Source: a virus (lineage: Duplodnaviria; Heunggongvirae; Uroviricota; Caudoviricetes). From it: a stretch of DNA of 64,000 nt. Position numbers and translations under genes: made by a program. The stretch lies in IMG/VR virus record IMGVR_UViG_3300032167_002310. The stretch is one strand, 5' to 3'. The notes below the pieces were generated by a model, which ran no database searches, was not told where the DNA came from, and saw only the letters and a program-made list of their open reading frames with translations. Shown one piece after another: positions 1 to 64,000 of this stretch. How positions within the stretch are numbered: position 1 is the stretch's first letter; the number at the start of each line of letters is the position of its first letter.

Positions 1-199
1 CACCGAAATCTAAAGCTGCAGGATTAACTGCACCTACTGGATTTTTAGGACAGGTCATAGAAATAGCAATCTGAATTTTCTCGCCGTTCTCTTGTGCCCA
101 CACATACACTTTCTTATCATATTCACCAACAAAATCTGCTCCAAAAGCAGCTTGGATTTTCTTGACTACATTAGCCTTTGCTTCTGCACCCTTTGCCAT
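1..199 (-). CDS. hypothetical protein, 3' end truncated by window edge (MAKGAEAKANVVKKIQAAFG...)
   Basis: Manual translation from ATG at 199 is open to position 1; AAGGAG RBS upstream. Confidence 0.75.
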   Translation of the reverse strand, partial: MAKGAEAKANVVKKIQAAFGADFVGEYDKKVYVWAQENGEKIQIAISMTCPKNPVGAVNPAALDFG

Positions 200-214
200 A
201 TGCTCTTTCTCCTT

Positions 215-364
215 TTACTTTCTCTTGATTATATTAACACCATCAAACTTGACTGAGTAAACGGCAAACCAGAACGCCGCAATCAACCAATATGAAGTTT
301 GACGTTGCGCTTCAATTCCTCTATAAGGATAATTGAAGCCGTCAATTATATATTTCATACCCAT
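215..364 (-). CDS. small hypothetical protein (49 aa)
   Basis: Manual translation MGMKYIIDGF...IIKRK fills the gap between adjacent minus-strand genes. Confidence 0.4.
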   Translation of the reverse strand: MGMKYIIDGFNYPYRGIEAQRQTSYWLIAAFWFAVYSVKFDGVNIIKRK

Positions 365-366
365 AT

Positions 367-1779
367 TTAGAACGGTAGCAATGAGCTAAAAAACTCTTGC
401 ATCCTTTCTTGTCTATCGTCATTATCAGAGTGACAATGCTCACAACGATAGTCATGATTTTTCTTGTCATACACTATATCGCTATTCCAATAAAGTTCTC
501 CGCAATTATCACAGGTTCTACATTCTCTATTGGCACATTCTTCACAAACATTTTCTCCTGAAGATTCGACGTACCAAGAATCATCATATAAAATTCTTCG
601 TCCACAACAAGAGCAGGTGATGTAGGCTTCATCTTCAGAACTCCCATACTCGAGTTCGCAATCTCGACAAAGCATATCATCTGTCTGAGCGACCGGATAT
701 TCGCCGCAGCGCAAACAAGGAATTTCGCCACCAATCAAAAAGTGAATCTCTTTATGACCACTGAAATATGATTTATTCCAACAGTAATATGGAATATAAC
801 AAGAACTTCTCAACAAATCATTGAAGTGCATCGGATTTTCACAGTCTTCAATCAGCTCTTCTTTAGGATACAATCTCCCTCGAATTGGAAGATATGGACT
901 CCTGAAGTACATCTCATCTTCATGTTCCTCATCTCCAGCAAAATTGAAGTTGCGCAATTCATCATTATGCCACTTACTCCACTGTCCGTGGAACTTAAAC
1001 ACATTCATAGAGTGATACAATACTGATTCTAAAGCAGTTTCACTAAAGAATGGATATTGCCTGCCCGCAAACATTGCATTCCAAGCATCGCTAAGGAACA
1101 ATAACATTCTCCATTTCTTAGAGTTCCAAGGAACATCACTTGGGAAATTCGGCAAATGGTTATCGTCTTTGTCACTCTTTAAGTAACAAATAACAGTAGA
1201 CTTATCCATCATATAAGATAAATTGCCGCAACGATATTCGCCATCAAGCGCATGACAAGAGCGCCAGTTGTATGTGTTTTCACTCGTACTTAAAAAGTCC
1301 AAAGGATGAACTGAAAAACACAACCAGCCTTCTACCTTATCCTCTTGGATAATCATACTTGCACGATTCTGAATTTCTTCCAAAGTAATCTTGTCATCTT
1401 CAAAGAACTTAAAAGCCTTAACGAGCTTCATGCCCTTCGGAATCTTTTCACCCCTTGGCGCAGTAAAACTCTCAACGACAACATTACTGAAAAAACCGTC
1501 TTTATTTTCATCAATGAAACAAGCCAAATCATTGTTTCTCCAAGTCATAGAAACAGACTCGATAAACTCATTAACTCGATTCATTTTCTCTTTATAGCTC
1601 AGTTCAAAACTGACTTTTTGTGGAATGGTATAAATAAGACGCCCATCCATCGCTTCAATAATGTCTCTCTTAGCCTCAAGCCATCTGCTAAAAAGCTCGT
1701 CAGTTTGGGGTTCATTAATGCCCTGAGAATGTGAAATAACTTTATTAAATTGCTCTTGGATTTCTTTAATATTAACCAT
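367..1779 (-). CDS. phage protein with SxHPxD...WxSC core domain and C-terminal CxxC zinc-ribbon repeats (paralog of 6088-7689)
   Basis: 470 aa ORF; motifs FSVHPLDFLSTSEN, WRSCHALDGEY; several CxxC pairs at C-terminus. Confidence 0.75.
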   Translation of the reverse strand: MVNIKEIQEQFNKVISHSQGINEPQTDELFSRWLEAKRDIIEAMDGRLIYTIPQKVSFELSYKEKMNRVNEFIESVSMTWRNNDLACFIDENKDGFFSNVVVESFTAPRGEKIPKGMKLVKAFKFFEDDKITLEEIQNRASMIIQEDKVEGWLCFSVHPLDFLSTSENTYNWRSCHALDGEYRCGNLSYMMDKSTVICYLKSDKDDNHLPNFPSDVPWNSKKWRMLLFLSDAWNAMFAGRQYPFFSETALESVLYHSMNVFKFHGQWSKWHNDELRNFNFAGDEEHEDEMYFRSPYLPIRGRLYPKEELIEDCENPMHFNDLLRSSCYIPYYCWNKSYFSGHKEIHFLIGGEIPCLRCGEYPVAQTDDMLCRDCELEYGSSEDEAYITCSCCGRRILYDDSWYVESSGENVCEECANRECRTCDNCGELYWNSDIVYDKKNHDYRCEHCHSDNDDRQERMQEFFSSLLPF

Positions 1780-1781
1780 GT

Positions 1782-2837
1782 TTATTTATTCCCCTTGCCT
1801 TTTTTCTTTTTATCGGACTTAGGCTTTGGATTCTTTGCGCAGTCGGGGCAAACATCCACAAGACTAATATCAGTACCAGGTTCAACCTCAAATGGCTCTT
1901 GACAATATTTACACCAAGATACATTATCAACTAAACAGTCAGGACAATACCAGCCTGTCTTACCATCTAAGAGTTTAACTGGAAATACTTCTTCTTCGAG
2001 GAAGGTCTTATGACACTTCGTACAAACGACTTCATCATCATATGGATAGGAGTAACAACCGTACCCATACGCTTTAGAGTAGTAGTTTTCTTCCCACCCA
2101 TCTTTCTTCCAGTTTTTCCAATTCCAAGCGTAGGGACTGGGAATATACTTGAAGAAAGGAATTTCTTCCTCGTCCAACATCTTTTTAACTTTTTCGATTG
2201 TTGCGAACATAGGGCTTACAAACAAAAGTTCTTGATGACTGTGTTCATCACGGTATCCAATAGACAGATTTACACCAGCAACTCCCCATTCAGGACAAAA
2301 CTCACAGATGTCAGAAAAGCTACCATAGGCCTCAGTAAAGCCGAACTGCTCAACATAATCAACAAACTGAGGGTTCTCACAATCATAGAATACACAGTCA
2401 TTTGTACCACGTCTATCCAGTTCAATAACATACTTCAAATCCTCAAAAGGACAGCTTAATTTTGCAAGTTCTCCAGCACCCAAACAACCTTTTTCTTCAT
2501 CGGTGGTAAGGATTACATGAGGACGGTAACCTGCACGCAGAATCTGAATAATTGCATACACACCAGCTCTATCATCTGCACCCAATCCTTCAGGACTCCA
2601 AATTACATTCTTGCGAGTATCATAAAACATTTCAGAAACTGGCTTGTCAAAGACAGTATCCATATGCGCCGTCAAAGCAATCGGAATCTCACCAACCGCA
2701 ACAATATAATCCTTGGTTTCAATAACCTTGCTATACTTCTTTCTGAGGAAATTGGACATTACCTTTTTCAAAGCCGGTTGCTTTAAAGATACGATTTGTT
2801 CAAAAGTCTTCAATTCATTTTCTCGTAAAATTCTCAT
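1782..2837 (-). CDS. M28/M20-type Zn-dependent peptidase with C-terminal zinc ribbon
   Basis: Metal-ligand motifs AHMDTV, GADDRAG, DEEKG, ELDRRG, SDI, EH; CxxC pairs at C-terminus. Confidence 0.85.
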   Translation of the reverse strand: MRILRENELKTFEQIVSLKQPALKKVMSNFLRKKYSKVIETKDYIVAVGEIPIALTAHMDTVFDKPVSEMFYDTRKNVIWSPEGLGADDRAGVYAIIQILRAGYRPHVILTTDEEKGCLGAGELAKLSCPFEDLKYVIELDRRGTNDCVFYDCENPQFVDYVEQFGFTEAYGSFSDICEFCPEWGVAGVNLSIGYRDEHSHQELLFVSPMFATIEKVKKMLDEEEIPFFKYIPSPYAWNWKNWKKDGWEENYYSKAYGYGCYSYPYDDEVVCTKCHKTFLEEEVFPVKLLDGKTGWYCPDCLVDNVSWCKYCQEPFEVEPGTDISLVDVCPDCAKNPKPKSDKKKKGKGNK

Positions 2838-2900
2838 TCACAACAACCTACCTCTCTTCATATTCTTATATATATATTATATCAAAAATTTAATAAAAAA

Positions 2901-3677
2901 TCAAGATTGGTCGGTAGCTTCCATATAGTCTCTAATTTTTTCCGGGTCAGCCAAATCAAAAGCACGATAACATATCTTACAATGCCTATTCATTTGACAC
3001 TTCTGGCCGCAATTTAAACGACTTCTTGCCATATCTGGAAGAATCATACGATTCACAGCTGGATATTCTAAGTTTGTAATAACCATTGATAAATCTCCGG
3101 GCCAGCTCTTTTGTTCTGCGTATAATCTATATAGAGCTTGTTCTTTGCGATTATCACAATCCTCAAACTCAATTGTTTCAACATATGGAGCATATGTATC
3201 TACATCTTCCGGACGAATCCATGTGCCGCAAACCCCATCGGGATGAGGAAAGGTATCTGTAAATGCAATGTTTGGAATTGCTCTAACAGGAATATTAAAC
3301 AACTTAACTTCATCCATTTGGAAGAATAAAGGTTCGGCCAGGCGCACATAACAAACGCCCAAATCTCTTAAAGCGTTCAATTCATAAAAAGTTTTAATTG
3401 GATAACCAATATAAAACTTTAATTCTTTTTCTTTACATACTTTAGCATCTTCAAAAGAAGATAAACACATAATAAAATTACCTTTAGCTAAAACATTCCA
3501 ACGAACGCAATCATTCCAGTTAATCTCTTCTCCAGAGTAACACATTAAAATAATTGTTGCGTCTGGATAATTATCAATTAAATCCGGAATAATCTTTCTA
3601 TCTCTAAATTCAACTTTAATTTCATCTGCCTTTTGGAGATATGCTTTTTCTTGTCTGCAATTTAAGCAATATTTCAT
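2901..3677 (-). CDS. peptidase U32-like (putative Fe-S) protein
   Basis: WIRPEDVDTY motif and C-terminal CxxxC-CxxC cluster resemble the U32 family; recognition by eye only. Confidence 0.5.
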   Translation of the reverse strand: MKYCLNCRQEKAYLQKADEIKVEFRDRKIIPDLIDNYPDATIILMCYSGEEINWNDCVRWNVLAKGNFIMCLSSFEDAKVCKEKELKFYIGYPIKTFYELNALRDLGVCYVRLAEPLFFQMDEVKLFNIPVRAIPNIAFTDTFPHPDGVCGTWIRPEDVDTYAPYVETIEFEDCDNRKEQALYRLYAEQKSWPGDLSMVITNLEYPAVNRMILPDMARSRLNCGQKCQMNRHCKICYRAFDLADPEKIRDYMEATDQS

Positions 3678-3844
3678 CTTAAACTCCTCCTTTTACTTAT
3701 ATTGTACCATTTTTTTGTAAGAAAGTCAATAAAAATTACCCAATGGCAATTTTATTCTCGCCTTACGATTTGCACGCCCCTCAGCGCCCGGAGCAGCTTT
3801 GTGAAACAAAAAACCCATCTCAAAATTTGAGATGGGTTTCTATA

Positions 3845-4108
3845 TTATTCAACGCTACGAGCGTAACACATAATTACCGGCCAAATTGTTTCGACCAGAC
3901 CGGGATACTTACAGGCCGCAGCCAAAGCTTCAATTTTTCTTTTCTCTACTTCTGGGACATAAATAGGAGCATTATATAATTCTTTAATTGCACCAACTTG
4001 CTTTACAGCGTCGATGCGCTCCTCCAATAAATGCAAAATATCAGTATCAATTAACTGAATTGTCATTCGTAAAGTGTCCAACATAGCTTCATCTTCTGGT
4101 TTCATCAT
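3845..4108 (-). CDS. AroQ-type chorismate mutase-like protein (partly degenerate active site)
   Basis: LRxxIxxIDxxIxxLLxxR-x10-K spacing matches R11/R28/K39 of AroQ; ATGA overlap with upstream gene. Confidence 0.7.
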   Translation of the reverse strand: MMKPEDEAMLDTLRMTIQLIDTDILHLLEERIDAVKQVGAIKELYNAPIYVPEVEKRKIEALAAACKYPGLVETIWPVIMCYARSVE

Positions 4109-5529
4109 ATAATACCTCCAAATATGAATCCAAAACCTACAACGAATACAATCGAAATAACCGTTGCAATACCACCATATATCAACATATCTTTGGAATC
4201 ACAATATTCAGACCCTGCCGCAAGTGCTACATGAGCGATAGCTGGTGGAGTTGCATAAGCCATTGATGCGCACATACCAATCAAGATAGTAGACAAAACA
4301 GGCGAAATAACTCCAGTTGCAATTACTATTGGTGTCAGTAAATTATATGAAACGGTAGTCGTAACAATATTTGACATTAAATTAGTCATTACTACAGTGA
4401 AGCATACTATTGCAAAAATCAAACCTAACATTGAAGGTTGACCAATAATTGCTCCAAGACCCTCGCCAATCGCCGCGGTAATGCCGAGGTCCGCAGAAGT
4501 TAACCATTTACCAACTGCAAGAGTTGATGCACACAAAATAATTGCTGTCCAAGGCACGCCATTCTTCATTGCATCATTGAATTTCAAAATGCCAAACAAA
4601 CAAAGAACAATGACGCCCAGCATAGGAGGAACAGTTGTGGTCCAAGTTTTTAATATTGGAAGCCAATCTGGGAATAAACCAGAGACCATCCACATTGCCA
4701 CAACAACCAAGAAAACAATTAAAGCAACAATCTCTTTTCGAGTAATCTTAGTCGTATTTTCAGAAGCAGCGACTTGAACATGAGCCACTTGTTTCCTAAA
4801 ACCTAACCATAAAGCGCCAAAGGTTGCCCCCGCCGCACACAATCCAGCTGGAATACCAATCAGCATATAATCAATCCAGTTAATAACTTCCTCAGTCGCA
4901 GATTCATAAAAGCCAATCGCCATGAGCGGGAAGGTGTGAGCAATAGGAGTCATCGCGCAAGATATTGAAGTCATAATAGCCGTACCAATCATTAACATCT
5001 TTGCATATGCGTTGCCCTTTTGGAATCCATTAATGTCGTAAATTTCCTTCGCCAAAGCAAAGAATAAAACGAATAAAACGGTCGGGGAAATGAAGCTTCC
5101 GATTACCAAAATGGATACGAAATACATTGCCGCAAATGCCCATTGGGATTTCTTTGCTATTGGTGTATTAACAAACCATAATGCGATTCGTCTCAAAAGT
5201 CCAGTCGTGGAGAGCGCATATGTCAGCGCGCAACTGAAAATGAGGAAGGCAATAGTATTATTACCCAATGAATTCGCCATTACTATCGATATGGTCACAT
5301 CAGTCAACTGCGTCAATGAAAATAGCACCAGTAAGCTCGGCCAGCCTACATCCACAAAAAGCCACATAATGATAGCACCAATGAATATGCCAATCATTGT
5401 AATTGCATCGCCACTTAACCCAGCGAACGCAATGTCCAAACTTGGGAACAATGTCGTAAAGAACATGCATATGCACCCAAGCCAAAATGCAAACATCTTT
5501 TTACCAGACATAATAACCTCCTTATTCAA
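4105..5529 (-). CDS. SLC13/DASS family anion:Na+ symporter
   Basis: 474 aa, many hydrophobic segments; motifs SCAMTPIAHTFP, TNLMSNIVT, YATPPAIAH typical of DASS hairpins. Confidence 0.85.
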   Translation of the reverse strand: MNKEVIMSGKKMFAFWLGCICMFFTTLFPSLDIAFAGLSGDAITMIGIFIGAIIMWLFVDVGWPSLLVLFSLTQLTDVTISIVMANSLGNNTIAFLIFSCALTYALSTTGLLRRIALWFVNTPIAKKSQWAFAAMYFVSILVIGSFISPTVLFVLFFALAKEIYDINGFQKGNAYAKMLMIGTAIMTSISCAMTPIAHTFPLMAIGFYESATEEVINWIDYMLIGIPAGLCAAGATFGALWLGFRKQVAHVQVAASENTTKITRKEIVALIVFLVVVAMWMVSGLFPDWLPILKTWTTTVPPMLGVIVLCLFGILKFNDAMKNGVPWTAIILCASTLAVGKWLTSADLGITAAIGEGLGAIIGQPSMLGLIFAIVCFTVVMTNLMSNIVTTTVSYNLLTPIVIATGVISPVLSTILIGMCASMAYATPPAIAHVALAAGSEYCDSKDMLIYGGIATVISIVFVVGFGFIFGGII

Positions 5530-5530
5530 T

Positions 5531-5565
5531 TAAAAAAGAGGGAACAGGTTTCCCTGTCCCCTCAA
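5531..5565 (-). terminator. intrinsic terminator
   Basis: GAGGG-AACAGG/CCTGTC-CCCTC stem with an A-tract on + (U-tract on -). Confidence 0.7.
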
Positions 5566-5575
5566 ATCGCCAATC

Positions 5576-5989
5576 TTACTCAGCGTCAGCAACCTGTGCG
5601 ATTCTGTAAGACTGAACCTTACGAGCCTTAACGCCCTCGCCGCCAGGGATAGTCTTCTCAGCCTTTTCAGCCACACCAGCCTTAACGAGTGCGTTCAAGC
5701 GATATGCAACCTTAGCAGTAGTCACATCTTCGCCCTCGATGCAGGCAGTAACCTCGGCGATAGTCTGATACTCATCAGTGAGAACATTCTCAACTGCGAT
5801 AGTGAGCTCGTCAGCCTCAGCCTTCTTGTTAGCAGCGGCTTCCTTAGCCTTAGCAGCCTTCTTCTCGAGCAGAGCAATCTCGTTGCCCACGAACTCAGTG
5901 AGCATATCAGCATCTGCATGGTCGGAAGTGGCGAGAATGTCGAGAATCATTGCGAACTTGTCTTTCTTAGTAATCTTAGCGTTAGTCAT
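5576..5989 (-). CDS. winged-HTH DNA-binding protein (distant paralog of the 19972/20833/24558 family)
   Basis: N-terminal KITKKDKF...EIALLEKK helix plus C-terminal YQTIAEV...KVAYRLNALVKAGVAEK wHTH pattern. Confidence 0.65.
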   Translation of the reverse strand: MTNAKITKKDKFAMILDILATSDHADADMLTEFVGNEIALLEKKAAKAKEAAANKKAEADELTIAVENVLTDEYQTIAEVTACIEGEDVTTAKVAYRLNALVKAGVAEKAEKTIPGGEGVKARKVQSYRIAQVADAE

Positions 5990-6087
5990 AGTCTTTGTAC
6001 CTCTTTCTATAATTTTTTTTGATTTTGAGTTAAGGTTTTTTCTTTACCTTACATATATATTATAACATTTTTTTTTGAAAAAATCAA

Positions 6088-7689
6088 TTAGTTCTTATGA
6101 TGCTTTAGGAACCATTCCATATCAGCCTCATCACAGAGGTCGAACAATTCTCGACCTCTCTCGGTCAGCTCCCCAAGTCGTACATAGTACAGCTCACGCC
6201 AGAAGCTACCATAACGATGGAACTCACGATTTTTAGGGTCAATGGTGAAGAACTTGCTGAACTGTTCATCACTCACATTAAAGTCGTCATAGATATCATC
6301 CAGACAAACTCGAACGGAGTAAGGACACTCACGGTCATTCAGCTTCTCTTCGGGGAAGTCGTCCGGAATTACATTCAGAGTCACGAAGTTGGAATCGTGA
6401 TGTTCCCTGCCGGACACAGGGCACTCTGCGACGTGCTCGTCATAACAGTAGTCACAGTAGCAGCTACCATCAACTTCGACTGCATCGTCAGGGTTGATGC
6501 GGTTGTCACAGCAGCAGCAGTAGACATAGTCAGAGCAGCTGTTGCAAGTCAGAGGCTCTTCACCATCGAAGTCCACATCGGAACGGCCGCAGTACATACA
6601 TACTTCCGGACCGGAGTAGTTGAACTGGTACTTGTGCTCATATACACTCTCCGGATTAGCAGTCACACGAATCTGGTGAGAGCAAGAGCCGAAGTCATTG
6701 TACATAGTGTCGCACCAGAACTGGAACTTCCAATTCTCGCCATCCACCTGGAACCAGTTTTCGTGTTCCATAGTGTAAACCTGCTCCTTGTATTCCCAAC
6801 CGAGGTTCTTCTGAGCCAGAGCGCAGAGCCAGTTGATAACCTCGTTAGCCAGACCGTCGTGGCAGTAAGGGTAACCCTTAACACCAACAACGCACTCGGG
6901 CTGAACGATGAAGAGCTGACGCCACTTCTTGTTGTTCCAGTACTTGTCGTAGAAACGCATATCTTCCTTAGCACGGAGATAAGCAACCACGACACACTCG
7001 GAGTTCATCATCTCAACAGTACCACGGCGATAGCAACCCGTATTACGCCAAGACATACAAGAGTCCCAGTCGCAATCGTTGTCGCTCATGGTCATATAGT
7101 CCATAGGATGGATAGAGATGCAGAGTTCGCCTTTCAGCATCTTCTGGTTCAATACACGAGAGTGGCACAGACGGAACTCTTCAAAGCCGTCCACATTCCA
7201 CGCCTGTGCAATCTTGCCGAGAATCTTAACTGGCTTGCAACCACGCTGAACCTGAATAGGCTTGCCATCATTAGGCACATTGACAGTGAAGCTGTCGCCC
7301 TCATAACTGTTGCGAGCGAGGTAGTAAGAGCTGAACAGGTCCATGATGCACCAACGATTGACGCCCATTTCACGCCAGTTGCGGTCAACGCAGTTGCTCA
7401 GATTCATATAGAAAGGACGCATGGAAGGACCGTCCTCACGGAAGCTGAGCAGTTCGCCAATCTCACGCTCCATATCGCCGGCTTCCTTGACAACGGTGAT
7501 GTCCTTGGAGAGAATGAGATTTTCGCCCATCAGCTTGAACAGACGAGCCTTATTGGAGTTCCAATAACGAAGAATGTACTCAAGGGAGGCTTTGGAGCCG
7601 CCACAGTTTACTTCGTCGAGTGCGTAGTCAGAAATCCACGCTTCAATCAGTTCCTTATCGGCCGCAGCCAAAACTTCCTTAAATAACAT
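6088..7689 (-). CDS. phage protein with SxHPxD...WxSC core domain and zinc ribbons (paralog of 367-1779)
   Basis: 533 aa; ISIHPMDYMTMSDN, WDSCM, CxxC repeats. Confidence 0.75.
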   Translation of the reverse strand: MLFKEVLAAADKELIEAWISDYALDEVNCGGSKASLEYILRYWNSNKARLFKLMGENLILSKDITVVKEAGDMEREIGELLSFREDGPSMRPFYMNLSNCVDRNWREMGVNRWCIMDLFSSYYLARNSYEGDSFTVNVPNDGKPIQVQRGCKPVKILGKIAQAWNVDGFEEFRLCHSRVLNQKMLKGELCISIHPMDYMTMSDNDCDWDSCMSWRNTGCYRRGTVEMMNSECVVVAYLRAKEDMRFYDKYWNNKKWRQLFIVQPECVVGVKGYPYCHDGLANEVINWLCALAQKNLGWEYKEQVYTMEHENWFQVDGENWKFQFWCDTMYNDFGSCSHQIRVTANPESVYEHKYQFNYSGPEVCMYCGRSDVDFDGEEPLTCNSCSDYVYCCCCDNRINPDDAVEVDGSCYCDYCYDEHVAECPVSGREHHDSNFVTLNVIPDDFPEEKLNDRECPYSVRVCLDDIYDDFNVSDEQFSKFFTIDPKNREFHRYGSFWRELYYVRLGELTERGRELFDLCDEADMEWFLKHHKN

Positions 7690-7921
7690 AGTATCTACCT
7701 CGCTTTATTGTTCTTTCTTTATCTTACATATATATTATAACATATTTTTATAAAAAAATCAAATAAGCTCTTTGGTGCCCAGTAGGCTTACCTTTTAACG
7801 CCTTGAGTACCGCTCGCACTCATTTTGATTTCTTTATCACTTTCTATAAATATTATAACATATTTTTTATAAAAAATCAAAAAGGCTCTCTGAAGCGAGT
7901 CAGAGAGCCTTATGGAATTTA

Positions 7922-9136
7922 TTAGTCGTGATGGCCGCAGTGGCACTCGTGCTTACCAGTCTGCATATTCATCATCATCATAGGCAGCATCCAGTCGTTA
8001 GACTTGCCATCCTTACCCATCATGAAGTAGAGCATCATAGGATTGTTCATATCGAAGTTACCGTTGCCCTGATTCATCAGGAAGAACATCATCATAGGGT
8101 CGATATCCTTACCCTCGCCCATCATAATGAAAGGCAGCATATTACCGAAAGGCTGGTCGGCAGTAGGAGCGCCAGTGAAGGCGTCGAACATAGACACAAT
8201 CTTGGTAACGAAGTTGAAACCGAACATATTGGTAGTAGGAATGATAGTCTTAGCCTCGCCAGCGCGCACATCCACAGCAGAGATGGAACCACCCTCAGTG
8301 GAAGTTACGAACATAGGCACACGGTTGTGGATGACGATATCGCCAACCTTAATGTCCTTGATAGCAACAGGCATCTTGAACATATACTGGCGACCATCGA
8401 AGTTGAACACATCAACATCGACAATCTGACCGTTGTTATAGGACACCCAGATACCGGCGTTGTTCTGAACAGCCAGGCCGTAGATGCTCATTCGGATATT
8501 ATCATTGCTGCAAGGACCGAAATCAAAATTGAAACCCTTCATATCAGTTTTCTCCTTTTCATTTTTCAGAATTTCGTCAATAGGTTTCTTTAGACTACAG
8601 CTCATATCGAGATTTGCATGGTCTAAATCAATCTTATAGTTTTTTACGGGATAGCAGTTGCTTGAAGTGCATTGCACAGAAACATCTTCGGGACGGACTT
8701 CTATCCAATCCCCATCAGGAGCCTTAATACGCATCCCAATCGCATCAGGCATAATTCTGCTCATATTTTTGTTTACTTCGCTTGAAGCGATATTGCACTT
8801 GACCTTAACTAAGTCTTGACCAAATGCGTGTTCTTTGTCAAATTCGGCGCTCATTCCATACTCTGAGTAGTCTTCGCAGAACTCGGACCAAAGGAATGTA
8901 CCCAATGACTGGTCGCAAGGGTCAAGAGTCATACTCTTTCTGTCATTGGAATGAATTTCGATTTCATAATCGTCACCCTCAATCTCAATGCACTTGCCCT
9001 TAAACTTGCTGACGAATTCCTTCCAGCGGTCATATGGGAATTTCTTGTAGGTTTTATCCTTGACCAGGTCCGCAAAGTCTGTCAAAGCGAAATCCAGCTC
9101 TCGAGAATCAATAGCCGTATACAAGTCGCTTTGCAA
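7922..9136 (-). CDS. hypothetical protein with Met-rich C-terminal repeats
   Basis: 404 aa ORF; NMLPFIMM/DPMMMFFLM/NPMMLYFMM/LPMMMMNM tail; start codon uncertain. Confidence 0.75.
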   Translation of the reverse strand: MQSDLYTAIDSRELDFALTDFADLVKDKTYKKFPYDRWKEFVSKFKGKCIEIEGDDYEIEIHSNDRKSMTLDPCDQSLGTFLWSEFCEDYSEYGMSAEFDKEHAFGQDLVKVKCNIASSEVNKNMSRIMPDAIGMRIKAPDGDWIEVRPEDVSVQCTSSNCYPVKNYKIDLDHANLDMSCSLKKPIDEILKNEKEKTDMKGFNFDFGPCSNDNIRMSIYGLAVQNNAGIWVSYNNGQIVDVDVFNFDGRQYMFKMPVAIKDIKVGDIVIHNRVPMFVTSTEGGSISAVDVRAGEAKTIIPTTNMFGFNFVTKIVSMFDAFTGAPTADQPFGNMLPFIMMGEGKDIDPMMMFFLMNQGNGNFDMNNPMMLYFMMGKDGKSNDWMLPMMMMNMQTGKHECHCGHHD

Positions 9137-9395
9137 CCTCGCTTTCTATATATTGTACCTCTTGGTCGGTAAAAGTATCACTATCGATGCCGACCTCATC
9201 GTATATATCACACTGAGTGGCGAAGTCGTTACACATAGGCCCGGCCGCAACCATCAGATTGATAACTTGATTGATTTTACCCTGTCGAGTAGGAAGCATT
9301 CCCTCACACTCCATCGCATAAAGGTTGAATGCTTCTCTTTCTATTGGGCTTTCTCTATACCAAGGCGGGTCAACGCCAAATTTTCCATCAAACAT
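9108..9395 (-). CDS. hypothetical protein
   Basis: 95 aa ORF with AAGGAGG RBS. Confidence 0.75.
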   Translation of the reverse strand: MFDGKFGVDPPWYRESPIEREAFNLYAMECEGMLPTRQGKINQVINLMVAAGPMCNDFATQCDIYDEVGIDSDTFTDQEVQYIESEVAKRLVYGY

Positions 9396-9406
9396 GACAC
9401 GCCTCC

Positions 9407-9661
9407 TTACTTACTAAACTTAGAAACGCTACCGTCGACCAGATAAGCCAGCACATCTACATCATGGTAGCCGCCGTCTTCATCTTCAACTTCAACATCG
9501 TAACTCACATAAGGGAACTCAGTTTTCAGAGCCTTGACTGCATCCAGCACACCAGACGCCAGCTCACGAAAACGGATATCCTTACGCTTTTTCAGTTCAT
9601 GGCTGATATCCTCAGCCAGAATGGACAGTTCCTCAAGGGACATAGACTTAATATCTACCAT
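9407..9661 (-). CDS. hypothetical protein
   Basis: ORF-track ORF, start moved to the ATG (MVDIK) after GAGGT RBS. Confidence 0.7.
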   Translation of the reverse strand: MVDIKSMSLEELSILAEDISHELKKRKDIRFRELASGVLDAVKALKTEFPYVSYDVEVEDEDGGYHDVDVLAYLVDGSVSKFSK

Positions 9662-9680
9662 AAAAATACCAACCTCTTTC

Positions 9681-9878
9681 TTATAAATCTGCAAGTACCT
9701 TGTTCAGTCTTGCGAGTTCATTTTCCATCAGCTCATTCAGAGCGTTTTTGAATTCTGGATTAAAAAGTGCGAAGTCTTCAGCATCCTTAACCGCCTTATC
9801 AACTTCGTCCATAAACGCCTGGAAGCCATCAATCGCATCCAGTGCACGGGAAGCCTCTAACGCCTTAGTTCTTGTCAT
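9681..9878 (-). CDS. hypothetical protein
   Basis: Start moved to MTRTKALE after AAGGAGG RBS. Confidence 0.7.
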   Translation of the reverse strand: MTRTKALEASRALDAIDGFQAFMDEVDKAVKDAEDFALFNPEFKNALNELMENELARLNKVLADL

Positions 9879-9888
9879 ATGAACCTCC

Positions 9889-10200
9889 TTACCACCAGTT
9901 ACGATTTGCAGATTCCCAGAACAGATTGAAGACATCTTCAGGAACCATATCTTCGCTATATCTGCAAGTGCCAGCAAGAGCGTCGAACATAGCATTGATT
10001 TCTTCTTCCTCATACTTTTCGAGTTCAGTAGACCATTCGTCTACGATAGCGAACATCTTAACTTCAACTTCAAACTGATGAGGACGGGACAGGAACTCAA
10101 CCAGCTCCTTGAAAGTATTGTAGTGACCGTGACCACCTTCGCACACAAACATAGGAGAATGATTATCGTCGTCCAGACCAAGAATTCTATATTTAGACAT
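9889..10200 (-). CDS. hypothetical acidic protein
   Basis: 103 aa; directly downstream of a repeated promoter with GAGGT RBS. Confidence 0.75.
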   Translation of the reverse strand: MSKYRILGLDDDNHSPMFVCEGGHGHYNTFKELVEFLSRPHQFEVEVKMFAIVDEWSTELEKYEEEEINAMFDALAGTCRYSEDMVPEDVFNLFWESANRNWW

Positions 10201-10391
10201 AGTATCGACCTCTTTCTTTTTTCTTTCTTTCTTTATCTTACATATATATTATAACATATTTTTTATAAAAAATCAAAGAAGCCTACTGGTGACCAGCAGG
10301 CTTCCTTATATTATCTATCATAAAATATGCCTACAACGAGGCAAACAATGTATATGCCTATGATTAGGCAACTGAAAAACGCTCTCATATG

Positions 10392-10664
10392 TTACTCCTG
10401 GTTGCAAAACGGGCAATTCTTACCATACTCAAACAGTGCATATGTGCCCTCGCTCAGATAAACATTGCCAAACTCTTCGGTATGCAGCTCGATGCCTCGC
10501 TCATTATCGTGCCAGCTCTTGATAGTGGCACAATAGCCATCAACGCCGTCGCTCACATGGACGTGGGTGAAGTTGTAGTTACCGAAACCCCAGTTCTCAT
10601 TACCGCAGGCCGTCAAACCCAGAACCATCACCAGCACCAAAACAATCGCAAAAATTTTCTTCAT
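10392..10664 (-). CDS. lipoprotein
   Basis: MKK + hydrophobic stretch + LTAC lipobox. Confidence 0.8.
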   Translation of the reverse strand: MKKIFAIVLVLVMVLGLTACGNENWGFGNYNFTHVHVSDGVDGYCATIKSWHDNERGIELHTEEFGNVYLSEGTYALFEYGKNCPFCNQE

Positions 10665-10682
10665 ATTCCCTATCTCCTTTTC

Positions 10683-11399
10683 TTAGTTGAGGACCATGCA
10701 ACGAGTAAGCACGGTCTGCTTTTCGTTTTTATAGACCTTGTGGTCTTTAATCGTACCTCGCAGAGTATACTCGTTACCCTCTACGAGCTGCTTAGCAGAA
10801 GTGGTCCACATGATGACATTACCCTCGTAGTCATGCATCACATGCATCGTGGAACGACCATAGTAGCCATTCATTTCGATTGCTTTCTCAACCGTAACAA
10901 CCACTTCGATTCGGTCGCCGATATTGCCAATGAACTCGGAATCAGAAGGCTCATACAGGAACTGAGCACACCATTCCTTAACCGCAGTTTCATTTTTCAG
11001 GCAAATCTGATCCTCGGCGCAGACATCAGACCAACGAATTTCGATAGGGTCAATGCCAATAGGAATATCCTTAGGCAGCTCTTCAGTAGAAGGGCAATAC
11101 CAACCGAAAATCTTATTGTATTTGCAAACAGAGGCACGGAACCATTCCAGAGCCGCATAAGTATCGCCCTTGAAGATATGAATGAAGCCATTGGCAAAGC
11201 CGAGAGCTTCCTTTTCAGTCTTAGGCTTAGCACGCTCAGTAGGAGCTTCACCATACATCTTGGCATATTCAGCATCGCTATACCAACGAACCTGGCGGGT
11301 GCCGCCCTTGACAGTTTCCACTTTTACATACATTTTTCCGTTTACCGCATAAGGCTGACCCAGCTGTTTCAGACCCTGATAGCTCTTTGCTACTGCCAT
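10683..11399 (-). CDS. phage protein with C-terminal OB-fold-like domain
   Basis: C-terminal beta-rich pattern FIGNIGDRIE...LRGTIKDHKVYKNEKQTVLTRC. Confidence 0.55.
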   Translation of the reverse strand: MAVAKSYQGLKQLGQPYAVNGKMYVKVETVKGGTRQVRWYSDAEYAKMYGEAPTERAKPKTEKEALGFANGFIHIFKGDTYAALEWFRASVCKYNKIFGWYCPSTEELPKDIPIGIDPIEIRWSDVCAEDQICLKNETAVKEWCAQFLYEPSDSEFIGNIGDRIEVVVTVEKAIEMNGYYGRSTMHVMHDYEGNVIMWTTSAKQLVEGNEYTLRGTIKDHKVYKNEKQTVLTRCMVLN

Positions 11400-11508
11400 A
11401 GTATCGACCTCTCTTTTCTTAATTTCTTTTCTTACTTTATATATATATTATAACATATTTTTTTATAAAAATCAAAGAAGCCCTTGTGTCTCCACAGGGC
11501 TTCATATA

Positions 11509-11775
11509 TTAGTAGCCGCATTCCTCTCGGAAGGTCTCGTACGAAATCTCCTCGAAGCCATAGCCGCACTCTTCAAGGTATTCCTCTTCATCCATGCCGC
11601 AAGAAGTATCCCACCATTCAGCTGCATTATCTTCTGTCAGCTCCTGAGCGAACTTGTGCATATTAGCTTCACTTGTGCCGCTGTAATATGCGATTTTATC
11701 CTCACCGCAGAACGGCGTATAGGCAGTTATCCTCCAGTATCGCTTAACCGAGGATGCCGCAGTCGTGTCGGTCAT
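11509..11775 (-). CDS. small acidic protein
   Basis: Start at MTDTT after GGAGGT; D/E-rich. Confidence 0.7.
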   Translation of the reverse strand: MTDTTAASSVKRYWRITAYTPFCGEDKIAYYSGTSEANMHKFAQELTEDNAAEWWDTSCGMDEEEYLEECGYGFEEISYETFREECGY

Positions 11776-11977
11776 ATCCGAATACCTCCTTGAATGCTTC
11801 ATCTACGCTGGCCCACATCTTATCATAATCCTCATCTTCATCACCGTGTTCAGGATACAGCTCGAAGAACAGAGTATCAGAAAAGTAATCCTTATCAATC
11901 GCAGTATTCACCGCGTCGGCGAAAGCCAATTTCCATTTTTCAATCGGAATTCCTCCGACAACTTTACCATGCGACAT
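11744..11977 (-). CDS. small acidic protein
   Basis: ATG 8 nt after GGAGGT RBS. Confidence 0.7.
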   Translation of the reverse strand: MSHGKVVGGIPIEKWKLAFADAVNTAIDKDYFSDTLFFELYPEHGDEDEDYDKMWASVDEAFKEVFGYDRHDCGILG

Positions 11978-12251
11978 TGACAATTACCTCCTTATATCTG
12001 GGGAAAGTATCAGCCAGAAAGCTGATGATGCAGTTTTCCAGACGAATGTGCTCTTCGTTCTGCCAAGAAGCGCCGGTGTATTCAACGGGACCATCTTCCC
12101 AACTGTAACGCTTATACACATCGTTCATATACTGGTCGCCAAACATAATCTGGCGCAAATCGCAGACACGGAAATCATTTCCATAATGAGAAACCATCGC
12201 GTCCTGCAGGTCATAAATATCAATTATCGGCAGAATCTCGTACTTCATCAT
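11964..12251 (-). CDS. hypothetical protein
   Basis: 95 aa ORF; AAGGAG RBS. Confidence 0.7.
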   Translation of the reverse strand: MMKYEILPIIDIYDLQDAMVSHYGNDFRVCDLRQIMFGDQYMNDVYKRYSWEDGPVEYTGASWQNEEHIRLENCIISFLADTFPRYKEVIVNVAW

Positions 12252-12444
12252 TTTCCTTCTCCTTCAGTTCGTCGATAGCCTGTTGCAGGAAATAACCTGC
12301 GTATCTGCGACCCTCGGGGTCACTATTGCCGTCATATACCAGCTGAACCAACTCAATGTGTTCGCAGGTATCATATGCGGGGTGGTCGCGCATGAACTTG
12401 CAAGCCTTGCGGAAGGCAAGCTCAATTACCTTATTTCTGTCCAA
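12220..12444 (-). CDS. hypothetical protein
   Basis: TTG start after GGAGGT RBS within ORF-track ORF 12220-12540. Confidence 0.6.
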   Translation of the reverse strand: MDRNKVIELAFRKACKFMRDHPAYDTCEHIELVQLVYDGNSDPEGRRYAGYFLQQAIDELKEKENDEVRDSADN

Positions 12445-13009
12445 TTTTCTTACCTCCACGCTTTTTCTTTCTCTTGGTTGCTTGGTCGATAGTCTGGCGG
12501 TGGATAGACTCAGTCTTGCTGAGAATACCAGTCTTTGCAAGCAGGTTGTTCATATGAACAGGCTTGTAACCGATAACATCGGCACAGACATTGAGATGAC
12601 CCTCTCTCTTGGTACCCTTGTGGTCGTGACCGTGAATGTTGAACGCCCAAGGAATTTCCACAGGCTCGTGAGAGAGCAACAGCTTCTCACCAATCATCAG
12701 AGGACCAGAGTAAACCTCATCGAATACTTCGTTGTAAACAGTATGACCTACATCGTGGTTGCCGCAAATGAGAACCTTGTAGCCACGAATCTGACGAGCA
12801 TATTCAATGTCGCCAATGTCACCGAGGAAGATGATGGTATCCTTACGACCAACGCAAGCGTTAATCATCTTTACCATTTCCTCGTCAGAAGGACGGTTAG
12901 GCATGCCTGCGCGCAGGTCTTCATCACCGAAGTGAGGGTCAGAATACAGCCACACGGTCTGCTTACACCATCTCTCGTTAAAAATTTCATAAACACCACT
13001 CAGAGCCAT
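12431..13009 (-). CDS. calcineurin-like metallophosphoesterase
   Basis: Motifs SDPHFG, LGDIG, GNHD, SHEP, HGHDH. Confidence 0.9.
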   Translation of the reverse strand: MALSGVYEIFNERWCKQTVWLYSDPHFGDEDLRAGMPNRPSDEEMVKMINACVGRKDTIIFLGDIGDIEYARQIRGYKVLICGNHDVGHTVYNEVFDEVYSGPLMIGEKLLLSHEPVEIPWAFNIHGHDHKGTKREGHLNVCADVIGYKPVHMNNLLAKTGILSKTESIHRQTIDQATKRKKKRGGKKIGQK

Positions 13010-13026
13010 ATTCAGACCCTCCTTTC

Positions 13027-13287
13027 TTAAATCTTAATTCCGTCTCCCTCGTCCTCTCGCAGTTCATCGAGAACAGACTTAGAAATCTGAATGATACAGC
13101 CACTGCAATCCCACTCACTCAGACGAACATCAATTACTGCGTCCTTACCGTAGTAGTCAATGACCTTGGTGATGGCATCGGGATAGCTGTCGGCGCAGAT
13201 AACGCCGCAATAAATCATTTTATCGAGCTGGTTCTCAACAACCATAGACTCTTCGTAAACACGAACTTCATACTCGAAATAACCCAT
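13027..13287 (-). CDS. hypothetical protein
   Basis: 86 aa; TAATG coupling with upstream gene. Confidence 0.7.
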   Translation of the reverse strand: MGYFEYEVRVYEESMVVENQLDKMIYCGVICADSYPDAITKVIDYYGKDAVIDVRLSEWDCSGCIIQISKSVLDELREDEGDGIKI

Positions 13288-13583
13288 TATTCAACCTCCT
13301 TAGGCTCATAACCCCAGTTCTCACACCATTCAACATACTCTTCATAGGTTGCATCGTACCAGTCGAAATCAACATAGTTCTCCAGATAGTCTTCATAGTC
13401 CTCATCAGAGTACTCTTCACCCCAACCGAAGTGAACATATGCATAGGATTCTGCGTTATCGCGAGCCCAGTCGCAAACAGTTTCGTTGATAATCGCTTCG
13501 GCGGTTCCATCTTCGAAGAAGAAAACCTCCTCAGAGTCACAGCCGCAGTAACCATTTCCACAATGAGCTAAAATAATCATCAT
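13287..13583 (-). CDS. small highly acidic protein
   Basis: 98 aa, E/D/Y/W-rich; first gene after a repeated promoter. Confidence 0.75.
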   Translation of the reverse strand: MMIILAHCGNGYCGCDSEEVFFFEDGTAEAIINETVCDWARDNAESYAYVHFGWGEEYSDEDYEDYLENYVDFDWYDATYEEYVEWCENWGYEPKEVE

Positions 13584-13695
13584 ATTATCAACCTCGCTTT
13601 TATCTCTTTCTTTATCTTACATATATATTATAACATATTTTTATAAAAAAATCAAAGAAGCTCTCTTGAATTCACCAAGAGAGCTTCCTATATCA

Positions 13696-14490
13696 TCACT
13701 TAGACTCTGAAGCCACGAGCTCGCTCGCCTTCTTCGTCATAAGGTAAACCATCATATCAGTGCCTACGCCACTGCTTCGCAGACCAAGAGCATAATCGGC
13801 AACAACTTTTCCCTTGTGTTTATATTTGAAGTCATCCCAGATTACTCTTGCAAGTACTTCAGAGATTCCGGCTTGTTCCATCAGCACTTTGTAGCGCTGG
13901 AAGTACCACTCATTCATTTCTTTTTTGTCGGCCATCCACTTGATGAAATCCAAATACTCTTCATCAGTAGTGACATAGTCCACATCGTAGAAATACTCAC
14001 GAGCCTCTGCGACAGGAACTTCCTCGATGAACTTTACCGCTTTTGCAGCCATCTTCATATAGGTCGGGCCCATATGGTACAGACTGTAGCCCCATTCCGG
14101 TCCATAGGGGTGTTCGCGCACCCACTCTTCAGCTTTTATCCATTCGCTTTTACGAATCAAAACTTCAACTCGGAAAAGGCGTCCATAATGATAAAACTGT
14201 CGCACGTACTGGGGTTTAGGGCAGAAATGAAATCCTTTAGAGCAGACATCTGGTTCTTCACCATCGGCAAGCTCGTAGGTCTGTCCAATCTCGAACTGAA
14301 ATTCTCCGTATCCACGCATATAATAGTCGGTGGCTTTCCATCCGGGAACCCAAATCCATTCGTCCCCTTCATCCTCGATAAGTTTATCAACTTGTTTCTC
14401 ATAAATCTCCTGTTGGTTCATAGTGCATGCAGCGAGCGCACGTTCTGTGTCGATCGCGCCTTGTGCCGCCTTTTTTATAAATCCGAACAT
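13696..14490 (-). CDS. phage hypothetical protein with KATD...FQFEIGQTY...CSKGFHFC domain
   Basis: 264 aa; GGAGGAG RBS; motif is familiar from other phage hypothetical proteins. Confidence 0.7.
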   Translation of the reverse strand: MFGFIKKAAQGAIDTERALAACTMNQQEIYEKQVDKLIEDEGDEWIWVPGWKATDYYMRGYGEFQFEIGQTYELADGEEPDVCSKGFHFCPKPQYVRQFYHYGRLFRVEVLIRKSEWIKAEEWVREHPYGPEWGYSLYHMGPTYMKMAAKAVKFIEEVPVAEAREYFYDVDYVTTDEEYLDFIKWMADKKEMNEWYFQRYKVLMEQAGISEVLARVIWDDFKYKHKGKVVADYALGLRSSGVGTDMMVYLMTKKASELVASESK

Positions 14491-14503
14491 CGTGCGCTCC
14501 TCC

Positions 14504-14532
14504 TTGACTTTTTGTCGAAATTTTGGTATAAT
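14504..14532 (+). promoter_or_regulatory. rightward sigmaA-type promoter antisense to surrounding genes
   Basis: TTGACT-N17-TATAAT with extended -10 TG. Confidence 0.7.
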
Positions 14533-14574
14533 ATATGTAGGAAACTTCAGAAAGGACTGAAAATCGTGACAATT

Positions 14575-15054
14575 TTACTTTGGTTTCTTTTGGTTATACT
14601 TGGCGCAAGTACCGAAATCGCGTCTCGCGCAACCTTCGCCATCCCAGCATTTGCACTCTGCCTTGCAGATTGCATCAATGCGCTCCGGGTTAACAATCTG
14701 CGTGCGGGCTCTCATATTGCCCTGTTGGATAGTCTTGATGACCGTAACCGGAATCTGTGGTTTATAAGATTCATCTGTCAGTTTACACTTGGTGAAACCG
14801 GTGCACATCACGCAGGTTCCAAACTTTTCGTTACAGGAAGGACACAGTTCAATGAACGAACCGTCTTCCGTTTGCTCCAAAATTGCGGGTCCAAGATACA
14901 TTTGGCCGCAGTACGCGCAAGTCCCAAGCTGGTCCTCAGTTGTGTGTCTTGAGCAAAAGTCTTTATCAAGGTCGATTCTCATTCGGAGAAGCTGACATAC
15001 AAGATTCTCAGGGTCGGCCAGGGCGCAAGTTCTACAAAATTTTTGAGTATTCAT
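14575..15054 (-). CDS. Cys-rich (zinc-binding) hypothetical protein
   Basis: 159 aa with multiple CxxC; AAGGAG RBS. Confidence 0.75.
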   Translation of the reverse strand: MNTQKFCRTCALADPENLVCQLLRMRIDLDKDFCSRHTTEDQLGTCAYCGQMYLGPAILEQTEDGSFIELCPSCNEKFGTCVMCTGFTKCKLTDESYKPQIPVTVIKTIQQGNMRARTQIVNPERIDAICKAECKCWDGEGCARRDFGTCAKYNQKKPK

Positions 15055-15146
15055 AGACTTGTACTCTCCTTTTATTTCTGTTAAAATTTTTCGGCATTTT
15101 TAAAGTTTGTCAATTTTTCGTGACGGAACGAAAATTGACGGCACCG

Positions 15147-15458
15147 TTAGGAAACTCTGCAATATACATATAGTGACGGATTAGGATATTTTGCTATGAT
15201 GTCGGGTATTGCAGCGAGGATTTTTGCAAAGTCTTCGAAAGGCAATGCGATTTCATCGGTATTCATCTCGTCAGACTCGCCGCAATCACAACCATACTGC
15301 TTTACACCGACAAAGTAATCTCCGCCGTAACCATAACAGTCGGTCTGAATGCCGTATTCATCTTTGATTTCGTCGGGGAGTTCATCATATCGTCCCTGCT
15401 TCAGTTTCCAACCGTAAACAACACCTGCTGAATAATCTACTGACATATTATCTACCAT
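15147..15458 (-). CDS. hypothetical protein
   Basis: 103 aa immediately downstream of a repeated promoter. Confidence 0.7.
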   Translation of the reverse strand: MVDNMSVDYSAGVVYGWKLKQGRYDELPDEIKDEYGIQTDCYGYGGDYFVGVKQYGCDCGESDEMNTDEIALPFEDFAKILAAIPDIIAKYPNPSLYVYCRVS

Positions 15459-15711
15459 CCTTTTACTTTATATATATATTATAACATATTATTTTGTAAA
15501 AATCAACTGCGGAGATTTTTGTTAAAATTTTGTACATCTTATTGAGTTGTTAAAATTTTGTACATCTCTATAATTGTTAAAAAAATGTGTTAAATTTTTA
15601 GACACCTTGATATTTTGTTAAAATTTTGTACATCTATATAAATGGGTAGATTCTGTTAACCCATTAACAACTTTGTTCATATATTATGTATGGCAAAGGA
15701 GGAATAGTTGC

Positions 15712-16326
15712 ATGCTTGAAATGAAAAGGGACTCTCGTCAGGTCCCGAAGGTAAAACAGATTTGTGCTGATAAGAGATATTATGACATTCTCTATGCTCA
15801 CCTTCAGTGCATTTCTTCTTATGACGAAAAGACTGGTGAGAGAACTGTTGGGAAGAAAGAGATTAACTTCTCAAAGTTATCTGCCATGTTTAATATGAGC
15901 CGTCAGACAGTTTCTAAGAAGTTTAACAATCTCGTAGATTTAGGGCTCGTCACGAAGAAAGACGAGAATTCGTTTTTAATTCTACCTTTGGCGAATGATA
16001 TCGCTTCACTCGTGCCATATAAGACTTTGAAACTGATTACTGATACATTAAGTGAGCACAGTATTAATACATATGTGTATCTATTTAATAGATACTATGC
16101 AACTGGTTGTAAAGCATTCCAGTTCACATTGGCTCAAGTGAAAGAGAATATTGGAATTTGTTCTACAACAAGAAGTAACGATGATACTATTACGAATATT
16201 CTTTATGTATTGGAGAAATTGGGACTGATTAAATACCATATGACTACAAAGGAACAGGACGATACTTCATTTAAGAATATCAAGACAATCTATGAATTAG
16301 AATGGCTTACGAATGAGATTTGTTAA
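15712..16326 (+). CDS. tandem winged-helix DNA-binding protein, putative replication initiator or regulator
   Basis: ATG after AGGAGG; HTH FSKLSAMFNMSRQTVSKKFNNLVDLGLV and a second wHTH FTLAQVKENIG...ILYVLEKLGLIKY; flanked by iteron-like repeats. Confidence 0.6.
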   Translation: MLEMKRDSRQVPKVKQICADKRYYDILYAHLQCISSYDEKTGERTVGKKEINFSKLSAMFNMSRQTVSKKFNNLVDLGLVTKKDENSFLILPLANDIASLVPYKTLKLITDTLSEHSINTYVYLFNRYYATGCKAFQFTLAQVKENIGICSTTRSNDDTITNILYVLEKLGLIKYHMTTKEQDDTSFKNIKTIYELEWLTNEIC

Positions 16327-16571
16327 AAATTTAGACACCTATATAAAAGTGTTAAAATTTTGTACATCTAAGCAATGTGTTAAAAATTTTCGGCAATAGT
16401 TGTTAAAAATTTTCGGCAAAATCGGCATTTTTGTTAAAAAAATAGTATCCTATTAAATAATAATAGAGAGTGGCTCAATAGTGGGGAAGGATTAAAAATC
16501 CTTCGGACCTTCGGTCCTCAGGCTTTTATAATCCTTCCTTAGCGAGCTCGTTTCGCGTGGGAGGATCGGCG

Positions 16572-16787
16572 ATGCAAGTTAAGTTTAAATGGGGAACAAA
16601 GGAACAGATTTTAGACCTTATGAAAGTAAGACCAAGTATTACTGAAGCCGAGGTATACTTTGATAAGGAAGATGGTAGCCTTTATGTTGTATCTTTCAAA
16701 AGGAAAAATGAAAATCCTGTCGGATTTTCTACAAAAACTTCGTTTGAAGATTATATATATCAACAGTTAAATGAAATTGAAAACTGA
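16572..16787 (+). CDS. hypothetical protein
   Basis: ATG after GGAGGA RBS. Confidence 0.6.
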   Translation: MQVKFKWGTKEQILDLMKVRPSITEAEVYFDKEDGSLYVVSFKRKNENPVGFSTKTSFEDYIYQQLNEIEN

Positions 16788-16801
16788 ATTGAAAAATCGG
16801 T

Positions 16802-16830
16802 TTGATTTTCAAATGAAAATATGATATAAT
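16802..16830 (+). promoter_or_regulatory. sigmaA-type promoter for 16913-17335
   Basis: TTGATT-N17-TATAAT. Confidence 0.7.
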
Positions 16831-16912
16831 ATAAGTAAAGAAATAGAAAAATGAATTGAAAATTCATTCCCATTTCGAAAAATGAAATGAAAAAAACGAA
16901 AGGAAAAATGAG

Positions 16913-17335
16913 ATGGAACATATTGGTAAGTATAAAGGATATAATGTATATAAGACTCCAAAGAGTGAGATGAAGAAAGACCAGGAAAAAGGAGTGCTTT
17001 ACGCAGTTGCTGAGACTGGTGAACTGATTCTTAATGGAGAAGTTGTTGGTAAGGTGGCGTTTGCGTCTGGCTCTGTTACTGAGTATGATGACCATCGTTG
17101 TTATGCTTATAAATATCCAGTTGAACGCGAAGCGGTCAAGACTTATAAATATGAAGATAATGTACCAGTAAGTAAGCCTGGTAGGGGTAAGCGCAGAGAA
17201 GTTGCAGTTGATGATGTGTTGAAGAGCACGGTTGTTGACCCTACAGATTTAGATAAGATGATTAATGATTTCATCATTGCCGCACGTAATATGGAGATTA
17301 CCGATTTAGTTGGTGAGTTTAAGGCCGAGGTTTAA
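16913..17335 (+). CDS. hypothetical protein
   Basis: 140 aa ORF with own promoter and downstream hairpin/U-tract. Confidence 0.75.
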   Translation: MEHIGKYKGYNVYKTPKSEMKKDQEKGVLYAVAETGELILNGEVVGKVAFASGSVTEYDDHRCYAYKYPVEREAVKTYKYEDNVPVSKPGRGKRREVAVDDVLKSTVVDPTDLDKMINDFIIAARNMEITDLVGEFKAEV

Positions 17336-17402
17336 CCCTCGGCTTTTTCTTTTGCTCTTGGTTATGAATGGTGAAAATCCAGTAAAATCCAGTGGAAGTG
17401 GT

Positions 17403-18420
17403 GGCCGATCGGCCCGCGACATGCTGATCAAAATTCCATCGTCACCGTCTTCGTTACCCTGTGCGTTTAAATTCTTAAACGCACATATAATATAAAAAGG
17501 CCCTCTCCATTTCTGGAGAGAGCCTCTTCTTTTTTGCCTCTTGGGCTATGTTCTTGTTCAGTCTACGGAGCAAATTTTTAGTCCAGTGAGGACGACTTCA
17601 CCTTAAGCCAAACCGTTGGCTTTTAGAAATGCTCCAAGCGCATCTACATTAGGCTCAATCTTGCCGCCTACAGGTGCCTTAGGAGCGTGATCTGCATGGT
17701 CCATGATACCTTTCAGCATCTTCTCAAACTCTTTGAGCTTGCGCACCTCGGCATCAAGCTGCTCGAAAGCGGCGTCAATCATTTCAACAATCTCAGCTGC
17801 ATCGATCTCCTGATCAGCGATTGCCTCGGCGACAGCAGAACCAGCGTGGAACTCGAGGATGTAATCTTTAATGAGCGCGCCAATTTCCTCAATGTACTCG
17901 GCCTTAGCCTTTGCAGTGCTTGCCTTTTCCTGCTCAGCGGCGAACTCGGCATTAGCTGCGTTGAGTGCGTCTACCAGCTCCTGGGCAATAACATCTGCGC
18001 TCTCACCAGCCTGCAGTCTGGCAAGAATATCTTTCTGATTTACCATAGGTAATTACCTCTCTTTCATATCTTATGTATATATTATACCATATTTTTTTAT
18101 AAAAATCAAATGCGGTCGGTGCGCGTCCCGATCGGCAATGACTCCTTTTTTTATATTATATCAAATTTAATTCAAAATGTCAAATTTTTCTCGGGCTGAA
18201 CACAAACTCGTGAGAAGATGTAAACGCGGCGATATGAGCCCGAAACCAGGCATTTTGAATTAAGATTTTGCGGCCAGGATGGTCATATGGTGCGAACCGA
18301 TCGGGAAAACAAGAACCGATCGGCGGCCGGGTTTTACGGGAAATTGAACGCATATGGAAGGGCCGCACTTTCCACCGAAAAAATCGCATATGGGGGTACC
18401 GATCGGAAATTCGGTACCTG
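17403..18420. repeat. palindrome island: CCGATCGG x5, GATC x9, CATATG x3, GGTACC x2
   Basis: CCGATCGG at 17405, 18128, 18297, 18316, 18399; other GATC at 17426, 17689, 17804, 17812. Confidence 0.85.
17603..18046 (-). CDS. acidic helical hypothetical protein
   Basis: 147 aa; GAGGT RBS; promoter at about 18075-18109. Confidence 0.8.
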   Translation of the reverse strand: MVNQKDILARLQAGESADVIAQELVDALNAANAEFAAEQEKASTAKAKAEYIEEIGALIKDYILEFHAGSAVAEAIADQEIDAAEIVEMIDAAFEQLDAEVRKLKEFEKMLKGIMDHADHAPKAPVGGKIEPNVDALGAFLKANGLA

Positions 18421-18517
18421 GCCTCCGTCCAGGGCCCGCTCTACCTACTATTATTATACCATACCCGGGCGCACTTGTCAAGTGTTTTTTGAAACAAAAA
18501 TAAAAAATCCGAGGTTT

Positions 18518-18784
18518 TTACACCTCGGACGCAGGGGAATAAAAGGAATGGTTTTCACAGCAGTTACAGCAAGCCACCTTGTCGGTCGTATCTTGGTCGG
18601 CATTGTGGCAAGTAGAACAACCTCGGCACTCATCGTGACAGATGTAATCATCATCGGGGTCCCAGAAGACAGCGAAGTCGTCGCACTCATTCATAGGGTC
18701 ATCCAGTGTACACTGGCAGGGGATGGGACTGTCGCTGTAGTAAGGACAGTCCCAACCATTCATAGGGCAGTGGATGTGAGCCAT
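18518..18784 (-). CDS. Cys-rich small protein
   Basis: HCPMNGWDCPYY...ECDDF; TAATG coupling. Confidence 0.75.
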   Translation of the reverse strand: MAHIHCPMNGWDCPYYSDSPIPCQCTLDDPMNECDDFAVFWDPDDDYICHDECRGCSTCHNADQDTTDKVACCNCCENHSFYSPASEV

Positions 18785-19032
18785 TACTGCTTACCCCCAC
18801 AAATCGCCATGATGTTCGCCATCACTTCCATCATAGCCAGACCTGCTTCGATTTCCTGCTTTTCACCATAGGAAATGTGGTCGATAGTGACAGTACCCTC
18901 AACGAGGTCAACAGTCATGCCAGACGCATAGCGAATTTCACCAGTCGCATCATTCACAAGGATAACTTCCTTGTCACCATGGTCAGCCATAACCTCAGAC
19001 AGCATTGCAATCATCTCAGAAATCTTCATCAT
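18784..19032 (-). CDS. hypothetical protein
   Basis: 82 aa behind promoter and GAGGT RBS. Confidence 0.75.
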   Translation of the reverse strand: MMKISEMIAMLSEVMADHGDKEVILVNDATGEIRYASGMTVDLVEGTVTIDHISYGEKQEIEAGLAMMEVMANIMAICGGKQ

Positions 19033-19090
19033 AGTATCTACCTCTTTCTTTGTTTTGTTGTATTTATTATAGCATACTTTGTGGGGTTTG

Positions 19091-19291
19091 TCAAGGGGTT
19101 TCAGAAATTATTTTCCAAAATGTTTGTTGCCATTCTTCCCACATCGGAATGAGCATTTCTTCATCTTGGGGGTTCAACTCACAATGGTAAACCAGTGCCC
19201 CATAGGCTTGTGCTTCAAACACGCTCGCAGAAACAGGGCGCTGTTCAGCAAGTTGTAATCGTGATAGTACAAACTTCGTAACTTGTTCCAT
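19091..19291 (-). CDS. hypothetical protein
   Basis: Start moved to MEQVTKF behind GAGGG RBS and promoter. Confidence 0.65.
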   Translation of the reverse strand: MEQVTKFVLSRLQLAEQRPVSASVFEAQAYGALVYHCELNPQDEEMLIPMWEEWQQTFWKIISETP

Positions 19292-19355
19292 TTTGTTTCC
19301 CTCACTTTCTATACATAGTATACACCATTTCGGGAGAAATGTCAACAGGTAATTT

Positions 19356-19433
19356 TGCACAATTTTCGCTCCAAAACTTTGTGGAATCTGCTAATTGACG
19401 AAATTCCGGCCCGCCGCAGGCGAAAACGGCCGG
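19356..19433. promoter_or_regulatory. dual-box module 1 (N14) plus GC hairpin
   Basis: TGCACAAT 19356, TTTGTGGA 19378, hairpin 19406-19433. Confidence 0.8.
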
Positions 19434-19479
19434 TTTTTGTGCAAAATGACGAAAAAATCGCCCTTTTGGGGCGATTTTT

Positions 19480-19848
19480 CTACTTTTTCGGCTTTCTTTT
19501 CTGCACAAGGGTCAATTCATAGTCATTTTCACCAACTTTGAAGGCGATTTGGCGCTCTTTATTGGTGATTTCGACCATTTCGTAGCCTTTTTCGCTCAAA
19601 AATGCCGAAATTTCTGCAATTATCTGCGATTTTGTCGCATTTTCCTTGCGAACTGGCGCTTTTCGTGGGGTTTTCACAGTTTTTTCGCCCACATTTGCGT
19701 ACTTCTTGGCGGCTTTCTCTTCTTCTTTGGAAAGGTCGAAGGACATTCGCTCGCCCCTGTCGATTGCCTTATCGTCTGCGATGACTTGCAGAGCCTCTTC
19801 TTCGCTGATACCCAAATTTTTCATCAGCTTTGCAACCTGTTCTGTCAT
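19480..19848 (-). CDS. hypothetical protein (paralog of 24089-24469)
   Basis: Shared LGISxEEAxQxxADDxAIDxG and EITNxERQ motifs. Confidence 0.8.
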   Translation of the reverse strand: MTEQVAKLMKNLGISEEEALQVIADDKAIDRGERMSFDLSKEEEKAAKKYANVGEKTVKTPRKAPVRKENATKSQIIAEISAFLSEKGYEMVEITNKERQIAFKVGENDYELTLVQKRKPKK

Positions 19849-19971
19849 AGTTATCAACTCCTTTACTGTACCCTTATTATAGCACAGTTAAGGCTATCTG
19901 TCAAGGGGTTTTGCAAAATTTTTTTCTACCGCCCTTTTAGGGGAGGGGGCATTTCTGCCCCCTTGGGGGAG

Positions 19972-20331
19972 TTAGGCTACTTTGGAGAAGTAAGCCTTTC
20001 TCTTTTCCTCTGTTCTCTCAACAGAGCCATCAGTTACCAACTGTCTGACAAGGGCAGACACTCTCTGATTGGACAACTCTGCACACGCAGGCACAGACTT
20101 CATCAAATCTGTGATAGTGTACTTCTTGCCGACTTCCATACCTTCAAGGATTTCAGCCTTGATGCCTTCGTTGGCAACCTGTACAGCAGTAGGTTTCTTT
20201 TCAGCAGAGTTTTTCTTTGCGAGCAATTCCAACTCGTGGTCGATGAACGCAATCTCGTCTGCGTTCAAGGCATAGTTTGCCTTAATCTGTTCAAACATTT
20301 CTCTCTTAGTCATCTTCTTAGTATTAGCCAT
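19972..20331 (-). CDS. winged-HTH protein, paralog 1
   Basis: YTITDLMK...LSNQRVSALVRQLV...VERTEEKRKAYF. Confidence 0.75.
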   Translation of the reverse strand: MANTKKMTKREMFEQIKANYALNADEIAFIDHELELLAKKNSAEKKPTAVQVANEGIKAEILEGMEVGKKYTITDLMKSVPACAELSNQRVSALVRQLVTDGSVERTEEKRKAYFSKVA

Positions 20332-20619
20332 AGTATCAATTCCTTTCTGGTTTGTTGGGTTTTCCTTCCCTTTGATGATTTAATTATATCATAGGTTGAG
20401 CGATTTGTCAAGAGGTTTTTTGAAGTTTTTTTATTTTTTTTCTCAACTCTCTGTTGACTTCTCTCTCCCTTTGATGTATTCATTATAGCACATCTTGGGG
20501 GATTTGTCAAGAGGTTTTTTGAAATTTCTTAAAAACTTTTTTTGACCTCTATCAATTCGGCTCTCCCTTACTGACAATAATAGTATACCACAGACCAAGA
20601 GAAAATACAAGTGTCAAAA

Positions 20620-20755
20620 TGCACAAATTTTAGGAAAATTATTTTTTATTTTTTGTGCAACTTTTCTCTTGACAAAATTTGCGGCCGGTGGTATAATGGA
20701 AAATTCCGGTCACGCTGGCCGTGACCGGGCCGGCGCTTTGTGCAAAATGCACAAA
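20620..20755. promoter_or_regulatory. dual-box module 2 (N24) with rightward promoter, hairpin and an extra TTTGTGCA-AAA-TGCACAAA palindrome
   Basis: Boxes 20620 and 20652; TTGACA 20669, TATAAT 20692; 9-bp stem 20706-20728; palindrome 20737-20755. Confidence 0.85.
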
Positions 20756-20832
20756 ACCCCCAGGGGAGCGAATCACCCCAGGGGTCAAGTGAAAATTGAG
20801 AGAGGGGAGGGAGGGGCTTGCGCCCCTTGCCC

Positions 20833-21192
20833 TTAGTCCACCTTGGAGAAGTAAGCCTTGCGCTTCTCCTCAGTGCGCTCCACAGAACCCTCAGTAACCA
20901 GCTGGCGCACCAGTGCGCTCACTCGCTGATTGGAGAGGTCAGCGCACGCATCGACACTCTTCATGAGGTCAGTAATGGTGTACTTCTTGCCACTCTCCAT
21001 GGCTTCGAGGATGTCAGCCTTGATACCCTCATTTGCGACCTGAACCGCAGTCGGCTTCTTCTCTGCGGAGTTCTTCTTTGCCAGAAGCTCCAGCTCATGC
21101 TCAACGAAAGCCTTTTCGTCAGCAGTGAGGTTGTAGTTTGCCATAATCTGGCGGAAGTAGTCAGCCTTAGTCATCTTCTTAACATTTGCCAT
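20833..21192 (-). CDS. winged-HTH protein, paralog 2
   Basis: Highly similar protein to 19972-20331. Confidence 0.75.
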   Translation of the reverse strand: MANVKKMTKADYFRQIMANYNLTADEKAFVEHELELLAKKNSAEKKPTAVQVANEGIKADILEAMESGKKYTITDLMKSVDACADLSNQRVSALVRQLVTEGSVERTEEKRKAYFSKVD

Positions 21193-21319
21193 AGTATCGT
21201 CTCCATTTCTCGCTATTGGTTGCGACCCTTTTTGAAGTTTCGTTCCTCTCTTGGAACATCTTAATTATACCACATGGGGTTTGATTTGTCAAGAGGTTTT
21301 CGAAAAAAATTCGCGACTT

Positions 21320-21512
21320 TTTTTCTTATCTTCGCTACTCGCCCACTTCTCAGCCTTGTTGCTGGCCCAGCCCTAAGTCTACCCTCACCACGCAATCGCT
21401 TTGCCACGCTCTGTGGGGGCTACTGGGATTCGTGTATCCTTTGGGTTTCAGTTCGCTTCGTGTCTGTTTCCACTGTCCTTGGTGGCTTTCGCTGTCAAGG
21501 TTCCCCTCTTGA
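21320..21512 (-). ncRNA. candidate structured ncRNA A
   Basis: Own promoter at 21519-21549; no credible ORF; GNRA-capped mini-hairpins (gcGAAAgc, tgGAAAca) and several stems. Confidence 0.45.
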
Positions 21513-21559
21513 CTGTAATCATTATACCACACTTTGCGGTATTTGTCAAGACCTTTTTT

Positions 21560-21755
21560 CAAGATTCTTGACTTTTTTGTGTGAGGTATTGTATCGCGCA
21601 TAATCCCCTATTACTTCAACCTCTGGGGCACTGGTTCACACTTGTATACCGCAAACGCGAACACCTTGCGGTCAGAAGCAAGAGCCTTGGCTCAAGGGGG
21701 AAGTCTTACATCGCTCTCGTGGGCTTCCCTCTTCGGGTCGCTTCCCTTAACTTCT
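21560..21755 (-). ncRNA. candidate structured ncRNA B
   Basis: Own promoter at 21761-21790; no credible ORF; stems accGCAAggt, gagcCAAGgctc, gggaag/cttccc. Confidence 0.45.
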
Positions 21756-21896
21756 GTATTTATTATAGCACACTCGGCGCTATTTGTCAAGAGGTTTTTT
21801 AACTTTTTTCAAAGTTTTTTTGAGCTCCTCTTGGGTGCTCCCCTCACCTGACATAGATAGTATACCACATCCAGAAGCAGATTGCAATAGACAGAA

Positions 21897-22016
21897 TGCA
21901 CAAATTACAGGATTTTTATTTCTCGATCTTTGTGCACATTTTCTCTTGACAAAAATGCCGGGGTATGGTATAATGGTAAATTCCGCGCGCTACGTTCGTG
22001 CGCGCGGCGCTGAAAT
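21897..22016. promoter_or_regulatory. dual-box module 3 (N24) with rightward promoter and hairpin
   Basis: Boxes 21897 and 21929; TTGACA 21946, TATAAT 21969; stem CCGCGCGC/GCGCGCGG 21983-22007. Confidence 0.85.
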
Positions 22017-22037
22017 CTCAAACAAAAAAGCGAGGGA

Positions 22038-22196
22038 TTAACCCTCGCATTCCTCGTTGCGGTCTTCAATTCGTTCCTTGATTGCCTGGATGGTAGTACC
22101 AATCAACAGACCAAGCATCTGCACACACAGACAGCCAACAACACCAACGAGCACCCAACCGATGTGGTCAGGAATTTGACAAATAAGTTCTAACAT
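22038..22196 (-). CDS. small membrane protein (52 aa)
   Basis: Manual translation MLELICQIPDHIGWVLVGVVGCLCVQMLGLLIG...; promoter and GAGGT RBS. Confidence 0.7.
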   Translation of the reverse strand: MLELICQIPDHIGWVLVGVVGCLCVQMLGLLIGTTIQAIKERIEDRNEECEG

Positions 22197-22253
22197 AGTA
22201 TCAACCTCTTTCCTTAATTTCTGTATTCATTATACCATGGGGGAGGGCTTTTG

Positions 22254-22991
22254 TCAAGCCCTTTCCCCACTATTTTTGAAAACTTTTTTCAAGTCCATTT
22301 CCTTGCGTGTTCTCTGGGGGATTCTCCAACACGCAGGGGAAATTTTAGTTTCAAGTTTTCTGTGCATTGCGTAACACTTTGCGAGAATTTCAACTTCAAT
22401 TCTCACATCCTCAAGTCCTGTGTGGCTTTCCACAAAATCAACTTGCTTTTTCAGAAACTTGTAACAAGCCTCAGCACTTGTCTGAATGTTGTCGCTTTCG
22501 CTAATTAAACCATTCTGTAAAGCAAATTTTACATAGGAAACTTGATTGAGAACCACTTGACAAGCCATGTTCCAAATGCAAATGTAATCAGTTCCCCAAG
22601 GGAAGAACCAACGCCAGCGAGATTGAGAACAATAGCGAATTGTATTATTCAATGCTCTCTTGTCAAAACCCATGTTGTAAGCACCCACCTTGCGAATGGA
22701 ATACTTTTTCATGTCCTCATGGATTTGCTTGCGAATGTTGAAAATGCTTTTCAAAGTGCGAGTGCCATTTTTAATGTCATCCCAATACTGGGGAATCTTT
22801 TCAGCAAAGTAGGCACTTTGCATCAAGTCTTTGTGGTCGAGGAACATTTCAGAAACCACAAAACTTCTTTCAAGGTAAATCTTGCCTTGTCTGTCACAGA
22901 TTGCATAGCCAATGTCATAGCACAAAGGCTGTTCAATGGTGTTTGCTGTTTCAGTGTCGATGATTAAAAATAATTCTTTCTTGCGAGCCAT
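22254..22991 (-). CDS. DEDDh 3'-5' exonuclease (DnaQ-like)
   Basis: ExoI IIDTET, ExoII AYNMGFD, ExoIII ESHTGLED. Confidence 0.85.
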   Translation of the reverse strand: MARKKELFLIIDTETANTIEQPLCYDIGYAICDRQGKIYLERSFVVSEMFLDHKDLMQSAYFAEKIPQYWDDIKNGTRTLKSIFNIRKQIHEDMKKYSIRKVGAYNMGFDKRALNNTIRYCSQSRWRWFFPWGTDYICIWNMACQVVLNQVSYVKFALQNGLISESDNIQTSAEACYKFLKKQVDFVESHTGLEDVRIEVEILAKCYAMHRKLETKISPACWRIPQRTRKEMDLKKVFKNSGERA

Positions 22992-23097
22992 GGGTATCAA
23001 ATCCTTTCGTATCAACTGTAATTATTATAGCACTTTCATTTTGATTTGTCAATAGGTTTTTGAAAAATATTTTGCGCCCGGGCGAAAAGCTGACCCA

Positions 23098-23571
23098 TTA
23101 AAGGGTCTTGCTTTCGCTCACAAAATACTTCACTTCATACTGTGCGAGAATGTCACGCACCTTTGCACTCTCTTTCTGTGTTGCACAGTAGAAATTGAAA
23201 AGGGTATATTTTCCAACATTTTCCACATAGTTGTGGGGAATGTCTTTCAAATCAAAATGTACTGCGTCAGTCCATTCGTGGGGAACAGTTGCTTCAACTT
23301 TCCAAAGTTTGTCCTTGCGTGCCTTTTCTTCGCACCACTTAACAACATACACACCAACAAGGTTGCACAGAGCCACAATGCCAGCCTTTAAGTAAAGGTC
23401 AAGTTCACACATTAAGTAAACAGTGACAATTGTGTAAAGACCAAAAGCAACAGCATTTACGATTGCGGCGACCCCTTTACCGCACTTCACAGTGGCGATA
23501 CTTTTCACTGTCTGAATGATAACATTCAGAATGTTAAGAATGATAAATGTAATAAGTAACTGTGTATTCAT
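23098..23571 (-). CDS. membrane protein, DUF2179/UPF0316-like
   Basis: Three N-terminal hydrophobic helices (NVIIQTVKSI...GxxxxAAIVNA) plus a soluble C-terminal domain. Confidence 0.6.
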   Translation of the reverse strand: MNTQLLITFIILNILNVIIQTVKSIATVKCGKGVAAIVNAVAFGLYTIVTVYLMCELDLYLKAGIVALCNLVGVYVVKWCEEKARKDKLWKVEATVPHEWTDAVHFDLKDIPHNYVENVGKYTLFNFYCATQKESAKVRDILAQYEVKYFVSESKTL

Positions 23572-23614
23572 AGCGTTTACCTCTTTCGTTTCTTTCTGTA
23601 ATTATTATAGCACA

Positions 23615-23860
23615 TCAATGCTCGTTTGTCAATACCTTTTTTTCACTTTTTATCATATTTTTTGTAAAAGCATCGGAGAACTCATCCCCATACTCATCGC
23701 TGACAAGATAGGCGAGGTATTCCATTACAGTGCTCACCCCATACATGAAATGCTCATTGCCATTCTTTGCATCGTACCGACCGCAGAACAGACCGCATTC
23801 TGTCATTCCGTCAACTACCTTTTCGATTACTTTCTTTTCCTCTTGGTTCAGTTCTAACAT
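23615..23860 (-). CDS. hypothetical protein
   Basis: Start moved to MLELNQEE behind AGGAGG RBS and promoter. Confidence 0.7.
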   Translation of the reverse strand: MLELNQEEKKVIEKVVDGMTECGLFCGRYDAKNGNEHFMYGVSTVMEYLAYLVSDEYGDEFSDAFTKNMIKSEKKVLTNEH

Positions 23861-23922
23861 CGTTCTATCCCTCCTGACATTATTAGTATACCACGTTTCG
23901 GGAGATTTTGCAATAGGCAATT

Positions 23923-24086
23923 TGCACAAATTTTCGCCCGCATTTTTGTTGAAATTAACTATTGACAGGAATACCGGCCCGCGCACTTGTGCACGGGCGG
24001 CCATTATACCACAGCCGGCCCGATTTGTCAAGTGGTAAAAATGCACAAAAATTAGGGCGAAAGTTTGTGACTTTCGCCCATTGACA
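23923..24086. promoter_or_regulatory. dual-box modules 4 and 5 (both N14) with intervening hairpin
   Basis: Boxes 23923/23945 and 24042/24064; TTGACA 9 bp right of each right box (23962, 24081); hairpin 23977-23998. Confidence 0.8.
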
Positions 24087-24088
24087 AG

Positions 24089-24469
24089 TTAGGAACGAGG
24101 GGCAGACAGTACCACCTTAAACTTTCGCCCATTGCAGTGGAAAAGCATTTCCCTCTCGGCGTTCGTAACCTCAATTCCCTCAATGCTTTCCAATCCCTCA
24201 AGGGCTTGCTTGATTTCGTCAATCAGCATTGCCTTGTCGTTGTCGGCTTTGCGTTCTCTCTTGGTTGTGGTCTTGGTTGTGGTGGTGGTCTTTGTTCCAA
24301 TGGCTCTTGCCTTTTTGCTTGCCTTTTCTTGCTCGGCACTCAACTCAAAGAGTTTTGCTCCCTTGTCGATTGCTTCATCATCAGCGACCAACTGTTCGGC
24401 TTCCTCTCGGCTGATACCTAACAGACCCATGTGCTTGGCAATCAGTTTTTCTCTCTCGGATGCTGTCAT
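24089..24469 (-). CDS. hypothetical protein (paralog of 19480-19848)
   Basis: Shared motifs; sits downstream of a wHTH paralog as at 19.5-20.3 kb. Confidence 0.8.
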   Translation of the reverse strand: MTASEREKLIAKHMGLLGISREEAEQLVADDEAIDKGAKLFELSAEQEKASKKARAIGTKTTTTTKTTTKRERKADNDKAMLIDEIKQALEGLESIEGIEVTNAEREMLFHCNGRKFKVVLSAPRS

Positions 24470-24557
24470 AGGCAATCCCCCTTTCTGTAATTACATTATA
24501 CCACACATCAAAGGGGTTGTCAAGGGGAAATTTGCATTTCCCCTTGACTTTTTTCCC

Positions 24558-24917
24558 TTAGTCAGCGAGGGAGAAATAAGCCTTACGCTTTTCCTCAGTT
24601 CGCACAACCACGCCATCAGTGACGAGCTGACGAACAAGAGCAGACACACGCTGGTTGCTCAGTTCGGCACAGGCAGGAATGGTCTTCATCAGGTCAGTGA
24701 TGGTGTAGGACTTACCCTGCTCCATACCTGCGACAATGTCGCCCTTAATGCCCTCATTAGCCACCTGCACAGCGGTAGGCTTCTTCTCGGCACTGTTCTT
24801 CTTTGCGAGCAGTTCGAGTTCGTGGTCAATGAACTCAACCTCAGCCTCAGTCAGAGGGTAGGAAGCCTTAATCTGCTCGAACATCTCACGCTTAGTCATC
24901 TTCTTAGTGTTTGCCAT
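24558..24917 (-). CDS. winged-HTH protein, paralog 3
   Basis: MANTKKMTKREMFEQIKA identical to the paralog 1 N-terminus. Confidence 0.75.
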   Translation of the reverse strand: MANTKKMTKREMFEQIKASYPLTEAEVEFIDHELELLAKKNSAEKKPTAVQVANEGIKGDIVAGMEQGKSYTITDLMKTIPACAELSNQRVSALVRQLVTDGVVVRTEEKRKAYFSLAD

Positions 24918-25308
24918 AGTATCAATCTCCAATCTCGTGGTAGGTCACGACCCAAGTTTTTATTCTGTAAGAGGTGTCCCTCTTTACATTCTTATTATAG
25001 CACATTGGGAGTTGTTTGTCAAGAGGTTTTTTCAACTTTTTTTTTATTTTTTTTGTTGACCTCTCAGTAGGTTTTCCCTTACCTTGTATAACTATTATAG
25101 CATACTCTTTAGGATTTGTCAATACCTTTTTCAAAACTTTTTTAGAAATTTTTTGGTAATGGCTTTTTCCTTTTTTCTATAATAATTATAACATAATTTT
25201 TTTATTTTGTCAATAGGTTTTTTCAAAATCTTTTTGATGGGATTTTGTTCTCTCCCTTACTGACAATAATAGTATACCACATCAGCCACCAAAATACAAG
25301 TGGCAAAT

Positions 25309-25419
25309 TGCACAAAATTACAGGAAAATCTTTGTGCATTTTGCCTATTGACAAATTGCTCGAAAAATGTTATAATGGAAGGTTAGGCCAAAACACCGGT
25401 CCGCGCGCACGTGGACCGG
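25309..25419. promoter_or_regulatory. dual-box module 6 (N14) with rightward promoter and hairpin
   Basis: Boxes 25309 and 25331; TTGACA 25348, TATAAT 25371; stem 25396-25419. Confidence 0.85.
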
Positions 25420-25474
25420 CCGATGCATTTTGGATTTTGAAATGGAAAAAGCGAGGGTTTCCCCTCGCTCTTCC

Positions 25475-25627
25475 TTATCGCGTTCTCTGCTTCGTTGTCA
25501 GCGAATAGGCAACCCCATTCTCAAAAATGACTTCGTCCTTTGTGATGGACGCAACCACCATACCTTCGGGGTTGCTCATGTTTGCGCGAATCTCATTCAG
25601 TGCATTTGCTACTTCTCGAATACTCAT
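25475..25627 (-). CDS. small hypothetical protein (50 aa)
   Basis: Manual translation MSIREVANALNEIRANM...; own promoter, AAGGAG RBS and terminator. Confidence 0.7.
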   Translation of the reverse strand: MSIREVANALNEIRANMSNPEGMVVASITKDEVIFENGVAYSLTTKQRTR

Positions 25628-25701
25628 AGTATCATTCTCCTTTTCTTTTGGTTTGTACTTGTATTATAGCATAGGTTTGGGGGTTTGTCAACCCCCATTT
25701 T

Positions 25702-25947
25702 TTACTTTTTTGCGCTTACGCTCTTGGGACTGTCATTGGTCAAGGGCATCTGCGGAGTGGGAGCTTGTGCTTTGGTGATGATTGCATCAACCTGCTCATA
25801 GAGTTTGTAAGCCTTGCTCGCCTTGCGATAGACTTTCTTCAACTCGGAGTAGGTAAGAGCATTGAACTGCTCGTCACTCATTGTGACCCCAACCTTTGCC
25901 AACTTGTTGCGGATAGATTTCAAACTCATTTCGGAAAACATTTTCAT
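25702..25947 (-). CDS. basic hypothetical protein
   Basis: 81 aa with own promoter and GAGGT RBS. Confidence 0.7.
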   Translation of the reverse strand: MKMFSEMSLKSIRNKLAKVGVTMSDEQFNALTYSELKKVYRKASKAYKLYEQVDAIITKAQAPTPQMPLTNDSPKSVSAKK

Positions 25948-26221
25948 AGTAACAACCTCTTTTCTTTATTTTCTATAATTATTATACCACATTTTTATTT
26001 AATTGTCAATAGTCTTTTTCAATTTTCTTGAACTTTTTTCTATTGTACGAGCCTTTGCCCTTTTTGTTCTCGACTACCGACCCACGCTTGCGAAAGTGCA
26101 AATACTGTTGCAGTTCTTCGCCCTCTTTCTTAAAAATGCGATTGTCAATGGTTTTCTTCTTTTTCATTTATCTCACCTCTTGGTATTATTATAGCATACC
26201 TTTGGGGGTTTGTCAACCCCC

Positions 26222-26710
26222 TTAGGCAACTTTTTTCTTTCTGCCACGCTTAGGCACATAGTTTTTGTAGTCCTTGCCACACTTCTGCAAATTGTGGAGA
26301 GTGTCGAAAGTGACAATCTGTGCGCCGTTGAATTTGATTTGATACTCAATGCCGTTCACATTGACATCACCACCAACCCAAAAGCCGTCATTATCCCAAT
26401 CTCTTGCGACCTGACCGAAGTATCTCTGTACCCACATTTCAAAGTTTCTGCCGTTGTTGCCGTTGGTTACTTCGTAGTCGATTTCGATTGCGCCCTTGCG
26501 AATGAGCTGTTCCATGTGCTGATTAGTCAGTCGAAGCTGAAGCTTTTCCTTGCCACCCTTTTTGCTTGCTTCTTTTTCTACTCGAATGAAGCGAGGCATG
26601 ATTTCATCAACGATTGCCATGTAGTTCTTCTTCTTGTAAGTGAAACCGAGGATGTAACCCTGTGCGCCACTAAACTTTCTGTAGTATCTGATTGCGTTTC
26701 CCTTAGTCAT
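26222..26710 (-). CDS. putative PD-(D/E)xK nuclease-fold protein
   Basis: GRNFE...GGDV...YQIK motif spacing; start moved to MTKGNAI. Confidence 0.5.
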   Translation of the reverse strand: MTKGNAIRYYRKFSGAQGYILGFTYKKKNYMAIVDEIMPRFIRVEKEASKKGGKEKLQLRLTNQHMEQLIRKGAIEIDYEVTNGNNGRNFEMWVQRYFGQVARDWDNDGFWVGGDVNVNGIEYQIKFNGAQIVTFDTLHNLQKCGKDYKNYVPKRGRKKKVA

Positions 26711-26803
26711 TGTTCCTGTCTCCTTTTCTGTTCCGTTCTTTGTATCTTTATTATAGCACCGCATTGACCGTTTGTCAAGCACTTTTTTTATTTTTTTTGA
26801 AAA

Positions 26804-26890
26804 AGATGAGGGGCTTTTAGGGGCGTCCCCCAAGGGGTTTGAACCCTTTCTGCTTGAGCGGCTCAGCATTAAACCTCACCCCTCATCTGT
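26804..26890 (-). ncRNA. small RNA containing a tRNA-Glu-like T-arm and 3' acceptor strand
   Basis: Promoter at 26897-26925; 10-bp closing stem AGATGAGGGG/CCCCTCATCT; AAGGG-TTCAAAC-CCCTT-GGGGGAC-G-CC. Confidence 0.55.
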
Positions 26891-26934
26891 AAGTACAGTA
26901 TAACACACTCCCCAATAGAAGTCAATAGTCAAAA

Positions 26935-27046
26935 TGCACAAATTTCAGGAATTTGACCTCTCGCAACTTTGTGCAAATTGCCTATTGACAAAATGCTGAG
27001 GAAGTGTTATAATGGAAATTCGTGCCGCCTGGGTCGTGGGCGGCGC
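26935..27046. promoter_or_regulatory. dual-box module 7 (N25) with rightward promoter and hairpin
   Basis: Boxes 26935 and 26968; TTGACA 26985, TATAAT 27008; stem 27022-27046. Confidence 0.85.
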
Positions 27047-27064
27047 GCCAAAAAGGCGAGAGCG

Positions 27065-27283
27065 TCAAATTGCTCTCGCCCTGATTTGGGTGGGCTTGAT
27101 GTCTGCGTGACCCTTGTAGGCGTAATACTCAACCCATTCATAGGTGTTGCCACAGTGGTCACAGCCACCGACCACGCTCATTGCGATTGTGCCTGTGTCG
27201 AGGTCTTCAACATCGTAGTGTGAGATAGAAATGAGGGAGCCGCCGCAAGTGGGGCAAGTGGGTTCATTCGTGTTAATCATCAT
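27065..27283 (-). CDS. zinc-ribbon protein
   Basis: CPTCG...CDHCG. Confidence 0.75.
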   Translation of the reverse strand: MMINTNEPTCPTCGGSLISISHYDVEDLDTGTIAMSVVGGCDHCGNTYEWVEYYAYKGHADIKPTQIRARAI

Positions 27284-27356
27284 GGGGTATCAGTTCCTTT
27301 CCTCTTGGTGTAATTAAATTATAGCACAACGGTTTGAAAATGTCAAGGGGAAATTC

Positions 27357-27806
27357 TCACATTTCTGCGAGAATTTCCAAGATGTTCTGCACATCATAAG
27401 CCTTGCCAGTCCAGTTTGTTCTGTTGCGTTCTTCATCATCGAAAAGCACATCGAGAGGAGTTTTGCAGAAGTTCTGCTTTGGTGTGCCGTAAGGTACAAT
27501 GTGGATTTCGTTCCAGTTGACACTTGGCAGATGTTTCTTGAGCCAATCCATTTTGACTTCGGTAACTGCTCTGTTGTATTCTTCTGTGCCACTCTTGCTC
27601 AGCCAAGAGATAACTGCGATGTTGTAGCCATTTCTCTGGAGAGTGTTAAGTCTGCGAGCGAGAGTTGCAAGTCTAAGCAGAGGCTTTGCGTTTGCGTAAG
27701 GGAATGTGTCGCCTGCGATGAGGTATTCGAGCCAGTTTTCTACTCCATAGAGGTCAGCGATTGTGCCGTCCATGTCAAAGTTGATTGTGATGTTCATAGT
27801 CTTCAT
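27357..27806 (-). CDS. HAD-superfamily 5'(3')-nucleotidase-like phosphatase
   Basis: Motif I FDMDGT, motif II ISW, K, motif IV LFDD. Confidence 0.85.
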   Translation of the reverse strand: MKTMNITINFDMDGTIADLYGVENWLEYLIAGDTFPYANAKPLLRLATLARRLNTLQRNGYNIAVISWLSKSGTEEYNRAVTEVKMDWLKKHLPSVNWNEIHIVPYGTPKQNFCKTPLDVLFDDEERNRTNWTGKAYDVQNILEILAEM

Positions 27807-27917
27807 TGTGTTTACTTCCTTTCCTTTTTTGTATCTTAATTATAGCATGGATTTTCGTGTTTGTCAATAGGTTTTTGAAAAGTTTTTTATTTTTTTTGAC
27901 CGGGGAAAGTGGGGGAC

Positions 27918-28592
27918 TTAGTCCACCCACTTCGGAAAGCACTTGTTGTACTCTCTGCCCTTTGCGTCCCACTGGTGAATGTTCTTGTTGAATTTCTTGT
28001 GCATTTTCAGACAAGCCACAAAGATTTCCATTTCGATGAGTGCGTCAGCCAGTGCAGTGTGTTCTTCGATGTAGTCAGCATTTCCAGTGATGAAGCCATA
28101 GACAGTCTGTGCAGTAGTAGAGCAAGACTTCTTGGAAGAGGACTGGAAGCCATTCTCGTGGCAGAAGTTCGCAAAGCCTTTCTTGTGGCAGATGGTCTGC
28201 AAAGCCATCAAGTAAATGTCGATGAACTCAAACTCGTCGAGCAGTTCTCTGCAAATAGTCTTGGTAAAGTCGAAAGCAGAGTTGTAAGCCATTACATAGC
28301 GAACACCATAGAACTTGCAAAGGTTGCGAACGATGGAAAGTGCTTCGGCTTCGGTAGCCACCGCAGACATTTCGCCAGTCATCAGTCTTTCGCGATAGAT
28401 AGGGAAGTTCTTCTTTGCGTAATCGTCCTGTGCGATTTCGTCATAGTGTTCCATTACAAGCAGAGAAGCGGTTGCGAAAATGTTGCCCTCTCTGTCGTGG
28501 ATAGTGCAACCGAGGTTGTACATTCCAGTAGGATTAGAAGCTCCGCCAACAGTTTCAGTATCAAGTGTGCAGTAAATAATTTTCTTGTTCAT
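27918..28592 (-). CDS. DEDDh 3'-5' exonuclease (paralog of 22254-22991)
   Basis: LDTET, AYNSAFD, EEHTALAD. Confidence 0.85.
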   Translation of the reverse strand: MNKKIIYCTLDTETVGGASNPTGMYNLGCTIHDREGNIFATASLLVMEHYDEIAQDDYAKKNFPIYRERLMTGEMSAVATEAEALSIVRNLCKFYGVRYVMAYNSAFDFTKTICRELLDEFEFIDIYLMALQTICHKKGFANFCHENGFQSSSKKSCSTTAQTVYGFITGNADYIEEHTALADALIEMEIFVACLKMHKKFNKNIHQWDAKGREYNKCFPKWVD

Positions 28593-28699
28593 TGTTATCA
28601 ATTCCTCTCTCAATTTCTGTATTTATTATAACATAGGTTCGTGGGTTTGTCAATAGGTTTTTCAAAACTTTTTTAATTTATTTTGTACGGGCGGTTGGC

Positions 28700-29113
28700 T
28701 CACATCGAGCCAACCATTGTAATCCCTCTGTCTTTCAACCATTCGCAGAACTGTTCAGCAGGGAGCAAGTCCGCAAGGTCTTTCATTGTGTACATTCTTG
28801 TAACCTCTTCCCATTCCCACCTGACACGAATGGGCTTGAAAGTCTTTTCTGTCATTTTGCTTTTGTTTCTGTAGAAGTCGCCCCAACCAATTTCGATGGT
28901 CGGACGATTGCGAAATAGAGTGCAACCAGTTTCTGCATTTCTGATTCTGTGGTCACGAACTGCCGCAAATGCTTCTTCAAAGGTTTCGAGTGTGTATTCT
29001 GTCGTGTTACACTCGCCAACTTCCACATAGCGAATGTGATTCCAAATGGAAGTGTCGCAGTAGTCATCATTGCCGATTGCCGCATAGCATCTAAGGTTTA
29101 CTAATTTCTTCAT
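28700..29113 (-). CDS. hypothetical protein
   Basis: 137 aa with own promoter and RBS. Confidence 0.75.
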   Translation of the reverse strand: MKKLVNLRCYAAIGNDDYCDTSIWNHIRYVEVGECNTTEYTLETFEEAFAAVRDHRIRNAETGCTLFRNRPTIEIGWGDFYRNKSKMTEKTFKPIRVRWEWEEVTRMYTMKDLADLLPAEQFCEWLKDRGITMVGSM

Positions 29114-29171
29114 AGTATCAATTCCTCTCTCTTGGTTTCTGTAATTATTATACCACGGCTTAGGGGTTTTG

Positions 29172-29495
29172 TCAACCCCTAATCGTAAATAATTCTGGAT
29201 GTCTTTGACAATTTTTCATTACTCGCTTTTCCATTTTAGGTGACATCTGCCCCTTGCCCGCCATTCTGTAAAGACGATAGCACTGATTGACATTTGCCAT
29301 AAATGCAGTTATCACAATGTCACGATACAAATTCTTAACAATGATAATTCCACTACTGGTTAGCAAGTACCTCTTTTCTTCTTCAATTACTTCAACTTCA
29401 AGCACAGGGTTTGTGAAGCCGAGAACTTCTTCCAATGCTTGCAGTCGGTTTGCTCGTTCCACTCCTGCGTGGAATGTAGTATTCATAGGTTTCAT
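29172..29495 (-). CDS. hypothetical protein
   Basis: Start moved to MKPMNTTF. Confidence 0.7.
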   Translation of the reverse strand: MKPMNTTFHAGVERANRLQALEEVLGFTNPVLEVEVIEEEKRYLLTSSGIIIVKNLYRDIVITAFMANVNQCYRLYRMAGKGQMSPKMEKRVMKNCQRHPELFTIRG

Positions 29496-29511
29496 CTTTA
29501 GTATCCCCCTT

Positions 29512-29694
29512 TCATGCTCTAAGTATACCATACTTTGAGATGTTTGTCAATACCTTTTCGTACCATTTTTTGCGACTTACCAACTTAATGCCGAGAACCT
29601 CAGCAACCTTGTTGTAAGTCTGTTCGTCGATTGCGTTGCGTACTTCCTCAGGCTGTTCGCTCCAAGGTCTGTCAATAGTAATGTTCATCATCAT
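29512..29694 (-). CDS. small hypothetical protein
   Basis: 60 aa with promoter and GAGGGG RBS. Confidence 0.6.
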   Translation of the reverse strand: MMMNITIDRPWSEQPEEVRNAIDEQTYNKVAEVLGIKLVSRKKWYEKVLTNISKYGILRA

Positions 29695-29762
29695 AGTTAT
29701 TACCCCCTCATCTTTTGTACCTTAAGTATACACCATTTCGGGATGTTTGTCAAGCACAAAAT

Positions 29763-29840
29763 TGCACAAATTTTCCACGAGATTTTTGTGCAGATTACCT
29801 CTTGGCAGAAACACCGCGCGCCACAGCCGACAGCGCGCGG
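29763..29840. promoter_or_regulatory. dual-box module 8 (N14) plus hairpin
   Basis: Boxes 29763 and 29785; stem CCGCGCGC/GCGCGCGG 29814-29840. Confidence 0.8.
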
Positions 29841-29874
29841 CCGAAAAAATAAAAAGAGAGGGTTTCCCCTCTCC

Positions 29875-30084
29875 TTAATTGCTCTTGGAACTCGATTTGA
29901 AAAAGCCACCTACAAAACTGAGCAGAGCGCAGATGCCGAAAGCCTGCCAAAATGTTAGAGCAAACGCACAGCCGAACAGGCTCATCACCCAGTTAAACAG
30001 AAGCATCCCAATCCATGCCTCGAAACACACAACGCCGAACACCAGTGCCAGCGCGAGAATTACCATCAAACAACCTTCACCCAT
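29875..30084 (-). CDS. small membrane protein
   Basis: Two hydrophobic helices. Confidence 0.75.
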   Translation of the reverse strand: MGEGCLMVILALALVFGVVCFEAWIGMLLFNWVMSLFGCAFALTFWQAFGICALLSFVGGFFKSSSKSN

Positions 30085-30156
30085 TGTATCTATCTCCTTT
30101 TCTTTTCTTTGTATTATTATTATACCATAATTTTAATTGATTGTCAAGGGGAATTT

Positions 30157-30489
30157 TTACATTCCCCTCATTGTTGTTATTGCTTCCATTACCCACTCTT
30201 GAAAGTGAGATTTAATAAATTCTACTGTATCAAGATCAGCGCAATTAAAATAATCTTTGCGAATGCGCCGAGCCTTTTGTGTTTTTAGAATTTTCATTCG
30301 CAAAAAACTTTCTACAAATAGCCTTTCGCATTCTCCGCCGCCAATGTCTAATGATTGAAGAATTAAATAATCTTCTTGGAGCAACTGATTACTTCTACGC
30401 CTTGCATTAGTCGTTTCCCCAATTTTGATTGCCGTTCTAATTTCTAAATGTTCTGCGTAATACACTTCTGAATAACATCCGTAAGCCAT
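30157..30489 (-). CDS. GIY-YIG/T5orf172-like small protein
   Basis: IKIGETTNARRRSNQL motif; AT-richer than neighbours. Confidence 0.5.
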   Translation of the reverse strand: MAYGCYSEVYYAEHLEIRTAIKIGETTNARRRSNQLLQEDYLILQSLDIGGGECERLFVESFLRMKILKTQKARRIRKDYFNCADLDTVEFIKSHFQEWVMEAITTMRGM

Positions 30490-30568
30490 TTTTACCACTT
30501 CTTTCTGTTTCTTTCTGTAATTATTATAGCACAAGGGGTTGAGTTTGTCAACCCCTTTTTGCATTTTT

Positions 30569-30994
30569 TTACTTTACTTCAACAATCAGTTTGTAAGCTC
30601 GGCAAGAGCCAAAACCATAGCGATTGTAAGTAGTTTCTTCCCACCTTACAGACAGACAATGCTGAGCAAGATACTCTTCAATGAAAGTCTTGTGATAGTT
30701 CTTGTCAGTGCAAGGAGAATAACTCCAATCTCCATTTGCATACTTCTTGCCATCGAAACGAATAGGACGCAGTACCTCGTTGCCGTAAGCATCGGAAGCC
30801 ATAGCGAGGTCAATAGAAGTTGAAATCAGTCCACCCTTAGGGTTGAGAGCCTGCTTCTCAAGGGCAGGTCCAATCTCAGTTTCACAGAATTCAACACTCG
30901 CACCCAACAGACGAGCAAGACTTTCTGCCTTTTCTTTTTCCCACTTCATTACGCTTGCATTTCTCACAATTGCCAGTTCACTTGCACACATCAT
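30569..30994 (-). CDS. hypothetical protein
   Basis: Start moved to MMCASEL behind AAGGAG RBS. Confidence 0.7.
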   Translation of the reverse strand: MMCASELAIVRNASVMKWEKEKAESLARLLGASVEFCETEIGPALEKQALNPKGGLISTSIDLAMASDAYGNEVLRPIRFDGKKYANGDWSYSPCTDKNYHKTFIEEYLAQHCLSVRWEETTYNRYGFGSCRAYKLIVEVK

Positions 30995-31082
30995 AGTTAT
31001 CAGTCTCCTTTTGTTTTCCTTTTTTGTATCTTTATTATAACATGGAGGGGGCTTTTTGTCAAGCCCCTTTTTTAATTTTTTT

Positions 31083-31337
31083 TTAGCAATCATAAGTGTA
31101 ACATCCTTCGTAAGGGTCAAAGCCAAAATCGTCATCAATGTCAGCAGGCTCTTCGTAGTCCTCTTCCTCAGGGTCGTAGAAGGCTACTACTTCGCCAGTT
31201 TCATCCCACACAAGGGAAGCAGTCTGGCAAGTCATCTCTGCGATGGTCTTAGCTGCTTCGTAGCAAGCATAGCAAGCTTCAGTACCACTAATAGTAGCGA
31301 TAGCGTTGTTGTTAATGTAGATAGTATAAGTGTTCAT
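31083..31337 (-). CDS. small acidic protein with DDDFGFDPYEGCYTYDC tail
   Basis: Start moved to MNTYTIY behind GAGGT RBS and promoter. Confidence 0.75.
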   Translation of the reverse strand: MNTYTIYINNNAIATISGTEACYACYEAAKTIAEMTCQTASLVWDETGEVVAFYDPEEEDYEEPADIDDDFGFDPYEGCYTYDC

Positions 31338-31420
31338 AGGTTGTACCTCTCTCTCTTTCTTTGTATCTATAGTATACCATGCGCGCAGGTATTTTGTCAA
31401 GGGTTTTGGGAGATTTATTT

Positions 31421-31508
31421 TACACAAATTTACGCCGATTTTGCAAGCCTTTTTTGTGCAGGTTTTACAATAGCACCAATCAGGCGCGCCAGGACCGTGC
31501 GCGCGCCT
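31421..31508. promoter_or_regulatory. dual-box module 9 (N24, degenerate left box) plus hairpin
   Basis: TACACAAA 31421, TTTGTGCA 31453; stem AGGCGCGC/GCGCGCCT 31482-31508. Confidence 0.75.
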
Positions 31509-31567
31509 ATGGCGGTCTTTCTGTATTAGTGTAGTATTAGTAGTAGTGTGTAGTAGCACACACTGCA

Positions 31568-31858
31568 TTAGTGTGTGCTTACTCCTACTACCTCATCATC
31601 ATAGATGTATCCATCAGTGTGTGCTGTGTACATGTGTACATCTACCACTGTGCCTACGCTTGGTGCTGTGCCCTCTACCTCATAGCACCACACATGTCCT
31701 TGCTTGTCCTCTACCTCTGCAAGCTGTCCTTCTGTGTGTACTACTACGCAGTCCTTGCGTGTGTAGTGTGTCTCTACGTAGCCGCACAGCCCCAGCATGC
31801 CCATGAACACTACTACTACCAACAGTATAGTCATCATCTCTGTTACTCTCTTACTCAT
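31568..31858 (-). CDS. membrane-anchored/secreted small protein
   Basis: N-terminal hydrophobic helix; own promoter and GAGGT RBS. Confidence 0.75.
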   Translation of the reverse strand: MSKRVTEMMTILLVVVVFMGMLGLCGYVETHYTRKDCVVVHTEGQLAEVEDKQGHVWCYEVEGTAPSVGTVVDVHMYTAHTDGYIYDDEVVGVSTH

Positions 31859-32015
31859 TGTATCTACCTCTTTCTTTACTTCTTTCTTTGTATCTTTATT
31901 ATACCATTACAGGAGGTTTGTGTCAAGCTTTTTTTACACGTTTGTGCAGACTTTTTTCTGTGCCTCCTGGCTCTGTGGCAGTTAGGGATAGCAGGGCCGC
32001 ACACGGTAGCTACCC

Positions 32016-32351
32016 TTACAGAGTAGCTATTACCTTAGCCAGTGCCTCAGTATCCATTGCCTCATAGTGTGTCATGATAGTAGCAAGCATAGCCTTTCTC
32101 TCTGCTTCTCTCTGTCTCTTAGCTGCTTGTGCTTCTTTGTACTGTGCTACCTCTGTTGCGTCGTAGCTGTAGCTCTTCTCTCCGTACATGTATGCTGTGC
32201 GCACTGTGCCATCCTCTTGGTGTACGTTGATAGTCTTGCTTGTGTGGTAAAGCATAGGTCTTGCTTCAGCAGGTGCGCATTCCTTAGTATAGTAGGTGTG
32301 TCTGTGTGTCTCATTGTTTCTTACTACGTAGATTGTGCTGATGTGTTTCAT
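32016..32351 (-). CDS. hypothetical protein (first gene inward from the putative genome end)
   Basis: Start moved to MKHISTIY behind GAGGT RBS and promoter at 32385. Confidence 0.75.
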   Translation of the reverse strand: MKHISTIYVVRNNETHRHTYYTKECAPAEARPMLYHTSKTINVHQEDGTVRTAYMYGEKSYSYDATEVAQYKEAQAAKRQREAERKAMLATIMTHYEAMDTEALAKVIATL

Positions 32352-32424
32352 TGTGTGTACCTCTCTCTTCCTTTGTTGTACCCTTAGTATAACACGTTTC
32401 GGGAGGTTTGTCAATAGGTAGATT

Positions 32425-32500
32425 TGCACAATTGTTGCGCCCTTTATTTGTGCAAGATGTATACCATGCCAACCAGGGCCGCGCCATCCATGCACGGCCC
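32425..32500. promoter_or_regulatory. dual-box module 10 (N14) plus hairpin
   Basis: TGCACAAT 32425, TTTGTGCA 32447; stem GGGCCG/CGGCCC 32476-32500. Confidence 0.8.
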
Positions 32501-32732
32501 AGCGTATGTATTAGTATGTACATCATTGTGTTGTTTATTATTTATTATTATTATCTATTGTTGTATGTATAGATAGATGTGTATGTGTTATGTACTCATT
32601 ACCTCTTGGTCATTGTGTATGTATCTCTTTGTATGTACATGTGCGTAGCTCTGTAGGGCGTAGAGAGGGGCGTACCTCTCTGTCTGTGTGTGTGCCTGTG
32701 CTGTGTATGCCAACATACCCGGGGGGGTGTAT
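32501..32732. other. non-coding low-complexity TG/TA-rich tract ending at ATACCC-G7-TGTAT; candidate physical genome end
   Basis: Dinucleotide bias stops abruptly at about 32720. Confidence 0.45.
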
Positions 32733-32867
32733 TTCGGGAAAATTTTTTTTTATTGTTGATGAAATGTTATTTCCTGGACAAACCTCCCACTAAATCAATT
32801 TCAGATTTCGGTTTACGGGAAAAATAAGAAATGGGTCCCATACCGAATGGTACGGAACCCAATCTTT

Positions 32868-33206
32868 CTAAACTCTTTCTACGGCGACTCCAAAAATATT
32901 GTTTCGCCCAATAGTGCCATTAATGTGTCCATGGTTGTTTCCAATCGTATACCGATTTCCATTCTTAATAGCTACTATCTTGTGCAGGTAGTAATGCCCA
33001 CCCACTCTACATAGAACAATATCATTCTTATGCAATTTCGTATCCTCGGTTACAGGAATACAAATAACACTATCTCCACTCTCCAAAATGGGAGTCATGC
33101 TTTGTCCATACCCAGTTACCAAACAACTGCGACCCTCACGCAATTTCTGCGCGGTAATCGCATTTTCTTTTCCATGAAATAGTTCTGCTAAATTGCGCCC
33201 TGCCAT
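32868..33206 (-). CDS. S24/S26-family serine peptidase-like protein
   Basis: GQSMTPILESGD...DIVL...YLHKI. Confidence 0.75.
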   Translation of the reverse strand: MAGRNLAELFHGKENAITAQKLREGRSCLVTGYGQSMTPILESGDSVICIPVTEDTKLHKNDIVLCRVGGHYYLHKIVAIKNGNRYTIGNNHGHINGTIGRNNIFGVAVERV

Positions 33207-33208
33207 AA

Positions 33209-33472
33209 TTAGTCCTCCAACCCAACCTTGATTGCGAGTTCAGCTGGAACAGCAATATTCAATTCTTGGAGCAATTCTGCGGCAAGGCGATATTTATCAG
33301 CTTCAATGCGGGCTGAGCGCAAACAAATGTACTCGCATCCGCCGCTTTCCATTGTGAACAATTCCATGTCATCATTTTCATGGAGTCCCATTCGGTCACG
33401 CAAGCCCTTAGGAATCGTGACACGTCCGAGCGCATCAATTTTTCTTGTTGTGTTTTCTGGTCTAATTCTCAT
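33209..33472 (-). CDS. AbrB/SpoVT-family transcription regulator
   Basis: RKIDALGRVTIPKGLRDRMGL signature. Confidence 0.9.
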   Translation of the reverse strand: MRIRPENTTRKIDALGRVTIPKGLRDRMGLHENDDMELFTMESGGCEYICLRSARIEADKYRLAAELLQELNIAVPAELAIKVGLED

Positions 33473-33474
33473 TT

Positions 33475-34332
33475 TTATTCTCCTAATTTAATTGGAATTT
33501 GCGCCTCGTCAAGCCGAGGATTTTCAAACAACAGCTTGGCTACCGCCATATTTTCCAAGAGTGCGCATCTGGTTAAAAGACCAACTCCACCCGGAACTGG
33601 GGTTACCAGTCTATTCTCGGTATTAATACAGTCTCCAACCATTTTACCTTCTTCATTAAAATTAATACCTACATCAATAACCGGTACGTAGATCGGATAG
33701 CAGTTCAGGAATCCGGCCTTACCCACCGCGCAAATTATCAAGTCTGCGCTATCAATAAAGGTATGCAAATTCTTTGTTTTACTATGGCACAATGTAACTG
33801 TGCAATTCAAATCTACCAACATTTCTGCGACGGGTTTCCCTACAATCTCAGAACGTCCAATTACTACCGCATTTGCCCCCTCAAAATTGAAATTGCATGC
33901 TTTCAGATATGTGATAATACCAAGAGGAGTGCAAGGGAAATAAGGACTATCATTCTTAAATCCATCTACATCCATGCGGCTTGGGATAAGTCTTGTAATT
34001 CTATTTTTATCCAAATGAATTGGTAATGGCAACTGCACAATAATGCCAGCTGGATTTTCAGCATTAGTCTGAACAATTTGAATAATGGATTGTTCGACAG
34101 TCTCTTGGGTTACTGATTCTGGAAAATGAATAACCTGCGCTTCGATGCCCACTTCCTGTGCGTCCTTCACTTTATTGCGAACATAGCGTGTTGATGCGGG
34201 ATTGTCACCAACTTGAATAATATGAAGGATTGCGCGCTGCCCGCTCAGCCGATCTTTAAGACTGGCTTTCCAATCGGCACAAAACTCTTTAATATTTTTT
34301 AGTTCAAAATTAGTATTTGTTGAAGAAATCAT
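33475..34332 (-). CDS. folD: bifunctional methylenetetrahydrofolate dehydrogenase/cyclohydrolase
   Basis: YVRNK, GIIVQLPLP, DVDG, PCTPLG, IGRSEIVGKP, VIDVGIN, TPVPGGVG motifs. Confidence 0.95.
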   Translation of the reverse strand: MISSTNTNFELKNIKEFCADWKASLKDRLSGQRAILHIIQVGDNPASTRYVRNKVKDAQEVGIEAQVIHFPESVTQETVEQSIIQIVQTNAENPAGIIVQLPLPIHLDKNRITRLIPSRMDVDGFKNDSPYFPCTPLGIITYLKACNFNFEGANAVVIGRSEIVGKPVAEMLVDLNCTVTLCHSKTKNLHTFIDSADLIICAVGKAGFLNCYPIYVPVIDVGINFNEEGKMVGDCINTENRLVTPVPGGVGLLTRCALLENMAVAKLLFENPRLDEAQIPIKLGE

Positions 34333-34543
34333 CGTCGTCTCCTCCCCAACCAGGTGGCATAATGCAATTTAATAATTCTTCAAGAATATTAGATATTGCA
34401 AAAAATGGCCCTCCGATTAAAAATATGACCATAACTGTAAATTTATCTGCGCTGCTAAGCTCTTTGCATGCAGGCATATGTGGAATAAATGTAATTGTGG
34501 AAATAACTCCCCACAAGATTATTGCAATCCAAGTTCCCGCCAA
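34310..34543 (-). CDS. small membrane protein
   Basis: Two hydrophobic segments. Confidence 0.65.
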   Translation of the reverse strand: MAGTWIAIILWGVISTITFIPHMPACKELSSADKFTVMVIFLIGGPFFAISNILEELLNCIMPPGWGGDDDDFFNKY

Positions 34544-34866
34544 AAGTATCTCCCCTCCAACTCAATAACTTGTGCTTTATGTATTTCCCTTGGGACTCCG
34601 TCCCAAGGAGATTCTTCTGCGCTCGGCGCCCTCTTGTGGCAAATAACCAATTGCATTTTTGCATTTAAATGCTCATAGTGATTTTCACAATAAAATAATT
34701 CACTATGTTCTGTTTGATTAAAATGTTCAACAAGGGTTAAAGAACCAATCCACTTGTCATCGTAAAACTCTTGACCTTTATTTTTACTTACCGCAATACA
34801 ACAATATATAATTCCAACCAAGAGTGAAAGAAGGAAGAATGCGAGGATATAAAGTAATACTTTCAT
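34519..34866 (-). CDS. membrane-anchored hypothetical protein
   Basis: N-terminal TM helix; behind leftward promoter 34899-34927. Confidence 0.65.
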   Translation of the reverse strand: MKVLLYILAFFLLSLLVGIIYCCIAVSKNKGQEFYDDKWIGSLTLVEHFNQTEHSELFYCENHYEHLNAKMQLVICHKRAPSAEESPWDGVPREIHKAQVIELEGRYFWRELGLQ

Positions 34867-34898
34867 ATCTCCAATATCCTTTCCTCATATTTACTAAT

Positions 34899-34976
34899 AT
34901 TATACCAAAAAATTTTTAATTTGTCAACATTCGGTTTCCAGTGCGGGTTGACTTTTCGAAAATTTTCTGGTATAAT
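34899..34976. promoter_or_regulatory. divergent sigmaA promoters (left operon / packaging operon)
   Basis: Minus: TTGACA 34927-34922, N17, TATAAT; plus: TTGACT 34948, N17, TATAAT 34971. Confidence 0.8.
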
Positions 34977-35001
34977 TATAGTATAAGACTGGAGGTTAAA
35001 G

Positions 35002-36054
35002 ATGATTAAATTAGATTACAGTTTAACAACTCCAGAAGAGCGAAAGGCATTGGTTGAGAAGATTCTCGCAGAGAATCCAGACCCAGGTGATAAATACCTG
35101 GAAATTCTCGCTGATTACCTAATCCTCTGCATGGAGAAACAAGAGAAAAAGGAGCGCAAGATTTTAACTGAAAACCGTATGGCTACAGTTACAAAGCGCG
35201 AAACGTCTTTTGAAGGTCTTGTTTCCCAATTTGAAAATGGCGAAGATGGTATTTATGGATTAATAACAGAAGACAAGAATCAAATTTTTAGACCTAAAGT
35301 TTCAATCACAAAGAAAGATTTAGAAGAAATCCCAGAGTTACAGCAAATTAGAGAGGCCATTCAGGTTTGGGAAAATATCTTGAAGAAAGCGACAGGTCGA
35401 GACGCTTTCATTGCCAAAAAGGCTATTATTGAATTGCGTAAGGACCAGTACTTGGTTAAAGATGCTTTCCGCAAACCAATTGTTTTAAATAAAGTAATGC
35501 ATGGCAGAAATCCAATTCAATTGGATGGCGAAATTACTTTAGATGAAAATGGGTATTGCGTTTCTAAAGGAGTTACTTTGGTGGACCCAAAAGTATGCGA
35601 AGCCATCCTATGTAACTATTCAAGATTAAAACAAGACAGTTGGGGAGTCTTTGATTCGAACACTTGGTATTTAATGGAGGACTTTGACAATATTGCTACA
35701 AAAGCATTAGCAGATTATCCACTTTATGAGCGAATTGTTGAATGTAAAATTGATGGACTCCAAAATGTTCAGATTCAAGAGATTCTGAAAGATGAATTTG
35801 GTATTACTCATTCTCTTGAGTATATTAGTAGCCTCTGGCGCAAGAAGATTCCAAGTTTGATAGCTTCTGCGGCCGAGGATGAATATTTAGATTGGTATTT
35901 CCTCAATGAGGAAAAAGGTAAGTACAAGAGATGCTCTCGATGCGGGCAAATTAAACTTGCTCATAATAAATACTTCTCTAAGAATAAGACCAGCAAAGAT
36001 GGTTTTTACTCTATTTGCAAATGTTGCAGAAATTCAAAGGGCAAAAAGTCATAA
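35002..36054 (+). CDS. putative DNA-binding protein with C-terminal CxxC-CxxC zinc finger
   Basis: 350 aa; HTH-like IQEILKDEFGITHSLEYISSLW; CSRCG...CKCC. Confidence 0.6.
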   Translation: MIKLDYSLTTPEERKALVEKILAENPDPGDKYLEILADYLILCMEKQEKKERKILTENRMATVTKRETSFEGLVSQFENGEDGIYGLITEDKNQIFRPKVSITKKDLEEIPELQQIREAIQVWENILKKATGRDAFIAKKAIIELRKDQYLVKDAFRKPIVLNKVMHGRNPIQLDGEITLDENGYCVSKGVTLVDPKVCEAILCNYSRLKQDSWGVFDSNTWYLMEDFDNIATKALADYPLYERIVECKIDGLQNVQIQEILKDEFGITHSLEYISSLWRKKIPSLIASAAEDEYLDWYFLNEEKGKYKRCSRCGQIKLAHNKYFSKNKTSKDGFYSICKCCRNSKGKKS

Positions 36055-36100
36055 TTGCGGCCAGGTATTTTTATAATAAATTAGAGAGGAGGTAACGAGC

Positions 36101-37330
36101 ATGGCAGATAACCGTACGTTCTACTGCGAAAAATGTAATAGAACGATGAGTGCAGAACAATTTTATGGTTCAAATAATTTAGAAAAATATCCAGAAGGAA
36201 AATTGAAACAATGCAAGAAATGTATTTCAATGCATGTTGACAATTTTAACCCTGATACATATTTATGGATTCTGCAGGAATGCGATGTACCTTATGTTCA
36301 AGATGAATGGAATAAGCTACTTGCGTCCTACGGAAAAGACAAATCTAAATTAACTGGCATGACAATTCTTGGTAGATACTTATCTAAGATGAAGTTAAAA
36401 CAGTGGCGAGATTATCGTTGGGAACACACTGATTATCTACAAGAAGTCGCTAACAAAAAAATTGAAGAAACTATGAAGCGTCAAGGCTATGACGCAATAC
36501 AAATTAATGAAGCTGTTACGAAGGCGACTTTTACAATCCCGGATGAGATTTTAAAAGAACCTGAGTACACTCCTTATACTGGACCGACTGGTTATTTTGA
36601 AGAAGATGATTACTTCGCACAGCAGTCCGGAGAGGATACTTCTTTTGATGATGATTTAACAGAAGAAGATAGAACATACTTGCGATTAAAGTGGGGCAAA
36701 ACCTATAAACCAGAAGAATGGATTAAGTTGGAACAGTTGTATGAAGAAATGATGAGTTCTTACGATATTCAAACTGCGGGACATATTGATACATTGAAAT
36801 TAGTTTGTAAAACATCTTTGAAAGCTAATCAGCTCTTGGATATTGGTGATGTTGATGGTGCTCAGAAGATGATTAAAATGTATGACGGACTTATGAAGTC
36901 TGGTAAGTTTACTGCGGCTCAGAATAAAGCAGAATCTGGTGAGTATGTAGACTCCATTTCCGAACTTGTGGCAATTTGCGAAAAGGATGGGTTCATCCCT
37001 CGTTATTATACAGACGGGCCACAGGATAAGGTTGATAGAACATTACAAGATTTACAAAGTTACACTTATAATCTGGTAACTGAGGAAATGAACCTTGGTA
37101 ACTTGATTGAAAGTGCTATTAAACAGATTGAAGAAGAAAAACAAAGAGAGGCCGATGGCGCATCTGAGGCAGCTGATGAGGAAGAACTCATGGAAGCCGC
37201 ACTATTTGAGGATGGTGCTACTAAGGTTCTCACAGATAGTGATTTCGAAGAATTTAGAGAATTTGAAGAGGATGTCGAAGAATACGACACCGCTTACATT
37301 GAAAAACTCTTGAATGGAGAGGAAGACTAA
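36101..37330 (+). CDS. putative terminase small subunit / terminase-associated protein
   Basis: Directly upstream of and coupled (TAATG) to the large terminase; N-terminal zinc finger; positional inference. Confidence 0.55.
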   Translation: MADNRTFYCEKCNRTMSAEQFYGSNNLEKYPEGKLKQCKKCISMHVDNFNPDTYLWILQECDVPYVQDEWNKLLASYGKDKSKLTGMTILGRYLSKMKLKQWRDYRWEHTDYLQEVANKKIEETMKRQGYDAIQINEAVTKATFTIPDEILKEPEYTPYTGPTGYFEEDDYFAQQSGEDTSFDDDLTEEDRTYLRLKWGKTYKPEEWIKLEQLYEEMMSSYDIQTAGHIDTLKLVCKTSLKANQLLDIGDVDGAQKMIKMYDGLMKSGKFTAAQNKAESGEYVDSISELVAICEKDGFIPRYYTDGPQDKVDRTLQDLQSYTYNLVTEEMNLGNLIESAIKQIEEEKQREADGASEAADEEELMEAALFEDGATKVLTDSDFEEFREFEEDVEEYDTAYIEKLLNGEED

Positions 37331-39069
37331 TGGCTCTTCAAGACCTATTAGACCTCTCTACCAAGAGAAAGAAAATTGGACTATCTGAAGAGCGTATCGA
37401 AGCTATTAAGCCTGCGGTGCGCCAATATATTGCCTATTGGCGCGAATATCCAGACATGTTCATTGATTTTCTCCAAGATGGCGGAGACCCTACAAAGGAA
37501 AGGAAATTAAAGTTTTTCTTCTATCAACGAGTATTTTTGCGTGCGGCTATGCGTTACAAATATGTATACATGGTGTTCCCTCGTGCGTATTCAAAATCAT
37601 TCTTATCTGTTATGGTACTGATGTGCCGTTGTATCTTATATCCACGTAGTAAATTATTCGTTACTTCTGGTGGTAAAGAGCAGGCTGCAGGTATCGTAAA
37701 AGAAAAAGTTACAGAAATTTGCACGCTGGTTCCGGCCTTTGACCGAGAACTTGACCGCCGACCGGGTAAGACGCGTGAAGGTAAGGACTATGTTTGTTAT
37801 GTATTCAAAAATGGCTCTTATTTCGATAATATTGCGGCGTCCGAGAAGTCGAGAGGTAAGCGTCGACATGGCGGTCTCGTAGAGGAGTGCGTTGGTGTTG
37901 ACGGCGATATTCTTTCTCAGGTTATTATTCCTACCATGAACGTTTCTCGTTTGTGTATGGATGGCACAACTCAACCTGATGAGACTTTGAATAAGTCGCA
38001 GATTTATGTAACTACTGCCGGATTTAAAAACACATTTGCATATGATAAATTGATACAGCTCTTGGTTTGGATGATTACTGAGCCTCACAAGGCAATGGTA
38101 ATGGGCGGAACTTGGAGAATTCCTGTTTTAATGAAGTTGCTGGATAAAAACTTCCTGCAAGACCTGAAAAAGGACGGAACCTTCAATGAAGCTTCTTTCG
38201 ACCGTGAGTATGAATCAAAATGGACTGGTACTGTAGCTGACGCTTTCTTCAATGGAGAAATCTTTGATAGAAACCGCAACTTACAGAAACCTGAATTGGA
38301 ACATTCTGGACGCTCAAGTGCGCAGGCTTTCTATGTATTGTCTGTTGACGTTGGTCGTAAGGGATGTGATTCTGTAGTATGTGTATTTAAAGTAACCCCA
38401 CAATCAATGGGTGCGGCATACAAATCATTGGTAAATATTTATACATTCTCTGATGAACACTTTGAAGACCAAGCGATTCGTATCAAGAAACTGTTCTACA
38501 AGTATAAAGCTCGTAGAGTCGTAATCGACGCCAATGGTCTTGGTATTGGTTTGGTCGACTATATGATTAAATCTCAGATTGACCCAAATACAGGAGATAC
38601 GTATCCTGACTTTGGTGTTTATAATGATGATGAGTTATACTATAAAAAGTATAAGACCAACATTACCGAACAAGATGCTATGTATTTGATTAAAGCAAAT
38701 GCGCCAATCAATACAGAAGCACATGCAAATGCGCAAGCTCAGTTATCTTCTGGTAAAGTTAAACTTCTTATTGACGAGCGTGTTGCTAAGACTAAGTTGC
38801 TTGGCACCAAGGTTGGTCAGAATATGAAACCTGAGGAAAGGGCAGAATATTTAAAACCATTTACCCTAACTTCCATATTAAAAGAGGAAATGATGAACTT
38901 ACGAGAAGAAAATGAAGGCGTAAACATTATTTTGAAACAAGCGAACAAAGGTATCCGCAAGGATAAATTCTCCGCTTTTGAATATGGATTATACTATATT
39001 AAACAAGTAGAAGAAAATAAGAAACGTAAAAAGAAATTCAATGCTAAAGACTGGTGCTTTATGAATTAA
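37330..39069 (+). CDS. terminase large subunit
   Basis: ATPase motifs PRAYSKS, RG.RRHGGLVEE, VTTAG; RNaseH-like SVDVGR and KDKFSA. Confidence 0.92.
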   Translation: MALQDLLDLSTKRKKIGLSEERIEAIKPAVRQYIAYWREYPDMFIDFLQDGGDPTKERKLKFFFYQRVFLRAAMRYKYVYMVFPRAYSKSFLSVMVLMCRCILYPRSKLFVTSGGKEQAAGIVKEKVTEICTLVPAFDRELDRRPGKTREGKDYVCYVFKNGSYFDNIAASEKSRGKRRHGGLVEECVGVDGDILSQVIIPTMNVSRLCMDGTTQPDETLNKSQIYVTTAGFKNTFAYDKLIQLLVWMITEPHKAMVMGGTWRIPVLMKLLDKNFLQDLKKDGTFNEASFDREYESKWTGTVADAFFNGEIFDRNRNLQKPELEHSGRSSAQAFYVLSVDVGRKGCDSVVCVFKVTPQSMGAAYKSLVNIYTFSDEHFEDQAIRIKKLFYKYKARRVVIDANGLGIGLVDYMIKSQIDPNTGDTYPDFGVYNDDELYYKKYKTNITEQDAMYLIKANAPINTEAHANAQAQLSSGKVKLLIDERVAKTKLLGTKVGQNMKPEERAEYLKPFTLTSILKEEMMNLREENEGVNIILKQANKGIRKDKFSAFEYGLYYIKQVEENKKRKKKFNAKDWCFMN

Positions 39070-39084
39070 GAAAGGAGGGAGCCT

Positions 39085-39441
39085 ATGCGAGCTTCAAGAG
39101 GAGAAATCAAGATTGAAGAAGTTTTGACAGAAGCTGGATTACCATTTAGAATGGAATATAGCTTTCAAGACTTGAGAAGTCCCAATGGCAGACCTCTGCG
39201 TTTTGATTTCGTTGTTTTTGATGATGATGGCAAAATTGATTTTATTATTGAGTATCAAGGTAGACAACATTATGAACCAAGTCAAAAGTTTGGTGGTAAA
39301 AGAGGTTTCTACCAACAGCAGTATAATGATAATAACAAGAGAAGATTTTGCGCCTTGCATGACTTTAAGTTAATAGAAATTCCATATACTGATGAAAATC
39401 TGATTTCTTATGATTATATCATGGAGAAAGCGGGTTATTAA
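39085..39441 (+). CDS. DUF559/Vsr-like PD-(D/E)xK endonuclease
   Basis: GEIKIEEVL...LRFDFVV...IEYQGRQHY. Confidence 0.8.
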   Translation: MRASRGEIKIEEVLTEAGLPFRMEYSFQDLRSPNGRPLRFDFVVFDDDGKIDFIIEYQGRQHYEPSQKFGGKRGFYQQQYNDNNKRRFCALHDFKLIEIPYTDENLISYDYIMEKAGY

Positions 39442-39453
39442 GGAGGTAAGGTT

Positions 39454-41124
39454 TTGGAAGAGATTAGAGAAAATCCTCTCTACGAGCCAAGTAGACAGGA
39501 CGCTATTCACTCCAAAGGCTTTGATATGGGAGGAACTACTCGTTACGGTAAGATGAAGGTCGGAGTAAAATCGCTCGATGATGCCGTATTGAATCTGGGC
39601 AGTTTGAAACATGCAACCCGCTTCAGAATTGATAAGGCTGCGATTTATCGTGCCTTGTACGATAATGACACCGAGCAATTAAGAGAAATCTCAAATTACT
39701 TTTATAAAACAAGTGGTATCTATAAACGCGTTTGTGAATATTTCGCAAATATGTACAGATGGGACTGGTATATTGTTCCAGAGATTTTTGATGATGCTGT
39801 CAAGGAAGATAAGATTATTAAGGATTTCCAAAAGATGCTTGACTTCCTTGACTCCACTCACATCAAGTTGATGTGTGACAATATTGCACTTAGTGTAATC
39901 AAAAATGGTTGCTATTATGGTTATATTGTCCCAAGTGGAAATGGTATCATTCTCCAGGAACTTCCTATTAAGTACTGTCGAGTAAGATACTTTATTGGTA
40001 ATAAGCCGGCAATTGAATTCAATATGAAATTTTTCGATAATGAATTCCCCGACACTGTTTACCGTATGAAAGTTCTAAAAATGTTCCCAGAAGAGTTTGC
40101 TAAGGGTTATATGGCTTACAAACAGGGAAGATTAAAGCCTGATTATAGTGAAACAAGAACCATTGACAGTAGATTGCGCACCGATCTTCTCGGCGACACT
40201 GGCTGGTATCTTCTTGACCCAGACAGCACTGTCAAATTTAGTTTTGGAAATGGTGGAAGTGGTAACGGAAATGATATTCCTTTGTTTATCAATGCTATTC
40301 CAGCCATCCTTGACTTAGACGCGGCGCAGGATTTAGACCGCCGCAAGCAGATGCAAAAGTTGTTGAAAATTATTGTTCAGAAACTTCCTATGGATAAAAA
40401 TGGCGATTTGATTTTCGACGTGGATGAAGCAAGAGATATCCATAATAATGCAGTACAAATGTTACGTAATGCTATTGGTGTTGACGTTTTGACAACATTT
40501 GCGGACATCGACTCCGTGGATACTTCAGACAAGACTACAAGCACTTCTACCGATGAACTTGAGCGTGTAGAGCGTGCGGTATATAACTCTTTCGGTGTTT
40601 CAAATAACTTATTTAATACTGATGGTAACTTAAGTCTTGAGAAATCAATTTTGTCAGACGAAGCAAGTATGAGAACATTACTTTTGCAATTCCATATATT
40701 TTTCAATGATGTTGTGCAACAGCTCAACACTCAAAGGAAGAAATATAAATTTAAATTCTATATGTTAGAAACTACTCAATACAACTATAAGGAACTTTCC
40801 AAGTTGTATAAAGAGCAAGTTCAAATGGGCTATTCTAAGATGTTGCCTCAGATTGCTCTTGGTCATACCCAGAGTGCGATTTTGGCTACTGCTAAGTTTG
40901 AGAATGAGATTTTGAAGTTGAGTGAAGTTATGATTCCTCCACTTATGTCTTCTACTATGAAAATGGAAGATTTAAAAGGCGGGGGCGAAAATAATAAATC
41001 AGTCTCAAACAATTCTCAAAAAGTATCAGAAGGGAATTCTTCAGAAAAGCAAGCCGGTCGACCAGAAAAGGCAGACGACCAGAAAAGTGAAAAAACCATT
41101 CAAAATAAAGAATCTATGAGTTAA
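39454..41124 (+). CDS. portal protein
   Basis: 556 aa after terminase; TTG start behind AGGAGGT; position and size. Confidence 0.8.
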   Translation: MEEIRENPLYEPSRQDAIHSKGFDMGGTTRYGKMKVGVKSLDDAVLNLGSLKHATRFRIDKAAIYRALYDNDTEQLREISNYFYKTSGIYKRVCEYFANMYRWDWYIVPEIFDDAVKEDKIIKDFQKMLDFLDSTHIKLMCDNIALSVIKNGCYYGYIVPSGNGIILQELPIKYCRVRYFIGNKPAIEFNMKFFDNEFPDTVYRMKVLKMFPEEFAKGYMAYKQGRLKPDYSETRTIDSRLRTDLLGDTGWYLLDPDSTVKFSFGNGGSGNGNDIPLFINAIPAILDLDAAQDLDRRKQMQKLLKIIVQKLPMDKNGDLIFDVDEARDIHNNAVQMLRNAIGVDVLTTFADIDSVDTSDKTTSTSTDELERVERAVYNSFGVSNNLFNTDGNLSLEKSILSDEASMRTLLLQFHIFFNDVVQQLNTQRKKYKFKFYMLETTQYNYKELSKLYKEQVQMGYSKMLPQIALGHTQSAILATAKFENEILKLSEVMIPPLMSSTMKMEDLKGGGENNKSVSNNSQKVSEGNSSEKQAGRPEKADDQKSEKTIQNKESMS

Positions 41125-41134
41125 GGAGGATACT

Positions 41135-42856
41135 ATGGCTCAACATACAAGTATTAAGTTGGAAACTCCTTGTGAGTTTATTAATGTCACTCCTCTTAAC
41201 CCACTGATTTCTAAATGTCAAATTAAGGTTTGCTATGTAAGTGACGAGCCTAATCGCAACAAAAGTATTATTACTAAAGATGTTGCGCGCGACATGGCTA
41301 ACTCACTTCCAGGCAGTCCGATTGTTGGTTATTTCAATGAGGCAAAAGGTGACTTTGAAGAGCACAATCGAGTTATTGATATTTCCAATGGAAAATTTAC
41401 TATTAAAGATAAAACACGACCATATGGCTTTGTCGATTTAGGTGCAAAGGTTTGGTTCCAGAAGTTTTTAGACGATGGACAGATTGAGCGTGAATATCTA
41501 ATGACCGAAGGCTATATTTGGACAGGTCAGTATCCTGAAGCGCAAAGAATCATTGACGAGGGTAATAACCAGTCAATGGAATTAGATGAAGATTTAATTG
41601 ATGCGTTTTGGACAAAAGATAGTAAAGGAAAGCCTCAGTTTTTCATTATAAATGAGGCAATTATTTCAAAACTTTGTGTTTTAGGTGAAGATTGCGAACC
41701 TTGTTTCGAGGGGGCCAATATCACTTCGCCACAAATCACATTCTCATTTGAGGATGGCTTCAAGGAGCAGCTCTTCTCAATGATGAATGAAATCAAGAAA
41801 GTTCTAAATGAAGGAGGAGCGCCTACAGTGTTTACAAGATATGCTGTTGAAATTGGCGATTCCTTATGGAGTGCTATCTATTCTTATTTAGAGCATACAT
41901 ATCCACGTGCTAATGACGAGGGTTATGTGTATGATTCTATTTATAGAATTGAAGGCATTTATGAGGAAGGTAGTCAAAAGTTCGCTATTCTTCAGAATCG
42001 TTCTAATAGCAAGTACTTTAGAATGAATTTCTCTTTGGATGACAATACAGGTTTTGCTGCTTCTGCCGAATTGGTTGAAGTAACTAAGACTTATGTTCCT
42101 GCGGCTCAGCCACAGTTCGCTCTTGAGGATGTTGAAGCTTTCGAGCTTGAATATGCTAAGAAGAAGAAAAAGGCTGAAGAGGATGAGGACGATGATGAGT
42201 CCAAGAAGCCTGGCGAGGAAGGTAAGGAAGACCCAGAAGACAAGAAGAAGTCAGGCGAAGAGGATGATGAAGATGATTCTGATGACGACGACGCCGATGA
42301 TGACGAAGATAAGAAGAAGAAAAAGAAGACTAAGTTTGCTAAGTCCGAGGATGATGACGAGGACGAAGAGAAGTGTCCTAAGTGCGGCAAGCCTATTTCC
42401 GAGTGTGAGTGCGAGGATGAAGAGGATGATGACGAAAACAAGGGCAAGAAAGGCAAATACAACTTGGATGAAATTGAAGAGTATGTAGAGCTTAGTCAGA
42501 AATATTCTGCTCTTGAAACCGACTATAACAACATGAAAGCTGAAATGGCTAAGTTGGTCGAGTTCAAGAAATCTATTGAAAAGAAAGATAAAGAAGCTAT
42601 GATTGCAAGTTTCTATATGCTTTCTGATGAAGAGAAGAAAGATGTTATTGACAACATTGATACTTATTCTCTTGATGAAATTGAAGCAAAGCTTTCAATT
42701 ATTTGTGTTCGCAACAAGGTCAATTTCAACCTTGATGAAGATAAAGATGATAAAAACAACAAGCCTACCACATATAGCTTAGATGGTGGTATGGGGGACG
42801 AAAACGTTCCTGCTTGGGTTAAGTCACTTCGCAATGTTGCGAAATCTATGAACTAA
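41135..42856 (+). CDS. prohead protease / scaffold fusion
   Basis: Position between portal and capsid genes; N-terminal protease-like domain (QSMEL), acidic low-complexity linker, coiled-coil C-terminus. Confidence 0.75.
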   Translation: MAQHTSIKLETPCEFINVTPLNPLISKCQIKVCYVSDEPNRNKSIITKDVARDMANSLPGSPIVGYFNEAKGDFEEHNRVIDISNGKFTIKDKTRPYGFVDLGAKVWFQKFLDDGQIEREYLMTEGYIWTGQYPEAQRIIDEGNNQSMELDEDLIDAFWTKDSKGKPQFFIINEAIISKLCVLGEDCEPCFEGANITSPQITFSFEDGFKEQLFSMMNEIKKVLNEGGAPTVFTRYAVEIGDSLWSAIYSYLEHTYPRANDEGYVYDSIYRIEGIYEEGSQKFAILQNRSNSKYFRMNFSLDDNTGFAASAELVEVTKTYVPAAQPQFALEDVEAFELEYAKKKKKAEEDEDDDESKKPGEEGKEDPEDKKKSGEEDDEDDSDDDDADDDEDKKKKKKTKFAKSEDDDEDEEKCPKCGKPISECECEDEEDDDENKGKKGKYNLDEIEEYVELSQKYSALETDYNNMKAEMAKLVEFKKSIEKKDKEAMIASFYMLSDEEKKDVIDNIDTYSLDEIEAKLSIICVRNKVNFNLDEDKDDKNNKPTTYSLDGGMGDENVPAWVKSLRNVAKSMN

Positions 42857-42886
42857 GTGAAAAAATTTTAAGGAGGAAATATAGAA

Positions 42887-43729
42887 ATGCTTAGAGAATT
42901 GCTTAAAAAGAGCATTAAGTCTCAGGCTTCCTACGTTGAAGTAGGCTATGGTCAGGTTGAGCCTAACCACTTGTCTGCACAGCGTACAGCTCAGATTTAC
43001 GCTCAGCTTCCTGCAGCTTCCGATATTGAAGTTCTCGAGCAGGGACAGTTTGTTAAGTATGACTATGCAAACGGCCTTGTTAACTTTACCGGTAAGGGCG
43101 AATGGATGCTCGTTTATAATGAGACAAAACTTTATCGTGAAGAGCAGTTAGATTGCGAGTTCGCACTCGTTAAGGAGCATTATGGTGCTCGTGTATACAG
43201 CCCACTTGATGGCGAGAAGGCTCAGGAGATGTACGGTCCTACTCGTTTCTTGCAGGGTGTAAGAGAAGTTTATGACCCAGTAACCAAGACTTTTAAAGAC
43301 CTTGGCGATGCTTTCCCTGTTTATGGTAAAGATGGTAAGCCAGTTCTTGATGCTGACGGTAATCAGGTAGTTGCTGACTTCTCTGTTGCTGCTAAGTATC
43401 ATGATTATTATGAGCTCTCTGATATTAACAACCCAGATATCGCTGAGGAAGATAGAAAGAGATTGTTTATGAAGCTTCGTGAATACGAAGAGAAAATGAT
43501 GCCTACTGGCACAACTATGGTTCCACGTGTCTTCAAGACTAACGTTGGTGACATTATGACTACTAACACAATCAACGCAACTGAATTGGCAGTTGGTGAC
43601 ATTCTTACTCCAGGTGCTAAGGGTATCCTTGAGCCAACTGAGGCTGAAACTGGTATGCTCTGGCAGGTAGTTAAGGTATATACTATGCCTGACCATCAGC
43701 GTGGCGTTAAGATTATGAGAATTCAGTAA
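42887..43729 (+). CDS. head decoration / capsid-associated protein
   Basis: Position between scaffold and MCP; highly expressed-type codon usage. Confidence 0.6.
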   Translation: MLRELLKKSIKSQASYVEVGYGQVEPNHLSAQRTAQIYAQLPAASDIEVLEQGQFVKYDYANGLVNFTGKGEWMLVYNETKLYREEQLDCEFALVKEHYGARVYSPLDGEKAQEMYGPTRFLQGVREVYDPVTKTFKDLGDAFPVYGKDGKPVLDADGNQVVADFSVAAKYHDYYELSDINNPDIAEEDRKRLFMKLREYEEKMMPTGTTMVPRVFKTNVGDIMTTNTINATELAVGDILTPGAKGILEPTEAETGMLWQVVKVYTMPDHQRGVKIMRIQ

Positions 43730-43748
43730 GAAAGGAGAGTATTGAGTA

Positions 43749-44858
43749 ATGGCTTTAGATAGAAATAACTTAGTACAGTTGATGAAAACTGTAGCAAAAG
43801 CTGACCCTTCCGCTCCTGTTTCTTACAGCTTTAATGGCGAGAATTTCAGCTATGATGCCCTGAACGAATGCCTTCGTCAGGAGCTTAATGAATATGCTGG
43901 TACATATTCACTTTATAGAGAGAACAAGAATTTAATCTTCTCTATTATCGAAGAGACTTTGGATGAAGTCCTTCCTAAGAAGGTTGAGCAGGCTTATATG
44001 CAGTTTGCTGAAACCAAGACCTTTGCACAGGGCGACAAGCCTATGTTCAAGCGCAAGAGAGATGCACGTCAGCGTGCTAAGCAGTTCGTAACTCGTGTTG
44101 GTCTTACTGGTATTTACGAAGTATTCAAGCTTGGTAAGTCCGAAGACGAGAGCTTCGAAGTTCGTACATCTGCTATCGGTGGAGCAGCTCAGATTGGATT
44201 TGAGGAGTTCCTTGATGGTCGTGTAGACTTCGCTGAAGTTACTGCTATTATCATGGAGGGTATGGACGAACTCGTATTCAAAGAGGTTGGTCATGCTCTT
44301 AAGGCTTCCGTTAACCAGTTGCCACCTGCAAATATTGTAGTTGCTAATGGTTTCGACGAGAAGGAATTCGATAGACTCCTTGTTATTGCTTCCGCTTATG
44401 GTGAGCCTTCTATTTACTGTACTTACGAGTTCGCAGTTAAGATGGTTCCTACTGAGGGTTGGAGATATACTGAGGCTATGAAGCAACAGTTGTGGGATAC
44501 TGGTCACCTTGCAACTTACAAGGGACGTAAGGTTATTATCCTTCCTCAGGGTCTTGAAGATGAGACCAATACTCGCAAGGTAATCGATCCTGGTTACTGC
44601 TACATCATCCCAGCTGGTGCTGATAGCAAGCCTGTTAAGATTGCATTCGAGGGCGGCACAATCGTTGATGAATATGTTAACGCTGATAGAAGCCGTGAGA
44701 TCCAGGTATACAAGAAGGTTGGCGTAACTGCTATGTTGGCTAACAACATCTGCGCTTATGCTGATACAAGCTTGATGGGTCAGATGAATATTAAGGGTTC
44801 TACTTGGGATAGCTCTTTCTTCGTAAATGAAGTTGCTGCTTATCACAAGGGTGAATAA
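43749..44858 (+). CDS. major capsid protein
   Basis: 369 aa; position; followed by a strong terminator. Confidence 0.85.
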   Translation: MALDRNNLVQLMKTVAKADPSAPVSYSFNGENFSYDALNECLRQELNEYAGTYSLYRENKNLIFSIIEETLDEVLPKKVEQAYMQFAETKTFAQGDKPMFKRKRDARQRAKQFVTRVGLTGIYEVFKLGKSEDESFEVRTSAIGGAAQIGFEEFLDGRVDFAEVTAIIMEGMDELVFKEVGHALKASVNQLPPANIVVANGFDEKEFDRLLVIASAYGEPSIYCTYEFAVKMVPTEGWRYTEAMKQQLWDTGHLATYKGRKVIILPQGLEDETNTRKVIDPGYCYIIPAGADSKPVKIAFEGGTIVDEYVNADRSREIQVYKKVGVTAMLANNICAYADTSLMGQMNIKGSTWDSSFFVNEVAAYHKGE

Positions 44859-44896
44859 TTCTTGGTTTAACCTAATATAATATAGAAATAGATTAG

Positions 44897-44933
44897 AGGG
44901 GGAAATGGGGAAATCCCCACTTCCCCCTTTTTT
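44897..44933 (+). terminator. intrinsic terminator after MCP
   Basis: GGGGGAA.TGGGG/CCCCAC.TTCCCCC stem plus T-tract. Confidence 0.8.
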
Positions 44934-44963
44934 CACTTTATGAGAAAAAGGAGATTAAATTTT

Positions 44964-45545
44964 ATGGAAAAGACTATTACTATTAAGAATAGAAGTGCCG
45001 GTCAGGTAACTTATATGATTCCTGAAGATGGCATTCGTCGTTCTTTTGCACCAGGTGAAGCAAAGAAAATTACTCAGGAAGAACTTGAGCATTTGACTTT
45101 CCAACCAGGTGGAAAAGAAATTCTTGCAGGTTTCTTGCAGATTATTGAAGAAGAAGGTAGACAGATTGCAGGCCTTCAAGTAGAGCCTGAATATAACATG
45201 AGCGAAGCTGATGTTGTTAGATTGATTCAGACAGGTTCTCTTGATGAATTTCTTGATTGTTTGGATTTTGCGCCAGTTGGTGTTATCGATTTAATTAAGA
45301 AGCTTTCTATTAGCGTTCCTCTTTATGATATGCAGAAGAGAGTAGCTTTGAAGAAAAAGACTGGCTTCGATGTTGATGCCGCTTTGAAAAACATTGCTGC
45401 TGAGAAAGAAGACGAAGATGGAACAATCTTAAAGCAGGCTGCTCCTGAGCGTCGTGTGAAGAAAGATGAGGTTCCAGCAGGTCGCAGAACTACTCCAAAG
45501 TACAATGTGGTAACACCTAAGGTTGAGGAGAAGTCTGCTGAGTAA
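44964..45545 (+). CDS. hypothetical virion-associated protein
   Basis: Start moved to MEKTITIK behind AAGGAG. Confidence 0.7.
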   Translation: MEKTITIKNRSAGQVTYMIPEDGIRRSFAPGEAKKITQEELEHLTFQPGGKEILAGFLQIIEEEGRQIAGLQVEPEYNMSEADVVRLIQTGSLDEFLDCLDFAPVGVIDLIKKLSISVPLYDMQKRVALKKKTGFDVDAALKNIAAEKEDEDGTILKQAAPERRVKKDEVPAGRRTTPKYNVVTPKVEEKSAE

Positions 45546-45566
45546 TTGTAGATAGGAGGATTTAGT

Positions 45567-46163
45567 ATGGCTGAAACAAATCAGACACAATTCTCAGCTA
45601 TCTATAATCGCTTTCTTGGAAAAATTACTGATGATATGTACATGGAACTGACACCAGAAGACACCTTGAAAGATTTGCAAAGTCTTTTGTTAGATGCGAT
45701 TCCTGGCTTTGAGTTTCCACGAGTTGTGCTTGATGGAAACTACACTATCGAAACCGTTGTCCTCCCTGAGAACGAAGTATTGCCAGGTGATTTCATTATT
45801 GGTGTTATTTGGAATGAACTTCCAGAAGATGCTGGTATTCAGACTCCAGATGTAATTGTTGAAAAATCCCATTTCAACACTGAATTAACTTCCGAAGAAA
45901 TCAACATTCTTGCGCTCTTGATGAAACAAGGTTGGGTTCAACGTCAAGTAGCATCCATTGAGAACACTCGTATGAAATACAGTGGCTCAGACTTTAAGTT
46001 TACTTCACAGGCTAATCATTTGGCGAAGTTGTTAAACTTATTGGAAGAAGCTCGTAGAGATTCTTTCCATATGCAACGCTTATATAAGCGTAGAAAGGTC
46101 GACGCAGATGGTCGAATTAGTTCGAACTGGTCTGTGTTAATGGAAACAAGTGCTCTTAAATAA
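45567..46163 (+). CDS. putative head-tail adaptor
   Basis: Position in neck cluster. Confidence 0.55.
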   Translation: MAETNQTQFSAIYNRFLGKITDDMYMELTPEDTLKDLQSLLLDAIPGFEFPRVVLDGNYTIETVVLPENEVLPGDFIIGVIWNELPEDAGIQTPDVIVEKSHFNTELTSEEINILALLMKQGWVQRQVASIENTRMKYSGSDFKFTSQANHLAKLLNLLEEARRDSFHMQRLYKRRKVDADGRISSNWSVLMETSALK

Positions 46164-46455
46164 ATATAATATTGATTTCAGTCAGGAAGATTTAGTTAAA
46201 AATGTTCAACGTTTAACCAACCAATTATGGAAATTAATTCCGATGCGTGAACATGAAGAGGATTGGCAAAAACAATTGGATACTGTAATATTAGAAGTAG
46301 TAGGACTTAATGAGATTTTCATTGGTCCTATTTTTCTACAAATGCTTAGTAAATTAGAAGGATTGCGTGTACAAGAAACCACTTTTGAACTATACCGCAA
46401 AACTATTTTTGAATGCATTAGTATTTTGCAGGAGTTAAGCCATGTCAAGTTATGA
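46150..46455 (+). CDS. hypothetical protein
   Basis: 101 aa overlapping its neighbours. Confidence 0.65.
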   Translation: MLLNKYNIDFSQEDLVKNVQRLTNQLWKLIPMREHEEDWQKQLDTVILEVVGLNEIFIGPIFLQMLSKLEGLRVQETTFELYRKTIFECISILQELSHVKL

Positions 46456-47575
46456 CGATAAGAAACGCAATACTTCTTTAAATTTGATGGCTGGCCGCCT
46501 TGGCGTTTTTAACCTGGGTGACAAAAAACCAATTCCCGTTGAGGGAGACGGTAAGGCTGAGGAAACTTCTCTTGAAGGCTTCCAACATCAATCTACACTA
46601 TTGAGATACAATGGTGGTCATGCGCAACATGACAGAATGGTCTTTGATAAAAGACGTTCTTTAGATAGAGCATTACTGTATTCATATCAAGCCGCAACAG
46701 TTAAAAAAGTTAGTGGAAAAGAAAGCGAAGATGGATTCGTAGAGAATTCAGCAAGCAAAAGAAAAGTTCGAGCTTTGATTAACCCAAATAAATTAAAGCA
46801 AGACTATGATGATAAAATTATTTCCATTCCATACGAAGAGGGCTTCGGATGTGGAGACGTTTTTGAGTGGGAAGGAACACAAACACATTGGTTAATTTAT
46901 CTACAAGACCTTACTGAACTTGCCTATTTCAGAGGGGATATTAGAAAATGTACGTTGAGTATTCAATGGTTAGACGATGGCGTTGTTCACAACACCTTTG
47001 CCGCAATCCGAGGTCCAGTAGAAACAAAAGTTAACTATATTCAGAAACATGGTATTAGTGTAGACGAACCTAACCACAGTCTGAATATTTTAATGCCTAA
47101 GACACCAGAATCTTTGAAATATTTTCAGAGATATTCTAAATTCTATTTATCAAGAAGTATGGAAGAAGAGCCTAATATTTGTTGGCGAGTTGAAGCCACA
47201 GACTGGATTTCTACTCCTGGTATTTTAGAAATTACAGCTGTTGAGTATTATGCCAACGATGATGAAGATGACTTAGAGAAAGGAATTGCGGGCGGCCTCG
47301 TTGTTGTACCGGAGAGTCCAAACCCTGAGCACATTGACACATTGATTAAAGGTGACGTATTTATTAAGCCAAGAATTGCTTATGAGTATAGATGGATTGG
47401 TCCTAATAATGGCAACCTTTGGAAAGTTGATTCTAAATATCCTGTAACCATTGAGGTTGATAGAAATAGCACAGGTGTTTGTCTTGTTAAGTGGAATAGC
47501 TCTTATAGTGGTGAATTTGAGCTGTCTTATGGTAATTATTATACAAAGAAGATTGTTGTTCAGTCTTTGTTTTAA
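46442..47575 (+). CDS. putative head closure / neck protein
   Basis: Position; beta-rich GDVFEW...WLI pattern. Confidence 0.55.
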   Translation: MSSYDDKKRNTSLNLMAGRLGVFNLGDKKPIPVEGDGKAEETSLEGFQHQSTLLRYNGGHAQHDRMVFDKRRSLDRALLYSYQAATVKKVSGKESEDGFVENSASKRKVRALINPNKLKQDYDDKIISIPYEEGFGCGDVFEWEGTQTHWLIYLQDLTELAYFRGDIRKCTLSIQWLDDGVVHNTFAAIRGPVETKVNYIQKHGISVDEPNHSLNILMPKTPESLKYFQRYSKFYLSRSMEEEPNICWRVEATDWISTPGILEITAVEYYANDDEDDLEKGIAGGLVVVPESPNPEHIDTLIKGDVFIKPRIAYEYRWIGPNNGNLWKVDSKYPVTIEVDRNSTGVCLVKWNSSYSGEFELSYGNYYTKKIVVQSLF

Positions 47576-47602
47576 ATAGAGAGTTAAAGGAGTTTAAGAG
47601 AT

Positions 47603-48202
47603 ATGAAAGTTGAAAGATATAAAGCCCCAAAATCAAGTTTCTTATCTGTTGAAAAAGACCTTAGCATTATCGTAAAAGAAATGTTTAAGTCCCCTCGCCT
47701 TCAGAAGCTTCTGCATTATGAAGTTTCAGATGCTTTAAAAAGAGATAATTTAAGCGAGGAAGATAAGTTAGCTTTATTTGGTAAGAACATTAAAATCGTT
47801 CCGAAATTAAGTGTTGATGGAAAATGTCTTAATTATGTAATTATTAGTTTTGATAATTTTACACCAAATGACTCTAATCCGGAATTCAGAGATAATATTA
47901 TTGAATTTGATGTTATTTGTCACTTTGACCAGTGGCCAATGCGTGATTTCCAGTTGCGTCCATATCGTATTGCAGCTGAATTAGATTCTTTGTTTGATGG
48001 AACTCATCTTACTGGAATCGGCACTTTGCAGTTTGTAGGAGCTAATCAAATTATTCTAACAGATGAATTTGCTGGTTTATGTTTAATGTATCAGGCAGTT
48101 CATGGTGAAGAGGATAAGAATAGTTATACTCCAGTAGAAGAGGACCAAATCCACTTTAAACAACTGTTAGAAGAAATTGCGGCCGAGGCTATTGAGGAGT
48201 AA
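47603..48202 (+). CDS. putative tail terminator / completion protein
   Basis: Position; FDVICH...RPYRIAAELDSLF. Confidence 0.55.
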   Translation: MKVERYKAPKSSFLSVEKDLSIIVKEMFKSPRLQKLLHYEVSDALKRDNLSEEDKLALFGKNIKIVPKLSVDGKCLNYVIISFDNFTPNDSNPEFRDNIIEFDVICHFDQWPMRDFQLRPYRIAAELDSLFDGTHLTGIGTLQFVGANQIILTDEFAGLCLMYQAVHGEEDKNSYTPVEEDQIHFKQLLEEIAAEAIEE

Positions 48203-48927
48203 TGGATGTAAGACTTGCTTTAATGGCGGGTTCTGATATTCCTATTCCAGAGTGTCAACTTACTCTTCACCAACCCTCCATTAAAGAGATTTCCTTCTTG
48301 GGGGAAGATGATTTTTTCATTGGGGTCCAATGCTTATGCTTACATAAGAGTATGTTCGTAGAGGACAAAGATGCTCTATCTGATATAAATAATTTTCAAA
48401 TATTTATGACGATGATGATGGATAAAAGTACGGCAGATAAAAAAGTCTGCGTTCAACAGTTGTTAACTTTACTTTTTCCTAAATATAAAGTTCTAATGAC
48501 TCCACGTTCCATACTTTTTCAAAGCGAAGGCGGCTCTCAAATGGTAGACGATTCCAATTTTGAAGCACTTCAAAATGTTTTGAGAATGGTCTTTTGCGCC
48601 AACACTGGCCCTATGGACCAGCAAGCATTCAATCCGGCAAATGATAAGGCTCGAGAGATAGCGCAAAAGCTTATGAGAGGTCGTCAAAGGGTTGCCGCAC
48701 AAAAAGATGGTGGCAATCAAAGCTCGTTTAGTAGATATCTTTCAGTTTTGACTATTGGTTTAAACTCCATGTCATTGCAAGATTTAACGAATTGTACAAT
48801 GTTCCAGTTGTATGATTTATTAGAAAGATATATGCTATATATCAATTGGGATATCAACATCCGCACTCGTCTTGCGGGTGGTAAGCCAGATTCCCAACCT
48901 GAAGATTGGATGAAAAATATCCATTAA
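48202..48927 (+). CDS. hypothetical tail-module protein
   Basis: 241 aa, coupled to the upstream gene. Confidence 0.6.
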   Translation: MDVRLALMAGSDIPIPECQLTLHQPSIKEISFLGEDDFFIGVQCLCLHKSMFVEDKDALSDINNFQIFMTMMMDKSTADKKVCVQQLLTLLFPKYKVLMTPRSILFQSEGGSQMVDDSNFEALQNVLRMVFCANTGPMDQQAFNPANDKAREIAQKLMRGRQRVAAQKDGGNQSSFSRYLSVLTIGLNSMSLQDLTNCTMFQLYDLLERYMLYINWDINIRTRLAGGKPDSQPEDWMKNIH

Positions 48928-48950
48928 ATAAATAAGGAGGAATATGCACT

Positions 48951-49910
48951 ATGAAATTTGGTGTTCGTGAGATTTGCGACGTTGTTTTAAAGGCTAAAGC
49001 AGCGCAGAAGATTGGTAATAAAATGTTCTATGCTAACGAACCTGTAATTTATTTCGATACCCTTAAGACTTCAAGCATGGAAGGTGCAGCAACAACTGTT
49101 TATGCACAGGGTGGTCGTGGTAACTCCCGTTTGGTAGCATGGGAAGGTGAAAGAACTGTTACTTTCACTATGGAAGACGCTTTAATTTCTCCAGAAGGCT
49201 TTATGATTCTTTCTGGTGCCGGATTGGTTGAAGCTTCTACTGATAAGCCTATTTATCAGCATATGACTGAGACTATCGATGCTAAGGATGTTACTTTGGC
49301 AGAAGATGGTGGCAATATTGTTGTTAAGTTGTCTGAGATTCCTTACTTACCAGCAGACAATGCTGATAACTTTGCATATGTAATGTTCATGAAAGATGGC
49401 GAAATCATCTCTGAGCCTTACATTCCTGTTCATGATGGCAATACCAACAATGTTAAGCAGTTGACTGTTCAGACTGTGGATGACCTTCACGGCGAGGCTG
49501 GTGACCATGCTTATACTTTAGGTACTGTTCCTAACAAGAACCAGTTCGATAGCGTATTGGTTGACTACTATGTAGCTCGTACCGGTGGCGCACAGCAGAT
49601 TGAAATTACAGCTGATAAGTTCGGTGGTAACTACTACCTCGAAGCTGCTACATTGTTCCGTGACCAGAGCGGTGTTGACATGCCTGCAGAATTTATCATT
49701 CCTAACTGCAAGATTCAGTCTAACTTCACATTCACTATGGCTTCAAGCGGAGACCCAAGTACATTTACTTTCACTATGGATGCGTTCCCTGATTATACCA
49801 GATTCGACCGTTCCAAGAAAGTTCTTGCTGCTATCCAGGTAATCCGTGACCTCGGAGAGGTTTCTGATGACCATCGTCTTGAGACTCAGTTTGCCGCTAT
49901 TAACGGCTAA
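48951..49910 (+). CDS. major tail (tube) protein
   Basis: 319 aa; position; followed by a terminator; FTFTMASSGDPSTFTFTMDA. Confidence 0.8.
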   Translation: MKFGVREICDVVLKAKAAQKIGNKMFYANEPVIYFDTLKTSSMEGAATTVYAQGGRGNSRLVAWEGERTVTFTMEDALISPEGFMILSGAGLVEASTDKPIYQHMTETIDAKDVTLAEDGGNIVVKLSEIPYLPADNADNFAYVMFMKDGEIISEPYIPVHDGNTNNVKQLTVQTVDDLHGEAGDHAYTLGTVPNKNQFDSVLVDYYVARTGGAQQIEITADKFGGNYYLEAATLFRDQSGVDMPAEFIIPNCKIQSNFTFTMASSGDPSTFTFTMDAFPDYTRFDRSKKVLAAIQVIRDLGEVSDDHRLETQFAAING

Positions 49911-49929
49911 TTGATACATAAGAATTTTT

Positions 49930-49959
49930 AGGGAGAGGTAGAAATACCTCTCCCTTTTT
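49930..49959 (+). terminator. intrinsic terminator
   Basis: AGGGAGAGGTA-GAAA-TACCTCTCCCT plus T-tract. Confidence 0.85.
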
Positions 49960-49985
49960 GTTATTTGTGAAAAAGGAGGAGTGTA

Positions 49986-51266
49986 ATGTCTTTATTTAGA
50001 AATATTATGTATGCAAATGCTCCAATCTTAAAAAAACAGACTGAATTTTTTGGAGAATATTCCTATTTAAATCGTTTTAGTGATATCCCAGATGCAAATG
50101 CAATACATGATTATCAATTAAAGAAGTTGATGGATTTCCAAGCTTCTGCTATTAAAGAAGAAAGTAAAACCAGACAATTAAATTGGTTTTTAATGTATAA
50201 TGGAAATCTTAGTACCAGTTCGGAACCTTATGACCAAATTGTTTATAATAGTGTTAACGAACTTTTTCAGCGAGTTAATATTTTAATTGGGTCTGGTGTA
50301 ATGAGTCAAGAATCTCGTGGTAATATTGCTCAAAATGAACAATTAGCAGCAAAAATTGTAACTCAACTTCAAGGACTTGGTAAAGAATTAAATAAATTGC
50401 GCAAACAAGCTAATATGACTATTAGTAGTACGTATATTGACCAATTAGATGCTCTTATCAAGCAATTGCCACAAGGAAATTTGGATACTGTATTAAGAAC
50501 TTTGTACCATCTTAAAGGCGATATTTTAGAAGAAGTTGGTGTAGAATGGTTAAATAAAAGAATGCCAACTAATATGAGAGTAAATACCAGAGCCTATTCT
50601 ACTGGCGCAATTAGAGGTCGTGGTGGCCAGATGATTCAAGATATTTTAGTTATGGACATGGATAAAGTGAATATTAAATCAGATGTGGAAATTGATTTTA
50701 CATTAGATGGGAAACCTTATTCCATGCCAATTAAAGATTTTCTCCACATGATTGAAAAATATAGCGGGCATAAACAAATATCTATTAGTAGTGAAGCAGA
50801 AGACATTTTAACAGAAGTTAGTGTCATGGGCATCCAGGCAAAGTCTGGTTATAATCAGCTCCCTTGGAATGTCAGCTCAAAGAACACTCATGTTTCTATC
50901 GGAGAAGCTCAAAGTGCAGGAGATTCCAGAGTAAGTCGATATATTGATTTTTTAAATGGTGTACAAGGACTTTATAGGTCCTGGGACGCTGCAGAAAAAA
51001 ATATTAAAAAACAAACCCAAGAGTACACTGCAATGGCAAATTATTGCTTGGCAACTCAATTAAGTAAAGTATTACATTTGTCTCAATTGGGGAATCAATA
51101 TGTTTTAACTCCAAATGGTTTTATGCCTTTTGTGACTCGTATTATTGAATTATATGAAAAAGCGGGAAGTGGCAAATATTTTTTCTCATTTAAAGGTAGA
51201 ATCCAAATGGAAAAACAGGGCGATATTGTTACAAAGTCGCGCCCAGTTACGATATCAGGATATTAA
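49986..51266 (+). CDS. hypothetical protein with possible restriction-endonuclease-like (E...D...QxK) domain
   Basis: 426 aa, AT-rich; KGDILEE...QDILVMD...GIQAKS. Confidence 0.5.
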   Translation: MSLFRNIMYANAPILKKQTEFFGEYSYLNRFSDIPDANAIHDYQLKKLMDFQASAIKEESKTRQLNWFLMYNGNLSTSSEPYDQIVYNSVNELFQRVNILIGSGVMSQESRGNIAQNEQLAAKIVTQLQGLGKELNKLRKQANMTISSTYIDQLDALIKQLPQGNLDTVLRTLYHLKGDILEEVGVEWLNKRMPTNMRVNTRAYSTGAIRGRGGQMIQDILVMDMDKVNIKSDVEIDFTLDGKPYSMPIKDFLHMIEKYSGHKQISISSEAEDILTEVSVMGIQAKSGYNQLPWNVSSKNTHVSIGEAQSAGDSRVSRYIDFLNGVQGLYRSWDAAEKNIKKQTQEYTAMANYCLATQLSKVLHLSQLGNQYVLTPNGFMPFVTRIIELYEKAGSGKYFFSFKGRIQMEKQGDIVTKSRPVTISGY

Positions 51267-51328
51267 ACTTGACAAAAGAAAAATTTTCTGGTATAATATT
51301 TATAAAGAGAGTTAAGGGAGGCTATATT

Positions 51329-51853
51329 ATGGCGAAAGTTAGTTTTAATAAAATGGCTTTAAAAGTAAATACTGAAACTTGCAATTTTGCTTTTAAAGAT
51401 ATGGAAATTGAAGTTAAACAGTATCTTCCAGTTAATGAAAAATTAGAGTTAATTAGTTCTGTTATTAATAATAGTACTGATGATATGAATTTTTATAATG
51501 TTGGCAAGCTTGAAATTTTCTTAACTTTGGAGATAATGTATCATTATACAAATATTAATTTTACAGACACTCAAAAGAAAGACGTTTGTAAATTATACGA
51601 TACAATCGTATCTTCTGGTTTATATCAAGAAGTGATTGAAAGACTTCCTAAAGGAGAATATGATTATTTAAAGAATACTTTGATGGATACTGTGCAAAGT
51701 ATTTATACATATCATAATTCTATTATGGGTATCTTGGAAAGAGTTTCTGCAGATTATTCTAATTTGAGTTTGGAAGCTTCTGAAATTCAAAAGAATTTAG
51801 CAGACCCTGATAATATGACCTTATTAAAGGATGTTTTAACCAAATTAGGCTAA
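51329..51853 (+). CDS. putative tail assembly chaperone
   Basis: ATG after GGGAGG; promoter TTGACA 51269-N16-TATAAT; immediately before the TMP. Confidence 0.6.
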   Translation: MAKVSFNKMALKVNTETCNFAFKDMEIEVKQYLPVNEKLELISSVINNSTDDMNFYNVGKLEIFLTLEIMYHYTNINFTDTQKKDVCKLYDTIVSSGLYQEVIERLPKGEYDYLKNTLMDTVQSIYTYHNSIMGILERVSADYSNLSLEASEIQKNLADPDNMTLLKDVLTKLG

Positions 51854-51888
51854 TCCTATTATTATGAGTTTTAAAGATAAATAGGAGT

Positions 51889-51937
51889 AATGGTGGTGGA
51901 GTATATTTCCTAATACTCCACCACCATTTTTTTTATT
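51889..51937 (+). terminator. intrinsic terminator
   Basis: AATGGTGGTGGAGTA/TACTCCACCACCATT stem plus T-tract. Confidence 0.85.
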
Positions 51938-51979
51938 TGCAAATAAAAAAAATAAGGAGAGAAAGGAGCAAATAAAGAC

Positions 51980-54900
51980 ATGGCTAAACAATTAAATGTA
52001 AGTCTTGCGTTTACTGCTGATACTGGTAAAGCAAAGGCGCAATTACAAGATTTACAAAATCAGCTTGATAAGTTGATTAGTGGTGGCGGTTTAGGTGGAA
52101 AAAGAACTGATTTTATTTTAACCAGAGAGCTTCAACAAGCTACAACTGCCGCAGCAACTTTAAAGACTAATTTACAGGCGGCTATAGATGTAAATACTGG
52201 TAAGTTAGATTTATCTAAATTCCAAGCTCAAATGAATAAGAGTAAAATGTCTTTAGAGGAATATAGAAATCAGCTGGTAGCTCTTGGTCCTGATGGAGCA
52301 AAAGCATTTGCTTCTTTGGCTGATTCCATATACAATGCGGACGTTGTTTTAAAGCGTTCCAACAGGTTGTTAACAGAAATGAAAACAACCTTGATGAATA
52401 CTGCTCGTTGGCAATTATCATCCAGCATGTTGCATGGTTTTATGGGAGCGGTTCAAGGTGCTTTTGGTTATGCAAAAGATTTAAATGAGTCATTAAATAA
52501 TATCCGTATTGTTACGGGTCAAAATATTGACCAAATGGCAAAATTTGCAGAAGAAGCAAATAAAGCAGCTAAGGCTTTAAGTACTACAACCACTAATTAT
52601 ACTAATGCTTCTTTAATTTACTATCAACAGGGTTTGGATGGTCAAGCAGTAAAAGACCGTGCTGATATTACAATTAAACTTGCAAATGTTGCTAAAATTA
52701 GTGCAGAGACAGCTTCCGACCAATTAACAGCTATTTGGAATAACTTTGCTAAAGGGTCTGAAAATCTTGAACATTTTGCTGATGTTCTTGTAAAATTAGG
52801 TGCAGAAACTGCATCAAGTTCAGATGAAATTTCTGCAGGTTTAGAGAAATTTGCTGCTATTGGAGATACTGTTGGATTAAGTTTTAATAATGCAGCAGCT
52901 GCACTGGCCACTGTTACAGCAACAACTCGTCAAAGTGCAGATGTTGTTGGTACTGCATTTAAAACCATTTTTGCACGTATCCAAGGCTTAAATCTTGGAG
53001 AAACTTTAGAGGATGGCACAACTTTAAATAAATATTCTGAAGCTTTAAGTAGAGTTGGCATTAATATTAAAGACCAAAGTGGCGAATTAAAAACTATGGA
53101 TGCTCTGTTAGAGGAAATGGGTACTAAATGGCAGACATTAAATAGAGACCAACAGACTGCTTTGGCGCAAACAGTTGCTGGTGTCCGTCAATATACTCAA
53201 TTGATGGCATTAATGAATAACTGGGATTTTTATAAACAAAATTTAAATACTGCGGCTAATGCAGATGGCGCTCTTGATGAACAGCAGAAGATTTATGAAG
53301 AATCTTGGGAAGCCGCTCATAAAAGAGTCCAAGCAGCAGCTCAAACTATTTATTCAGAGTTAATTGATGATGAATTTTTTATTACTCTTTTAGATGGTTT
53401 TAAAGAAATTCTTGAATATGTAGACCATTTTATTGATGCTCTTGGTGGATTAAAGGGTGTTTTATCAGTAGTTGGTACTTTATTGATTAAATCTTTTAGT
53501 AATGAAATTGCTTCAAAGATTGATAATATTGGAATGGCTATTCGTCGTACTGCAGGTGGAGAGTCTGCGAGTGCAATTGCTATGAAGAAAAAGGCTGTTG
53601 GATTAACTGCCAATATGGGTTCTGATTCTGATACCAACGAAGGTATGGCCATGAATGAGGCTTATAATGCTCGCCAACAAGCTCAGACTTTAATGCTTAA
53701 TAATGCTAATCGTTTAAGCGAAGCTGAAAAAAGTACTTTACAAATCCTCATGGATGGTAATAAAGCACTTGGTGAACAAGTTATTCTTCAGGGAAAATTA
53801 GCTGATGAAGCTGCTCGAGAAGCAGATAATCAAGAGCGTTCTTTGAAATTAAAACATAAAACTTTAAATGGTAAAACCAATAGCAAAAAAGTAACCTCTT
53901 ATAAAGAGGGTATGCAAGATGTTGGTAAAGCTGAAAGTATTAGTGGGGCTATTTCAAACGCAACGAAATCTCTTTCTACAGGAAAAACAAAAGGCTCTGG
54001 ACTTGATGGATTGCTTGAAAATGCAAAAAATTTACAAACTACATTAGGAACCATTTCAAGTAATCCTATTTTTAAGGGTAATAGTAATGTAGAAAAAACT
54101 TCTAAGTCTGTTGAAACTTTACATAGAAAACTTACTGAAATTGCAGGAAAAGATATTATAAGTCAGCAAGATGTAGATGATTTAACCAGAATGGCACAAC
54201 AAGCAGACCAAATGGTTGCCGATCTTTCTATGGATATGCAAGAAAATGGTGCTGAAGATATTATAAAATCAGCAGGTTTAAAAGCTGGCGGAAAACAATC
54301 TCAAGATTTACAAAATCTTGGAGAAACTGCTCGCGATGCAGGTTTGAAAGCAGGTCAAGCTTCTGTTGGTATGACTACCCTTGGTCAAAGTGTTAAGACT
54401 ATGGGCGATTATGTTGATGGAGCTCAGGGAAAAGTAATGACTTTAGGTCAAAAAATCACTGCAGCGGCGCAGACAGTTACTACCACCATTATGGTATTTA
54501 ATATGCTCAAAGGAGCTATTGATACTATTAAAGACCCAGAAATGACTGGATGGGAAAAATTCTTATCTATTATGGGAACTGTAGCAATGGCTATCCCAAT
54601 GGTTGTTTCTACTGTTACCGCTTTAGCTCCGGCGTTTATGGGAGCTGGTGCTGCTGGTATGACTGGTGGTACAATGATGGGTGCTGGCATGACTGCAGCA
54701 ATGGGTCCAATTGGTTGGATTATTGCCGCTGTTACTGCTTTGATTGCTTTGTTTGTTGGATTAGCAATTGCAGCAGAACAAAACAGTCCAGAAGCACAGT
54801 TAGCTAAAACTGCTAAGACAGCAGAAGAATTATCTGAGAATCTTGAAGAAGTTCGCAAAGAAGCCCAAGAAATTAAAGATACTTTTGATAAGTATGATAG

Positions 54901-57900
54901 TTTAATTGATAAATTAAACAATTGTGCGAAGGGTACTAAAGAGTGGTATGAAGCTCTTGAAGAAGTCAATAATTGTGCTTTAGATTTATTAGAAAAATAT
55001 CCAGATTTAGCAAAATATGAAGGTCTTTTCACAAGAAAAGACGGAATGTTAACAATTGACCCCAATGTAGTTGAAAATATAATTAAAGATTTAGACAATC
55101 AAGTAAATAGTGCGACCGCAGCGGCTTTGTTATCAAGCGCTGATGTAGCGCAGAAGAAAGCTGATAATTTAACAGCTGAAACTCGCTCAAGTATTGGCTC
55201 TTTCATTGGTACTGATTATACAATGGTTGGACAGGGTAGAGAAGCACATCGTCAATACGAAACTGTAAAAGCAGGGGAAATTTTAGTAGAACATGCTGAA
55301 GAATTAGCAAATTTAACTGAAAAAGAATACGAAACTAAAATTAAAGCTCTCGTAGATCAAGCAGCCAAAGATGTTTCAATGACTGAAGAGCAATATCAAA
55401 ATATGATTAAAGCTTTAATGGAAGACCAAGAAGCTATTAATCAACTTGTAAGAGCTACTCAGAATGCCGCAACTCAAATGGATAATGCCACTTTAGCTTT
55501 AGCAAATCAAACTTTAGCGAATAAAGGTTATGAAAATGCAGAAGTTATGATGGCATCTATGGGTCTTGAGTCTCAATATCAAACCATTTATGATGAAATT
55601 ATCACAAAAGGTAGAGCGGATTGGCAATCTGAGGGCACTACAACTAATTCTAAGGATATTTGGAAACGTTTTGAAGAAGCTACCGGAAAAGATTATCAAG
55701 AAATTGATAATACTGTACAAGGTAGCGCGGCTAATCGTGTATATGCTTATAAAGATGACGCTGGTAAAGAACAAACCTTTTCATTAGAATATATGGCAAA
55801 AACAATTGCTGCACATGAAGCTTTGCAAGACTTAGAAATGAGTGCAAAAGAAGCTGGTGAAGCGCTTGTAAATGTTGAGCAAGTTAATAGACAATATGCT
55901 GAAACCATGGAAGGCCTTGATGCTGATGCTATAACAGCTGGAGTAAAAGATTGGGTTACTACTGGTAGTTTTGGTGATATGACAGAGGCTGATTTCGCAG
56001 GTCTCCAAGATGTTGTCGAGGGTGCAGGCGGAGTTGATGCTTATTTACAGCAAGCTTTTGGTATGTCTGCAGATGAACTTGCAGTTGCTTTTGGTGATGA
56101 TTATGTAGATAGATTTACCAATAGCATGACAAATTATACTGATGATTTAAGTGAAGTTGGCAAAGATTTATTAGAGAAGGCTCAAGTTGAATTAACTGCA
56201 TTAGATACTTCTAAATTAACTCTTAATCAGAAAAATGCTGTAGGAGAAATGATTAATGCAGCTATTGTTAATACAGGAAGTGCTGACGCTTTTACTAATT
56301 TATTTAATCAAATTCCAGTAGAACAAACTGATGAATTTGCAGAAGTTTTAAGTAATGTTGATTGGCAAACCACCGATATTAATCAATTAAAAGATTCTTT
56401 ATATGAAGCAGGAATTAGTACAGTAGGTTTTGATGATGAATTACAAAATCTTATTGATACTATGGATAATTCTGGTATTCAAGCTGCAGCATCTCTTGGC
56501 GCGAGTTATAAAAATTTAACTGATATTACTGAAGGATTACAAACTGGAGATACAATTTCTGCTGAAGATTATGGTAAATTGGACGAAGGAATGCAACGTT
56601 ATTTTACCATGATGATGGATGGCACTTATGCGCTTACTGGTTCTGCTCAAGAATTCCAAGAATTAGTACATAAACAAGGAATTGCATCTTATCAAGAAAA
56701 TATTCAAAAACTTGGAGAACAAGCAGCAGGCTATAATAGAATTAAAGGTTATGATATTGATGCTTTAAAAGATGCTCAATATGAAAAAGGTGAAGGGTAT
56801 AGTAGTTCTGGAGTAAAACAGCAGTTAGATATTCTTGACGTATTGGGCTATGACCCAGAGCAGCTTGCAAAATGGCGCGAAGATGCATCAGATTTTAATA
56901 TGAGCCATGAAAATCTTGATGCAATTACTGCGGCTGTCCAAGGGTATAGTCATGAATTAGAAAATCTTGATGTACTTATTGAAGAAAATAAACAAGCGGT
57001 ATTTGGACAGGAAATGGCAATTGCTATGTCTTATCAGTCATTATCAGATTTGACTAAGGCATATGAAGAAGGCGTTGTTTCAGTCCAAGCTTATAATACT
57101 GCGGCGATTGCTCTTAATGAAAAAGAAGATTTAGAAGGTCTTGATACAGAAGAACTTGAAGAATACGCTGAGTATTTACAGGAAATTTGTGATGAATCTG
57201 AAGAATTAAGCAGTGAGTTAGATGATAATGATGAAGCAGCTCGAGATGTGGCAAAAACTATTCTGAAAATGAATAAAGGAATAGAGGCTCTTGCTGAAGG
57301 ATATGATGATTGGGCTGATGTTATTAAAAATAGCTCAAAAGAAAGTGAAGAATATTGTGATGCTGTAAATGGTATGCGCGATGCACTTTCTGACGTATTG
57401 GACGTAAGTGAAGATTATATTTCCAGTGATTTTATGGCAGGTCATTTGGAAGATATTAAACTTGCCGCAGAAGGTAATGCAGATGCTATTGATAGATTAA
57501 AAGCTGCTTTAGCAGACCAAATTATTCTTGATATTGTCGGCGTTGATAAATTTGCAGATTTACCAAGTGGATTGCAGACTGCAATTAATGAAATGCAATC
57601 AATTATCAGTTCTACTTCTTTAAAAGTTGGCGACACTTTAGATATGAGTGTTGATGATACTGGTTTCATTGAAGCTTGTAACGAAATTATTAAAAATGCA
57701 AATATGACCGCTGACCAAGCCAACGCTTATTTTGATGCTCTTGGCTTTGAAACTAATTTTGTAACTGAACCTCAATTACAGACTCAGCGAGTTCCAGAGT
57801 ATGTAACTGAAACAATTGATGAAGGTAGTACAACAGTTACTTTAGCTGATGGAACGGAAGTTCCAATGGTTAGAACTCGAACCAGAACTTATCAGGATGG

Positions 57901-60900
57901 ATATTATGAAGCTGAAGGCATGGTTGATGCTATTGCAATGGCAACCAGTACTGATGGTTCTACTCAAGTACCTCAAATTCAATCTATTACAAAGAAGCCA
58001 AGTGGTTCTTCTAATAATTATTCGTCTAAAAACTCTGGTGGCGCTAAGAGTCCTGGTAGTAAAGGTGGAGGCGGCGGAGATAAAAAAGCGAAGAAAGAAA
58101 GCAAAAAATCCGCAAAAACTGAAACTGAAAGATATCATGTTATTGAAAATCAATTAGAAAATTTAAAAAGTCAATATGATGAAATTTCTAAGGCTAAAGA
58201 CAGAGCATTTGGTAAAGCTAAACTTGCTTTAATGGATAAAGAAATTGCGAAGCAAAAAGAAATTATTGCGAAGCAAAAAGAATATCTTAGTCAAGCAGAA
58301 AAGAATTTAAGTACAGATGCAGCAGCTCTTGGCAAATATAATGCTACCATAGTTGATGGCGTAGTTACAAATTATGACTCAATGGTAGCAGCTCAAGTGC
58401 AGAAATATAATGATGCCGTTGAGAAATATAACGCTTTAAGTGCTGAGGCTCAAGAAAAATTAGATGAAGAATGGTCTAATAAGAAAGATGAAAATGGTCA
58501 ATATTATAATAGCTATTTAGATTATTACGAGCGCGAATATGAAAATTTCACTGAAGCATTATCACAATATGAAGAAACTCAAGATTTAGTTCGAGATAAG
58601 CAACAAGAAATTATTGATGCGCAGAATGAATTATATGATTTGCAATTAGAGAAAATTGACTATAAAGTTCAAGTACAAATTGATATTGAGGATGACGAAT
58701 TACAATATTTAGAGTATATGCTTGAAAGAATTGAAAATAAGGCATTTAGCGCAGCCGAAGCTATTGCAAATCTTGGTCAGCAAACTCAAAGCTACATGAC
58801 TAAAAATCAGGTTTATGAACAGGGCGTTAAAGACATTTTTGCTAATCATGGTTTAACAAATGAAGATTTTAATAAGTTTAAAGCCGGTGACGAAGCTACT
58901 TTGGCAAAACTTGGTCAAATGGAGTTTACTGATGATGAAGTTCAAACTCTTCGTGATTATACTTCAAGTTTAATTGACACTAATCAATCTTTAATTGAAA
59001 CTCGTCAAGCGGTTCATGATAAACTCCTTTCTGCTTTTGAGGAAATGAACGAAGAACTTGATAAGGGTATTGATAAGTTAGAAGCTTTATCAGAAATGAC
59101 TGAATCTTATCGAACAATTGTTGACTTGGTTGGTAAAGCTAATTTTGCAGGTGGAAATGAAACTATTGCAGAAATTAATAAGGCAACTGTTGCTCAAGCA
59201 AAAAATATCGCTCAAGCAAAAATCGCTAAGAGAGATGCGCTTGCCGCAGATATTGAATATGCAGAAAAGCAATACGCCCTTCAGAAAGATAATATTTCTG
59301 AAGAAGAGCGTAAGATGTGGGAAGATTCTATTGCTGAAATGAAAGTTCAATTAACTGAAGCTAAGCAAGAGGCAAGAGATTCCATTACCGATTGGATGGA
59401 AGAGATTAATAAAGACTTCCAAGATTCCATTACTGCGGCCCTTGATAAATTTTCTGAAACGGTAGCAGGTCGTTTCAGTAGTATTGCTGAACTTTCTGAT
59501 GCTTTTGGTAGAGCACAAACTAAGAATGATAGATACCTGGAAGATTATCAGAAGATTTATGAGTTTAGTAAATTAACTCGTGATATTGAAAAATCCATAG
59601 ATGATACTGATAATATAAGAGCAAAGAAAGAGCTAAGAAAACTTCTTGAAGAAATTAATGAAATTGAAGAGTCTGGTGCTCAAGTAAGTGAATATCAAGT
59701 TGAAAATCTCCGTAAGCAATTTGAACTTAAACAAGCTGAATTGGCTTTGGAAGAAGTTAAAGATGCTAAGAGTCAAGTTCGTATGACTCGCGACAACAAT
59801 GGTAACTGGGGATACGTTTATACTGCTAATGACCAGGATGTAGCAGCAGCTGAGCAGTCTTATGAAGATAAGCTTTATGAACTTCAAGAGCATAACGCTG
59901 AATATATCAATCAGCTCCAAGAAAGTATTATTACAATGCAACAAGAGATGGCTGATAAGTTAGCTGAAATTGCGGCTGACGAGGCGTTAAGTATTGAAGA
60001 ACGTCAAGCTAAGATGGATGAAGTTCGCAGATTCTATCAAGAGCAAATGGGTTATTATAATTCTGAGTTAAATTTAGCTTTGAATAATAATAAAACACTG
60101 TACGAAGACGATTGGATGGCATATTCTGAAAGAACTGGATATAAAATTTCTGCTGATGAAGATTATGTTGATAGCTTTGAAGAGACTGATTATGCAATTT
60201 TAACTGGTTTCCAGAATATGGAGCAGTCTCAGTTGGCATTTAACCAAGCATCTCAAACCATGTTGGACGAGTCTAATATAGCTTTTATCACCTGGAAAGA
60301 CCAGATGAAAGATGCTTTGGATGAGGCCGATTTAAATTTTGATACTTTGAAAGAAGATATTAAAGAAGACCTTGGTGAAATTGTTGAAGAGTCTAATACA
60401 ACTACTGAAGAGATTAAAGAGGATGCAAAAGAAATGGTTGAGGATTACCAAACAGTTGTAGATGCAATTGTTGAATGGGAAACTCAATATAGCACTTCTG
60501 TTGAGCAAATGATTATTGAAAGCGATAAAATTATTACTAAATTCAATGAAGTACTTAGGCTTTGGGGAGAAGTGAAAAGCGCTGCTGAACAAGGTGTACC
60601 TGAACCTCCAAGCAGTAGTGAAACTCCAAGTAGCACCCCTTCTGGAAGCCCTGATAGTGGTGACGATGGGATGCCACCTGATAACTCAAGTAAAGCTGAG
60701 GGTGTTGCGGCAGCCATCTGGATGGACGGCGGTGCGGCGTCTGGTTGGTATAATGGTAGCGACAGACGTTCTCGTTTGGCTGAAAAGGGTGTTACTGCAG
60801 CACAGGCTTACATCAATGCACATGGTCCAAATGGTGACATTTATAGAACATGGGCAAGTAAGCGTGGTCAGTTAAGAAACTTCTACTATGGCTCATTTGA

Positions 60901-61237
60901 TACTGGTGGTTACACTGGTGAGTGGGGTTCAGAAGGACGTTTCGCAATGCTCCATGAAAAAGAACTCGTTCTTAATCCAGCGGACACTGAAAACTTACTT
61001 TCTGCTGTTAACTTAATCCGTGAGATTAGCTCAATCATTGATTTGAATGCAATGAGTGCAAGCCTCGGATTGACCAGCTTGTTAGGTATCGGTAAGATCG
61101 GAACCTCAAGAGAATCTCTTGAGCAAACCGTTACTATTCATGCTGAGTTCCCAGGAGTTACAGATAGAAATGAGATTGAAGAAGCATTTAGTAATCTTAT
61201 TAACACAGCTTCTCAATACGCAAACCGTAAATCTTAA
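51980..61237 (+). CDS. tape measure protein (3085 aa)
   Basis: N-terminal TP901-like tape-measure repeats (YYQQG, LGAETASSSDEI, VGTAFKTIFARI), long coiled coils, C-terminal FDTGGYTG...AMLHEKELVLN. Confidence 0.92.
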   Translation: MAKQLNVSLAFTADTGKAKAQLQDLQNQLDKLISGGGLGGKRTDFILTRELQQATTAAATLKTNLQAAIDVNTGKLDLSKFQAQMNKSKMSLEEYRNQLVALGPDGAKAFASLADSIYNADVVLKRSNRLLTEMKTTLMNTARWQLSSSMLHGFMGAVQGAFGYAKDLNESLNNIRIVTGQNIDQMAKFAEEANKAAKALSTTTTNYTNASLIYYQQGLDGQAVKDRADITIKLANVAKISAETASDQLTAIWNNFAKGSENLEHFADVLVKLGAETASSSDEISAGLEKFAAIGDTVGLSFNNAAAALATVTATTRQSADVVGTAFKTIFARIQGLNLGETLEDGTTLNKYSEALSRVGINIKDQSGELKTMDALLEEMGTKWQTLNRDQQTALAQTVAGVRQYTQLMALMNNWDFYKQNLNTAANADGALDEQQKIYEESWEAAHKRVQAAAQTIYSELIDDEFFITLLDGFKEILEYVDHFIDALGGLKGVLSVVGTLLIKSFSNEIASKIDNIGMAIRRTAGGESASAIAMKKKAVGLTANMGSDSDTNEGMAMNEAYNARQQAQTLMLNNANRLSEAEKSTLQILMDGNKALGEQVILQGKLADEAAREADNQERSLKLKHKTLNGKTNSKKVTSYKEGMQDVGKAESISGAISNATKSLSTGKTKGSGLDGLLENAKNLQTTLGTISSNPIFKGNSNVEKTSKSVETLHRKLTEIAGKDIISQQDVDDLTRMAQQADQMVADLSMDMQENGAEDIIKSAGLKAGGKQSQDLQNLGETARDAGLKAGQASVGMTTLGQSVKTMGDYVDGAQGKVMTLGQKITAAAQTVTTTIMVFNMLKGAIDTIKDPEMTGWEKFLSIMGTVAMAIPMVVSTVTALAPAFMGAGAAGMTGGTMMGAGMTAAMGPIGWIIAAVTALIALFVGLAIAAEQNSPEAQLAKTAKTAEELSENLEEVRKEAQEIKDTFDKYDSLIDKLNNCAKGTKEWYEALEEVNNCALDLLEKYPDLAKYEGLFTRKDGMLTIDPNVVENIIKDLDNQVNSATAAALLSSADVAQKKADNLTAETRSSIGSFIGTDYTMVGQGREAHRQYETVKAGEILVEHAEELANLTEKEYETKIKALVDQAAKDVSMTEEQYQNMIKALMEDQEAINQLVRATQNAATQMDNATLALANQTLANKGYENAEVMMASMGLESQYQTIYDEIITKGRADWQSEGTTTNSKDIWKRFEEATGKDYQEIDNTVQGSAANRVYAYKDDAGKEQTFSLEYMAKTIAAHEALQDLEMSAKEAGEALVNVEQVNRQYAETMEGLDADAITAGVKDWVTTGSFGDMTEADFAGLQDVVEGAGGVDAYLQQAFGMSADELAVAFGDDYVDRFTNSMTNYTDDLSEVGKDLLEKAQVELTALDTSKLTLNQKNAVGEMINAAIVNTGSADAFTNLFNQIPVEQTDEFAEVLSNVDWQTTDINQLKDSLYEAGISTVGFDDELQNLIDTMDNSGIQAAASLGASYKNLTDITEGLQTGDTISAEDYGKLDEGMQRYFTMMMDGTYALTGSAQEFQELVHKQGIASYQENIQKLGEQAAGYNRIKGYDIDALKDAQYEKGEGYSSSGVKQQLDILDVLGYDPEQLAKWREDASDFNMSHENLDAITAAVQGYSHELENLDVLIEENKQAVFGQEMAIAMSYQSLSDLTKAYEEGVVSVQAYNTAAIALNEKEDLEGLDTEELEEYAEYLQEICDESEELSSELDDNDEAARDVAKTILKMNKGIEALAEGYDDWADVIKNSSKESEEYCDAVNGMRDALSDVLDVSEDYISSDFMAGHLEDIKLAAEGNADAIDRLKAALADQIILDIVGVDKFADLPSGLQTAINEMQSIISSTSLKVGDTLDMSVDDTGFIEACNEIIKNANMTADQANAYFDALGFETNFVTEPQLQTQRVPEYVTETIDEGSTTVTLADGTEVPMVRTRTRTYQDGYYEAEGMVDAIAMATSTDGSTQVPQIQSITKKPSGSSNNYSSKNSGGAKSPGSKGGGGGDKKAKKESKKSAKTETERYHVIENQLENLKSQYDEISKAKDRAFGKAKLALMDKEIAKQKEIIAKQKEYLSQAEKNLSTDAAALGKYNATIVDGVVTNYDSMVAAQVQKYNDAVEKYNALSAEAQEKLDEEWSNKKDENGQYYNSYLDYYEREYENFTEALSQYEETQDLVRDKQQEIIDAQNELYDLQLEKIDYKVQVQIDIEDDELQYLEYMLERIENKAFSAAEAIANLGQQTQSYMTKNQVYEQGVKDIFANHGLTNEDFNKFKAGDEATLAKLGQMEFTDDEVQTLRDYTSSLIDTNQSLIETRQAVHDKLLSAFEEMNEELDKGIDKLEALSEMTESYRTIVDLVGKANFAGGNETIAEINKATVAQAKNIAQAKIAKRDALAADIEYAEKQYALQKDNISEEERKMWEDSIAEMKVQLTEAKQEARDSITDWMEEINKDFQDSITAALDKFSETVAGRFSSIAELSDAFGRAQTKNDRYLEDYQKIYEFSKLTRDIEKSIDDTDNIRAKKELRKLLEEINEIEESGAQVSEYQVENLRKQFELKQAELALEEVKDAKSQVRMTRDNNGNWGYVYTANDQDVAAAEQSYEDKLYELQEHNAEYINQLQESIITMQQEMADKLAEIAADEALSIEERQAKMDEVRRFYQEQMGYYNSELNLALNNNKTLYEDDWMAYSERTGYKISADEDYVDSFEETDYAILTGFQNMEQSQLAFNQASQTMLDESNIAFITWKDQMKDALDEADLNFDTLKEDIKEDLGEIVEESNTTTEEIKEDAKEMVEDYQTVVDAIVEWETQYSTSVEQMIIESDKIITKFNEVLRLWGEVKSAAEQGVPEPPSSSETPSSTPSGSPDSGDDGMPPDNSSKAEGVAAAIWMDGGAASGWYNGSDRRSRLAEKGVTAAQAYINAHGPNGDIYRTWASKRGQLRNFYYGSFDTGGYTGEWGSEGRFAMLHEKELVLNPADTENLLSAVNLIREISSIIDLNAMSASLGLTSLLGIGKIGTSRESLEQTVTIHAEFPGVTDRNEIEEAFSNLINTASQYANRKS

Positions 61238-61246
61238 TTATAGATG

Positions 61247-61275
61247 GGGGATAGACTTCGGTCTATCCCCTTTTT
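61247..61275 (+). terminator. intrinsic terminator
   Basis: GGGGATAGAC-TTCG-GTCTATCCCC plus T-tract. Confidence 0.9.
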
Positions 61276-61354
61276 CTTATTTGGACAATTTGAACTAATA
61301 ATTAAGATACAATTTTCAAAAATAATTAGAATGGAGAGAAAGGAGGCCAAATAT

Positions 61355-64000
61355 ATGAAAGACATTTCAGAAAGTCTGTTTCAAGCGGTAGACATTATTA
61401 TGTCAGCTAAATTACATGACTTGAAATATGATAAAACAATCATTTGTACGATTGAAGATGATACCAATAAAGAAAAAGGCGAATACATTTGTTCAGATGG
61501 TTCATCTAAATTTATTGCGTACTCTGATGTCACTACATATAAAAATGGCATATCAGTCTATGTGACTGTTCCTGATGGAGATTATAATAATAGGAAAATT
61601 ATTATTGGTCGATATGTCGAAGATAATGGTGAGTACTATACATATAGGGCTCCTTTCGAGGACTACATAGATATTACAGAGAATTTGATTGAAGACGATT
61701 TGCCTGCGACGGGATTGTTGGCAAATGGGTCTCTTAAAGAAAAAGTTCTTTGGATGCGAGATTTTGAAAAAGAGCGCGATGCCAGTGGTGATGAAAATTA
61801 TGTTGGCATCGGTAAGGGTTATAAAGTTCTTGGATTAAATGCAAAATTTAAGTCTTGGCTTGCGGCTTTGGCTCCAGTGGTCGGTTCATACGGGCTTCGT
61901 ATTGACTTAGTAGGAAGACAGACTAATACAGCTAAGACAGAAGCAACTGAAAAGTACTATTCCTTCTACTTAACAACAGATGATATGTTTGGTAATGTTT
62001 ATAACTTTGAAACATATTATTCTCAAGAGAAGATTTTTGATATTAGTATGATTGATGAAATTGCGCGCATGCAGCTTGTATTCTACCAGGATGCAAACTT
62101 CGCAACTGCCGCAGGCATACCAATTCCTACAACCCAAGGCAATATTCCTTTAACAGACAATATTTTTGTTAAAGAACCATTTGTTTCTCTTGGTTATTCA
62201 TTGAGTGACTTTGCAGAAGATGCTTTGTTGCTTTATTCATTTGATTCTTTAACTTATACCCCTCAGGCATCCTCAGAGCAAAATACAAAAAGACTTAAAG
62301 CTCGTTGGATTCATTTTGATGAGGAAGGTCAAGTTATTGCGATTGATAAGGAAAATGAAATTCCCGCAGACGCAAAACTACATTGGTATAAATTCAATTT
62401 AACAGAGGGTGTAACTGATACTTTAGCTGGAAACTTTTGGGAGGAATTACCAGACCAGTTAAATAAGTTGAGTTACAAATTTGTTCCAGATATTTCAAAA
62501 CAAAACGAAAAATATAAAATCATTGTTGAAACTCCTAATTTAGAGTTAATTCAAACTGAGATTGATGATGGTTTCACCGAATTAGAAGCTAAAAGAGATG
62601 AGTATAAAACAGAGGAAGATTTTGAGAAAGCAAAGACTGAATTTGAACTACAGCAGTTAGCCAGAGTGAACTATTACTATAGTGAAGTGTTTACTTTTGA
62701 AAATGAGGTCGCTTGTGTAAATGATGCAACAGTAGATTTAATTCAAGCTTTACAAATTGTTTGTGACCCTAAAGAAGATGGTGGTCTTCAAGGTAATTAT
62801 TGTATCTATGATATGACAAACGAACTTTTAAACCCAACCGAAGGTAAGAAAGTGAGAAAACTTGAAGCAACCTATAAGTCTTTGGTTACTGGTGAACCTT
62901 CTTTAGACAAGGCCGCATCTATTACTTGGAAAATTCCAATTTCAAATACAATGATTTATCCTCCAGAAGAAGGCGTGGAATATTTTACTGAGGTTGATGA
63001 AGAGTCTGGCGCAGTTCCTGATGAGATTAGTGGAGATGGAAACTTCTTCTATATTACTCGTATGGGTACTGAAAACTATGATTTGACCCCAGAAGAAGAA
63101 GCTGAAGGATTGCAAATTGAAGTATTACAGAACTTTAGAATTAAAAGTTATTATACTCAAAGCGCAACCAATAATACGATTTATTGTTCTGTTGTAAAAA
63201 ATAATAGAACATATGAAGCGTCAGTTTCTTTAGCTTTTGGTCCTATGGGAACCAATGGTACAGATTCTACTTTAATTCTTTCTTTAGATAAGAATGCCGC
63301 AGCTATTAAGCCAGGTGAAACTTTGAATGTAAATGCTAATTTGTATGACTATGAAAACAATGAATTAGAAATTACTGATATCACTTGGTCTTGGTGGAGT
63401 TATGATAATAATATTGGATTGACTAATACAAGAAGCAATCCTTGTACAATTAAAGCTTCTGCGATAGAAGGAATTAAGATTTATCATAATATCTTAAAGG
63501 CAGTTGTTAAGCATAATGATGTTATGCTTGAAGCTTATTTACCAATTCCAGTAAAAAGCTCTGATAATGTTAAGTATGCTGAACTTCCAAATCGTGTTGT
63601 TTATGATGCGGGCGGTAGTAATGCAGCCTATTATAAAAATCCTTTAAGAGTAATTAAAACTGAAGATGATAGTCAGTTTGATGGCTTTTGGGATGTGGTT
63701 CTTACAGACTACACTGAAGCTAATAGAAAATATTATCCAGTTGTAAAAGAAACAGAAGATGGAGTTAAATTTATTCCTACTTCTATGTTCTTTAATGATT
63801 TGGATAAAGGTGTTACTTTAATTTTTGAAACAGCTGATATGAAAGAATGGTGGTACCAGCCAATTCTTATCATTCAAAACAGATGGCCGAGCGCTATGCT
63901 GAATTCTTGGGACGGCAGCTTGACAATTGACGAAGAAAATGGTACAATATTATCAACGATGGTTGGTGCTGGTAAAAAGGAAAGTGATAATACTTTTACT
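61355..64000 (+). CDS. tail / tail-tip structural protein, truncated at window end
   Basis: ATG behind AAGGAGG; reads MKDISESLFQAVD... and is in frame with ...MVGAGKKESDNTFT at 64000; absent from the ORF track, consistent with no stop before the edge. Confidence 0.75.
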   Translation, partial: MKDISESLFQAVDIIMSAKLHDLKYDKTIICTIEDDTNKEKGEYICSDGSSKFIAYSDVTTYKNGISVYVTVPDGDYNNRKIIIGRYVEDNGEYYTYRAPFEDYIDITENLIEDDLPATGLLANGSLKEKVLWMRDFEKERDASGDENYVGIGKGYKVLGLNAKFKSWLAALAPVVGSYGLRIDLVGRQTNTAKTEATEKYYSFYLTTDDMFGNVYNFETYYSQEKIFDISMIDEIARMQLVFYQDANFATAAGIPIPTTQGNIPLTDNIFVKEPFVSLGYSLSDFAEDALLLYSFDSLTYTPQASSEQNTKRLKARWIHFDEEGQVIAIDKENEIPADAKLHWYKFNLTEGVTDTLAGNFWEELPDQLNKLSYKFVPDISKQNEKYKIIVETPNLELIQTEIDDGFTELEAKRDEYKTEEDFEKAKTEFELQQLARVNYYYSEVFTFENEVACVNDATVDLIQALQIVCDPKEDGGLQGNYCIYDMTNELLNPTEGKKVRKLEATYKSLVTGEPSLDKAASITWKIPISNTMIYPPEEGVEYFTEVDEESGAVPDEISGDGNFFYITRMGTENYDLTPEEEAEGLQIEVLQNFRIKSYYTQSATNNTIYCSVVKNNRTYEASVSLAFGPMGTNGTDSTLILSLDKNAAAIKPGETLNVNANLYDYENNELEITDITWSWWSYDNNIGLTNTRSNPCTIKASAIEGIKIYHNILKAVVKHNDVMLEAYLPIPVKSSDNVKYAELPNRVVYDAGGSNAAYYKNPLRVIKTEDDSQFDGFWDVVLTDYTEANRKYYPVVKETEDGVKFIPTSMFFNDLDKGVTLIFETADMKEWWYQPILIIQNRWPSAMLNSWDGSLTIDEENGTILSTMVGAGKKESDNTFT

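Follow-up and report, generated by a model that had tools for sequence, protein, structure and literature searches.

A tandem winged-helix gene between one-way repeat arrays is a candidate replication origin in a large phage

A 1.35-kb locus in the 192-kb genome of a gut phage contains the gene of a 204-aa tandem winged-helix protein, P0001, bracketed by direct repeats of a single orientation. Because its layout and the predicted fold of its protein resemble those of plasmid initiators, this locus is the best candidate for the replication origin of the phage. We put the probability that it is this origin, with an origin-binding initiator arranged on the plan of iteron plasmids, at about one half. 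Use of the origin would probably be lytic and not plasmid-like.

Results

One-way repeats confined to a single locus

The window (the whole stretch of 64,000 bp that was analysed) corresponds to positions 65246-129245, minus strand, of a 191,974-bp genome record estimated to be 98% complete; the two differ by one base, at window position 39930. An exact 20-mer was found four times in the window (15520, 15548, 15616 and 16350), always on the plus strand, compared with 0.06 copies expected by chance. A 12-mer core, TGTTAAAWWWTT, was present in nine copies compared with 0.47 expected, all on the plus strand between 15079 and 16412, and no copy was detected outside this interval on either strand of the whole phage genome. 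Two looser copies with an all-A spacer, at 15575 and 16432, bring the total to eleven, all co-oriented. The original prediction had described about eleven co-oriented iteron-like repeats on both sides of 15712-16326, including a 20-mer present four times, and both counts were confirmed. It had also placed the gene's own TAA inside a repeat, and this stop codon (16324-16326) indeed falls within the copy at 16321. The 5' half is common to the copies, and the 3' half is GTACATCT in four, AGACACCT in two, TCGGCA in three and AGTATCCT in one.

The upstream array (15520-15635, plus strand) consists of full 20-mers at 15520, 15548, 15588 and 15616 with a period of 27-28 bp, together with the eleventh member of the set, a 13-bp half copy at 15575 that is placed 13 bp before a full copy. 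The downstream array (16321-16451, plus strand) holds the copies at 16321, 16350, 16378, 16401 and 16432; its period is 23-31 bp in the window and 22-23 bp in several relatives, and its last copy doubles as a promoter-like TTGTTA-17-TTAAAT. An outlying copy (15079-15098, plus strand), with a TTTTCGGCA-type 3' half, lies between two leftward genes and is absent from L002, an 83%-identical relative. Adjoining this copy, between the same two genes, is a stem-loop, GTCAATTTTTCGT ... ACGAAAATTGAC, at 15107-15137.

An inverted repeat, an unstable tract and a hairpin at the locus

Just before the ribosome-binding site, 43 bp 5' of the start codon, we found an inverted repeat, TGTTAA-N4-TTAACA (15654-15669), that was missing from the original prediction. 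It reuses the conserved half of the direct repeat, being built from its first six bases, overlaps the -35 element of a weak promoter-like site and is kept in eight main-clade loci. This inverted repeat is a candidate operator. The AT-rich tract that had been predicted 3' of the gene is present, and AT-rich DNA also precedes the upstream array. This preceding tract (15443-15519), which adjoins the array and is conserved in relatives, is a candidate unwinding element. Together, the tract and the upstream array (15443-15642) are, by nearest-neighbour energy, the 200 bp with the lowest duplex stability in the genome, the repeats themselves being AT-rich. Inside the tract is a strong leftward sigma-A promoter with a TG element (TTGATT-17-TATAAT, 15506 to 15478). 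No DnaA box was found near the locus; the nearest boxes with one mismatch are at 12112 and 23219, and their count in the window is below chance expectation.

On the 3' side of the last copy lies a long hairpin with an A/T-rich outer and a G/C inner stem (16482-16541, plus strand; -29.3 kcal/mol, z -4.9), preceded by the promoter-like last copy and by a conserved AATAGAG. Of the 17 loci examined, most have a hairpin of completely different sequence at this position, and about 11 have it clearly, including L004, L013, L016, L019, L020, L022, L024, L027 and L031. The structure may serve as a hairpin at the 5' end of an RNA, as a primer or as a signal for single-strand initiation; Rfam gave nothing meaningful at the hairpin or the repeats. 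Behind it, on the same strand, is a 71-aa gene without an assigned function (16572-16787), and a similar small gene follows in L002 and L016. A 16-nt direct repeat (GAAAAATGAATTGAAA type, 16779-16918) is present four times between the 71-aa gene and a 140-aa gene, around a consensus rightward promoter at 16802-16830.

These signals can also be read with no role in replication. P0001 would then be a local, self-regulating transcription factor with operator arrays, a small switch at the border of two promoter regimes that acts on its own promoter, on the leftward promoter at 15506-15478 and on the downstream promoter that fires through the hairpin to the 71-aa and 140-aa genes. A -10-like hexamer does follow several copies at the distance usual in promoters, as in TTGTTA-16-TATAAT at 15547-15574 and in the last downstream copy, and the overlap of the inverted repeat with a promoter-like -35 also favours this reading. 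However, eleven one-way direct repeats far exceed the needs of self-regulation, regulators usually bind palindromes, and the motif is absent from the many other promoters of the phage. We therefore consider a purely regulatory locus somewhat unlikely, although it is the strongest of the competing explanations. The absence of the motif from the rest of the genome led us to reject a global regulator.

The predicted fold of P0001 resembles plasmid initiators

The gene (15712-16326, plus strand, with the ribosome-binding site AAGGAGG at 15697-15703) opposes leftward genes on both flanks, in agreement with the earlier statement that it is transcribed against its surroundings. In a model of P0001, for which the alignment was built from 64 family sequences, the protein has two winged-helix units, each opening with a strand (pLDDT 95.5, pTM 0.90), so that the two units already recognized from the letters reappear in a confident prediction. 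When this model was compared with the PDB using Foldseek, the top matches were R6K pi bound to iteron DNA (2nra_C, E 2.5e-4) and numerous entries for RepE54, with probabilities of 0.99-1.0. A search independent of Foldseek returned pi with Z 7.2 over 178 residues and RctB domains 2-3 with Z 6.3, and all its other matches are single winged helices. In a second structural comparison, RepE54 reached Z 7.5-8.4 with 175-184 residues aligned colinearly between residues 5 and 204. Over the two comparisons, the RctB match spanned 170-172 residues with Z 6.3-7.6. Among the fold matches listed, only RepE54, pi and RctB extend over about 170-184 residues. The scores of the initiator folds are middling (Z about 8, r.m.s.d. 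5-6 Å), and single winged-helix matches tie with them. At this level the modelled protein is Rep-like over its full length, as had been anticipated. Proteins labelled replication initiator or replication protein O are among its viral structural neighbours, and DnaD_N/HTH_36 clusters among its Atlas neighbours. A homodimer prediction for P0001 scored 0.22 against a mark of 0.42 and speaks neither for nor against a dimer on the inverted repeat.

The likeness to Rep or RepA proteins, which held for the fold, did not extend to sequence profiles. Rep3_N matched neither P0001 nor anything else in the whole genome at E values up to 10, with positive controls, and hhalign of the P0001 family against a RepE-family profile, whose alignment was built from the F plasmid gene, gave a probability of 0.4%. 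By sequence, P0001 is not a member of Rep_3 (PF01051 Rep3_N plus PF21205 Rep3_C). Pfam yielded sub-threshold winged-helix families only, at residues 50-90, and these are of regulator type, which favours a transcription factor. On the other hand, the full-length fold matches are initiators and not two-domain regulators, which argues against one.

Relatives keep the layout, and site and protein change together

P0001 belongs to a family of several hundred sequence clusters, nearly all from large uncultured phages of the gut or rumen. We collected 279 close clusters, on contigs of up to 220 kb, and 363 representatives at the 50% identity level, which in nearly every case are about 200 aa long. 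No experimental description of this family was found in the literature. Phage and plasmid collections gave one weak phage match and one plasmid match, and the genome collection gave one Clostridia MAG contig. Down to about 50% identity, the loci of relatives drawn from public assemblies and IMG/VR follow a single order. A strong leftward promoter within an AT-rich tract comes first, then between four and eight full copies spaced 27-28 bp apart, one of which has a half copy 13 bp in front of it; these are followed by inverted half-sites about 50 bp 5' of the start codon, the gene, three to five downstream copies and a long hairpin. The upstream-array pattern is common to L002, L004, L008, L012, L013, L016 and L024. 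The 3'-half types of the downstream copies are kept by position, as graded operators of a regulator would be.

Homologs at 29-38% identity also have direct repeats that flank the gene. In one distant clade (L019-L022, 31-33% identity) the repeats are of the TGGTCAAAA type with a period of 22-23 bp, and the first recognition helix reads RKT compared with the nearly invariant RQT elsewhere. The joint change of repeat and recognition helix in this clade indicates that the site changes together with the protein. The second recognition helix is far more variable across the family, and the 3' half of the repeat is likewise variable. From these few independent clades we infer, on sequence comparison, that domain 1 probably reads the conserved half of the repeat and domain 2 the variable half. 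Covariation of site and protein fits a repressor with its operators equally well, but the 22-23 bp spacing of the distant clade leaves no room for a promoter in each unit. The idea that every repeat is a promoter was rejected because of this spacing and because the -10-like hexamers are not kept between relatives.

Several further observations were made in the relatives. The L004 homolog (6001-6615) can be translated in full only if TAG encodes glutamine: five or more TAG codons lie in its reading frame, including one at the nearly invariant Gln10. L027 has a second, unrelated tandem array of four 21-bp units (TGGATATTGTTTAGAA type, 1417-1521) about 200 bp 3' of the homolog and its own repeats. 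RNA-library contigs over 10-22 kb were low-depth contigs of relatives and offered no depth profile, and one 308-nt RNA-library piece lies inside the gene, where DNA carry-over is possible.

A plasmid carries a family member beside a Rep_3 replicon

The sole plasmid match of the family, pRGI00117 (L035), is a 7,167-bp circular plasmid. Its gene is a true family member (hhalign probability 99%, E 4.5e-18) and is followed by three 23-bp tandem repeats, a AATAGTAT box and a short hairpin. A canonical Rep_3 gene on the same plasmid (Rep3_N 1.6e-33 plus Rep3_C) is closely preceded by three 22-bp iterons of its own; the two repeat-plus-binder units of the plasmid lie at 1186-2099 and 5963-6740. The presence of a canonical Rep_3 replicon beside the family member means that the family need not supply a replicon's initiator; on this plasmid it could be either a second replicon or accessory. 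This arrangement brought our confidence in an origin down to about one half, with a regulator or a stability element as live alternatives. Adjoining a complete replicon, the family member looks accessory, as a regulator would, and the repressor with multiple operators that the original prediction offered as its alternative is kept alive by this case. Coexistence with a Rep_3 replicon is also how a stability function would show itself. If the phage locus is a regulator or stability element instead, the plasmid is a lead to follow.

The same plasmid suggests a more elaborate form of the origin reading, which we hold to be improbable. Initiator, repeats, promoter and hairpin would form a portable origin cassette that recruits the DnaB, DnaG and DnaE of the phage without DnaA and whose specificity is swapped between phages, and the pRGI00117 copy would serve satellite-like amplification by an infecting phage.

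The phage has its own replisome and lacks recognizable maintenance genes

The phage encodes a DnaB-like helicase, a primase, a RecJ-like nuclease, a Sak4-like annealase, a Dda-like helicase and a 1293-aa DnaE-type polymerase. No other initiator was found in the phage, and none is annotated in its replication module. GC skew had been suggested as an indicator of an origin at the repeats. Its genome-wide minimum is instead at about 34.5 kb in the window, where gene direction switches, and the repeat locus shows a small local rise only. Since the skew tracks gene direction, it neither supports nor excludes an origin at the locus.

Profiles of integrases, resolvases, CbiA, AAA_31 (ParA), ParB_N and Tubulin gave no match in the genome, the record of which is 98% complete. 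Plasmid-like maintenance, which had been proposed as a possible use of the origin, is therefore left without support, and a lytic origin is the likelier use. The same results bear on a further explanation, in which the repeats are a centromere-like or DNA-anchoring site and P0001 its binding protein, the two forming a single-protein segregation or positioning system. Motor-less plasmid systems use direct repeats beside the gene of a winged-helix or helix-turn-helix protein, and here direct-repeat arrays flank the gene of a probable binder. Moreover, residues 18-196 match phrog_3396 in PHROGs (E 1.1e-14), a family labelled ScpB, a two-winged-helix segregation protein, the label being an annotation. 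However, ScpB was not among the fold matches listed, and neither were TubR or ParR-type proteins; no ParA (CbiA, AAA_31), ParB or tubulin family accompanies the gene in this genome; and with no lysogeny or plasmid genes the phage has nothing obvious to segregate. A segregation function is thus doubtful. We think it very unlikely that the locus is another kind of cis-acting site, such as a packaging site recognized by a small-terminase-like protein, or an element that acts as a decoy for related phages or excludes them: site specificity does differ between related phages, as for self/non-self elements, but the weak PHROG match to a small terminase family (E 6e-4, residues 45-74) covers a generic helix-turn-helix only, the modelled fold appears to be of a two-domain monomer type and not that of a terminase ring, and the structural genes begin about 19 kb away, at about 35 kb in the window.

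Discussion

Iteron origins with two-winged-helix initiators are textbook knowledge for plasmids (PMC4980987). The present case adds a site that is unique genome-wide, a clade in which a changed site meets a changed helix, a genome in which lysogeny and partition genes were not found, and the reservation raised by the plasmid.

If the locus is the lytic origin of the phage, we infer that it could work as follows. Each 20-bp direct repeat would be occupied by a single 204-aa molecule through both of its winged-helix domains, of which the first would read the conserved half, TGTTAAAA, and the other the variable half. Once loaded, the upstream array would open the adjacent, very unstable AT-rich DNA, and the opened DNA would admit the DnaB-like helicase, the primase and the DnaE polymerase of the phage. 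Two molecules on the inverted half-sites may shut off the gene's own promoter. The downstream array might titrate the protein or pair with the upstream array; alternatively, it may set the protein at the promoter that fires into the hairpin, and this could provide a primer.

Mini-F (ori2/RepE) offers the closest comparison for the order of parts. When read with the same tools, it shows four iterons, an inverted repeat that shares eight bases with them, repE and five more iterons. The phage locus has the same succession of AT-rich DNA, direct repeats, an inverted repeat sharing the repeat's first bases, gene and second array, and its protein, like RepE and R6K pi, has two winged helices, is of similar size and can be aligned with them structurally, in the same order, over its full length. 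There are also clear differences. A relation to RepE at the sequence level is absent, and the protein has 204 aa compared with 251 aa; the upstream period is 27-28 bp compared with about 22 bp in F; the downstream copies are co-oriented here, whereas they are inverted in F; DnaA boxes are absent; and the host replicon is a large, apparently virulent phage that itself encodes a helicase, a primase and a polymerase. RepE reads the conserved half-site with its second domain (PMC4980987), whereas in P0001 the first domain seemingly does so.

Other systems share individual features. T4 oriE has 12-nt iterons and the proteins RepEA and RepEB, and the role of its iterons is still undefined (PMC3016281). 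As at the locus described here, evenly spaced direct repeats cluster there at a candidate origin, the phage is large and virulent, and the direction of transcription changes nearby (PMC3016281). In T4, however, a link between the iterons and origin activity is not established and no tandem winged-helix binder is known (PMC3016281), whereas the repeats here bracket the gene of a probable binder. RctB of Vibrio cholerae chromosome 2 has a two-winged-helix core (domains 2-3) that resembles plasmid initiators, although it serves a bacterial chromosome and, with four domains, is far larger (PMC5397143). P0001 also resembles lambda O and DnaD-like initiators, in which an N-terminal winged helix binds repeats, and has weak PHROG matches to them as well as the replication protein O and DnaD_N neighbours. 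Initiators of this type are longer, and the lambda repeats lie within the O gene. P0001, on the contrary, consists of two DNA-binding domains only, with the repeats outside its gene.

In favour of an origin we count the unique one-way repeats, the mini-F-like order of parts, a confident model with pi and RepE54 as top matches and with RepE54, pi and RctB as the only full-length ones, the replication-labelled neighbours, the layout kept in relatives, the RKT/TGGTCAAAA clade, the least stable 200 bp of the genome and a replisome of the phage's own with no annotated initiator. Against it we count the lack of Rep_3 membership by sequence, the middling fold scores, the missing DnaA boxes, a 27-28 bp period compared with about 22 bp in classical iterons, downstream copies co-oriented unlike those of F, a GC-skew minimum elsewhere, an AT-rich tract that doubles as an ordinary strong promoter, and pRGI00117. 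The proposal of a RepE/RepA-type initiator with its iterons is therefore supported in part: the layout, the predicted fold, the candidate inverted-repeat operator and the second array fit it, and Rep_3 sequence membership and DnaA boxes are lacking.

Should the locus prove to be an origin, it would give a first handle on how replication starts in these DnaE-type phages of Clostridia, yield a compact unit of origin and initiator from which shuttle or reporter constructs could be built, and mean that the two-winged-helix iteron design exists beyond the Rep_3 sequence family.

As a minor observation on the replication genes, a 174-aa gene of phrog_4680 (G000:C1:10009-10533, L033) ends where the gene of the DnaB-like helicase starts, and its product is a candidate helicase loader.

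Follow-up and report, generated by a model that had tools for sequence, protein, structure and literature searches.

Genes, promoters and boxes at the locus

The locus lies in a window of 64,000 nucleotides, the whole stretch of DNA analysed, which is part of a phage genome of 191,974 bp. Read leftward, it is ordered as a promoter (P1), a GC-rich leader of about 260 nt with two to four copies of a short box, a second promoter (P2), a further box, a third promoter (P3), the gene P0001, terminators, and a non-coding block with one box. The features and their neighbours are as follows:

18518..18784, minus strand: P0003, 88-aa Cys-rich protein, final gene of the early block (open reading frame and translation; syntenic in relatives)
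18507-18530: terminator of P0003 (terminator scan)
18453..18481, minus strand: promoter P1, perfect TTGACA-N17-TATAAT with TG, the penultimate promoter of the early (TTGACA) class
18369..18454, minus strand: 5' domain of the leader (CGGGCC..GACG..CCGAATTTCC-box-..CCCATATGC), conserved family-wide
18184..18446, minus strand: P1 leader, about 263 nt, GC-rich, with CCGATCGG at 18399, 18316 and 18297 and CATATG at 18387, 18351 and 18284
18155..18183, minus strand: promoter P2, the final perfect TTGACA-N17-TATAAT, conserved in the alignment
18128-18135: inter-promoter box CCGATCGG, between the P2 start and the P3 -35
18112-18119, minus-strand reading: degenerate second box CCGACCGC, in the same interval
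18081..18109, minus strand: promoter P3, which opens the TTGATT-N17-TATAAT class as its rightmost member; A/T spacer
17603..18046, minus strand: P0001, 147 aa, acidic, all-helical, conserved across the phage family (180 homologues)
17494..17529, minus strand: strong terminator of P0001, 16-bp stem and U-run, bidirectionally usable, conserved
17385..17458, no strand assigned: downstream conserved non-coding block, with three ACGRTG-type hexamers (17436-17458), a GATC half-like site (17426) and a palindrome
17403-17414: 12-bp palindrome GGCCGATCGGCC in the downstream block
17321-17346: terminator of P0002
16913..17335, plus strand: P0002, 140 aa, convergent neighbour

Two promoter classes meet at this locus. 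The minus strand carries 29 perfect TTGACA-N17-TATAAT promoters between 18,183 and 31,926 and none further left, while TTGATT-N17-TATAAT promoters with A/T spacers number nine between 2,904 and 18,109, with none further right. All 29 consensus promoters of the 14-kb block point inward from a non-coding edge at 32.7 kb. The preliminary description had placed the locus at the boundary of two promoter regimes, with a leftward promoter at 18452; the latter is the perfect TTGACA-N17-TATAAT at 18481-18453, and the change of class could be pinned to the interval between P2 and P3 (18,183 to 18,109), at the box at 18,128. It falls between P2 and P3 both in this genome (G000) and in a distant 194-kb relative (G001). 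P1 is conserved within the clade and in G001, and is absent in clade L040-L042.

Boxes follow closely on the start sites of P1 and P2, and one lies about 57 bp upstream of the P3 start (about 40 bp in some relatives). In L004, L005, L008 and L009, the second inter-promoter box is a full CCGATCGG abutting the P3 -35. As in an operator array, these are repeated palindromic boxes at positions fixed relative to promoters. The 5' domain of the leader contains the first box (18399-18406) and overlaps the -10 end of P1.

P0001 had no match in Pfam or PHROG and no informative neighbours in the ESM Atlas, and its AlphaFold model was helical, at low confidence (pLDDT 56). A GenBank phage search with the island DNA and with the P0001 protein likewise returned no match. 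Two further reading frames were discounted, a 69-aa one (18180-18389) and, in the downstream block, a Ser-rich micro-ORF, as both are without a ribosome-binding site and their indels among relatives are not multiples of three. A tRNA/tmRNA scan of the island found none. The downstream block is flanked by terminators on both sides in a convergent arrangement (in L040-L042 it lies behind two tandem terminators), and its box is therefore shielded from transcription. Adjoining this block in all clades is P0002, in which a basic disordered linker joins a beta domain at the N terminus to helices at the C terminus; the homologues found there in G001 and L040-L042 are 26-33% identical. P0002 is the sole candidate box-binding protein at the locus, and by position only. 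A Foldseek comparison of P0002 with the PDB gave no match at E <= 0.001, the best Z in a wide VIA-align search was only 2.8, and no HTH, RHH or ParB was found in the proteins adjoining the locus.

A GATC cluster in a GATC-depleted genome

Genome-wide, GATC was observed 43 times against 584 expected under a Markov model (ratio 0.074), in line with the depletion proposed earlier, and CTAG 0 times against 294. The window holds 22 GATC, compared with about 230 expected from base composition, and exact counting bore out both the nine sites within 1 kb, five of them as CCGATCGG, and the scarcity reported on either side, with eight further sites in the late region of the window. The Poisson probability of nine or more GATC in 1 kb is 3e-12. 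All the other palindromes described from the non-coding part were also located:

17407, 17426, 17689, 17804, 17812, 18130, 18299, 18318, 18401: the nine island GATC (exact count)
11009, 14452, 16564: the three GATC to the left (1-17,400; exact count)
21925, 30234: the two GATC to the right (18,410-32,720; exact count)
17405, 18128, 18297, 18316, 18399: CCGATCGG boxes
18284, 18351, 18387: CATATG, three copies
18395, 18413: GGTACC, two copies
18324: CGGCCG
18432: GGGCCC

The five copies of the 8-base palindrome CCGATCGG inside the island are the only ones in the genome, where 0.03-1.1 would be expected, and the GATC cluster comes from this repeated palindrome around one gene. GATC pairs with a 19-bp spacing recur in the leader and the downstream block. 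Nowhere in the genome, moreover, are GC-rich 6-bp palindromes more crowded than in the island (8-9 per 340 nt; mean 0.83, sd 1.07), and GC content over 17.4-18.9 kb is 0.46-0.54 compared with 0.40 for the genome. A literature search on CCGATCGG found no relevant report.

Conservation of the locus and its GATC-free relatives

At least 20 related phages keep the layout of the locus, with P0001 identities of 60-92%. The boxes occupy the same places in 20 relatives, at about -88, about -255 and -338 to -408 from the P0001 ATG and at +610 to +704, and middle copies have been gained and lost in modules of 19-45 nt. Conservation is 0.98-0.99 in the box columns compared with 0.70 over the whole leader, and the leader 5' domain reaches 0.87-1.00 within the clade. 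Both conserved elements are single: nhmmer found one significant copy of the leader 5' domain per genome (E 2.5e-25 in G000, 7e-22 in G001) and one of the downstream block (6e-17 and 3.5e-21, respectively). Each clade member has 7-11 GATC at the locus and 4-6 CGATCG cores within 1.2 kb, with flanks at an observed/expected ratio of 0-0.46, so the sites are indeed retained despite GATC avoidance, as had been suggested, and are under selection. Nearly every clade member retains a GAGATC at +239, and the P0001 reading frame, with three GATC here, contains GATC in every member, two to four in most.

The island differs from the genome in GC content, and relatives are recombination mosaics at the locus, which might suggest recently acquired foreign DNA from which GATC is not yet purged. 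Such an origin is barely credible and is refuted by the conservation data, as box positions are conserved and P0001, the leader and the block form a syntenic core of the whole phage family, including relatives at 40% identity.

The most informative relatives are those without GATC. G001 has 0 GATC against 567 expected, yet it has the same layout, with a P0001 that is 40% identical, and the boxes homologous to CCGATCGG are CCGGGCGC or CCGCCCGC in G001 and three other clades. In the 194 kb of G001 there are exactly two copies of the 10-mer GCCGGGCGCA, one in the leader and the other in the downstream block, and leader and downstream boxes are likewise matched in clades L040-L043, which are also without GATC; separate boxes have therefore changed in concert. 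Since the GATC-free clades keep homologous boxes, the essential unit is a CG-NN-CG box rather than GATC. On these alignments, it is probably the boxes that matter and not the GATC letters.

This bears directly on the proposal that GATC itself is the signal, either as a methylation-sensing switch or as a pac signal of the P1 type that needs methylated GATC. The density of GATC in every clade member, including sites outside the boxes in the P0001 reading frame, and the retained GAGATC would fit it. However, a profile search of the genome for a GATC/CGATCG methyltransferase, suggested earlier as a check, found no Dam/D12, N6_N4 or C5 methylase, which leaves a phage-driven methylation switch unsupported, and G001 and L040-L043 carry the homologous element entirely free of GATC. 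In L001, one GATC of the reading frame has already been lost by a synonymous change. The pac of P1 consists of TGATCA/G hexamers clustered to either side of a cleavage site, its cleavage is controlled by Dam methylation, and it lies within or next to the terminase (pacA) gene. The present locus resembles it in having GATC-containing repeats clustered in two groups in a phage genome. It differs in its conserved unit, the 8-mer CCGATCGG and not GATC or TGATCA (the single TGATCA, at 17425-17430, is not conserved), in the lack of a phage Dam, in the dispensability of GATC in sister clades and in its position, as the large terminase gene (37330-39069) is 19 kb away. Neither form of the proposal is supported on these points, and a role for GATC as such is highly improbable.

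The leader might instead act as RNA. The P1 transcript would then begin as a structured leader, or be a small non-coding RNA, and its self-complementary boxes would pair, the first with the distal one; termination before P2, processing or stability would be controlled in this way. In the RNAalifold structure the first CCGAUCGG is paired with the last, and two tandem boxes with a 19-nt spacing fold into a perfect 8-bp hairpin that L004 and L013 lack. In the GATC-free clades the core of the first box is CGCCCG and that of the distal box CGGGCG; these are reverse complements, and a switch to a palindrome preserves their pairing, so that the concerted change fits pairing in RNA or in single strands equally well. 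The distal hairpins H3 and H4 covary among relatives, including G-U pairs (H4: UA:9, AU:6, UG:2), and at least part of the leader thus appears to work as RNA. Before P2, hairpin H5 carries a U-run in L002 and L010 and is a true terminator there, though it is absent in the window.

Other observations weaken the RNA explanation. The leader folds no better than shuffled sequences (z -1.8 and -1.6), an Rfam scan of 18110-18445 gave no match even at E <= 10, and the GGTACCGA/TCGGTACC hairpin has uncompensated mismatches in relatives. The 5' domain, moreover, has no consensus RNA fold (-1.8 kcal/mol, 0 covarying pairs) and is conserved as primary sequence, and L040-L042 keep it although P1 is missing there. 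Strong terminators stand before the downstream box. Over P0001 there is an RNA-library contig (17635-18055) that ends at 18055, and the missing cover of the leader was not counted as evidence. Like HK022 put and lambda nut, which are cis-acting leader RNAs just downstream of early promoters, the locus has a highly conserved element that begins within the first 75 nt of an early transcript and has terminators after it. In contrast to them, it has no conserved two-stem fold and one box copy outside any transcript, and in one clade the element persists without its promoter. Overall, it is unlikely that the boxes act in RNA.

Possible roles of the locus

The conserved non-coding tract of repeats and palindromes closes the first-expressed block, as it does in T5. 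The locus could be the inner boundary of a long terminal repeat carrying the early block (about 17.4/18.45 to 32.7 kb), either read by the packaging machinery or acting as a DNA-entry pause like the T5 injection-stop signal. This unique single-copy element, which is conserved and does not code, stands where the 14-kb block of 29 inward promoters ends, with a partner element about 0.7-1 kb away that is insulated from transcription. In T5, the injection-stop signal is a conserved tract of repeats and palindromes straddling the inner end of the long terminal repeat, with a partner copy kilobases away (10.1101/866236).

The sequence data from 24 sequencing runs consist of assembled contigs only. 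In run X8, six contigs inside 19.56-28.67 kb have depths of 190-222, while the contigs that span the edges have 145.7 (14.77-19.5 kb) and 168.7 (28.6-35.3 kb), all of these being per-contig k-mer means from a sample of many related strains and not copy numbers. If the inside is taken as twofold, our arithmetic puts the edges at about 17.5 kb (17.0-18.0) and about 33.0 kb (32.1-33.8), and there is a slight indication in these depths that about 17.5-33 kb is covered more deeply. Contigs bridge both edges, although a collapsed repeat would give the same. The self-overlaps of G000 (1661 bp at 97.7%) and G001 (385 bp at 96%) reflect circular assemblies and are uninformative on physical ends. A contig end 7 nt past the downstream box in L016 and L020 was rejected as a genome end; it stems from one two-strain assembly and was judged an assembly break at a shared conserved word.

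Against a terminal signal, there is no box copy at the 32.7-kb edge, no DnaA box (TTATCCACA with <=1 mismatch) in 12,121-23,218, and 19 kb to the terminase gene, and the boxes are fixed relative to three promoters, a placement that such a signal does not need. The record of Geobacillus virus E3, a terminase relative, has no terminal-repeat annotation in its first 15 kb, and a literature search on the packaging type of terminase relatives found nothing useful. A terminal-repeat boundary or an entry pause is a possible reading, though on the unlikely side.

Like the T5 injection-stop signal with its Repeat Region 3 (10.1101/866236), the locus is a unique non-coding tract rich in repeats and palindromes. 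Both have stayed conserved in relatives with divergent neighbouring genes, both close the block of genes that is expressed first, and each has a related partner element some distance away. The locus differs in lacking paired DnaA boxes, in being interleaved with three promoters and in enclosing a gene; a terminal repeat, and a two-step entry that depends on pre-early proteins, are here only putative, and the host is probably Gram-positive, judging from promoters, ribosome-binding sites and terminase relatives. We regard it as doubtful that the locus is a unique nucleoprotein signal playing, in a Gram-positive host, the part of the T5 injection-stop/terminal-repeat boundary.

A replication origin lies nearby, where about ten 20-nt iterons flank a tandem winged-helix initiator-like gene (15.08-16.45 kb, 1-2 kb away). 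The locus might be an accessory part of it, transcription-activated or timed by GATC like the GATC repeats of P1 oriR or of oriC, and the three strong promoters together with the three hexamer repeats by the downstream box fit an origin-like platform. Yet the boxes are unrelated to the iterons, two genes and terminators stand in between, sister clades work without any GATC, and neither DnaA boxes in 12,121-23,218 nor a phage Dam was found, which makes this very unlikely. Concerning a partition centromere, no match to ParB_N, AAA_31 or RHH_1 was found in the 98%-complete genome.

We tentatively favour, at somewhat less than an even chance, an island that is a unique array of protein-binding boxes controlling and insulating the early/middle boundary. 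A sequence-specific, probably dimeric, DNA-binding protein would occupy the boxes, and once bound could block or pause RNA polymerase arriving from the early promoters and pass expression of P0001 to P3. Bridging of the leader boxes to the downstream box may loop out P0001 and so form the boundary between temporal classes. The GATC content would then be a by-product of the box sequence of this clade, held by purifying selection against a restriction-driven purge of GATC.

SPP1-type pac, in which the pacL and pacR boxes are bound and looped by the small terminase, and lambda OL/OR offer parallels to the protein-bound array: short boxes in two groups, hundreds of bp apart, bridgeable by a multimeric protein and overlapping promoters. 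The box here is only 8 bp, however, and no small terminase or repressor gene is adjacent.

Some properties of the locus run counter to such an array. Eight bp is short for a classical dimeric operator, and a single-copy locus is more typical of pac, ori and terminal signals than of operator sets. P0002 is without a recognisable DNA-binding fold and P0001 is acidic, and the GATC in the P0001 reading frame of every clade member are not explained by the boxes.

The locus illustrates that restriction-site avoidance can reveal essential cis-elements, as the words that a phage cannot purge mark a functional site, and a lineage forced to purge such words completely recodes every copy of the box together. 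Were the locus a terminal-repeat boundary or an entry pause, the signal would end a host-takeover block of about 15 kb, terminally redundant and the first to enter, in uncultivated gut phages of Bacillota of about 190 kb, and the T5-type mechanism, which is still not understood, would extend to phages of Gram-positive hosts. As an essential signal, it would then be the sole place where lineages tolerate their purged palindromes, which are GATC in this phage but CTAG plus GGCC in the 194-kb relative. For a widespread family of uncultivated gut phages, the boundary between early and middle transcription is pinned to about 70 bp, which provides a defined target for finding the switch protein or a genome-end signal.

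GATC clustering at a promoter-class boundary

Exact counting in the window gave 22 GATC where composition predicts approximately 230, nine of them within 17,407-18,401 (the island), and five copies of CCGATCGG (17405, 18128, 18297, 18316 and 18399), bearing out every number in the preliminary description; CATATG, GGTACC, CGGCCG and GGGCCC were likewise each found where it had placed them. The window is part of one 191,974-bp phage contig (G000), and the proposed GATC depletion extends throughout that genome (43 against 584 expected, ratio 0.074), from which CTAG is wholly missing (0 against 294 expected). The window and genome sequences differ by one base in 64,000. All five genomic copies of CCGATCGG lie in the island, against an expectation of 0.03-1.1, the Poisson probability of nine GATC per 1 kb is 3e-12, and the island is also the densest genomic cluster of GC-rich 6-bp palindromes. 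Below, "box" denotes CCGATCGG or a homologue with a CG-NN-CG core.

Features of the locus (window positions)
18784-18518, minus: P0003, last early gene (88 aa, 15 Cys and many Asp), then a terminator; directly upstream of the island
18481-18453, minus: promoter P1, perfect TTGACA-N17-TATAAT
Between P1 and P2, minus: GC-rich 263-nt P1 leader with three boxes and three CATATG
18183-18155, minus: promoter P2, likewise perfect consensus
18128, between P2 and P3: single box and a degenerate second box
18109-18081, minus: promoter P3, TTGATT class with A/T spacer
18046-17603, minus: P0001 gene, 147-aa acidic helical protein
17529-17494, minus: strong terminator downstream of P0001
17385-17458: non-coding block with three ACGRTG-type hexamers, the 12-bp palindrome GGCCGATCGGCC and a GATC 19 bp from the last box
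16913-17335, plus: P0002, convergent gene, whose terminator and end adjoin the block

The minus strand carries 29 perfect TTGACA-N17-TATAAT promoters within 18,183-31,926 and none farther left, and nine TTGATT-N17-TATAAT promoters with A/T spacers within 2,904-18,109 and none farther right. Because these ranges do not overlap, the change of class is confined to the 70-bp interval separating P2 from P3 and coincides with the box at 18128. The switch occurs at the matching place in G001, a distant 194-kb relative (TTGACA class up to 192,938, TTGAYT class from 193,001). The island does lie at a border between two promoter regimes, as had been suggested. At its outer edge the early promoter block has a G/T-rich, strongly strand-asymmetric non-coding tract (32500-32720) ending in ATACCC-G7-TGTAT, from which all 29 early promoters are directed away.

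P0001 has 180 metagenome homologues and is very acidic and all-helical, with the invariant N-terminus MVNQKDILARLQ.GESAD; it received no family assignment, and a role as DNA mimic or anti-restriction protein is only a guess. Three promoters belonging to two classes serve it, and the gene of a relative is covered by a 433-nt contig from an RNA library. P0002 is a candidate binder of the boxes: among conserved neighbours it alone has a basic linker, and its divergence between clades parallels that of the boxes; its N-terminal beta domain had no match among solved folds. P0003 is kept among relatives, and a family search with it gave no match.

An AT-rich 20-nt iteron (TGTTAAAATTTTGTACATCT, with variants) is repeated approximately ten times at 15079-16453, flanking a tandem winged-helix gene (15673-16326) with ScpB-like or initiator-like PHROG matches. 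The island was also considered as a replication origin, a function better, and plausibly, assigned to these iterons at 15.08-16.45 kb, 1-2 kb away, and as a partition site, which was rejected after a search of the genome found no partition genes.

Conservation of the boxes with and without GATC

Twenty loci encoding P0001 at 60-92% identity were syntenic with G000, and all 20 contained 4-6 CGATCG cores within the 1.2-kb locus. Relative to the ATG, their boxes are at approximately -88, approximately -255 and between -338 and -408, with one at +610 to +704. GATC depletion in the flanks was variable (O/E 0-0.46), nonetheless each locus held 7-11 GATC. Box columns of the leader were 98-99% conserved against 70% overall, and the P1 transcript was 87-100% conserved over its initial 60 nt; middle boxes come and go as 19-45-nt modules, and GATC pairs 19 bp apart recur in the leader and downstream block. 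The island is a family feature, syntenic in these 20 loci, and not foreign DNA. The observation is real, highly non-random and conserved.

Distant clades (G001, with P0001 40% identical, and loci L040-L043) display the same layout of a ~480-630-nt non-coding tract, P0001 homologue, terminators, conserved block and convergent P0002 homologue, with no GATC in the homologous element. Here the first box reads CCGCCCGC, and the distal box and downstream block carry CCGGGCGC; G001 has the 10-mer GCCGGGCGCA at just two places along its 194 kb, one being the leader and the other the downstream block. These GATC-free homologues indicate that the conserved unit is the CG-NN-CG box, whose central dinucleotide changed jointly at separate sites, and judging from the sequences GATC would be an incidental part of the version found in this clade. 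G000 and G001 each carry one copy of the leader 5' domain and one of the downstream block. The homologous leader is the top window for avoided-palindrome load in G000 and G001 (z 8.6 and 8.3), although the words avoided differ between the two genomes; GATC itself dominates the score in G000, and GC-richness contributes to it in G001.

G001 lacks GATC (0 against 567 expected) and ATTAAT (0/104) and is only mildly depleted in CTAG (171/316), and such sharply different word avoidance between relatives points to differing host restriction landscapes. Its leader (L026:2049-2375; G001 192,600-192,940) is a CTAG island, with five in ~330 nt against ~0.3 at the genome rate. In L040 (1868-2501), L041 and L042 the ~60-nt leader 5' domain is tandemly duplicated and preceded by a terminator-like hairpin instead of P1, and P2 is of the TTGATT class.

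All clade members also have GATC within the P0001 ORF, most of them 2-4 sites; nearly all share GAGATC at +239, and one site was lost in L001 through a synonymous change. We read these sites as an incomplete purge within a recombination-mosaic region, though GATC itself could conceivably have a role in this clade.

Recognition of the boxes

The boxes might instead act as RNA in the P1 leader. The distal hairpins H3 and H4 show covariation including G-U pairs, in some relatives, but not in the window, the hairpin ahead of P2 forms a true terminator, and in all clades the first box is complementary to the distal one. However, folding of the whole leader does not outperform shuffled sequences (z -1.8 and -1.6), an Rfam search gave no match, and in the 5' domain shared across the family it is the primary sequence that is conserved, with neither a consensus fold nor covariation. 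The previously noted GGTACCGA/TCGGTACC hairpin accumulates uncompensated mismatches in relatives. Moreover, P1 is missing altogether in L040-L042, and terminators on either side shield the downstream box from transcription. From these points we favour a protein that recognises the boxes in double-stranded DNA, which would leave the distal hairpins as an ordinary feature of the RNA.

A putative dimeric protein on the boxes may act as a roadblock, for which the boxes at ~+38 to +45 and farther downstream of the P1 start, and at ~+10 to +18 of the P2 start, are suitably placed. Measured from the P3 start, the centre of the box at 18128 is ~57 bp upstream, and that of a second full box present in L004, L005, L008 and L009 is ~40 bp upstream; both placements are typical of activators. 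Bridging to the downstream box could loop out P0001.

Packaging, DNA entry and the nature of the locus

The suggested methylation-sensing switch or P1-like pac was not upheld, as a search of the phage genome for a GATC methyltransferase found none from the three main methylase families, the repeat is not TGATCA, and GATC is dispensable in the sister clades. For a terminal-repeat boundary or pac there is only a hint. Among the assembled contigs of one deep sequencing run (X8), six wholly inside 19.6-28.7 kb (19558-28674) had k-mer depths of 190-222 and two spanning the proposed edges 145.7 and 168.7; however, many related strains share the sample and, by the tool's own warning, these depths are not copy numbers. 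Assuming a two-fold depth inside, the edges would fall at ~17.5 kb and ~33.0 kb, near the downstream block and the 32.7-kb non-coding edge. The X8 assembly (Logan contigs) is broken repeatedly at the repeated promoters of the early block. The G000 and G001 records are flagged linear, with imperfect self-overlaps of 1661 bp at 97.7% and 385 bp at 96%, respectively; each is a circular assembly that continued into a strain variant.

The T5 injection-stop signal (iss) is a conserved non-coding tract of palindromes and repeats that spans the inner end of the LTR and has a partner copy at another position (10.1101/866236). As a tract of this kind the island may be a fair functional analogue, although the DnaA-box pairs of the T5 iss were not found at the island.

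The best explanation of the island is a unique control and boundary locus built on a box array, whose box in this clade happens to include GATC. Elements of this kind (operator, pac or iss-type cis sites) are already known; undescribed, as far as we found, are this element, its conservation across the family and the joint recoding of the boxes under restriction avoidance.

Follow-up and report, generated by a model that had tools for sequence, protein, structure and literature searches.

Described Early Regions and Chromosome Ends

The host-takeover module of Bacillus phage SPO1 comprises genes 37–60 (Stewart et al., 1998, as cited in PMC6873191) and lies within a terminal region of 12–13 kb (PMC6873191), inside a long terminal redundancy. 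The pre-early region of T5 (AY543070, 1–10,219) is a 10.2-kb repeat with the injection stop signal at its inner end, and its dmp, A1 and A2 genes form a unit that faces outward, toward the chromosome end. Arbiol et al. (2010; PMC2839356) have described promoter-early stem-loop (PeSL) cassettes in the hyperplastic regions of T4-type phages. Short direct terminal repeats (DTRs) with T7-like packaging are known from the Tsamsa and Thrax 'Tyroviruses' (PMC9703825, PMC3903500) and from Brevibacillus phage Sundance, in which they were called from read pile-ups (PMC4616168). The DTR of the Tsamsa-like phage Thrax1 measures 285 bp by PhageTerm and read inspection (PMC9703825), and the 284-bp repeat of Tsamsa is confirmed by restriction mapping (PMC3903500). 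PMBT24 has been reported as a headful pac phage with circularly permuted DNA, its pac site having been located by PhageTerm (PMC11035940).

The DNA analysed here is a window of 64,000 nucleotides from the 192-kb genome of a gut phage belonging to the phAss-1/Enterococcus EF1/Tsamsa/Sundance terminase lineage. The reading that we consider likely is that 17.5–32.4 kb of the window is a sigma-A-dependent early array of host-takeover and accessory genes in a gut Bacillota siphovirus of about 190 kb, and that it adjoins a short terminal repeat without being that repeat. Like the SPO1 module, the block is one of about 12–14 kb at a (here predicted) chromosome end, with at least two dozen small early genes whose promoters and ribosome sites are of the kind that goes with very strong expression by the host sigma-A polymerase, and with a phage-encoded sigma factor to take over later. 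It differs in that the repeat here is probably about 0.3 kb with the block beside it, in its promoter density, with a perfect consensus site about every 420 bp, and in belonging to a siphovirus with a YonF-type terminase; the PHROG and Pfam matches of the block's products include none to SPO1 takeover proteins. With PeSL cassettes it shares repeated strong host-type promoters and GC hairpins around small non-essential genes, and relatives gain, lose and swap genes between the repeated units. Unlike PeSL cassettes, several units hold the -35 hexamer in the loop of a hairpin that reads as a terminator on the opposite strand, and some are divergent pairs with operator-like boxes.

As in the T5 pre-early region, the small genes near the predicted end include a HAD-type deoxynucleotidase and nucleic-acid enzymes, and the inner end of the block is a repeat- and palindrome-rich non-coding stretch; in T5, however, the block is itself the repeat and the dmp-A1-A2 unit has the opposite orientation. 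The sequence-only reading had seen a T5-like gene kit here, which was not borne out: tblastn of T5 A1, A2 and Dmp against the genome gave no homolog at E<0.01, and the nucleotidase has just HAD motif I in common with T5 Dmp (BLASTP E 0.17). The large terminase is homologous to those of the Tyroviruses and Sundance (31–36% identity) and likewise has sigma-like and YonG-like genes as neighbours; further likenesses are a leftward block of small genes that borders the repeat with its head end, and a G-run motif upstream of the large terminase gene (TerL) on the same strand, the ends here being predicted. In contrast to those phages, an extended 95-bp element (A6/T8 tract, iterons) and a dense array of perfect promoters are features of the gut clade, and perfect promoters were absent from the Sundance end regions examined.

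The Early Promoter Array and Its Genes

The genome has 39 perfect TTGACA-N17-TGnTATAAT promoters, 34 of which lie at 18,155–34,927 of the window. Since 33 perfect (12/12) sigma-70-type promoters with an extended -10 fall within 13.8 kb (18,155–31,926), the block is marked far beyond chance. TG precedes the -10 in all perfect promoters of the early region, and a promoter scan found 80 promoter-like sites vs. 36.4 ± 5.5 in shuffles. The array proper (18,155–32,414, minus strand) consists of 29 perfect and six near-perfect (11/12) leftward sigma-A-type promoters, which are nearly identical, have A-rich tracts upstream and are each followed by a strong ribosome site and a single small gene, giving about 29 small leftward genes in total. 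Four further perfect promoters lie on the plus strand (20,669–27,013; starts at 20,669, 21,946, 25,348 and 26,985); each of the four precedes a GC-rich 5′ hairpin, runs into a small leftward gene in the antisense direction and belongs to a divergent cassette with paired TGCACAA/TTGTGCA boxes. The limits first proposed for the block hold in part. From 32,351 down to 17,603 all credible protein genes are on the minus strand, but transcription would continue beyond the earlier left limit to a strong intrinsic terminator at 17,494–17,529 (minus strand; a 16-pair stem, then a T run), which converges with the terminator of plus-strand genes at 17,321–17,346, and leftward genes also go on to the right of the 32,720 edge, as a separate operon (32,868–34,866).

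The layout is kept in most of 80 related loci: a head promoter stands next to the sigma gene, and a promoter-free gap of 2–4 kb separates it from 8–18 perfect promoters; the equivalent block of phAss-1 has 12. Gene content between the promoters is mosaic among relatives, individual genes being present in 0–44 of the 80 loci, and contigs of bovine-gut relatives show promoter-to-promoter junctions. The suggestion of a host-takeover module is supported; it would be an early one driven by host RNA polymerase, with early expression judged solely by the kind of promoter. Parts of the array are covered by contigs from RNA libraries, which belong to relatives and may be DNA carry-over.

The gene products named in the sequence-only reading were largely recovered. 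An NT5C-type HAD 5′(3′)-deoxyribonucleotidase (27,357–27,806, minus strand) matches Pfam NT5C at 28.0 bits (cut-off 24.8) and phrog_2643 at 8e-11, carries DMDGT as HAD motif I and has a gene better conserved than any other in the array (44/80 loci). Two paralogous DEDDh (DnaQ-like) 3′-5′ exonucleases of phrog_20187 (27,918–28,592 and 22,254–22,991, both minus strand) have the invariant DxE, Nx2FD and Hx4D motifs, an AF2 model with pLDDT 85, and Foldseek matches to DnaQ, RNase T and Orn. A possible PD-(D/E)xK nuclease in the block was not confirmed. The small DNA-binding proteins proved to include three winged-helix paralogs: one in a minus-strand two-gene cassette at 19,480–20,331 (winged-helix protein, 19,972–20,331; 122-aa protein, 19,480–19,848), one in a second copy of that cassette at 24,089–24,917, and a solo paralog at 20,833–21,192. 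Winged-helix genes adjoin the paired operator-like boxes. Small membrane and acidic proteins are likewise encoded; the last gene of the block (17,603–18,046, minus strand), fed by promoters at 18,183 and 18,109, specifies a 147-aa acidic helical protein for which no family match was found. The array products would act on nucleotide pools and nucleic acids, and repress or time their own promoters.

The Left Delimiter

The palindrome island proposed as the left delimiter was upheld. The genome has five CCGATCGG sites, and every one falls at 17,405–18,406, against 0.26 expected in the window; so do nine of its 43 GATC sites, the genome being otherwise purged of GATC. The segment 18,050–18,450 is non-coding and lies downstream of a perfect promoter at 18,481. 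Similar clusters occupy the equivalent distal position of the array in three of five large relatives. RNA folding of the island was no better than that of shuffles (z -0.49).

The Right Edge and the Predicted Chromosome End

The abrupt edge reported near 32,720 was confirmed by composition and by conservation. T makes up 42% of the 200 nt on its left side, where AA occurs once, whereas the 112 nt to the right contain 17 AA. The odd AA-, GA- and GG-poor composition runs 1.2 kb into coding sequence, past any short repeat. At the edge begins a conserved, single-copy, non-coding element of about 95 bp (32,721–32,815, plus strand) composed, in order, of the G-run, TGTATTTCGGG, the A6/T8 tract, a CTGGnCAnAAC box at about +52 and one iteron-like unit, which is tandemly repeated in some relatives. 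Alignment of the element across 41 distinct relatives shows conservation setting in precisely at the G-run. To its left lies a T/G-rich, nearly AA-free non-coding spacer (32,415–32,720); the distance from head promoter to G-run is 190–306 nt in 23 of 24 relatives, and the spacer sequence itself is unalignable.

Cultured relatives place this motif close to a chromosome end. In Sundance, whose TerL is 36% identical to that of the present phage, the G-run is at 271 within an annotated DTR of 323 bp, and 21 of 24 bases (by our count) are identical to the core in relative L063. In Thrax1 the motif is at about 232–256, inside the annotated DTR. The G-run is 265 nt from the record start in Skywalker, 224 nt in PJN02 and 252 bp from the mapped pac site in PMBT24. 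Overall, five cultured phages from three lineages have it 224–271 bp from their mapped or recorded left end, two of them (Sundance and Thrax1) within the annotated repeat, and in all five it is upstream of TerL on the same strand; in the repeats of cultured relatives it is 30–50 bp from the right boundary. A PhageTerm cut in phAss-1 is at the analogous position, where the sequence only vaguely resembles the motif. Given this constant distance in cultured relatives whose terminases are homologous, the 0.4-kb spacer region at 32,415–32,832 probably contains the chromosome end, and the repeat would be short (about 0.3 kb). The spacer is predicted to be the body of that repeat, with the left physical end at about 32,450–32,500, and the element is proposed as the terminase recognition and right-boundary site. 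The 32,720 edge, from which the genes of the block point inward, very probably marks the region of the physical genome end, and the early block probably abuts the short repeat and is not inside it.

Alternative Readings

By the sequence-only reading, all the DNA from 18.4 to 32.7 kb would be a pre-early region comparable to those of T5 or SPO1, transferred in a first step and possibly a long direct terminal repeat; the palindrome island would then act as the injection stop. The inward orientation of the genes from a probable genome end, the position of the CCGATCGG and GATC island exactly at the distal end of the array, the T5 stop signal and the terminal location of the SPO1 takeover genes are in its favour. 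The same-motif relatives with homologous terminases have repeats of 284–323 bp, or headful packaging; for the T5 pre-early proteins the genome yields no homolog at E<0.01, and dmp, A1 and A2 of T5 have the opposite orientation. Contigs of the probable source sample also bridge both proposed boundaries, one covering 16,500–20,590 and another 27,747–36,400 and beyond, each at a mean word depth of 19.5. Interior contigs are at 23.5–26.9, about 1.3x, and the depth shifts at 20.56 and 27.76 kb, not at 18.4 and 32.7 kb, so that the predicted twofold depth left no sign in these contigs. A 14-kb terminal repeat is very unlikely, and we give this reading little credence. A comparably slight chance is left to the view that the element has nothing to do with chromosome ends and serves instead in replication (as an origin), in partition, or between operon 1 and the array as an insulator or terminator of transcription. 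The A6/T8 tract with iteron-like units of variable copy number would suit such a role, the global cumulative GC-skew minimum is 2.5 kb away, and the segment with the G-run has a weak terminator score on the plus strand. GC skew tracks transcription direction here, however, so its minimum does not locate an origin; the hairpin of the element is not conserved among relatives, its sequence alone is; and the constant distance of the motif from left ends, always on the TerL strand, also counts against this view.

A circularly permuted genome packaged by the headful mechanism is unlikely, though clearly less so than either of these. The element would then be a pac site at which only the first chromosome of each packaging series starts, with no fixed repeat. 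PMBT24 carries the motif and is a reported headful pac phage, so that in the present genome, too, it could mark a pac site and not a fixed end; iteron-like repeats beside the core of the element resemble small-terminase binding sites. Every assembly of the clade closes on itself, including the present contig, a circular-type assembly with an end overlap of 1,661 bp and 39 mismatches, but collapsed short repeats are also expected to yield circular-looking assemblies. The PMBT24 terminase is merely 23% identical, whereas those of the short-DTR phages are closer (Sundance, 36%; Tsamsa-like phages, 31–32%), and the conserved spacer length fits a repeat defined by length.

If, as in the preferred reading of an early array beside a short repeat, the virion DNA were linear with a repeat of about 0.3 kb at roughly 32,450–32,775, the array would therefore form the right end of the chromosome and be transcribed inward from that end. 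It would be transcribed first, by host RNA polymerase, before the neighbouring phage sigma factor redirected transcription.

Neighbouring Operon, Sigma Factor and Packaging Genes

To the right of the element lie the terminator (32,832–32,861, minus strand) and genes of the leftward operon 1 (32,868–34,927, minus strand), which has a perfect head promoter at 34,927–34,899 and no internal consensus promoters. It encodes two small membrane proteins, FolD (methylene-THF dehydrogenase/cyclohydrolase), an AbrB/MazE-type DNA-binding protein and an S24-peptidase-like protein. Divergent from it, the phage sigma factor gene (34,948–36,054, plus strand) has its own sigma-A-type promoter (11/12), and its product presumably switches transcription to middle and late genes. 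The packaging genes follow (36,101–41,124, plus strand), with a YonG-like protein (phrog_3314), the YonF-type large terminase (37,330–39,069) and the portal (39,454–41,124). The order sigma factor, YonG-like protein, TerL and portal is common to VRE9_3, phAss-1, GVE3 and Sundance.

Promoter array and regulatory cassettes

A scan for perfect TTGACA and TG-preceded perfect TATAAT hexamers with a 17-nt spacer has identified 34 promoters between 18,155 and 34,927, 30 of them on the minus strand, whereas the whole genome contains 39. Thirty-three lie within 13.8 kb (about one per 420 bp), where the number expected by chance from composition is well below 0.01. In the alignment, an A-rich upstream tract precedes the shared TTGACAAA and TGTGnTATAAT; a purine-rich leader follows, and a strong ribosome site lies some 30-40 nt downstream. 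All credible protein genes from 32,351 to 17,603 are on the minus strand, and a strong terminator at 17,494-17,529 closes the block. This is 1 kb past the left limit set by the sequence-only reading, which had taken 18,450-32,732 as a pre-early region and possible terminal repeat with a T5-like gene kit. The promoter array, absent from the features listed in that reading, is the true defining feature of the block. It comprises about 35 consensus sigma-A promoters, an unusually pure set, with one small gene each. The array offers strong portable promoters together with paired-box putative operators, and its gene set provides a ready list of candidate proteins for takeover of gut Bacillota hosts and for anti-defence.

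Some 8-10 divergent regulatory cassettes also lie at 19,311-32,515, for example at 20,575-20,720, 25,264-25,399, 26,890-27,036, and 32,380-32,515. In each, a leftward promoter of the TATACT class has a conserved TCCCGAAA spacer, and paired TGCACAA ... TTGTGCA boxes lie about 9 nt from each -35; a rightward perfect promoter is often present as well. The boxes are predicted operators, probably for one of the winged-helix paralogs encoded in the block. Perfect promoters on the plus strand at 20,669, 21,946, 25,348, and 26,985, with GGAAA(T)TTC and a GC hairpin downstream of each, read antisense over small leftward genes of 119, 52, 50, and 72 aa, and their transcripts are candidate cis-antisense RNAs. 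No Rfam match was obtained for these candidates, and the single sub-threshold sRNA match at E<=1 falls outside the array. In several promoters the -35 hexamer lies within the loop of a GC hairpin (e.g., 31,044-31,071, 30,533-30,557, 25,678-25,697, and 22,239-22,267). Together with the A-rich upstream tract, this hairpin reads as an intrinsic terminator for the plus strand, that is, a fusion of promoter and antisense insulator.

Gene content of the block

The nucleotidase, the two exonucleases and the small membrane and acidic proteins that had been proposed for the block were all recovered, whereas the proposed PD-(D/E)xK nuclease stayed unconfirmed. The 149-aa product of 27,357-27,806 scores 28.0 bits against Pfam NT5C (gathering score 24.8), matches phrog_2643, and carries HAD motif I (DMDGT) at residues 11-15. 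Its Pfam score and motif I identify it as a 5'(3')-deoxyribonucleotidase of the NT5C/HAD type. The products of 22,254-22,991 and 27,918-28,592 are paralogs of phrog_20187. In an alignment of these two with nine homologs from related contigs, the exonuclease motifs DxE (D12/E14), Nx2FD (N106/D110), and Hx4D (H190/D195) are invariant in all 11 sequences. The AlphaFold model has a pLDDT of 85, and Foldseek matched it to DnaQ-domain proteins, RNase T, Orn (oligoribonuclease), and ExoI with a probability of 1.00 and a target-normalised TM of up to 0.67. The motifs and the predicted RNase H-like fold identify the pair as DEDDh (DnaQ-like) 3'-5' exonucleases. Sequence searches of the PDB with the exonuclease and nucleotidase queries gave nothing significant. 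The best candidate for the PD-(D/E)xK nuclease is a 162-aa protein (26,222-26,710) in which E91, D115, Q124, and K126 are invariant; its model found no fold match (AF2 pLDDT 77, Foldseek E>0.3, VIA Z<=3.6).

Three winged-helix proteins of the block are mutually about 80% identical, and two of these precede paralogous proteins of about 125 aa, a sign of internal duplication. Of 80 related loci, 44 carry the nucleotidase, 23 a membrane protein, and 21 the exonuclease, and several array genes are found in none. Two exonuclease paralogs are also present in phAss-1 and VRE9_3. For the 147-aa terminal protein of the array, a single relative was found.

The right edge and its conserved element

The composition break proposed near 32,720 is real; the leftward genes do not stop there, since a separate leftward operon continues at 34,866-32,868. 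This operon starts from a single perfect promoter at 34,927, ends in a strong terminator at 32,861-32,832, and codes for two membrane proteins, FolD, an AbrB/MazE-type protein, and an S24-like protein. It adjoins the predicted left end of the chromosome; its FolD is full-length (methylene-THF dehydrogenase/cyclohydrolase) and the S24-peptidase-like domain is free-standing. Plus-strand genes from 35,002 on encode a phage sigma factor, a YonG-like protein (phrog_3314), the large terminase (TerL), the portal, and a 3,085-aa tape-measure ORF.

A non-coding spacer of 0.4 kb separates the operon terminator from the first array promoter (32,414). Its left part is T/G-rich with a single AA in 200 nt, and the composition changes abruptly at 32,721. 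The plus strand of 31,530-32,720 is nearly devoid of AA, GA, and GG and rich in TG and GT; two genes of about 300 nt have three AA each, and 200 nt of spacer have one. Because this bias spans two coding genes as well as the spacer, a short repeat alone is insufficient to explain it.

BLAST and MAFFT comparisons with loci fetched via the sigma factor have shown that conservation starts exactly at the G-run and extends for about 95 bp (32,721-32,815). In the element, the G-run is followed by TGTATTTCGGG and an A6/T8 tract, with a CTGGnCAnAAC box at about +52 and then an iteron-like unit, tandem in some relatives. The element occurs once in the genome and recurs in 41 distinct relatives with sigma factors that share only about 70% identity with the present one. 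Head promoter and G-run are 190-306 nt apart in 23 of 24 relatives, although the sequence on the left side of the element is unalignable.

The copy number of the iteron-like unit differs widely among relatives, and two related contigs of 97 and 127 kb (L049 and L051) start within tandem units in their first 160 nt. Contig ends were considered as a proxy for physical ends and dropped. Among contigs with an end upstream of the sigma gene, a single one begins at the G-run, another 38 nt ahead of it, and two within the iterons; many others break at promoter repeats, and all 32 contigs with the exact core run through it. GC skew was likewise dropped as evidence on the origin, because it tracks the direction of transcription and is therefore not independent.

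Cultured relatives and the predicted chromosome end

The TerL of the present phage is 36% identical to that of Sundance, 31-32% to those of Tsamsa-like phages, and 50% to that of GVE3, in each case over more than 90% of the protein. Sundance has an annotated 323-bp direct terminal repeat (DTR), identical at both ends, with the G-run at 271; its short DTRs were called from read pile-ups (PMC4616168). Thrax1 (TerL 32%) has an annotated 285-bp DTR, established with PhageTerm and read inspection (PMC9703825), with the motif at about 232-256. Tsamsa has a 284-bp repeat confirmed by restriction mapping (PMC3903500). In Skywalker (TerL 31%), whose ends were predicted from similarity to the Tsamsa and Thrax DTRs, the G-run is at 265, and in PJN02 (TerL 35%), whose DTR is unconfirmed, it is at 224. 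The record of PMBT24 (TerL 23%), a headful packager (PMC11035940), begins at the PhageTerm pac site and has the G-run at 252. In every cultured case the motif is on the TerL strand and upstream of TerL. The Sundance motif is identical to the core of one relative (L063) at 21 of 24 bases by our count. Sundance also carries sigma-like and YonG-like homologs ordered as in the window, and its repeat lies between a leftward operon and the head of a leftward block, 14 kb long with about 40 small genes, the same layout as found here.

Homology of the terminase to those of phages with mapped short repeats suggests that the present phage belongs to a short-DTR (T7-like) lineage with YonF-type terminase. 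The motif, with one copy, the same orientation, and a spacer of matching length, is consistent with the same assignment. On the simplest reading of these comparisons, the element would be part of the terminase recognition and cutting region. The chromosome would then carry a short repeat of about 0.3 kb, roughly at 32,450-32,775, with its right boundary close to the conserved CTGGnCA box, about 50 bp past the G-run motif. This gives a cheap and concrete prediction of physical ends for hundreds of uncultivated large phage genomes from gut and rumen, now deposited as arbitrary circles, and ties uncultivated genomes to the packaging lineages of Tsamsa, Sundance, and PMBT24.

The PhageTerm cut of phAss-1 has an analogous position, yet its sequence match was too weak and it was set aside as support for the motif. 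A loose regular-expression match elsewhere in the phAss-1 array is compatible with chance, and the VRE9_3 spacer contains, as judged by eye, only a degenerate look-alike. The flanks of the mapped pac site of PMBT24, an Enterocloster phage, show mirror-image strand composition, with 5% C in the left 700 nt (L085, 99,260-99,962) and 7% G in the right 470 nt or so (L084, 430-900).

The proposed long terminal repeat and known early modules

The sequence-only reading had proposed that the whole block might be a direct terminal repeat of 14.3 kb. A twofold repeat over 18.45-32.72 kb predicts unequal mean depths for contigs bridging its boundaries and an interior at about 1.5x those means. All 24 public runs with the stretch are contigs, and depth was taken as their mean word depth. 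In the probable source sample, one contig (16,500-20,590) and another (27,747-36,400+) each bridge one proposed boundary, and both have a depth of 19.5. Interior contigs, with breaks at 20.56 and 27.76 kb, have mean depths of 23.5-26.9, about 1.3x and not 2x. A co-occurring strain explains this modest excess better. Given the equal bridging depth and the 284-323 bp repeats of the relatives, a 14.3-kb repeat is highly improbable, and the short repeat near 32,450-32,775 remains the predicted end. RNA-library contigs leave 29-36 kb uncovered; they derive from relatives of 90-95% identity, with DNA carry-over possible.

In T5, DNA entry halts at an injection stop signal until the pre-early proteins are made. 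The T5 record has a 10,219-bp repeat with the dmp-A1-A2 unit pointing toward the end and the stop signal at 9,140-10,149. The T5 block lies inside a long (about 10 kb) direct terminal repeat; for the present block, the contig depth of about 1.3x and the short repeats of relatives argue against this. A tblastn search with 16 T5 pre-early proteins against the whole genome gave nothing at E<0.01 and none in the block. T5 Dmp aligns with the NT5C protein at E 0.17, and the common part is motif I (DxDGTI) only. The proposed T5-like kit, like the long repeat, is not supported, and the likeness to T5 is therefore one of general design. What stands is an early block of takeover type beside a predicted genome end, for which the SPO1 module and PeSL cassettes are better analogues.

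SPO1-type takeover products shut off host macromolecular synthesis; no family match of the array products to known takeover proteins was found. SPO1's host-takeover module combines small early genes and very strong sigma-A promoters at the chromosome end, followed by a phage sigma switch (PMC6873191). In the present block, too, many small genes are clustered, and both their sigma-A early promoters and their ribosome sites are strong. The SPO1 module lies in a terminal redundancy, whereas the present block adjoins the predicted end and both comparison and contig depth argue against its repetition. PeSL cassettes, in which a promoter is joined to a stem-loop, are known from T4-type phages (PMC2839356). 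The array similarly repeats a strong sigma-70-like promoter and a stem-loop terminator flanking small genes, although its geometry differs in that the -35 lies inside the hairpin loop in several units. Gene content is mosaic across related loci, and promoter-to-promoter joints occur in contigs of bovine-gut relatives. Both would fit a PeSL-like shuffling of genes by recombination between units, although such joints can stem from other organisms or repeats.

The left-hand island and possible staged entry

At the distal end of the array, the segment 17,405-18,406 contains all five CCGATCGG sites of the genome and nine of its 43 GATC sites. GATC is strongly depleted in the 191,974 bp (about 584 expected, i.e., 7%), and CTAG is absent where about 294 would be expected. 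Clusters of CCGATCGG occur at the same distal position in three of five large relatives, with a partly conserved sequence context. The segment lies downstream of a perfect promoter; as a structured RNA it folds no better than shuffled sequence (z -0.49).

In T7, RNA polymerase draws in the genome with three promoters. By analogy, the array, with about 35 promoters of maximal strength firing inward from the entering end, might also serve as a motor and checkpoint for entry, in which host RNA polymerase would pull or hold the first 15 kb or so, gated at the CCGATCGG/GATC island. We regard this as unlikely; if true, it would be a convergent form of staged DNA entry. A related idea would have the array also draw host sigma-A holoenzyme off the host's own promoters by titration.

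Genome assembly and relatives

Positions 65,246-129,245 of one 191,974-bp virus contig, read on the reverse strand, make up the window, and the sole mismatch over 64,000 bases is at 39,930 (G in the window, A in the genome sequence of the contig). The two ends of the contig share an overlap of 1,661 bp, and nearly all of the 39 mismatches in it fall at multiples of three. This indicates a circular-type metagenome assembly with strain variation and carries no information on physical ends. Megablast of the early block against 50,697 phage records gave no match. The nearest annotated relatives are phAss-1, Enterococcus phages VRE9_1-4, H1, EF1, and EF5, and Geobacillus virus E3, and the remoter ones are Sundance, Tsamsa-like Bacillus phages, and Lactococcus phage 949. 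The genome encodes 37 tRNAs, with no suppressor among them and none found within the window. An alternative genetic code was rejected, since table 11 leaves the tape-measure and other long ORFs intact and a suppressor tRNA is lacking; TAG is recoded in phAss-1, whereas the present phage has no sign of such recoding. A 402,311-bp contig, IMGVR_UViG_3300032167_000002, carries two differing sigma-factor/early-array loci (L024 and L043) about 204 kb apart and probably represents two related genomes fused during assembly.

Follow-up and report, generated by a model that had tools for sequence, protein, structure and literature searches.

In Bacillus phage phi29, the sites for the regulator p4 lie between promoters A2c/A2b and A3 and follow the consensus CTTTTT-15 bp-AAAATG; the same bound protein switches on a weak promoter while repressing strong ones (PMC3100819). 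Boxes for the host regulator Spo0A are located in the early promoters and origins of phages phi29 and Nf (PMC2731898). The element described here, a set of paired inverted boxes in the early-gene region of a large gut phage, resembles the p4 sites in its widely spaced inverted repeats, which lie about two turns apart from centre to centre, between divergent phage promoters and upstream of a core promoter. It resembles the Spo0A case in that sites of a putative host regulator would stand within the early control regions of a lytic phage, tying its development to the state of the host. The K-boxes of ComK, the competence factor of Bacilli, consist in Bacillus subtilis of two AT-boxes (AAAA-N5-TTTT) with spacers of 8, 18 or 31 bp, and they share with our element the two units, the spacers differing by whole turns, the single DNA face and the location upstream of a promoter. 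The position just upstream of -35, about -40 to -60, is also that of the UP element, the alpha-CTD site of sigma-70/sigma-A promoters. Finally, repeated early-promoter/stem-loop units bounding small early genes in a plastic region recall the PeSL (promoter-early stem-loop) cassettes of T4-type phages, reportedly described by Arbiol et al. in 2010.

The box sequence of our element is TGCACAAA/TTTGTGCA rather than the CTTTTT-N15-AAAATG with A-tracts of p4, the spacers of the element fall into three classes whereas the p4 sites have one, and no p4 homolog (Pfam PF05464) was found at E<=0.1 in the 192-kb phage genome. Unlike the p4 sites, the box is shared by host chromosomes and unrelated phages, and the reader is thus probably not phage-specific. 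The 0A box TGTCGAA is not enriched (2 copies in 17-35.5 kb, none in the modules), and the -35 geometry is much stricter here than for Spo0A boxes. The AAAA-N5-TTTT unit of ComK differs in sequence from our box; UP elements differ in that our box has a conserved GTGC core, is sequence-specific, occurs in palindromic and paired forms and obeys a quantised spacing; and PeSL cassettes have neither the conserved upstream box pair nor a host chromosomal counterpart. Since many unrelated phages of Clostridia show the same arrangement, which also precedes ordinary host genes, the box pair is most likely the docking site of a putative host regulator.

The window, i.e., the whole stretch of DNA analysed, comprises 64,000 nt of this 192-kb genome. 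The exact octamer occurs in it 18 times against 4.8 expected (maximum of 9 in 100 shuffles), and perfect pairs number 5 against 0 expected; the entire genome contains 26 exact octamers, 18 of which fall within 19.4-32.5 kb. Each read base by base, the ten inverted TGCACAAA/TTTGTGCA pairs have spacers of 14 (six pairs), 24 (three) or 25 (one), and they are listed below with a related palindrome.

19356..19385: first pair, TGCACAAT-N14-TTTGTGGA
20620..20659: second pair, N24, both boxes perfect; TTTAGGAA in the spacer, adjoining the left box
21897..21936: third pair, N24, both boxes perfect
23923..23952: fourth pair, N14, with TTTGTTGA as its right box
24042..24071: fifth pair, N14, with TTTGTGAC as its right box
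25309..25338: sixth pair, N14, both boxes perfect
26935..26975: seventh pair, N25, both boxes perfect
29763..29792: eighth pair, N14, both boxes perfect
31421..31460: ninth pair, N24, with TACACAAA as its left box
32425..32454: tenth pair, N14, with TGCACAAT as its left box
20737..20755: everted palindrome of 19 bp without mismatch, TTTGTGCA-AAA-TGCACAAA, flanked by the module 2 GC hairpin and the end of the second wHTH gene

Five pairs are perfect, and the remaining five carry one or two mismatches in total, in the variant boxes given in their lines. A scan of the 192-kb genome that allowed up to two mismatches in total and spacers of 0-60 returned these ten pairs and seven loose ones, the latter at the chance level (1-10 in shuffles); the ten, which an earlier note on this DNA had noticed only inside 19.3-32.5 kb, are the sole such pairs of the whole genome. 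The paired boxes are separated by 22 or 32-33 bp from centre to centre, corresponding to two or three whole helical turns, which places both on the same side of the DNA.

The modules lie within the early-gene region, in which they are accompanied by the following features; all promoters in this analysis are consensus matches rather than mapped transcription starts.

18155..34927, minus strand: early-gene region with 30 perfect leftward consensus promoters carrying A-tract upstream elements
19317..19345, minus strand: box-linked leftward promoter typical of its class, TTGACA-17-TATACT
20610-20582, 21887-21859, 23913-23885 and 25299-25271, minus strand: further box-linked leftward promoters (-35 start to -10 end)
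26925-26897, 29753-29725, 31400-31371 and 32414-32386, minus strand: further box-linked leftward promoters, continued
20669..20697, plus strand: perfect rightward promoter, TTGACA-17-TGnTATAAT, 9 bp past the right box
21946-21974, 25348-25376 and 26985-27013, plus strand: further perfect rightward promoters
20706..20728: GC-rich hairpin flanking module 2
19406-19433, 21983-22007, 23974-24002 and 25396-25419: other GC-rich hairpins
27022-27046, 29814-29840, 31482-31508 and 32476-32500: other GC-rich hairpins, continued

This region holds 34 of the genome's 39 perfect extended promoters. In nine modules, 9 or 10 bp separate the left box from the leftward -35; in the module at 31421 the gap is 20, which puts the -35 one helical turn further out than in the other modules. 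A TTGAC(A)/TTGGCA hexamer lies exactly 9 bp past the right box in eight of the ten. Nine of the ten leftward boxed promoters use TATACT; the exception is the consensus TATAAT promoter at 24031, the leftward partner of module 24042, which runs directly into a GC hairpin. TATAAT is likewise the -10 of the region's remaining 29 perfect leftward promoters. The proximal box is positioned at about -52 to -45, where the strong consensus promoters carry their A-tracts, and the boxed promoters are a second, weaker class with the box in place of A-tracts. Each perfect rightward promoter is followed by a GC-rich hairpin about 8-19 bp past its -10 hexamer. All checkable details of the earlier note, namely the ten pairs, their spacers of 14, 24 and 25, the -35 distances and the use of TATACT, were accurate. 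Its description of a bidirectional switch fits only the four modules that have a complete rightward promoter, and of the pairs elsewhere it fits 6% of the N14 kind and 27% of the N24 type. Like the p4 sites, the pairs stand between divergent promoters, with boxes 9-10 bp from -35 on either side; both promoters are complete in only these 4 of the 10 modules.

The spacing rule is not confined to this phage. An exact scan of IMG/VR with spacers of 12-27 gave 59 pairs at 14, 35 at 24, 8 each at 25 and 13, 7 at 15 and at most 4 at any other length; after related contexts were collapsed to 91 independent ones, 38 remained at 14, 13 at 24, 6 at 25 and 7 at 15, with at most 4 at the rest, and kinship among the sequences inflates all counts, these and those that follow. 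In relatives that carry the wHTH gene, the spacers are 14 (44 cases), 23 (14), 24 (21), 25 (2) and 31 (10). The 14/24 rule also applies in IMG/VR phages without any detectable protein in common with the window phage, and the pair is present within both terminal repeats of protein-primed phages of about 13 kb, which have no BLAST-detectable protein in common with the window. The rule is thus kept in homologous and unrelated phages alike, which was the check that the earlier note itself had proposed, and its idea that a protein binds the boxes along one face of the DNA, a set distance away from -35, looks supported. Among 642 unique boxes in phage loci, a -10 hexamer lies 32-33 bp past the box in 187 and 42-43 bp past it in 57, two peaks one turn apart. 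TATACT is found in 47 of 138 boxed against 125 of 1132 unboxed promoters (odds ratio 4.2, p 3e-11), and weak -35 hexamers are enriched among boxed promoters as well (odds ratio 2.0, p 3e-4). The segment between box and -35 is conserved (TGCCTATT), yet it is no degenerate half-site, and a simple two-dimer model is therefore not supported.

For half of the exact boxes in phage loci, no partner can be recognised, an observation that also fits a stand-alone promoter element. Such an element would be read by RNA polymerase itself, through the alpha C-terminal domain or sigma and with no separate factor, and pairs would arise from back-to-back promoters; the location of the box at the position of A-tract upstream elements and the fixed -10 distance of about 30% of the 642 boxes, with its second peak one turn out, also agree with this explanation. 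However, we consider it rather unlikely. N14 pairs are flanked by no, one or two promoters in 54, 67 and 8 cases, respectively, so that the second box mostly serves no second promoter, and independent promoters would not need a quantised inter-box spacer. Furthermore, the box has a G/C core, unlike the known A/T-rich upstream elements, the everted N3 palindrome is shaped like a dimer operator, and the distance from box to TTGACA is not fixed in host genomes. The pair behaves as a unit rather than as two promoter add-ons.

Upstream of chromosomal genes in the host clade, the motif is present far more often than chance predicts, as a co-opted site of a host regulon would be. Among the 80 bacterial matches to the N14 form listed, about nine in ten belong to gut or rumen Clostridia (Oscillospiraceae, Ruminococcus, Lachnospiraceae and similar). 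Five host genomes contain 3-15 sites against 0-2 for a control, and 401 genomes of the order to which a Faecalibacterium genome belongs have 33 copies of the everted 19-bp palindrome TTTGTGCA-N3-TGCACAAA, spread over 23 of them, against 0 for the control, some "host" contigs possibly being prophage or mis-binned DNA. The everted form has a spacer of 3 in 55 of 71 cases, equivalent to one helical turn from centre to centre, as is typical of a dimer operator. One point against the host-regulator reading is that the same protein would have to accept inverted (N14/N24) as well as everted (N3) half-sites. Chromosomal palindromes precede genes for an msmX-like ATPase, a YabE-like protein, a sugar isomerase, homoserine dehydrogenase (hom) and rplU-rpmA, and the msmX-like and isomerase genes may have either the paired or the everted form upstream. 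In the five host genomes the box-to-TTGACA distance is scattered, with no fixed value, and the palindrome of host promoters lies further upstream, at about -62 to -75; hence the geometry in the phage is no simple copy of that in the host. The element is not a phage-private switch of the kind that the earlier note had in mind, because it is present both in phages without a detectable common protein and before Clostridia chromosomal genes. A literature search returned no published description of the element and no published motif matching the box, and neither the search nor our analysis tied a candidate protein to it.

One Oscillospiraceae genome carries an identical N14 pair on 8 contigs, which could be taken to mean that the modules serve chiefly as boundary cassettes (promoter, box, GC hairpin, terminator), mobile or recombinogenic, by which early genes are shuffled; the conserved box would then reflect the spread of cassettes and not regulation. 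In the phage, the modules indeed punctuate one-gene units, with hairpins and terminators on their flanks, and two module sequence subtypes recur within the genome. We regard this as improbable, since spacer sequences vary while spacer lengths and box stay fixed and the same box precedes single-copy host genes, all of which points to selection on binding rather than copying; moreover, a cassette is compatible with a protein-binding role instead of being an alternative to it.

Inverted repeats may also act as RNA or DNA hairpins, such as attenuators, terminators or processing sites. Both arrangements can form 8-bp stems, and three Bacilli matches have longer, terminator-like ones, but these stems are A/U-rich and therefore weak in pairing, their loops have quantised lengths (3, 14 and 24), the arm sequence itself is conserved across distant phages and hosts beyond mere complementarity, the predicted promoters that accompany the pairs lie downstream of them, and Rfam gave no match; a hairpin function is accordingly very improbable. 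Even less credible are operators of the redox repressor Rex, to which the earlier note had likened the box. A Rex operator is a palindrome of 18-20 bp, TTGTGAA-N4..6-TTCACAA, which in Clostridia takes the form TTGTTAA-N4-TTAACAA. The half-site TTGTGCA is one base off the Rex half-site consensus TTGTGAA. However, sites with up to two mismatches to TTGTGAA-N4..6-TTCACAA or TTGTTAA-N4..6-TTAACAA overlap no module, the sole near-perfect one being located at 15653, outside the region; the half-sites of the pairs are oppositely oriented and 14 or 24 bp apart, and the arms of the everted form are one base closer than in a Rex site. The note's fallback of a host factor is thus the better reading, with Rex dropped as that factor.

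The earlier note had suggested the triplicated wHTH protein as a possible reader, and the phage encodes a second candidate DNA-binding protein, of the AbrB/MazE fold.

19972..20331, minus strand: wHTH-like protein, 119 aa; paralogs at 20833-21192 and 24558-24932 (85-86% identity)
33209..33472, minus strand: AbrB/MazE-fold protein, 87 aa (PF04014, E 5e-9)

Each of the three wHTH genes is downstream of a box module and two or three tandem consensus promoters, and three of the four modules with complete divergent promoters head the promoter arrays that drive these paralogs. Boxes and pairs occur in nearly all relatives with a wHTH protein of 50% identity or more; box-bearing relatives retain the putative recognition helix NQRVSAL, whereas it is different in the box-less L040 and L043 and in L041, which has a TTAACAAA box instead. 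In the protein, a linker rich in Pro and Lys joins a helical N-terminal part to the C-terminal wHTH, a layout that could tolerate several spacings. The AbrB-fold gene belongs to the first leftward operon, transcribed from the promoter at 34927 and upstream of all modules, and recurs in the loci of 23 of 36 relatives. A private early switch run by either protein is nevertheless unlikely. Co-occurrence of wHTH and box is confounded by common descent, and relatives L028 and L031 keep the recognition helix yet have almost no boxes. The wHTH assignment is itself weak (Pfam matches near or below cut-off, no PHROG or PDB sequence match, Foldseek E-values >1), and host AbrB/SpoVT genes have no boxes upstream. 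Because the wHTH profile is absent from four of five host genomes with chromosomal palindromes, and the unrelated box-bearing phages, including those of about 13 kb, share no BLAST-detectable protein with the window, the triplicated protein is unlikely to be the general reader.

The reader is probably a host protein, and we lean towards a host factor that would sit upstream of the promoter, bind the two boxes from the same face of the DNA and probably help weak promoters. A single protein complex would occupy both boxes, be it a dimer whose heads are separated or a pair of cooperating units, and, being wholly upstream of the core promoter, would act on RNA polymerase from there. It would most likely recruit polymerase to promoters with TATACT or a poor -35 in the manner of a class I activator, an activating sign that we infer solely from box position and promoter quality; an opposing perfect promoter may be held back by the factor, as A2c is by phi29 p4. 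This would couple some of the early genes, the three wHTH paralogs among them, to the state of the host regulator. More tentatively, it is possible that a widely conserved regulator of gut and rumen Clostridia with a TTTGTGCA regulon was hard-wired by very different phages, from protein-primed ones of 13 kb to those of 190 kb, as a p4-like two-way early switch, bound to one face of the DNA in a fixed helical register, with weak TATACT promoters turned on and opposing consensus promoters held back, to which large phages may add an AbrB-fold or wHTH protein at the same sites.

The box represents a regulatory code that uncultured Clostridia of gut and rumen have in common with many of their phages, and the strict 3/14/24 spacing makes a clear structural prediction. 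The reader protein, once found, would define a host regulon with genes for sugar transport, the cell wall and ribosomal proteins, would account for the link between a subset of early phage genes and host physiology, and would yield a portable factor-dependent promoter module for organisms with few genetic tools.

The ten inverted pairs of a conserved octamer, the box, lie where the earlier note placed them (starts at 19356, 20620, 21897, 23923, 24042, 25309, 26935, 29763, 31421, and 32425), with spacers of 14 bp in six, 24 in three, and 25 in one; half of the pairs match perfectly, and the other five have one or two mismatches. The window contains the exact octamer 18 times where 4.8 copies would be expected, and 18 of its 26 genome-wide copies lie within 19.4-32.5 kb. 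The confinement of the pairs to this region also holds, as a scan of the entire genome, with mismatches permitted and spacers of up to 60, recovers the same ten, and the 7 loose pairs found elsewhere are at chance level. The promoter geometry described there stands as well. In the modules, each consisting of a box pair, flanking promoters (consensus matches), and a GC hairpin, the left box lies 9-10 bp from the -35 of a leftward promoter in nine cases and 20 bp in one, the right box lies exactly 9 bp from a TTGAC(A)-like hexamer in eight, and the leftward -10 is TATACT in nine of the ten; four module promoters have a poor -35 (TTGTAT, TTGCAA). All perfect leftward promoters carry phased A-tracts immediately upstream of the -35, and the -10 of these A-tract promoters is TATAAT in every case. 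Since the boxed promoters mostly use TATACT and some have a poor -35, there are two promoter classes, and in the boxed class the box replaces the A-tract upstream element.

The window corresponds to positions 65246-129245, read on the reverse strand, of a 192-kb IMG/VR record with an estimated completeness of 98%. An 8-kb segment searched by megablast returned no close relatives among GenBank phages; the portal protein has distant relatives (30-38% identity) in gut phage Phass-1 and large Enterococcus phages, and animal faecal and bovine gut metagenomes contain near-identical DNA. Small genes point leftward from ~34.9 kb to 18 kb, and from 35 kb onward the direction is rightward, with structural genes and a gene for a sigma factor; the rightward structural module contains an open reading frame of 3085 aa at 51980-61237, and one base at 39930 differs between the window and the same stretch of the genome record. 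Of the 39 perfect TTGACA-17-TGnTATAAT promoters in the genome, 34 fall in the leftward region, and 30 of these are on the minus strand. Tandem leftward promoters spaced ~90-100 bp, with no credible intervening gene, occur at 25213/25122/25022, 20510/20411, and 21790/21549/21292. The principal features of the region are as follows.

18155-34927, minus strand: extreme early-promoter array of 30 perfect promoters (consensus TTGACA-17-TGnTATAAT with phased A-tracts)
19317-19345, 23885-23913, 29725-29753, and 32386-32414: (C/T)CCCGAAA in the -35/-10 spacer of boxed promoters (motif match)
20737-20755: perfect everted palindrome TTTGTGCA-AAA-TGCACAAA (sequence scan)
20669-20728, 21946-22007, 25348-25419, and 26985-27046: promoter-into-hairpin units
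24031-23974, leftward: promoter-into-hairpin, mirrored copy

The modules fall into two sequence subtypes. Subtype one (20620, 21897, 25309, and 26935) has a complete perfect rightward promoter and a TnnAGGA motif adjoining the left box; subtype two has a -35-like hexamer alone on its right side, and in four modules of this subtype CCCGAAA lies within the spacer of the leftward promoter. In other phages, (C/T)CCCGAAA directly adjoins one box, and RGGA/TCCY occurs in 32 of 45 spacers of 23-25 bp; the motif may be a second recognition element. Right of each module stands a very GC-rich hairpin, and beyond it lies the terminator belonging to the leftward gene upstream. At the five promoter-into-hairpin positions listed above, perfect promoters run directly into hairpins of this kind (23-29 nt, GC-rich), in antisense orientation to the upstream gene's end. 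Three of the four two-promoter modules stand at the start of tandem promoter arrays for the three wHTH-like paralogs. Plus-strand C-poor, low-complexity stretches lie immediately right of modules 9 and 10 (31520-31600 and 32500-32620).

Early genes (32868-33206, 33475-34332, 27357-27806, 22254-23015, and 27918-28613 among them) include an S24 peptidase-like protein with no evident HTH, a FolD-like dehydrogenase/cyclohydrolase (phrog_7320), two exonuclease-like paralogs (phrog_20187), and an NT5C-like nucleotidase, the family most often common to box-bearing loci. A permissive Rfam search of 17-36 kb found no RNA family, its three matches all being at chance level. RNA-library contigs from one gut metatranscriptome study (X15 and X16; strain ~95% identical) partially cover the early region, wHTH genes included; they are contigs without starts, strands, or levels, may include DNA carry-over, and their coverage gaps are uninformative. 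In the source DNA run, depth spikes to 82 at 32525-33125 (vs ~12), and numerous loose contig ends lie near 32554. Contig joints in the DNA run from ~18172/27896 to 32534 were set aside, their sides being just 21-24 letters long and probably reflecting repeated promoters.

The earlier note asked whether the spacer rule is kept elsewhere, and it is, both in relatives and in other phages. An exact IMG/VR scan for both boxes, covering all spacers of 12-27, yielded 59 pairs at 14, 35 at 24, 8 each at 25 and 13, and 7 at 15, with every other length at 4 or fewer. Among 91 independent contexts (IMG/VR, the window, and relatives' loci; spacer 0-45), obtained by merging those that share flank or spacer sequence, the counts were 38 at 14, 13 at 24, 6 at 25, and 7 at 15; the preference survives this collapse, and the rule is thus not a product of copying. 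The 36 relatives' loci found via the wHTH protein gave 44 at 14, 14 at 23, 21 at 24, 2 at 25, and 10 at 31. Of 71 everted arrangements, 55 have a spacer of exactly 3. Spacers of 3, 14, and 24/25 therefore set the box centres ~11, 22, and 32-33 bp apart, i.e., one, two, and three helical turns. The distance from box to -10 hexamer is 32-33 bp for 187 of 642 unique phage-locus boxes and one turn further for 57.

Canonical-distance promoters numbered 0, 1, and 2 at 54, 67, and 8 of the N14 pairs (14-bp spacer) and at 40, 31, and 26 of the N24-type pairs. The second box therefore usually does not serve a second promoter, and the box pair is a unit. A reading in which two dimers each use a degenerate promoter-proximal half-site was rejected: the segment concerned is conserved as TGCCTATT but is a poor match to the half-site, agreeing at an average of 2.7 of 6 positions. 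TATACT is found in 47 of 138 boxed and 125 of 1132 unboxed promoters of the same loci (odds ratio 4.2, p 3e-11), and a poor -35 is likewise commoner in the boxed ones (odds ratio 2.0), although these counts are inflated by relatedness of the loci. Their direction agrees with a site that makes up for weakness in the core promoter.

The boxes extend to phages without any BLAST-detectable protein in common with the window phage, among them ~13-kb phages with a protein-primed-type DNA polymerase and an N24 pair in both terminal inverted repeats. In L112, an IMG/VR contig of 13,100 bp, and in L055, L072, L082, L150, and others, these repeats are ~75 bp long, the pair lies ~17 bp from the genome end, and the polymerase is of family B. 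All-against-all BLAST clustering of ~115 box-bearing loci found no protein family in more than 21 of them, and a phage protein common to all as the reader, the protein presumed to bind the boxes, was accordingly rejected. L041, a contig with a 46% identical wHTH, has consensus promoters with a different upstream element abutting the -35:

6039, 8536, 9795, and 10792 of L041: examples of TTAACAAA-N3-TTAAC
934-1031 of L041: array of three TTAACAAA-type boxes at 11-bp intervals

Boxes also precede chromosomal genes of gut and rumen Clostridia, which upholds a host factor as the alternative reader, though not Rex. In a scan of bacterial contigs with one genome per species, about nine in ten of the N14 matches listed belong to Oscillospiraceae, Ruminococcus, Acutalibacteraceae, Lachnospiraceae, and related Clostridia, and five such genomes hold 3-15 sites each versus 0-2 for the reversed control. 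The adjacent genes are diverse and ordinary (ECF sigma factors, solute-binding proteins, ABC ATPases, MatE, LacI-family regulators, and sugar isomerases), and no recurring regulator gene stands out. A sample of 401 genomes, drawn from the order to which a Faecalibacterium genome belongs, has 33 copies of the perfect 19-bp everted palindrome, two boxes with a 3-bp spacer, spread over 23 genomes, against 0 for the control. The palindrome precedes msmX-like ATPase, YabE-like (DUF348-G5-3D), xylose-isomerase-like, homoserine dehydrogenase, and rplU-rpmA genes; because msmX-like and isomerase genes carry either form, one reader is suggested for both. At several host promoters the palindrome centre lies ~62-75 bp upstream of the start, an activator-like position. 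A fixed host spacing was rejected, as box-to-TTGACA gaps are scattered in five genomes. By these sequence comparisons the element is not private to phages, and with unrelated phages also carrying it, the bidirectional switch of the phage's own put forward in the earlier note is not borne out.

In G002, the Oscillospiraceae genome behind L167, eight contigs carry an identical N14 pair with spacer GAAAAAGGAATATT, suggesting that the site belongs to a multi-copy mobile element; a 315-aa ORF adjoining the pair has no Pfam match. In the bacterial contig L270, five N14 pairs and several everted palindromes stand among LexA-type boxes (GAAC-N4-GTTC) at 741-7600, which looks like a prophage early region.

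The triplicated wHTH proteins (genes at 19972, 20833, and 24558) had been proposed as readers. Their family matches are borderline and their fold matches weak: no PHROG family and no PDB sequence match below E 0.38 was found, and a single-sequence model (pLDDT 74) gave only winged-helix or MarR-like Foldseek matches, all at E>1. The putative recognition helix does track the box, being kept in box-bearing relatives and different in two boxless relatives and in one that uses TTAACAAA-N3-TTAAC, but shared ancestry accounts for this just as well. Four of five host genomes carrying chromosomal palindromes lack the profile; in the fifth, the match shares its contig with two palindromes, and that contig may therefore be phage DNA. 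This absence, with the weak fold evidence, speaks against the wHTH as reader. Rex, the host factor named earlier, fails since no Rex-type operator overlaps any module. At 15653-15670, beyond the early region, stands a clostridial Rex-type site that is near-perfect, with one mismatch to TTGTTAA-N4-TTAACAA; several TTTGTACA boxes lie nearby (15529-15625). An AbrB/MazE-fold protein is encoded in the first leftward operon and recurs in 23 of 36 relatives' loci, and AbrB/SpoVT-domain proteins are present in all five host genomes tested; autoregulation via boxes was rejected, as no box lies upstream of six such host genes. Spo0A-type control (0A boxes not enriched) and a CodY-like reading of some spacers (matches too poor) were likewise discarded, and a literature search on the octamers found no matching published motif, returning primers and unrelated items.

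Box position, helical phasing, weaker core promoters, and host chromosomal counterparts are the observations on which a mechanism can be built. Most likely, a host protein would bind both boxes on one DNA face, wholly upstream of the core promoter, and act on RNA polymerase from there. The phage phi29 p4 protein activates a weak promoter and holds strong ones back. Its system is the closest worked example, alike in its paired sites and promoters on both sides; no p4 homolog is found in the phage, which speaks against p4 as the reader. The p4 site is CTTTTT-15 bp-AAAATG between divergent promoters (PMC3100819). By analogy, the factor would assist the TATACT promoters and, in the four two-promoter modules, could hold back the opposing consensus promoters. 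However, half of the boxes lack a partner, the distance from box to promoter is not fixed in hosts, and a single protein would need to recognise inverted as well as everted arrangements.

The box pairs are thus most likely a host-factor operator built into phage promoters, a kind of arrangement already known. The analysis adds the relatedness-corrected spacing statistics, the N3 everted operator form with its host regulon context, the link to weak promoters, the evidence for the pair as a unit, and the tests against wHTH, Rex, and p4 as readers.
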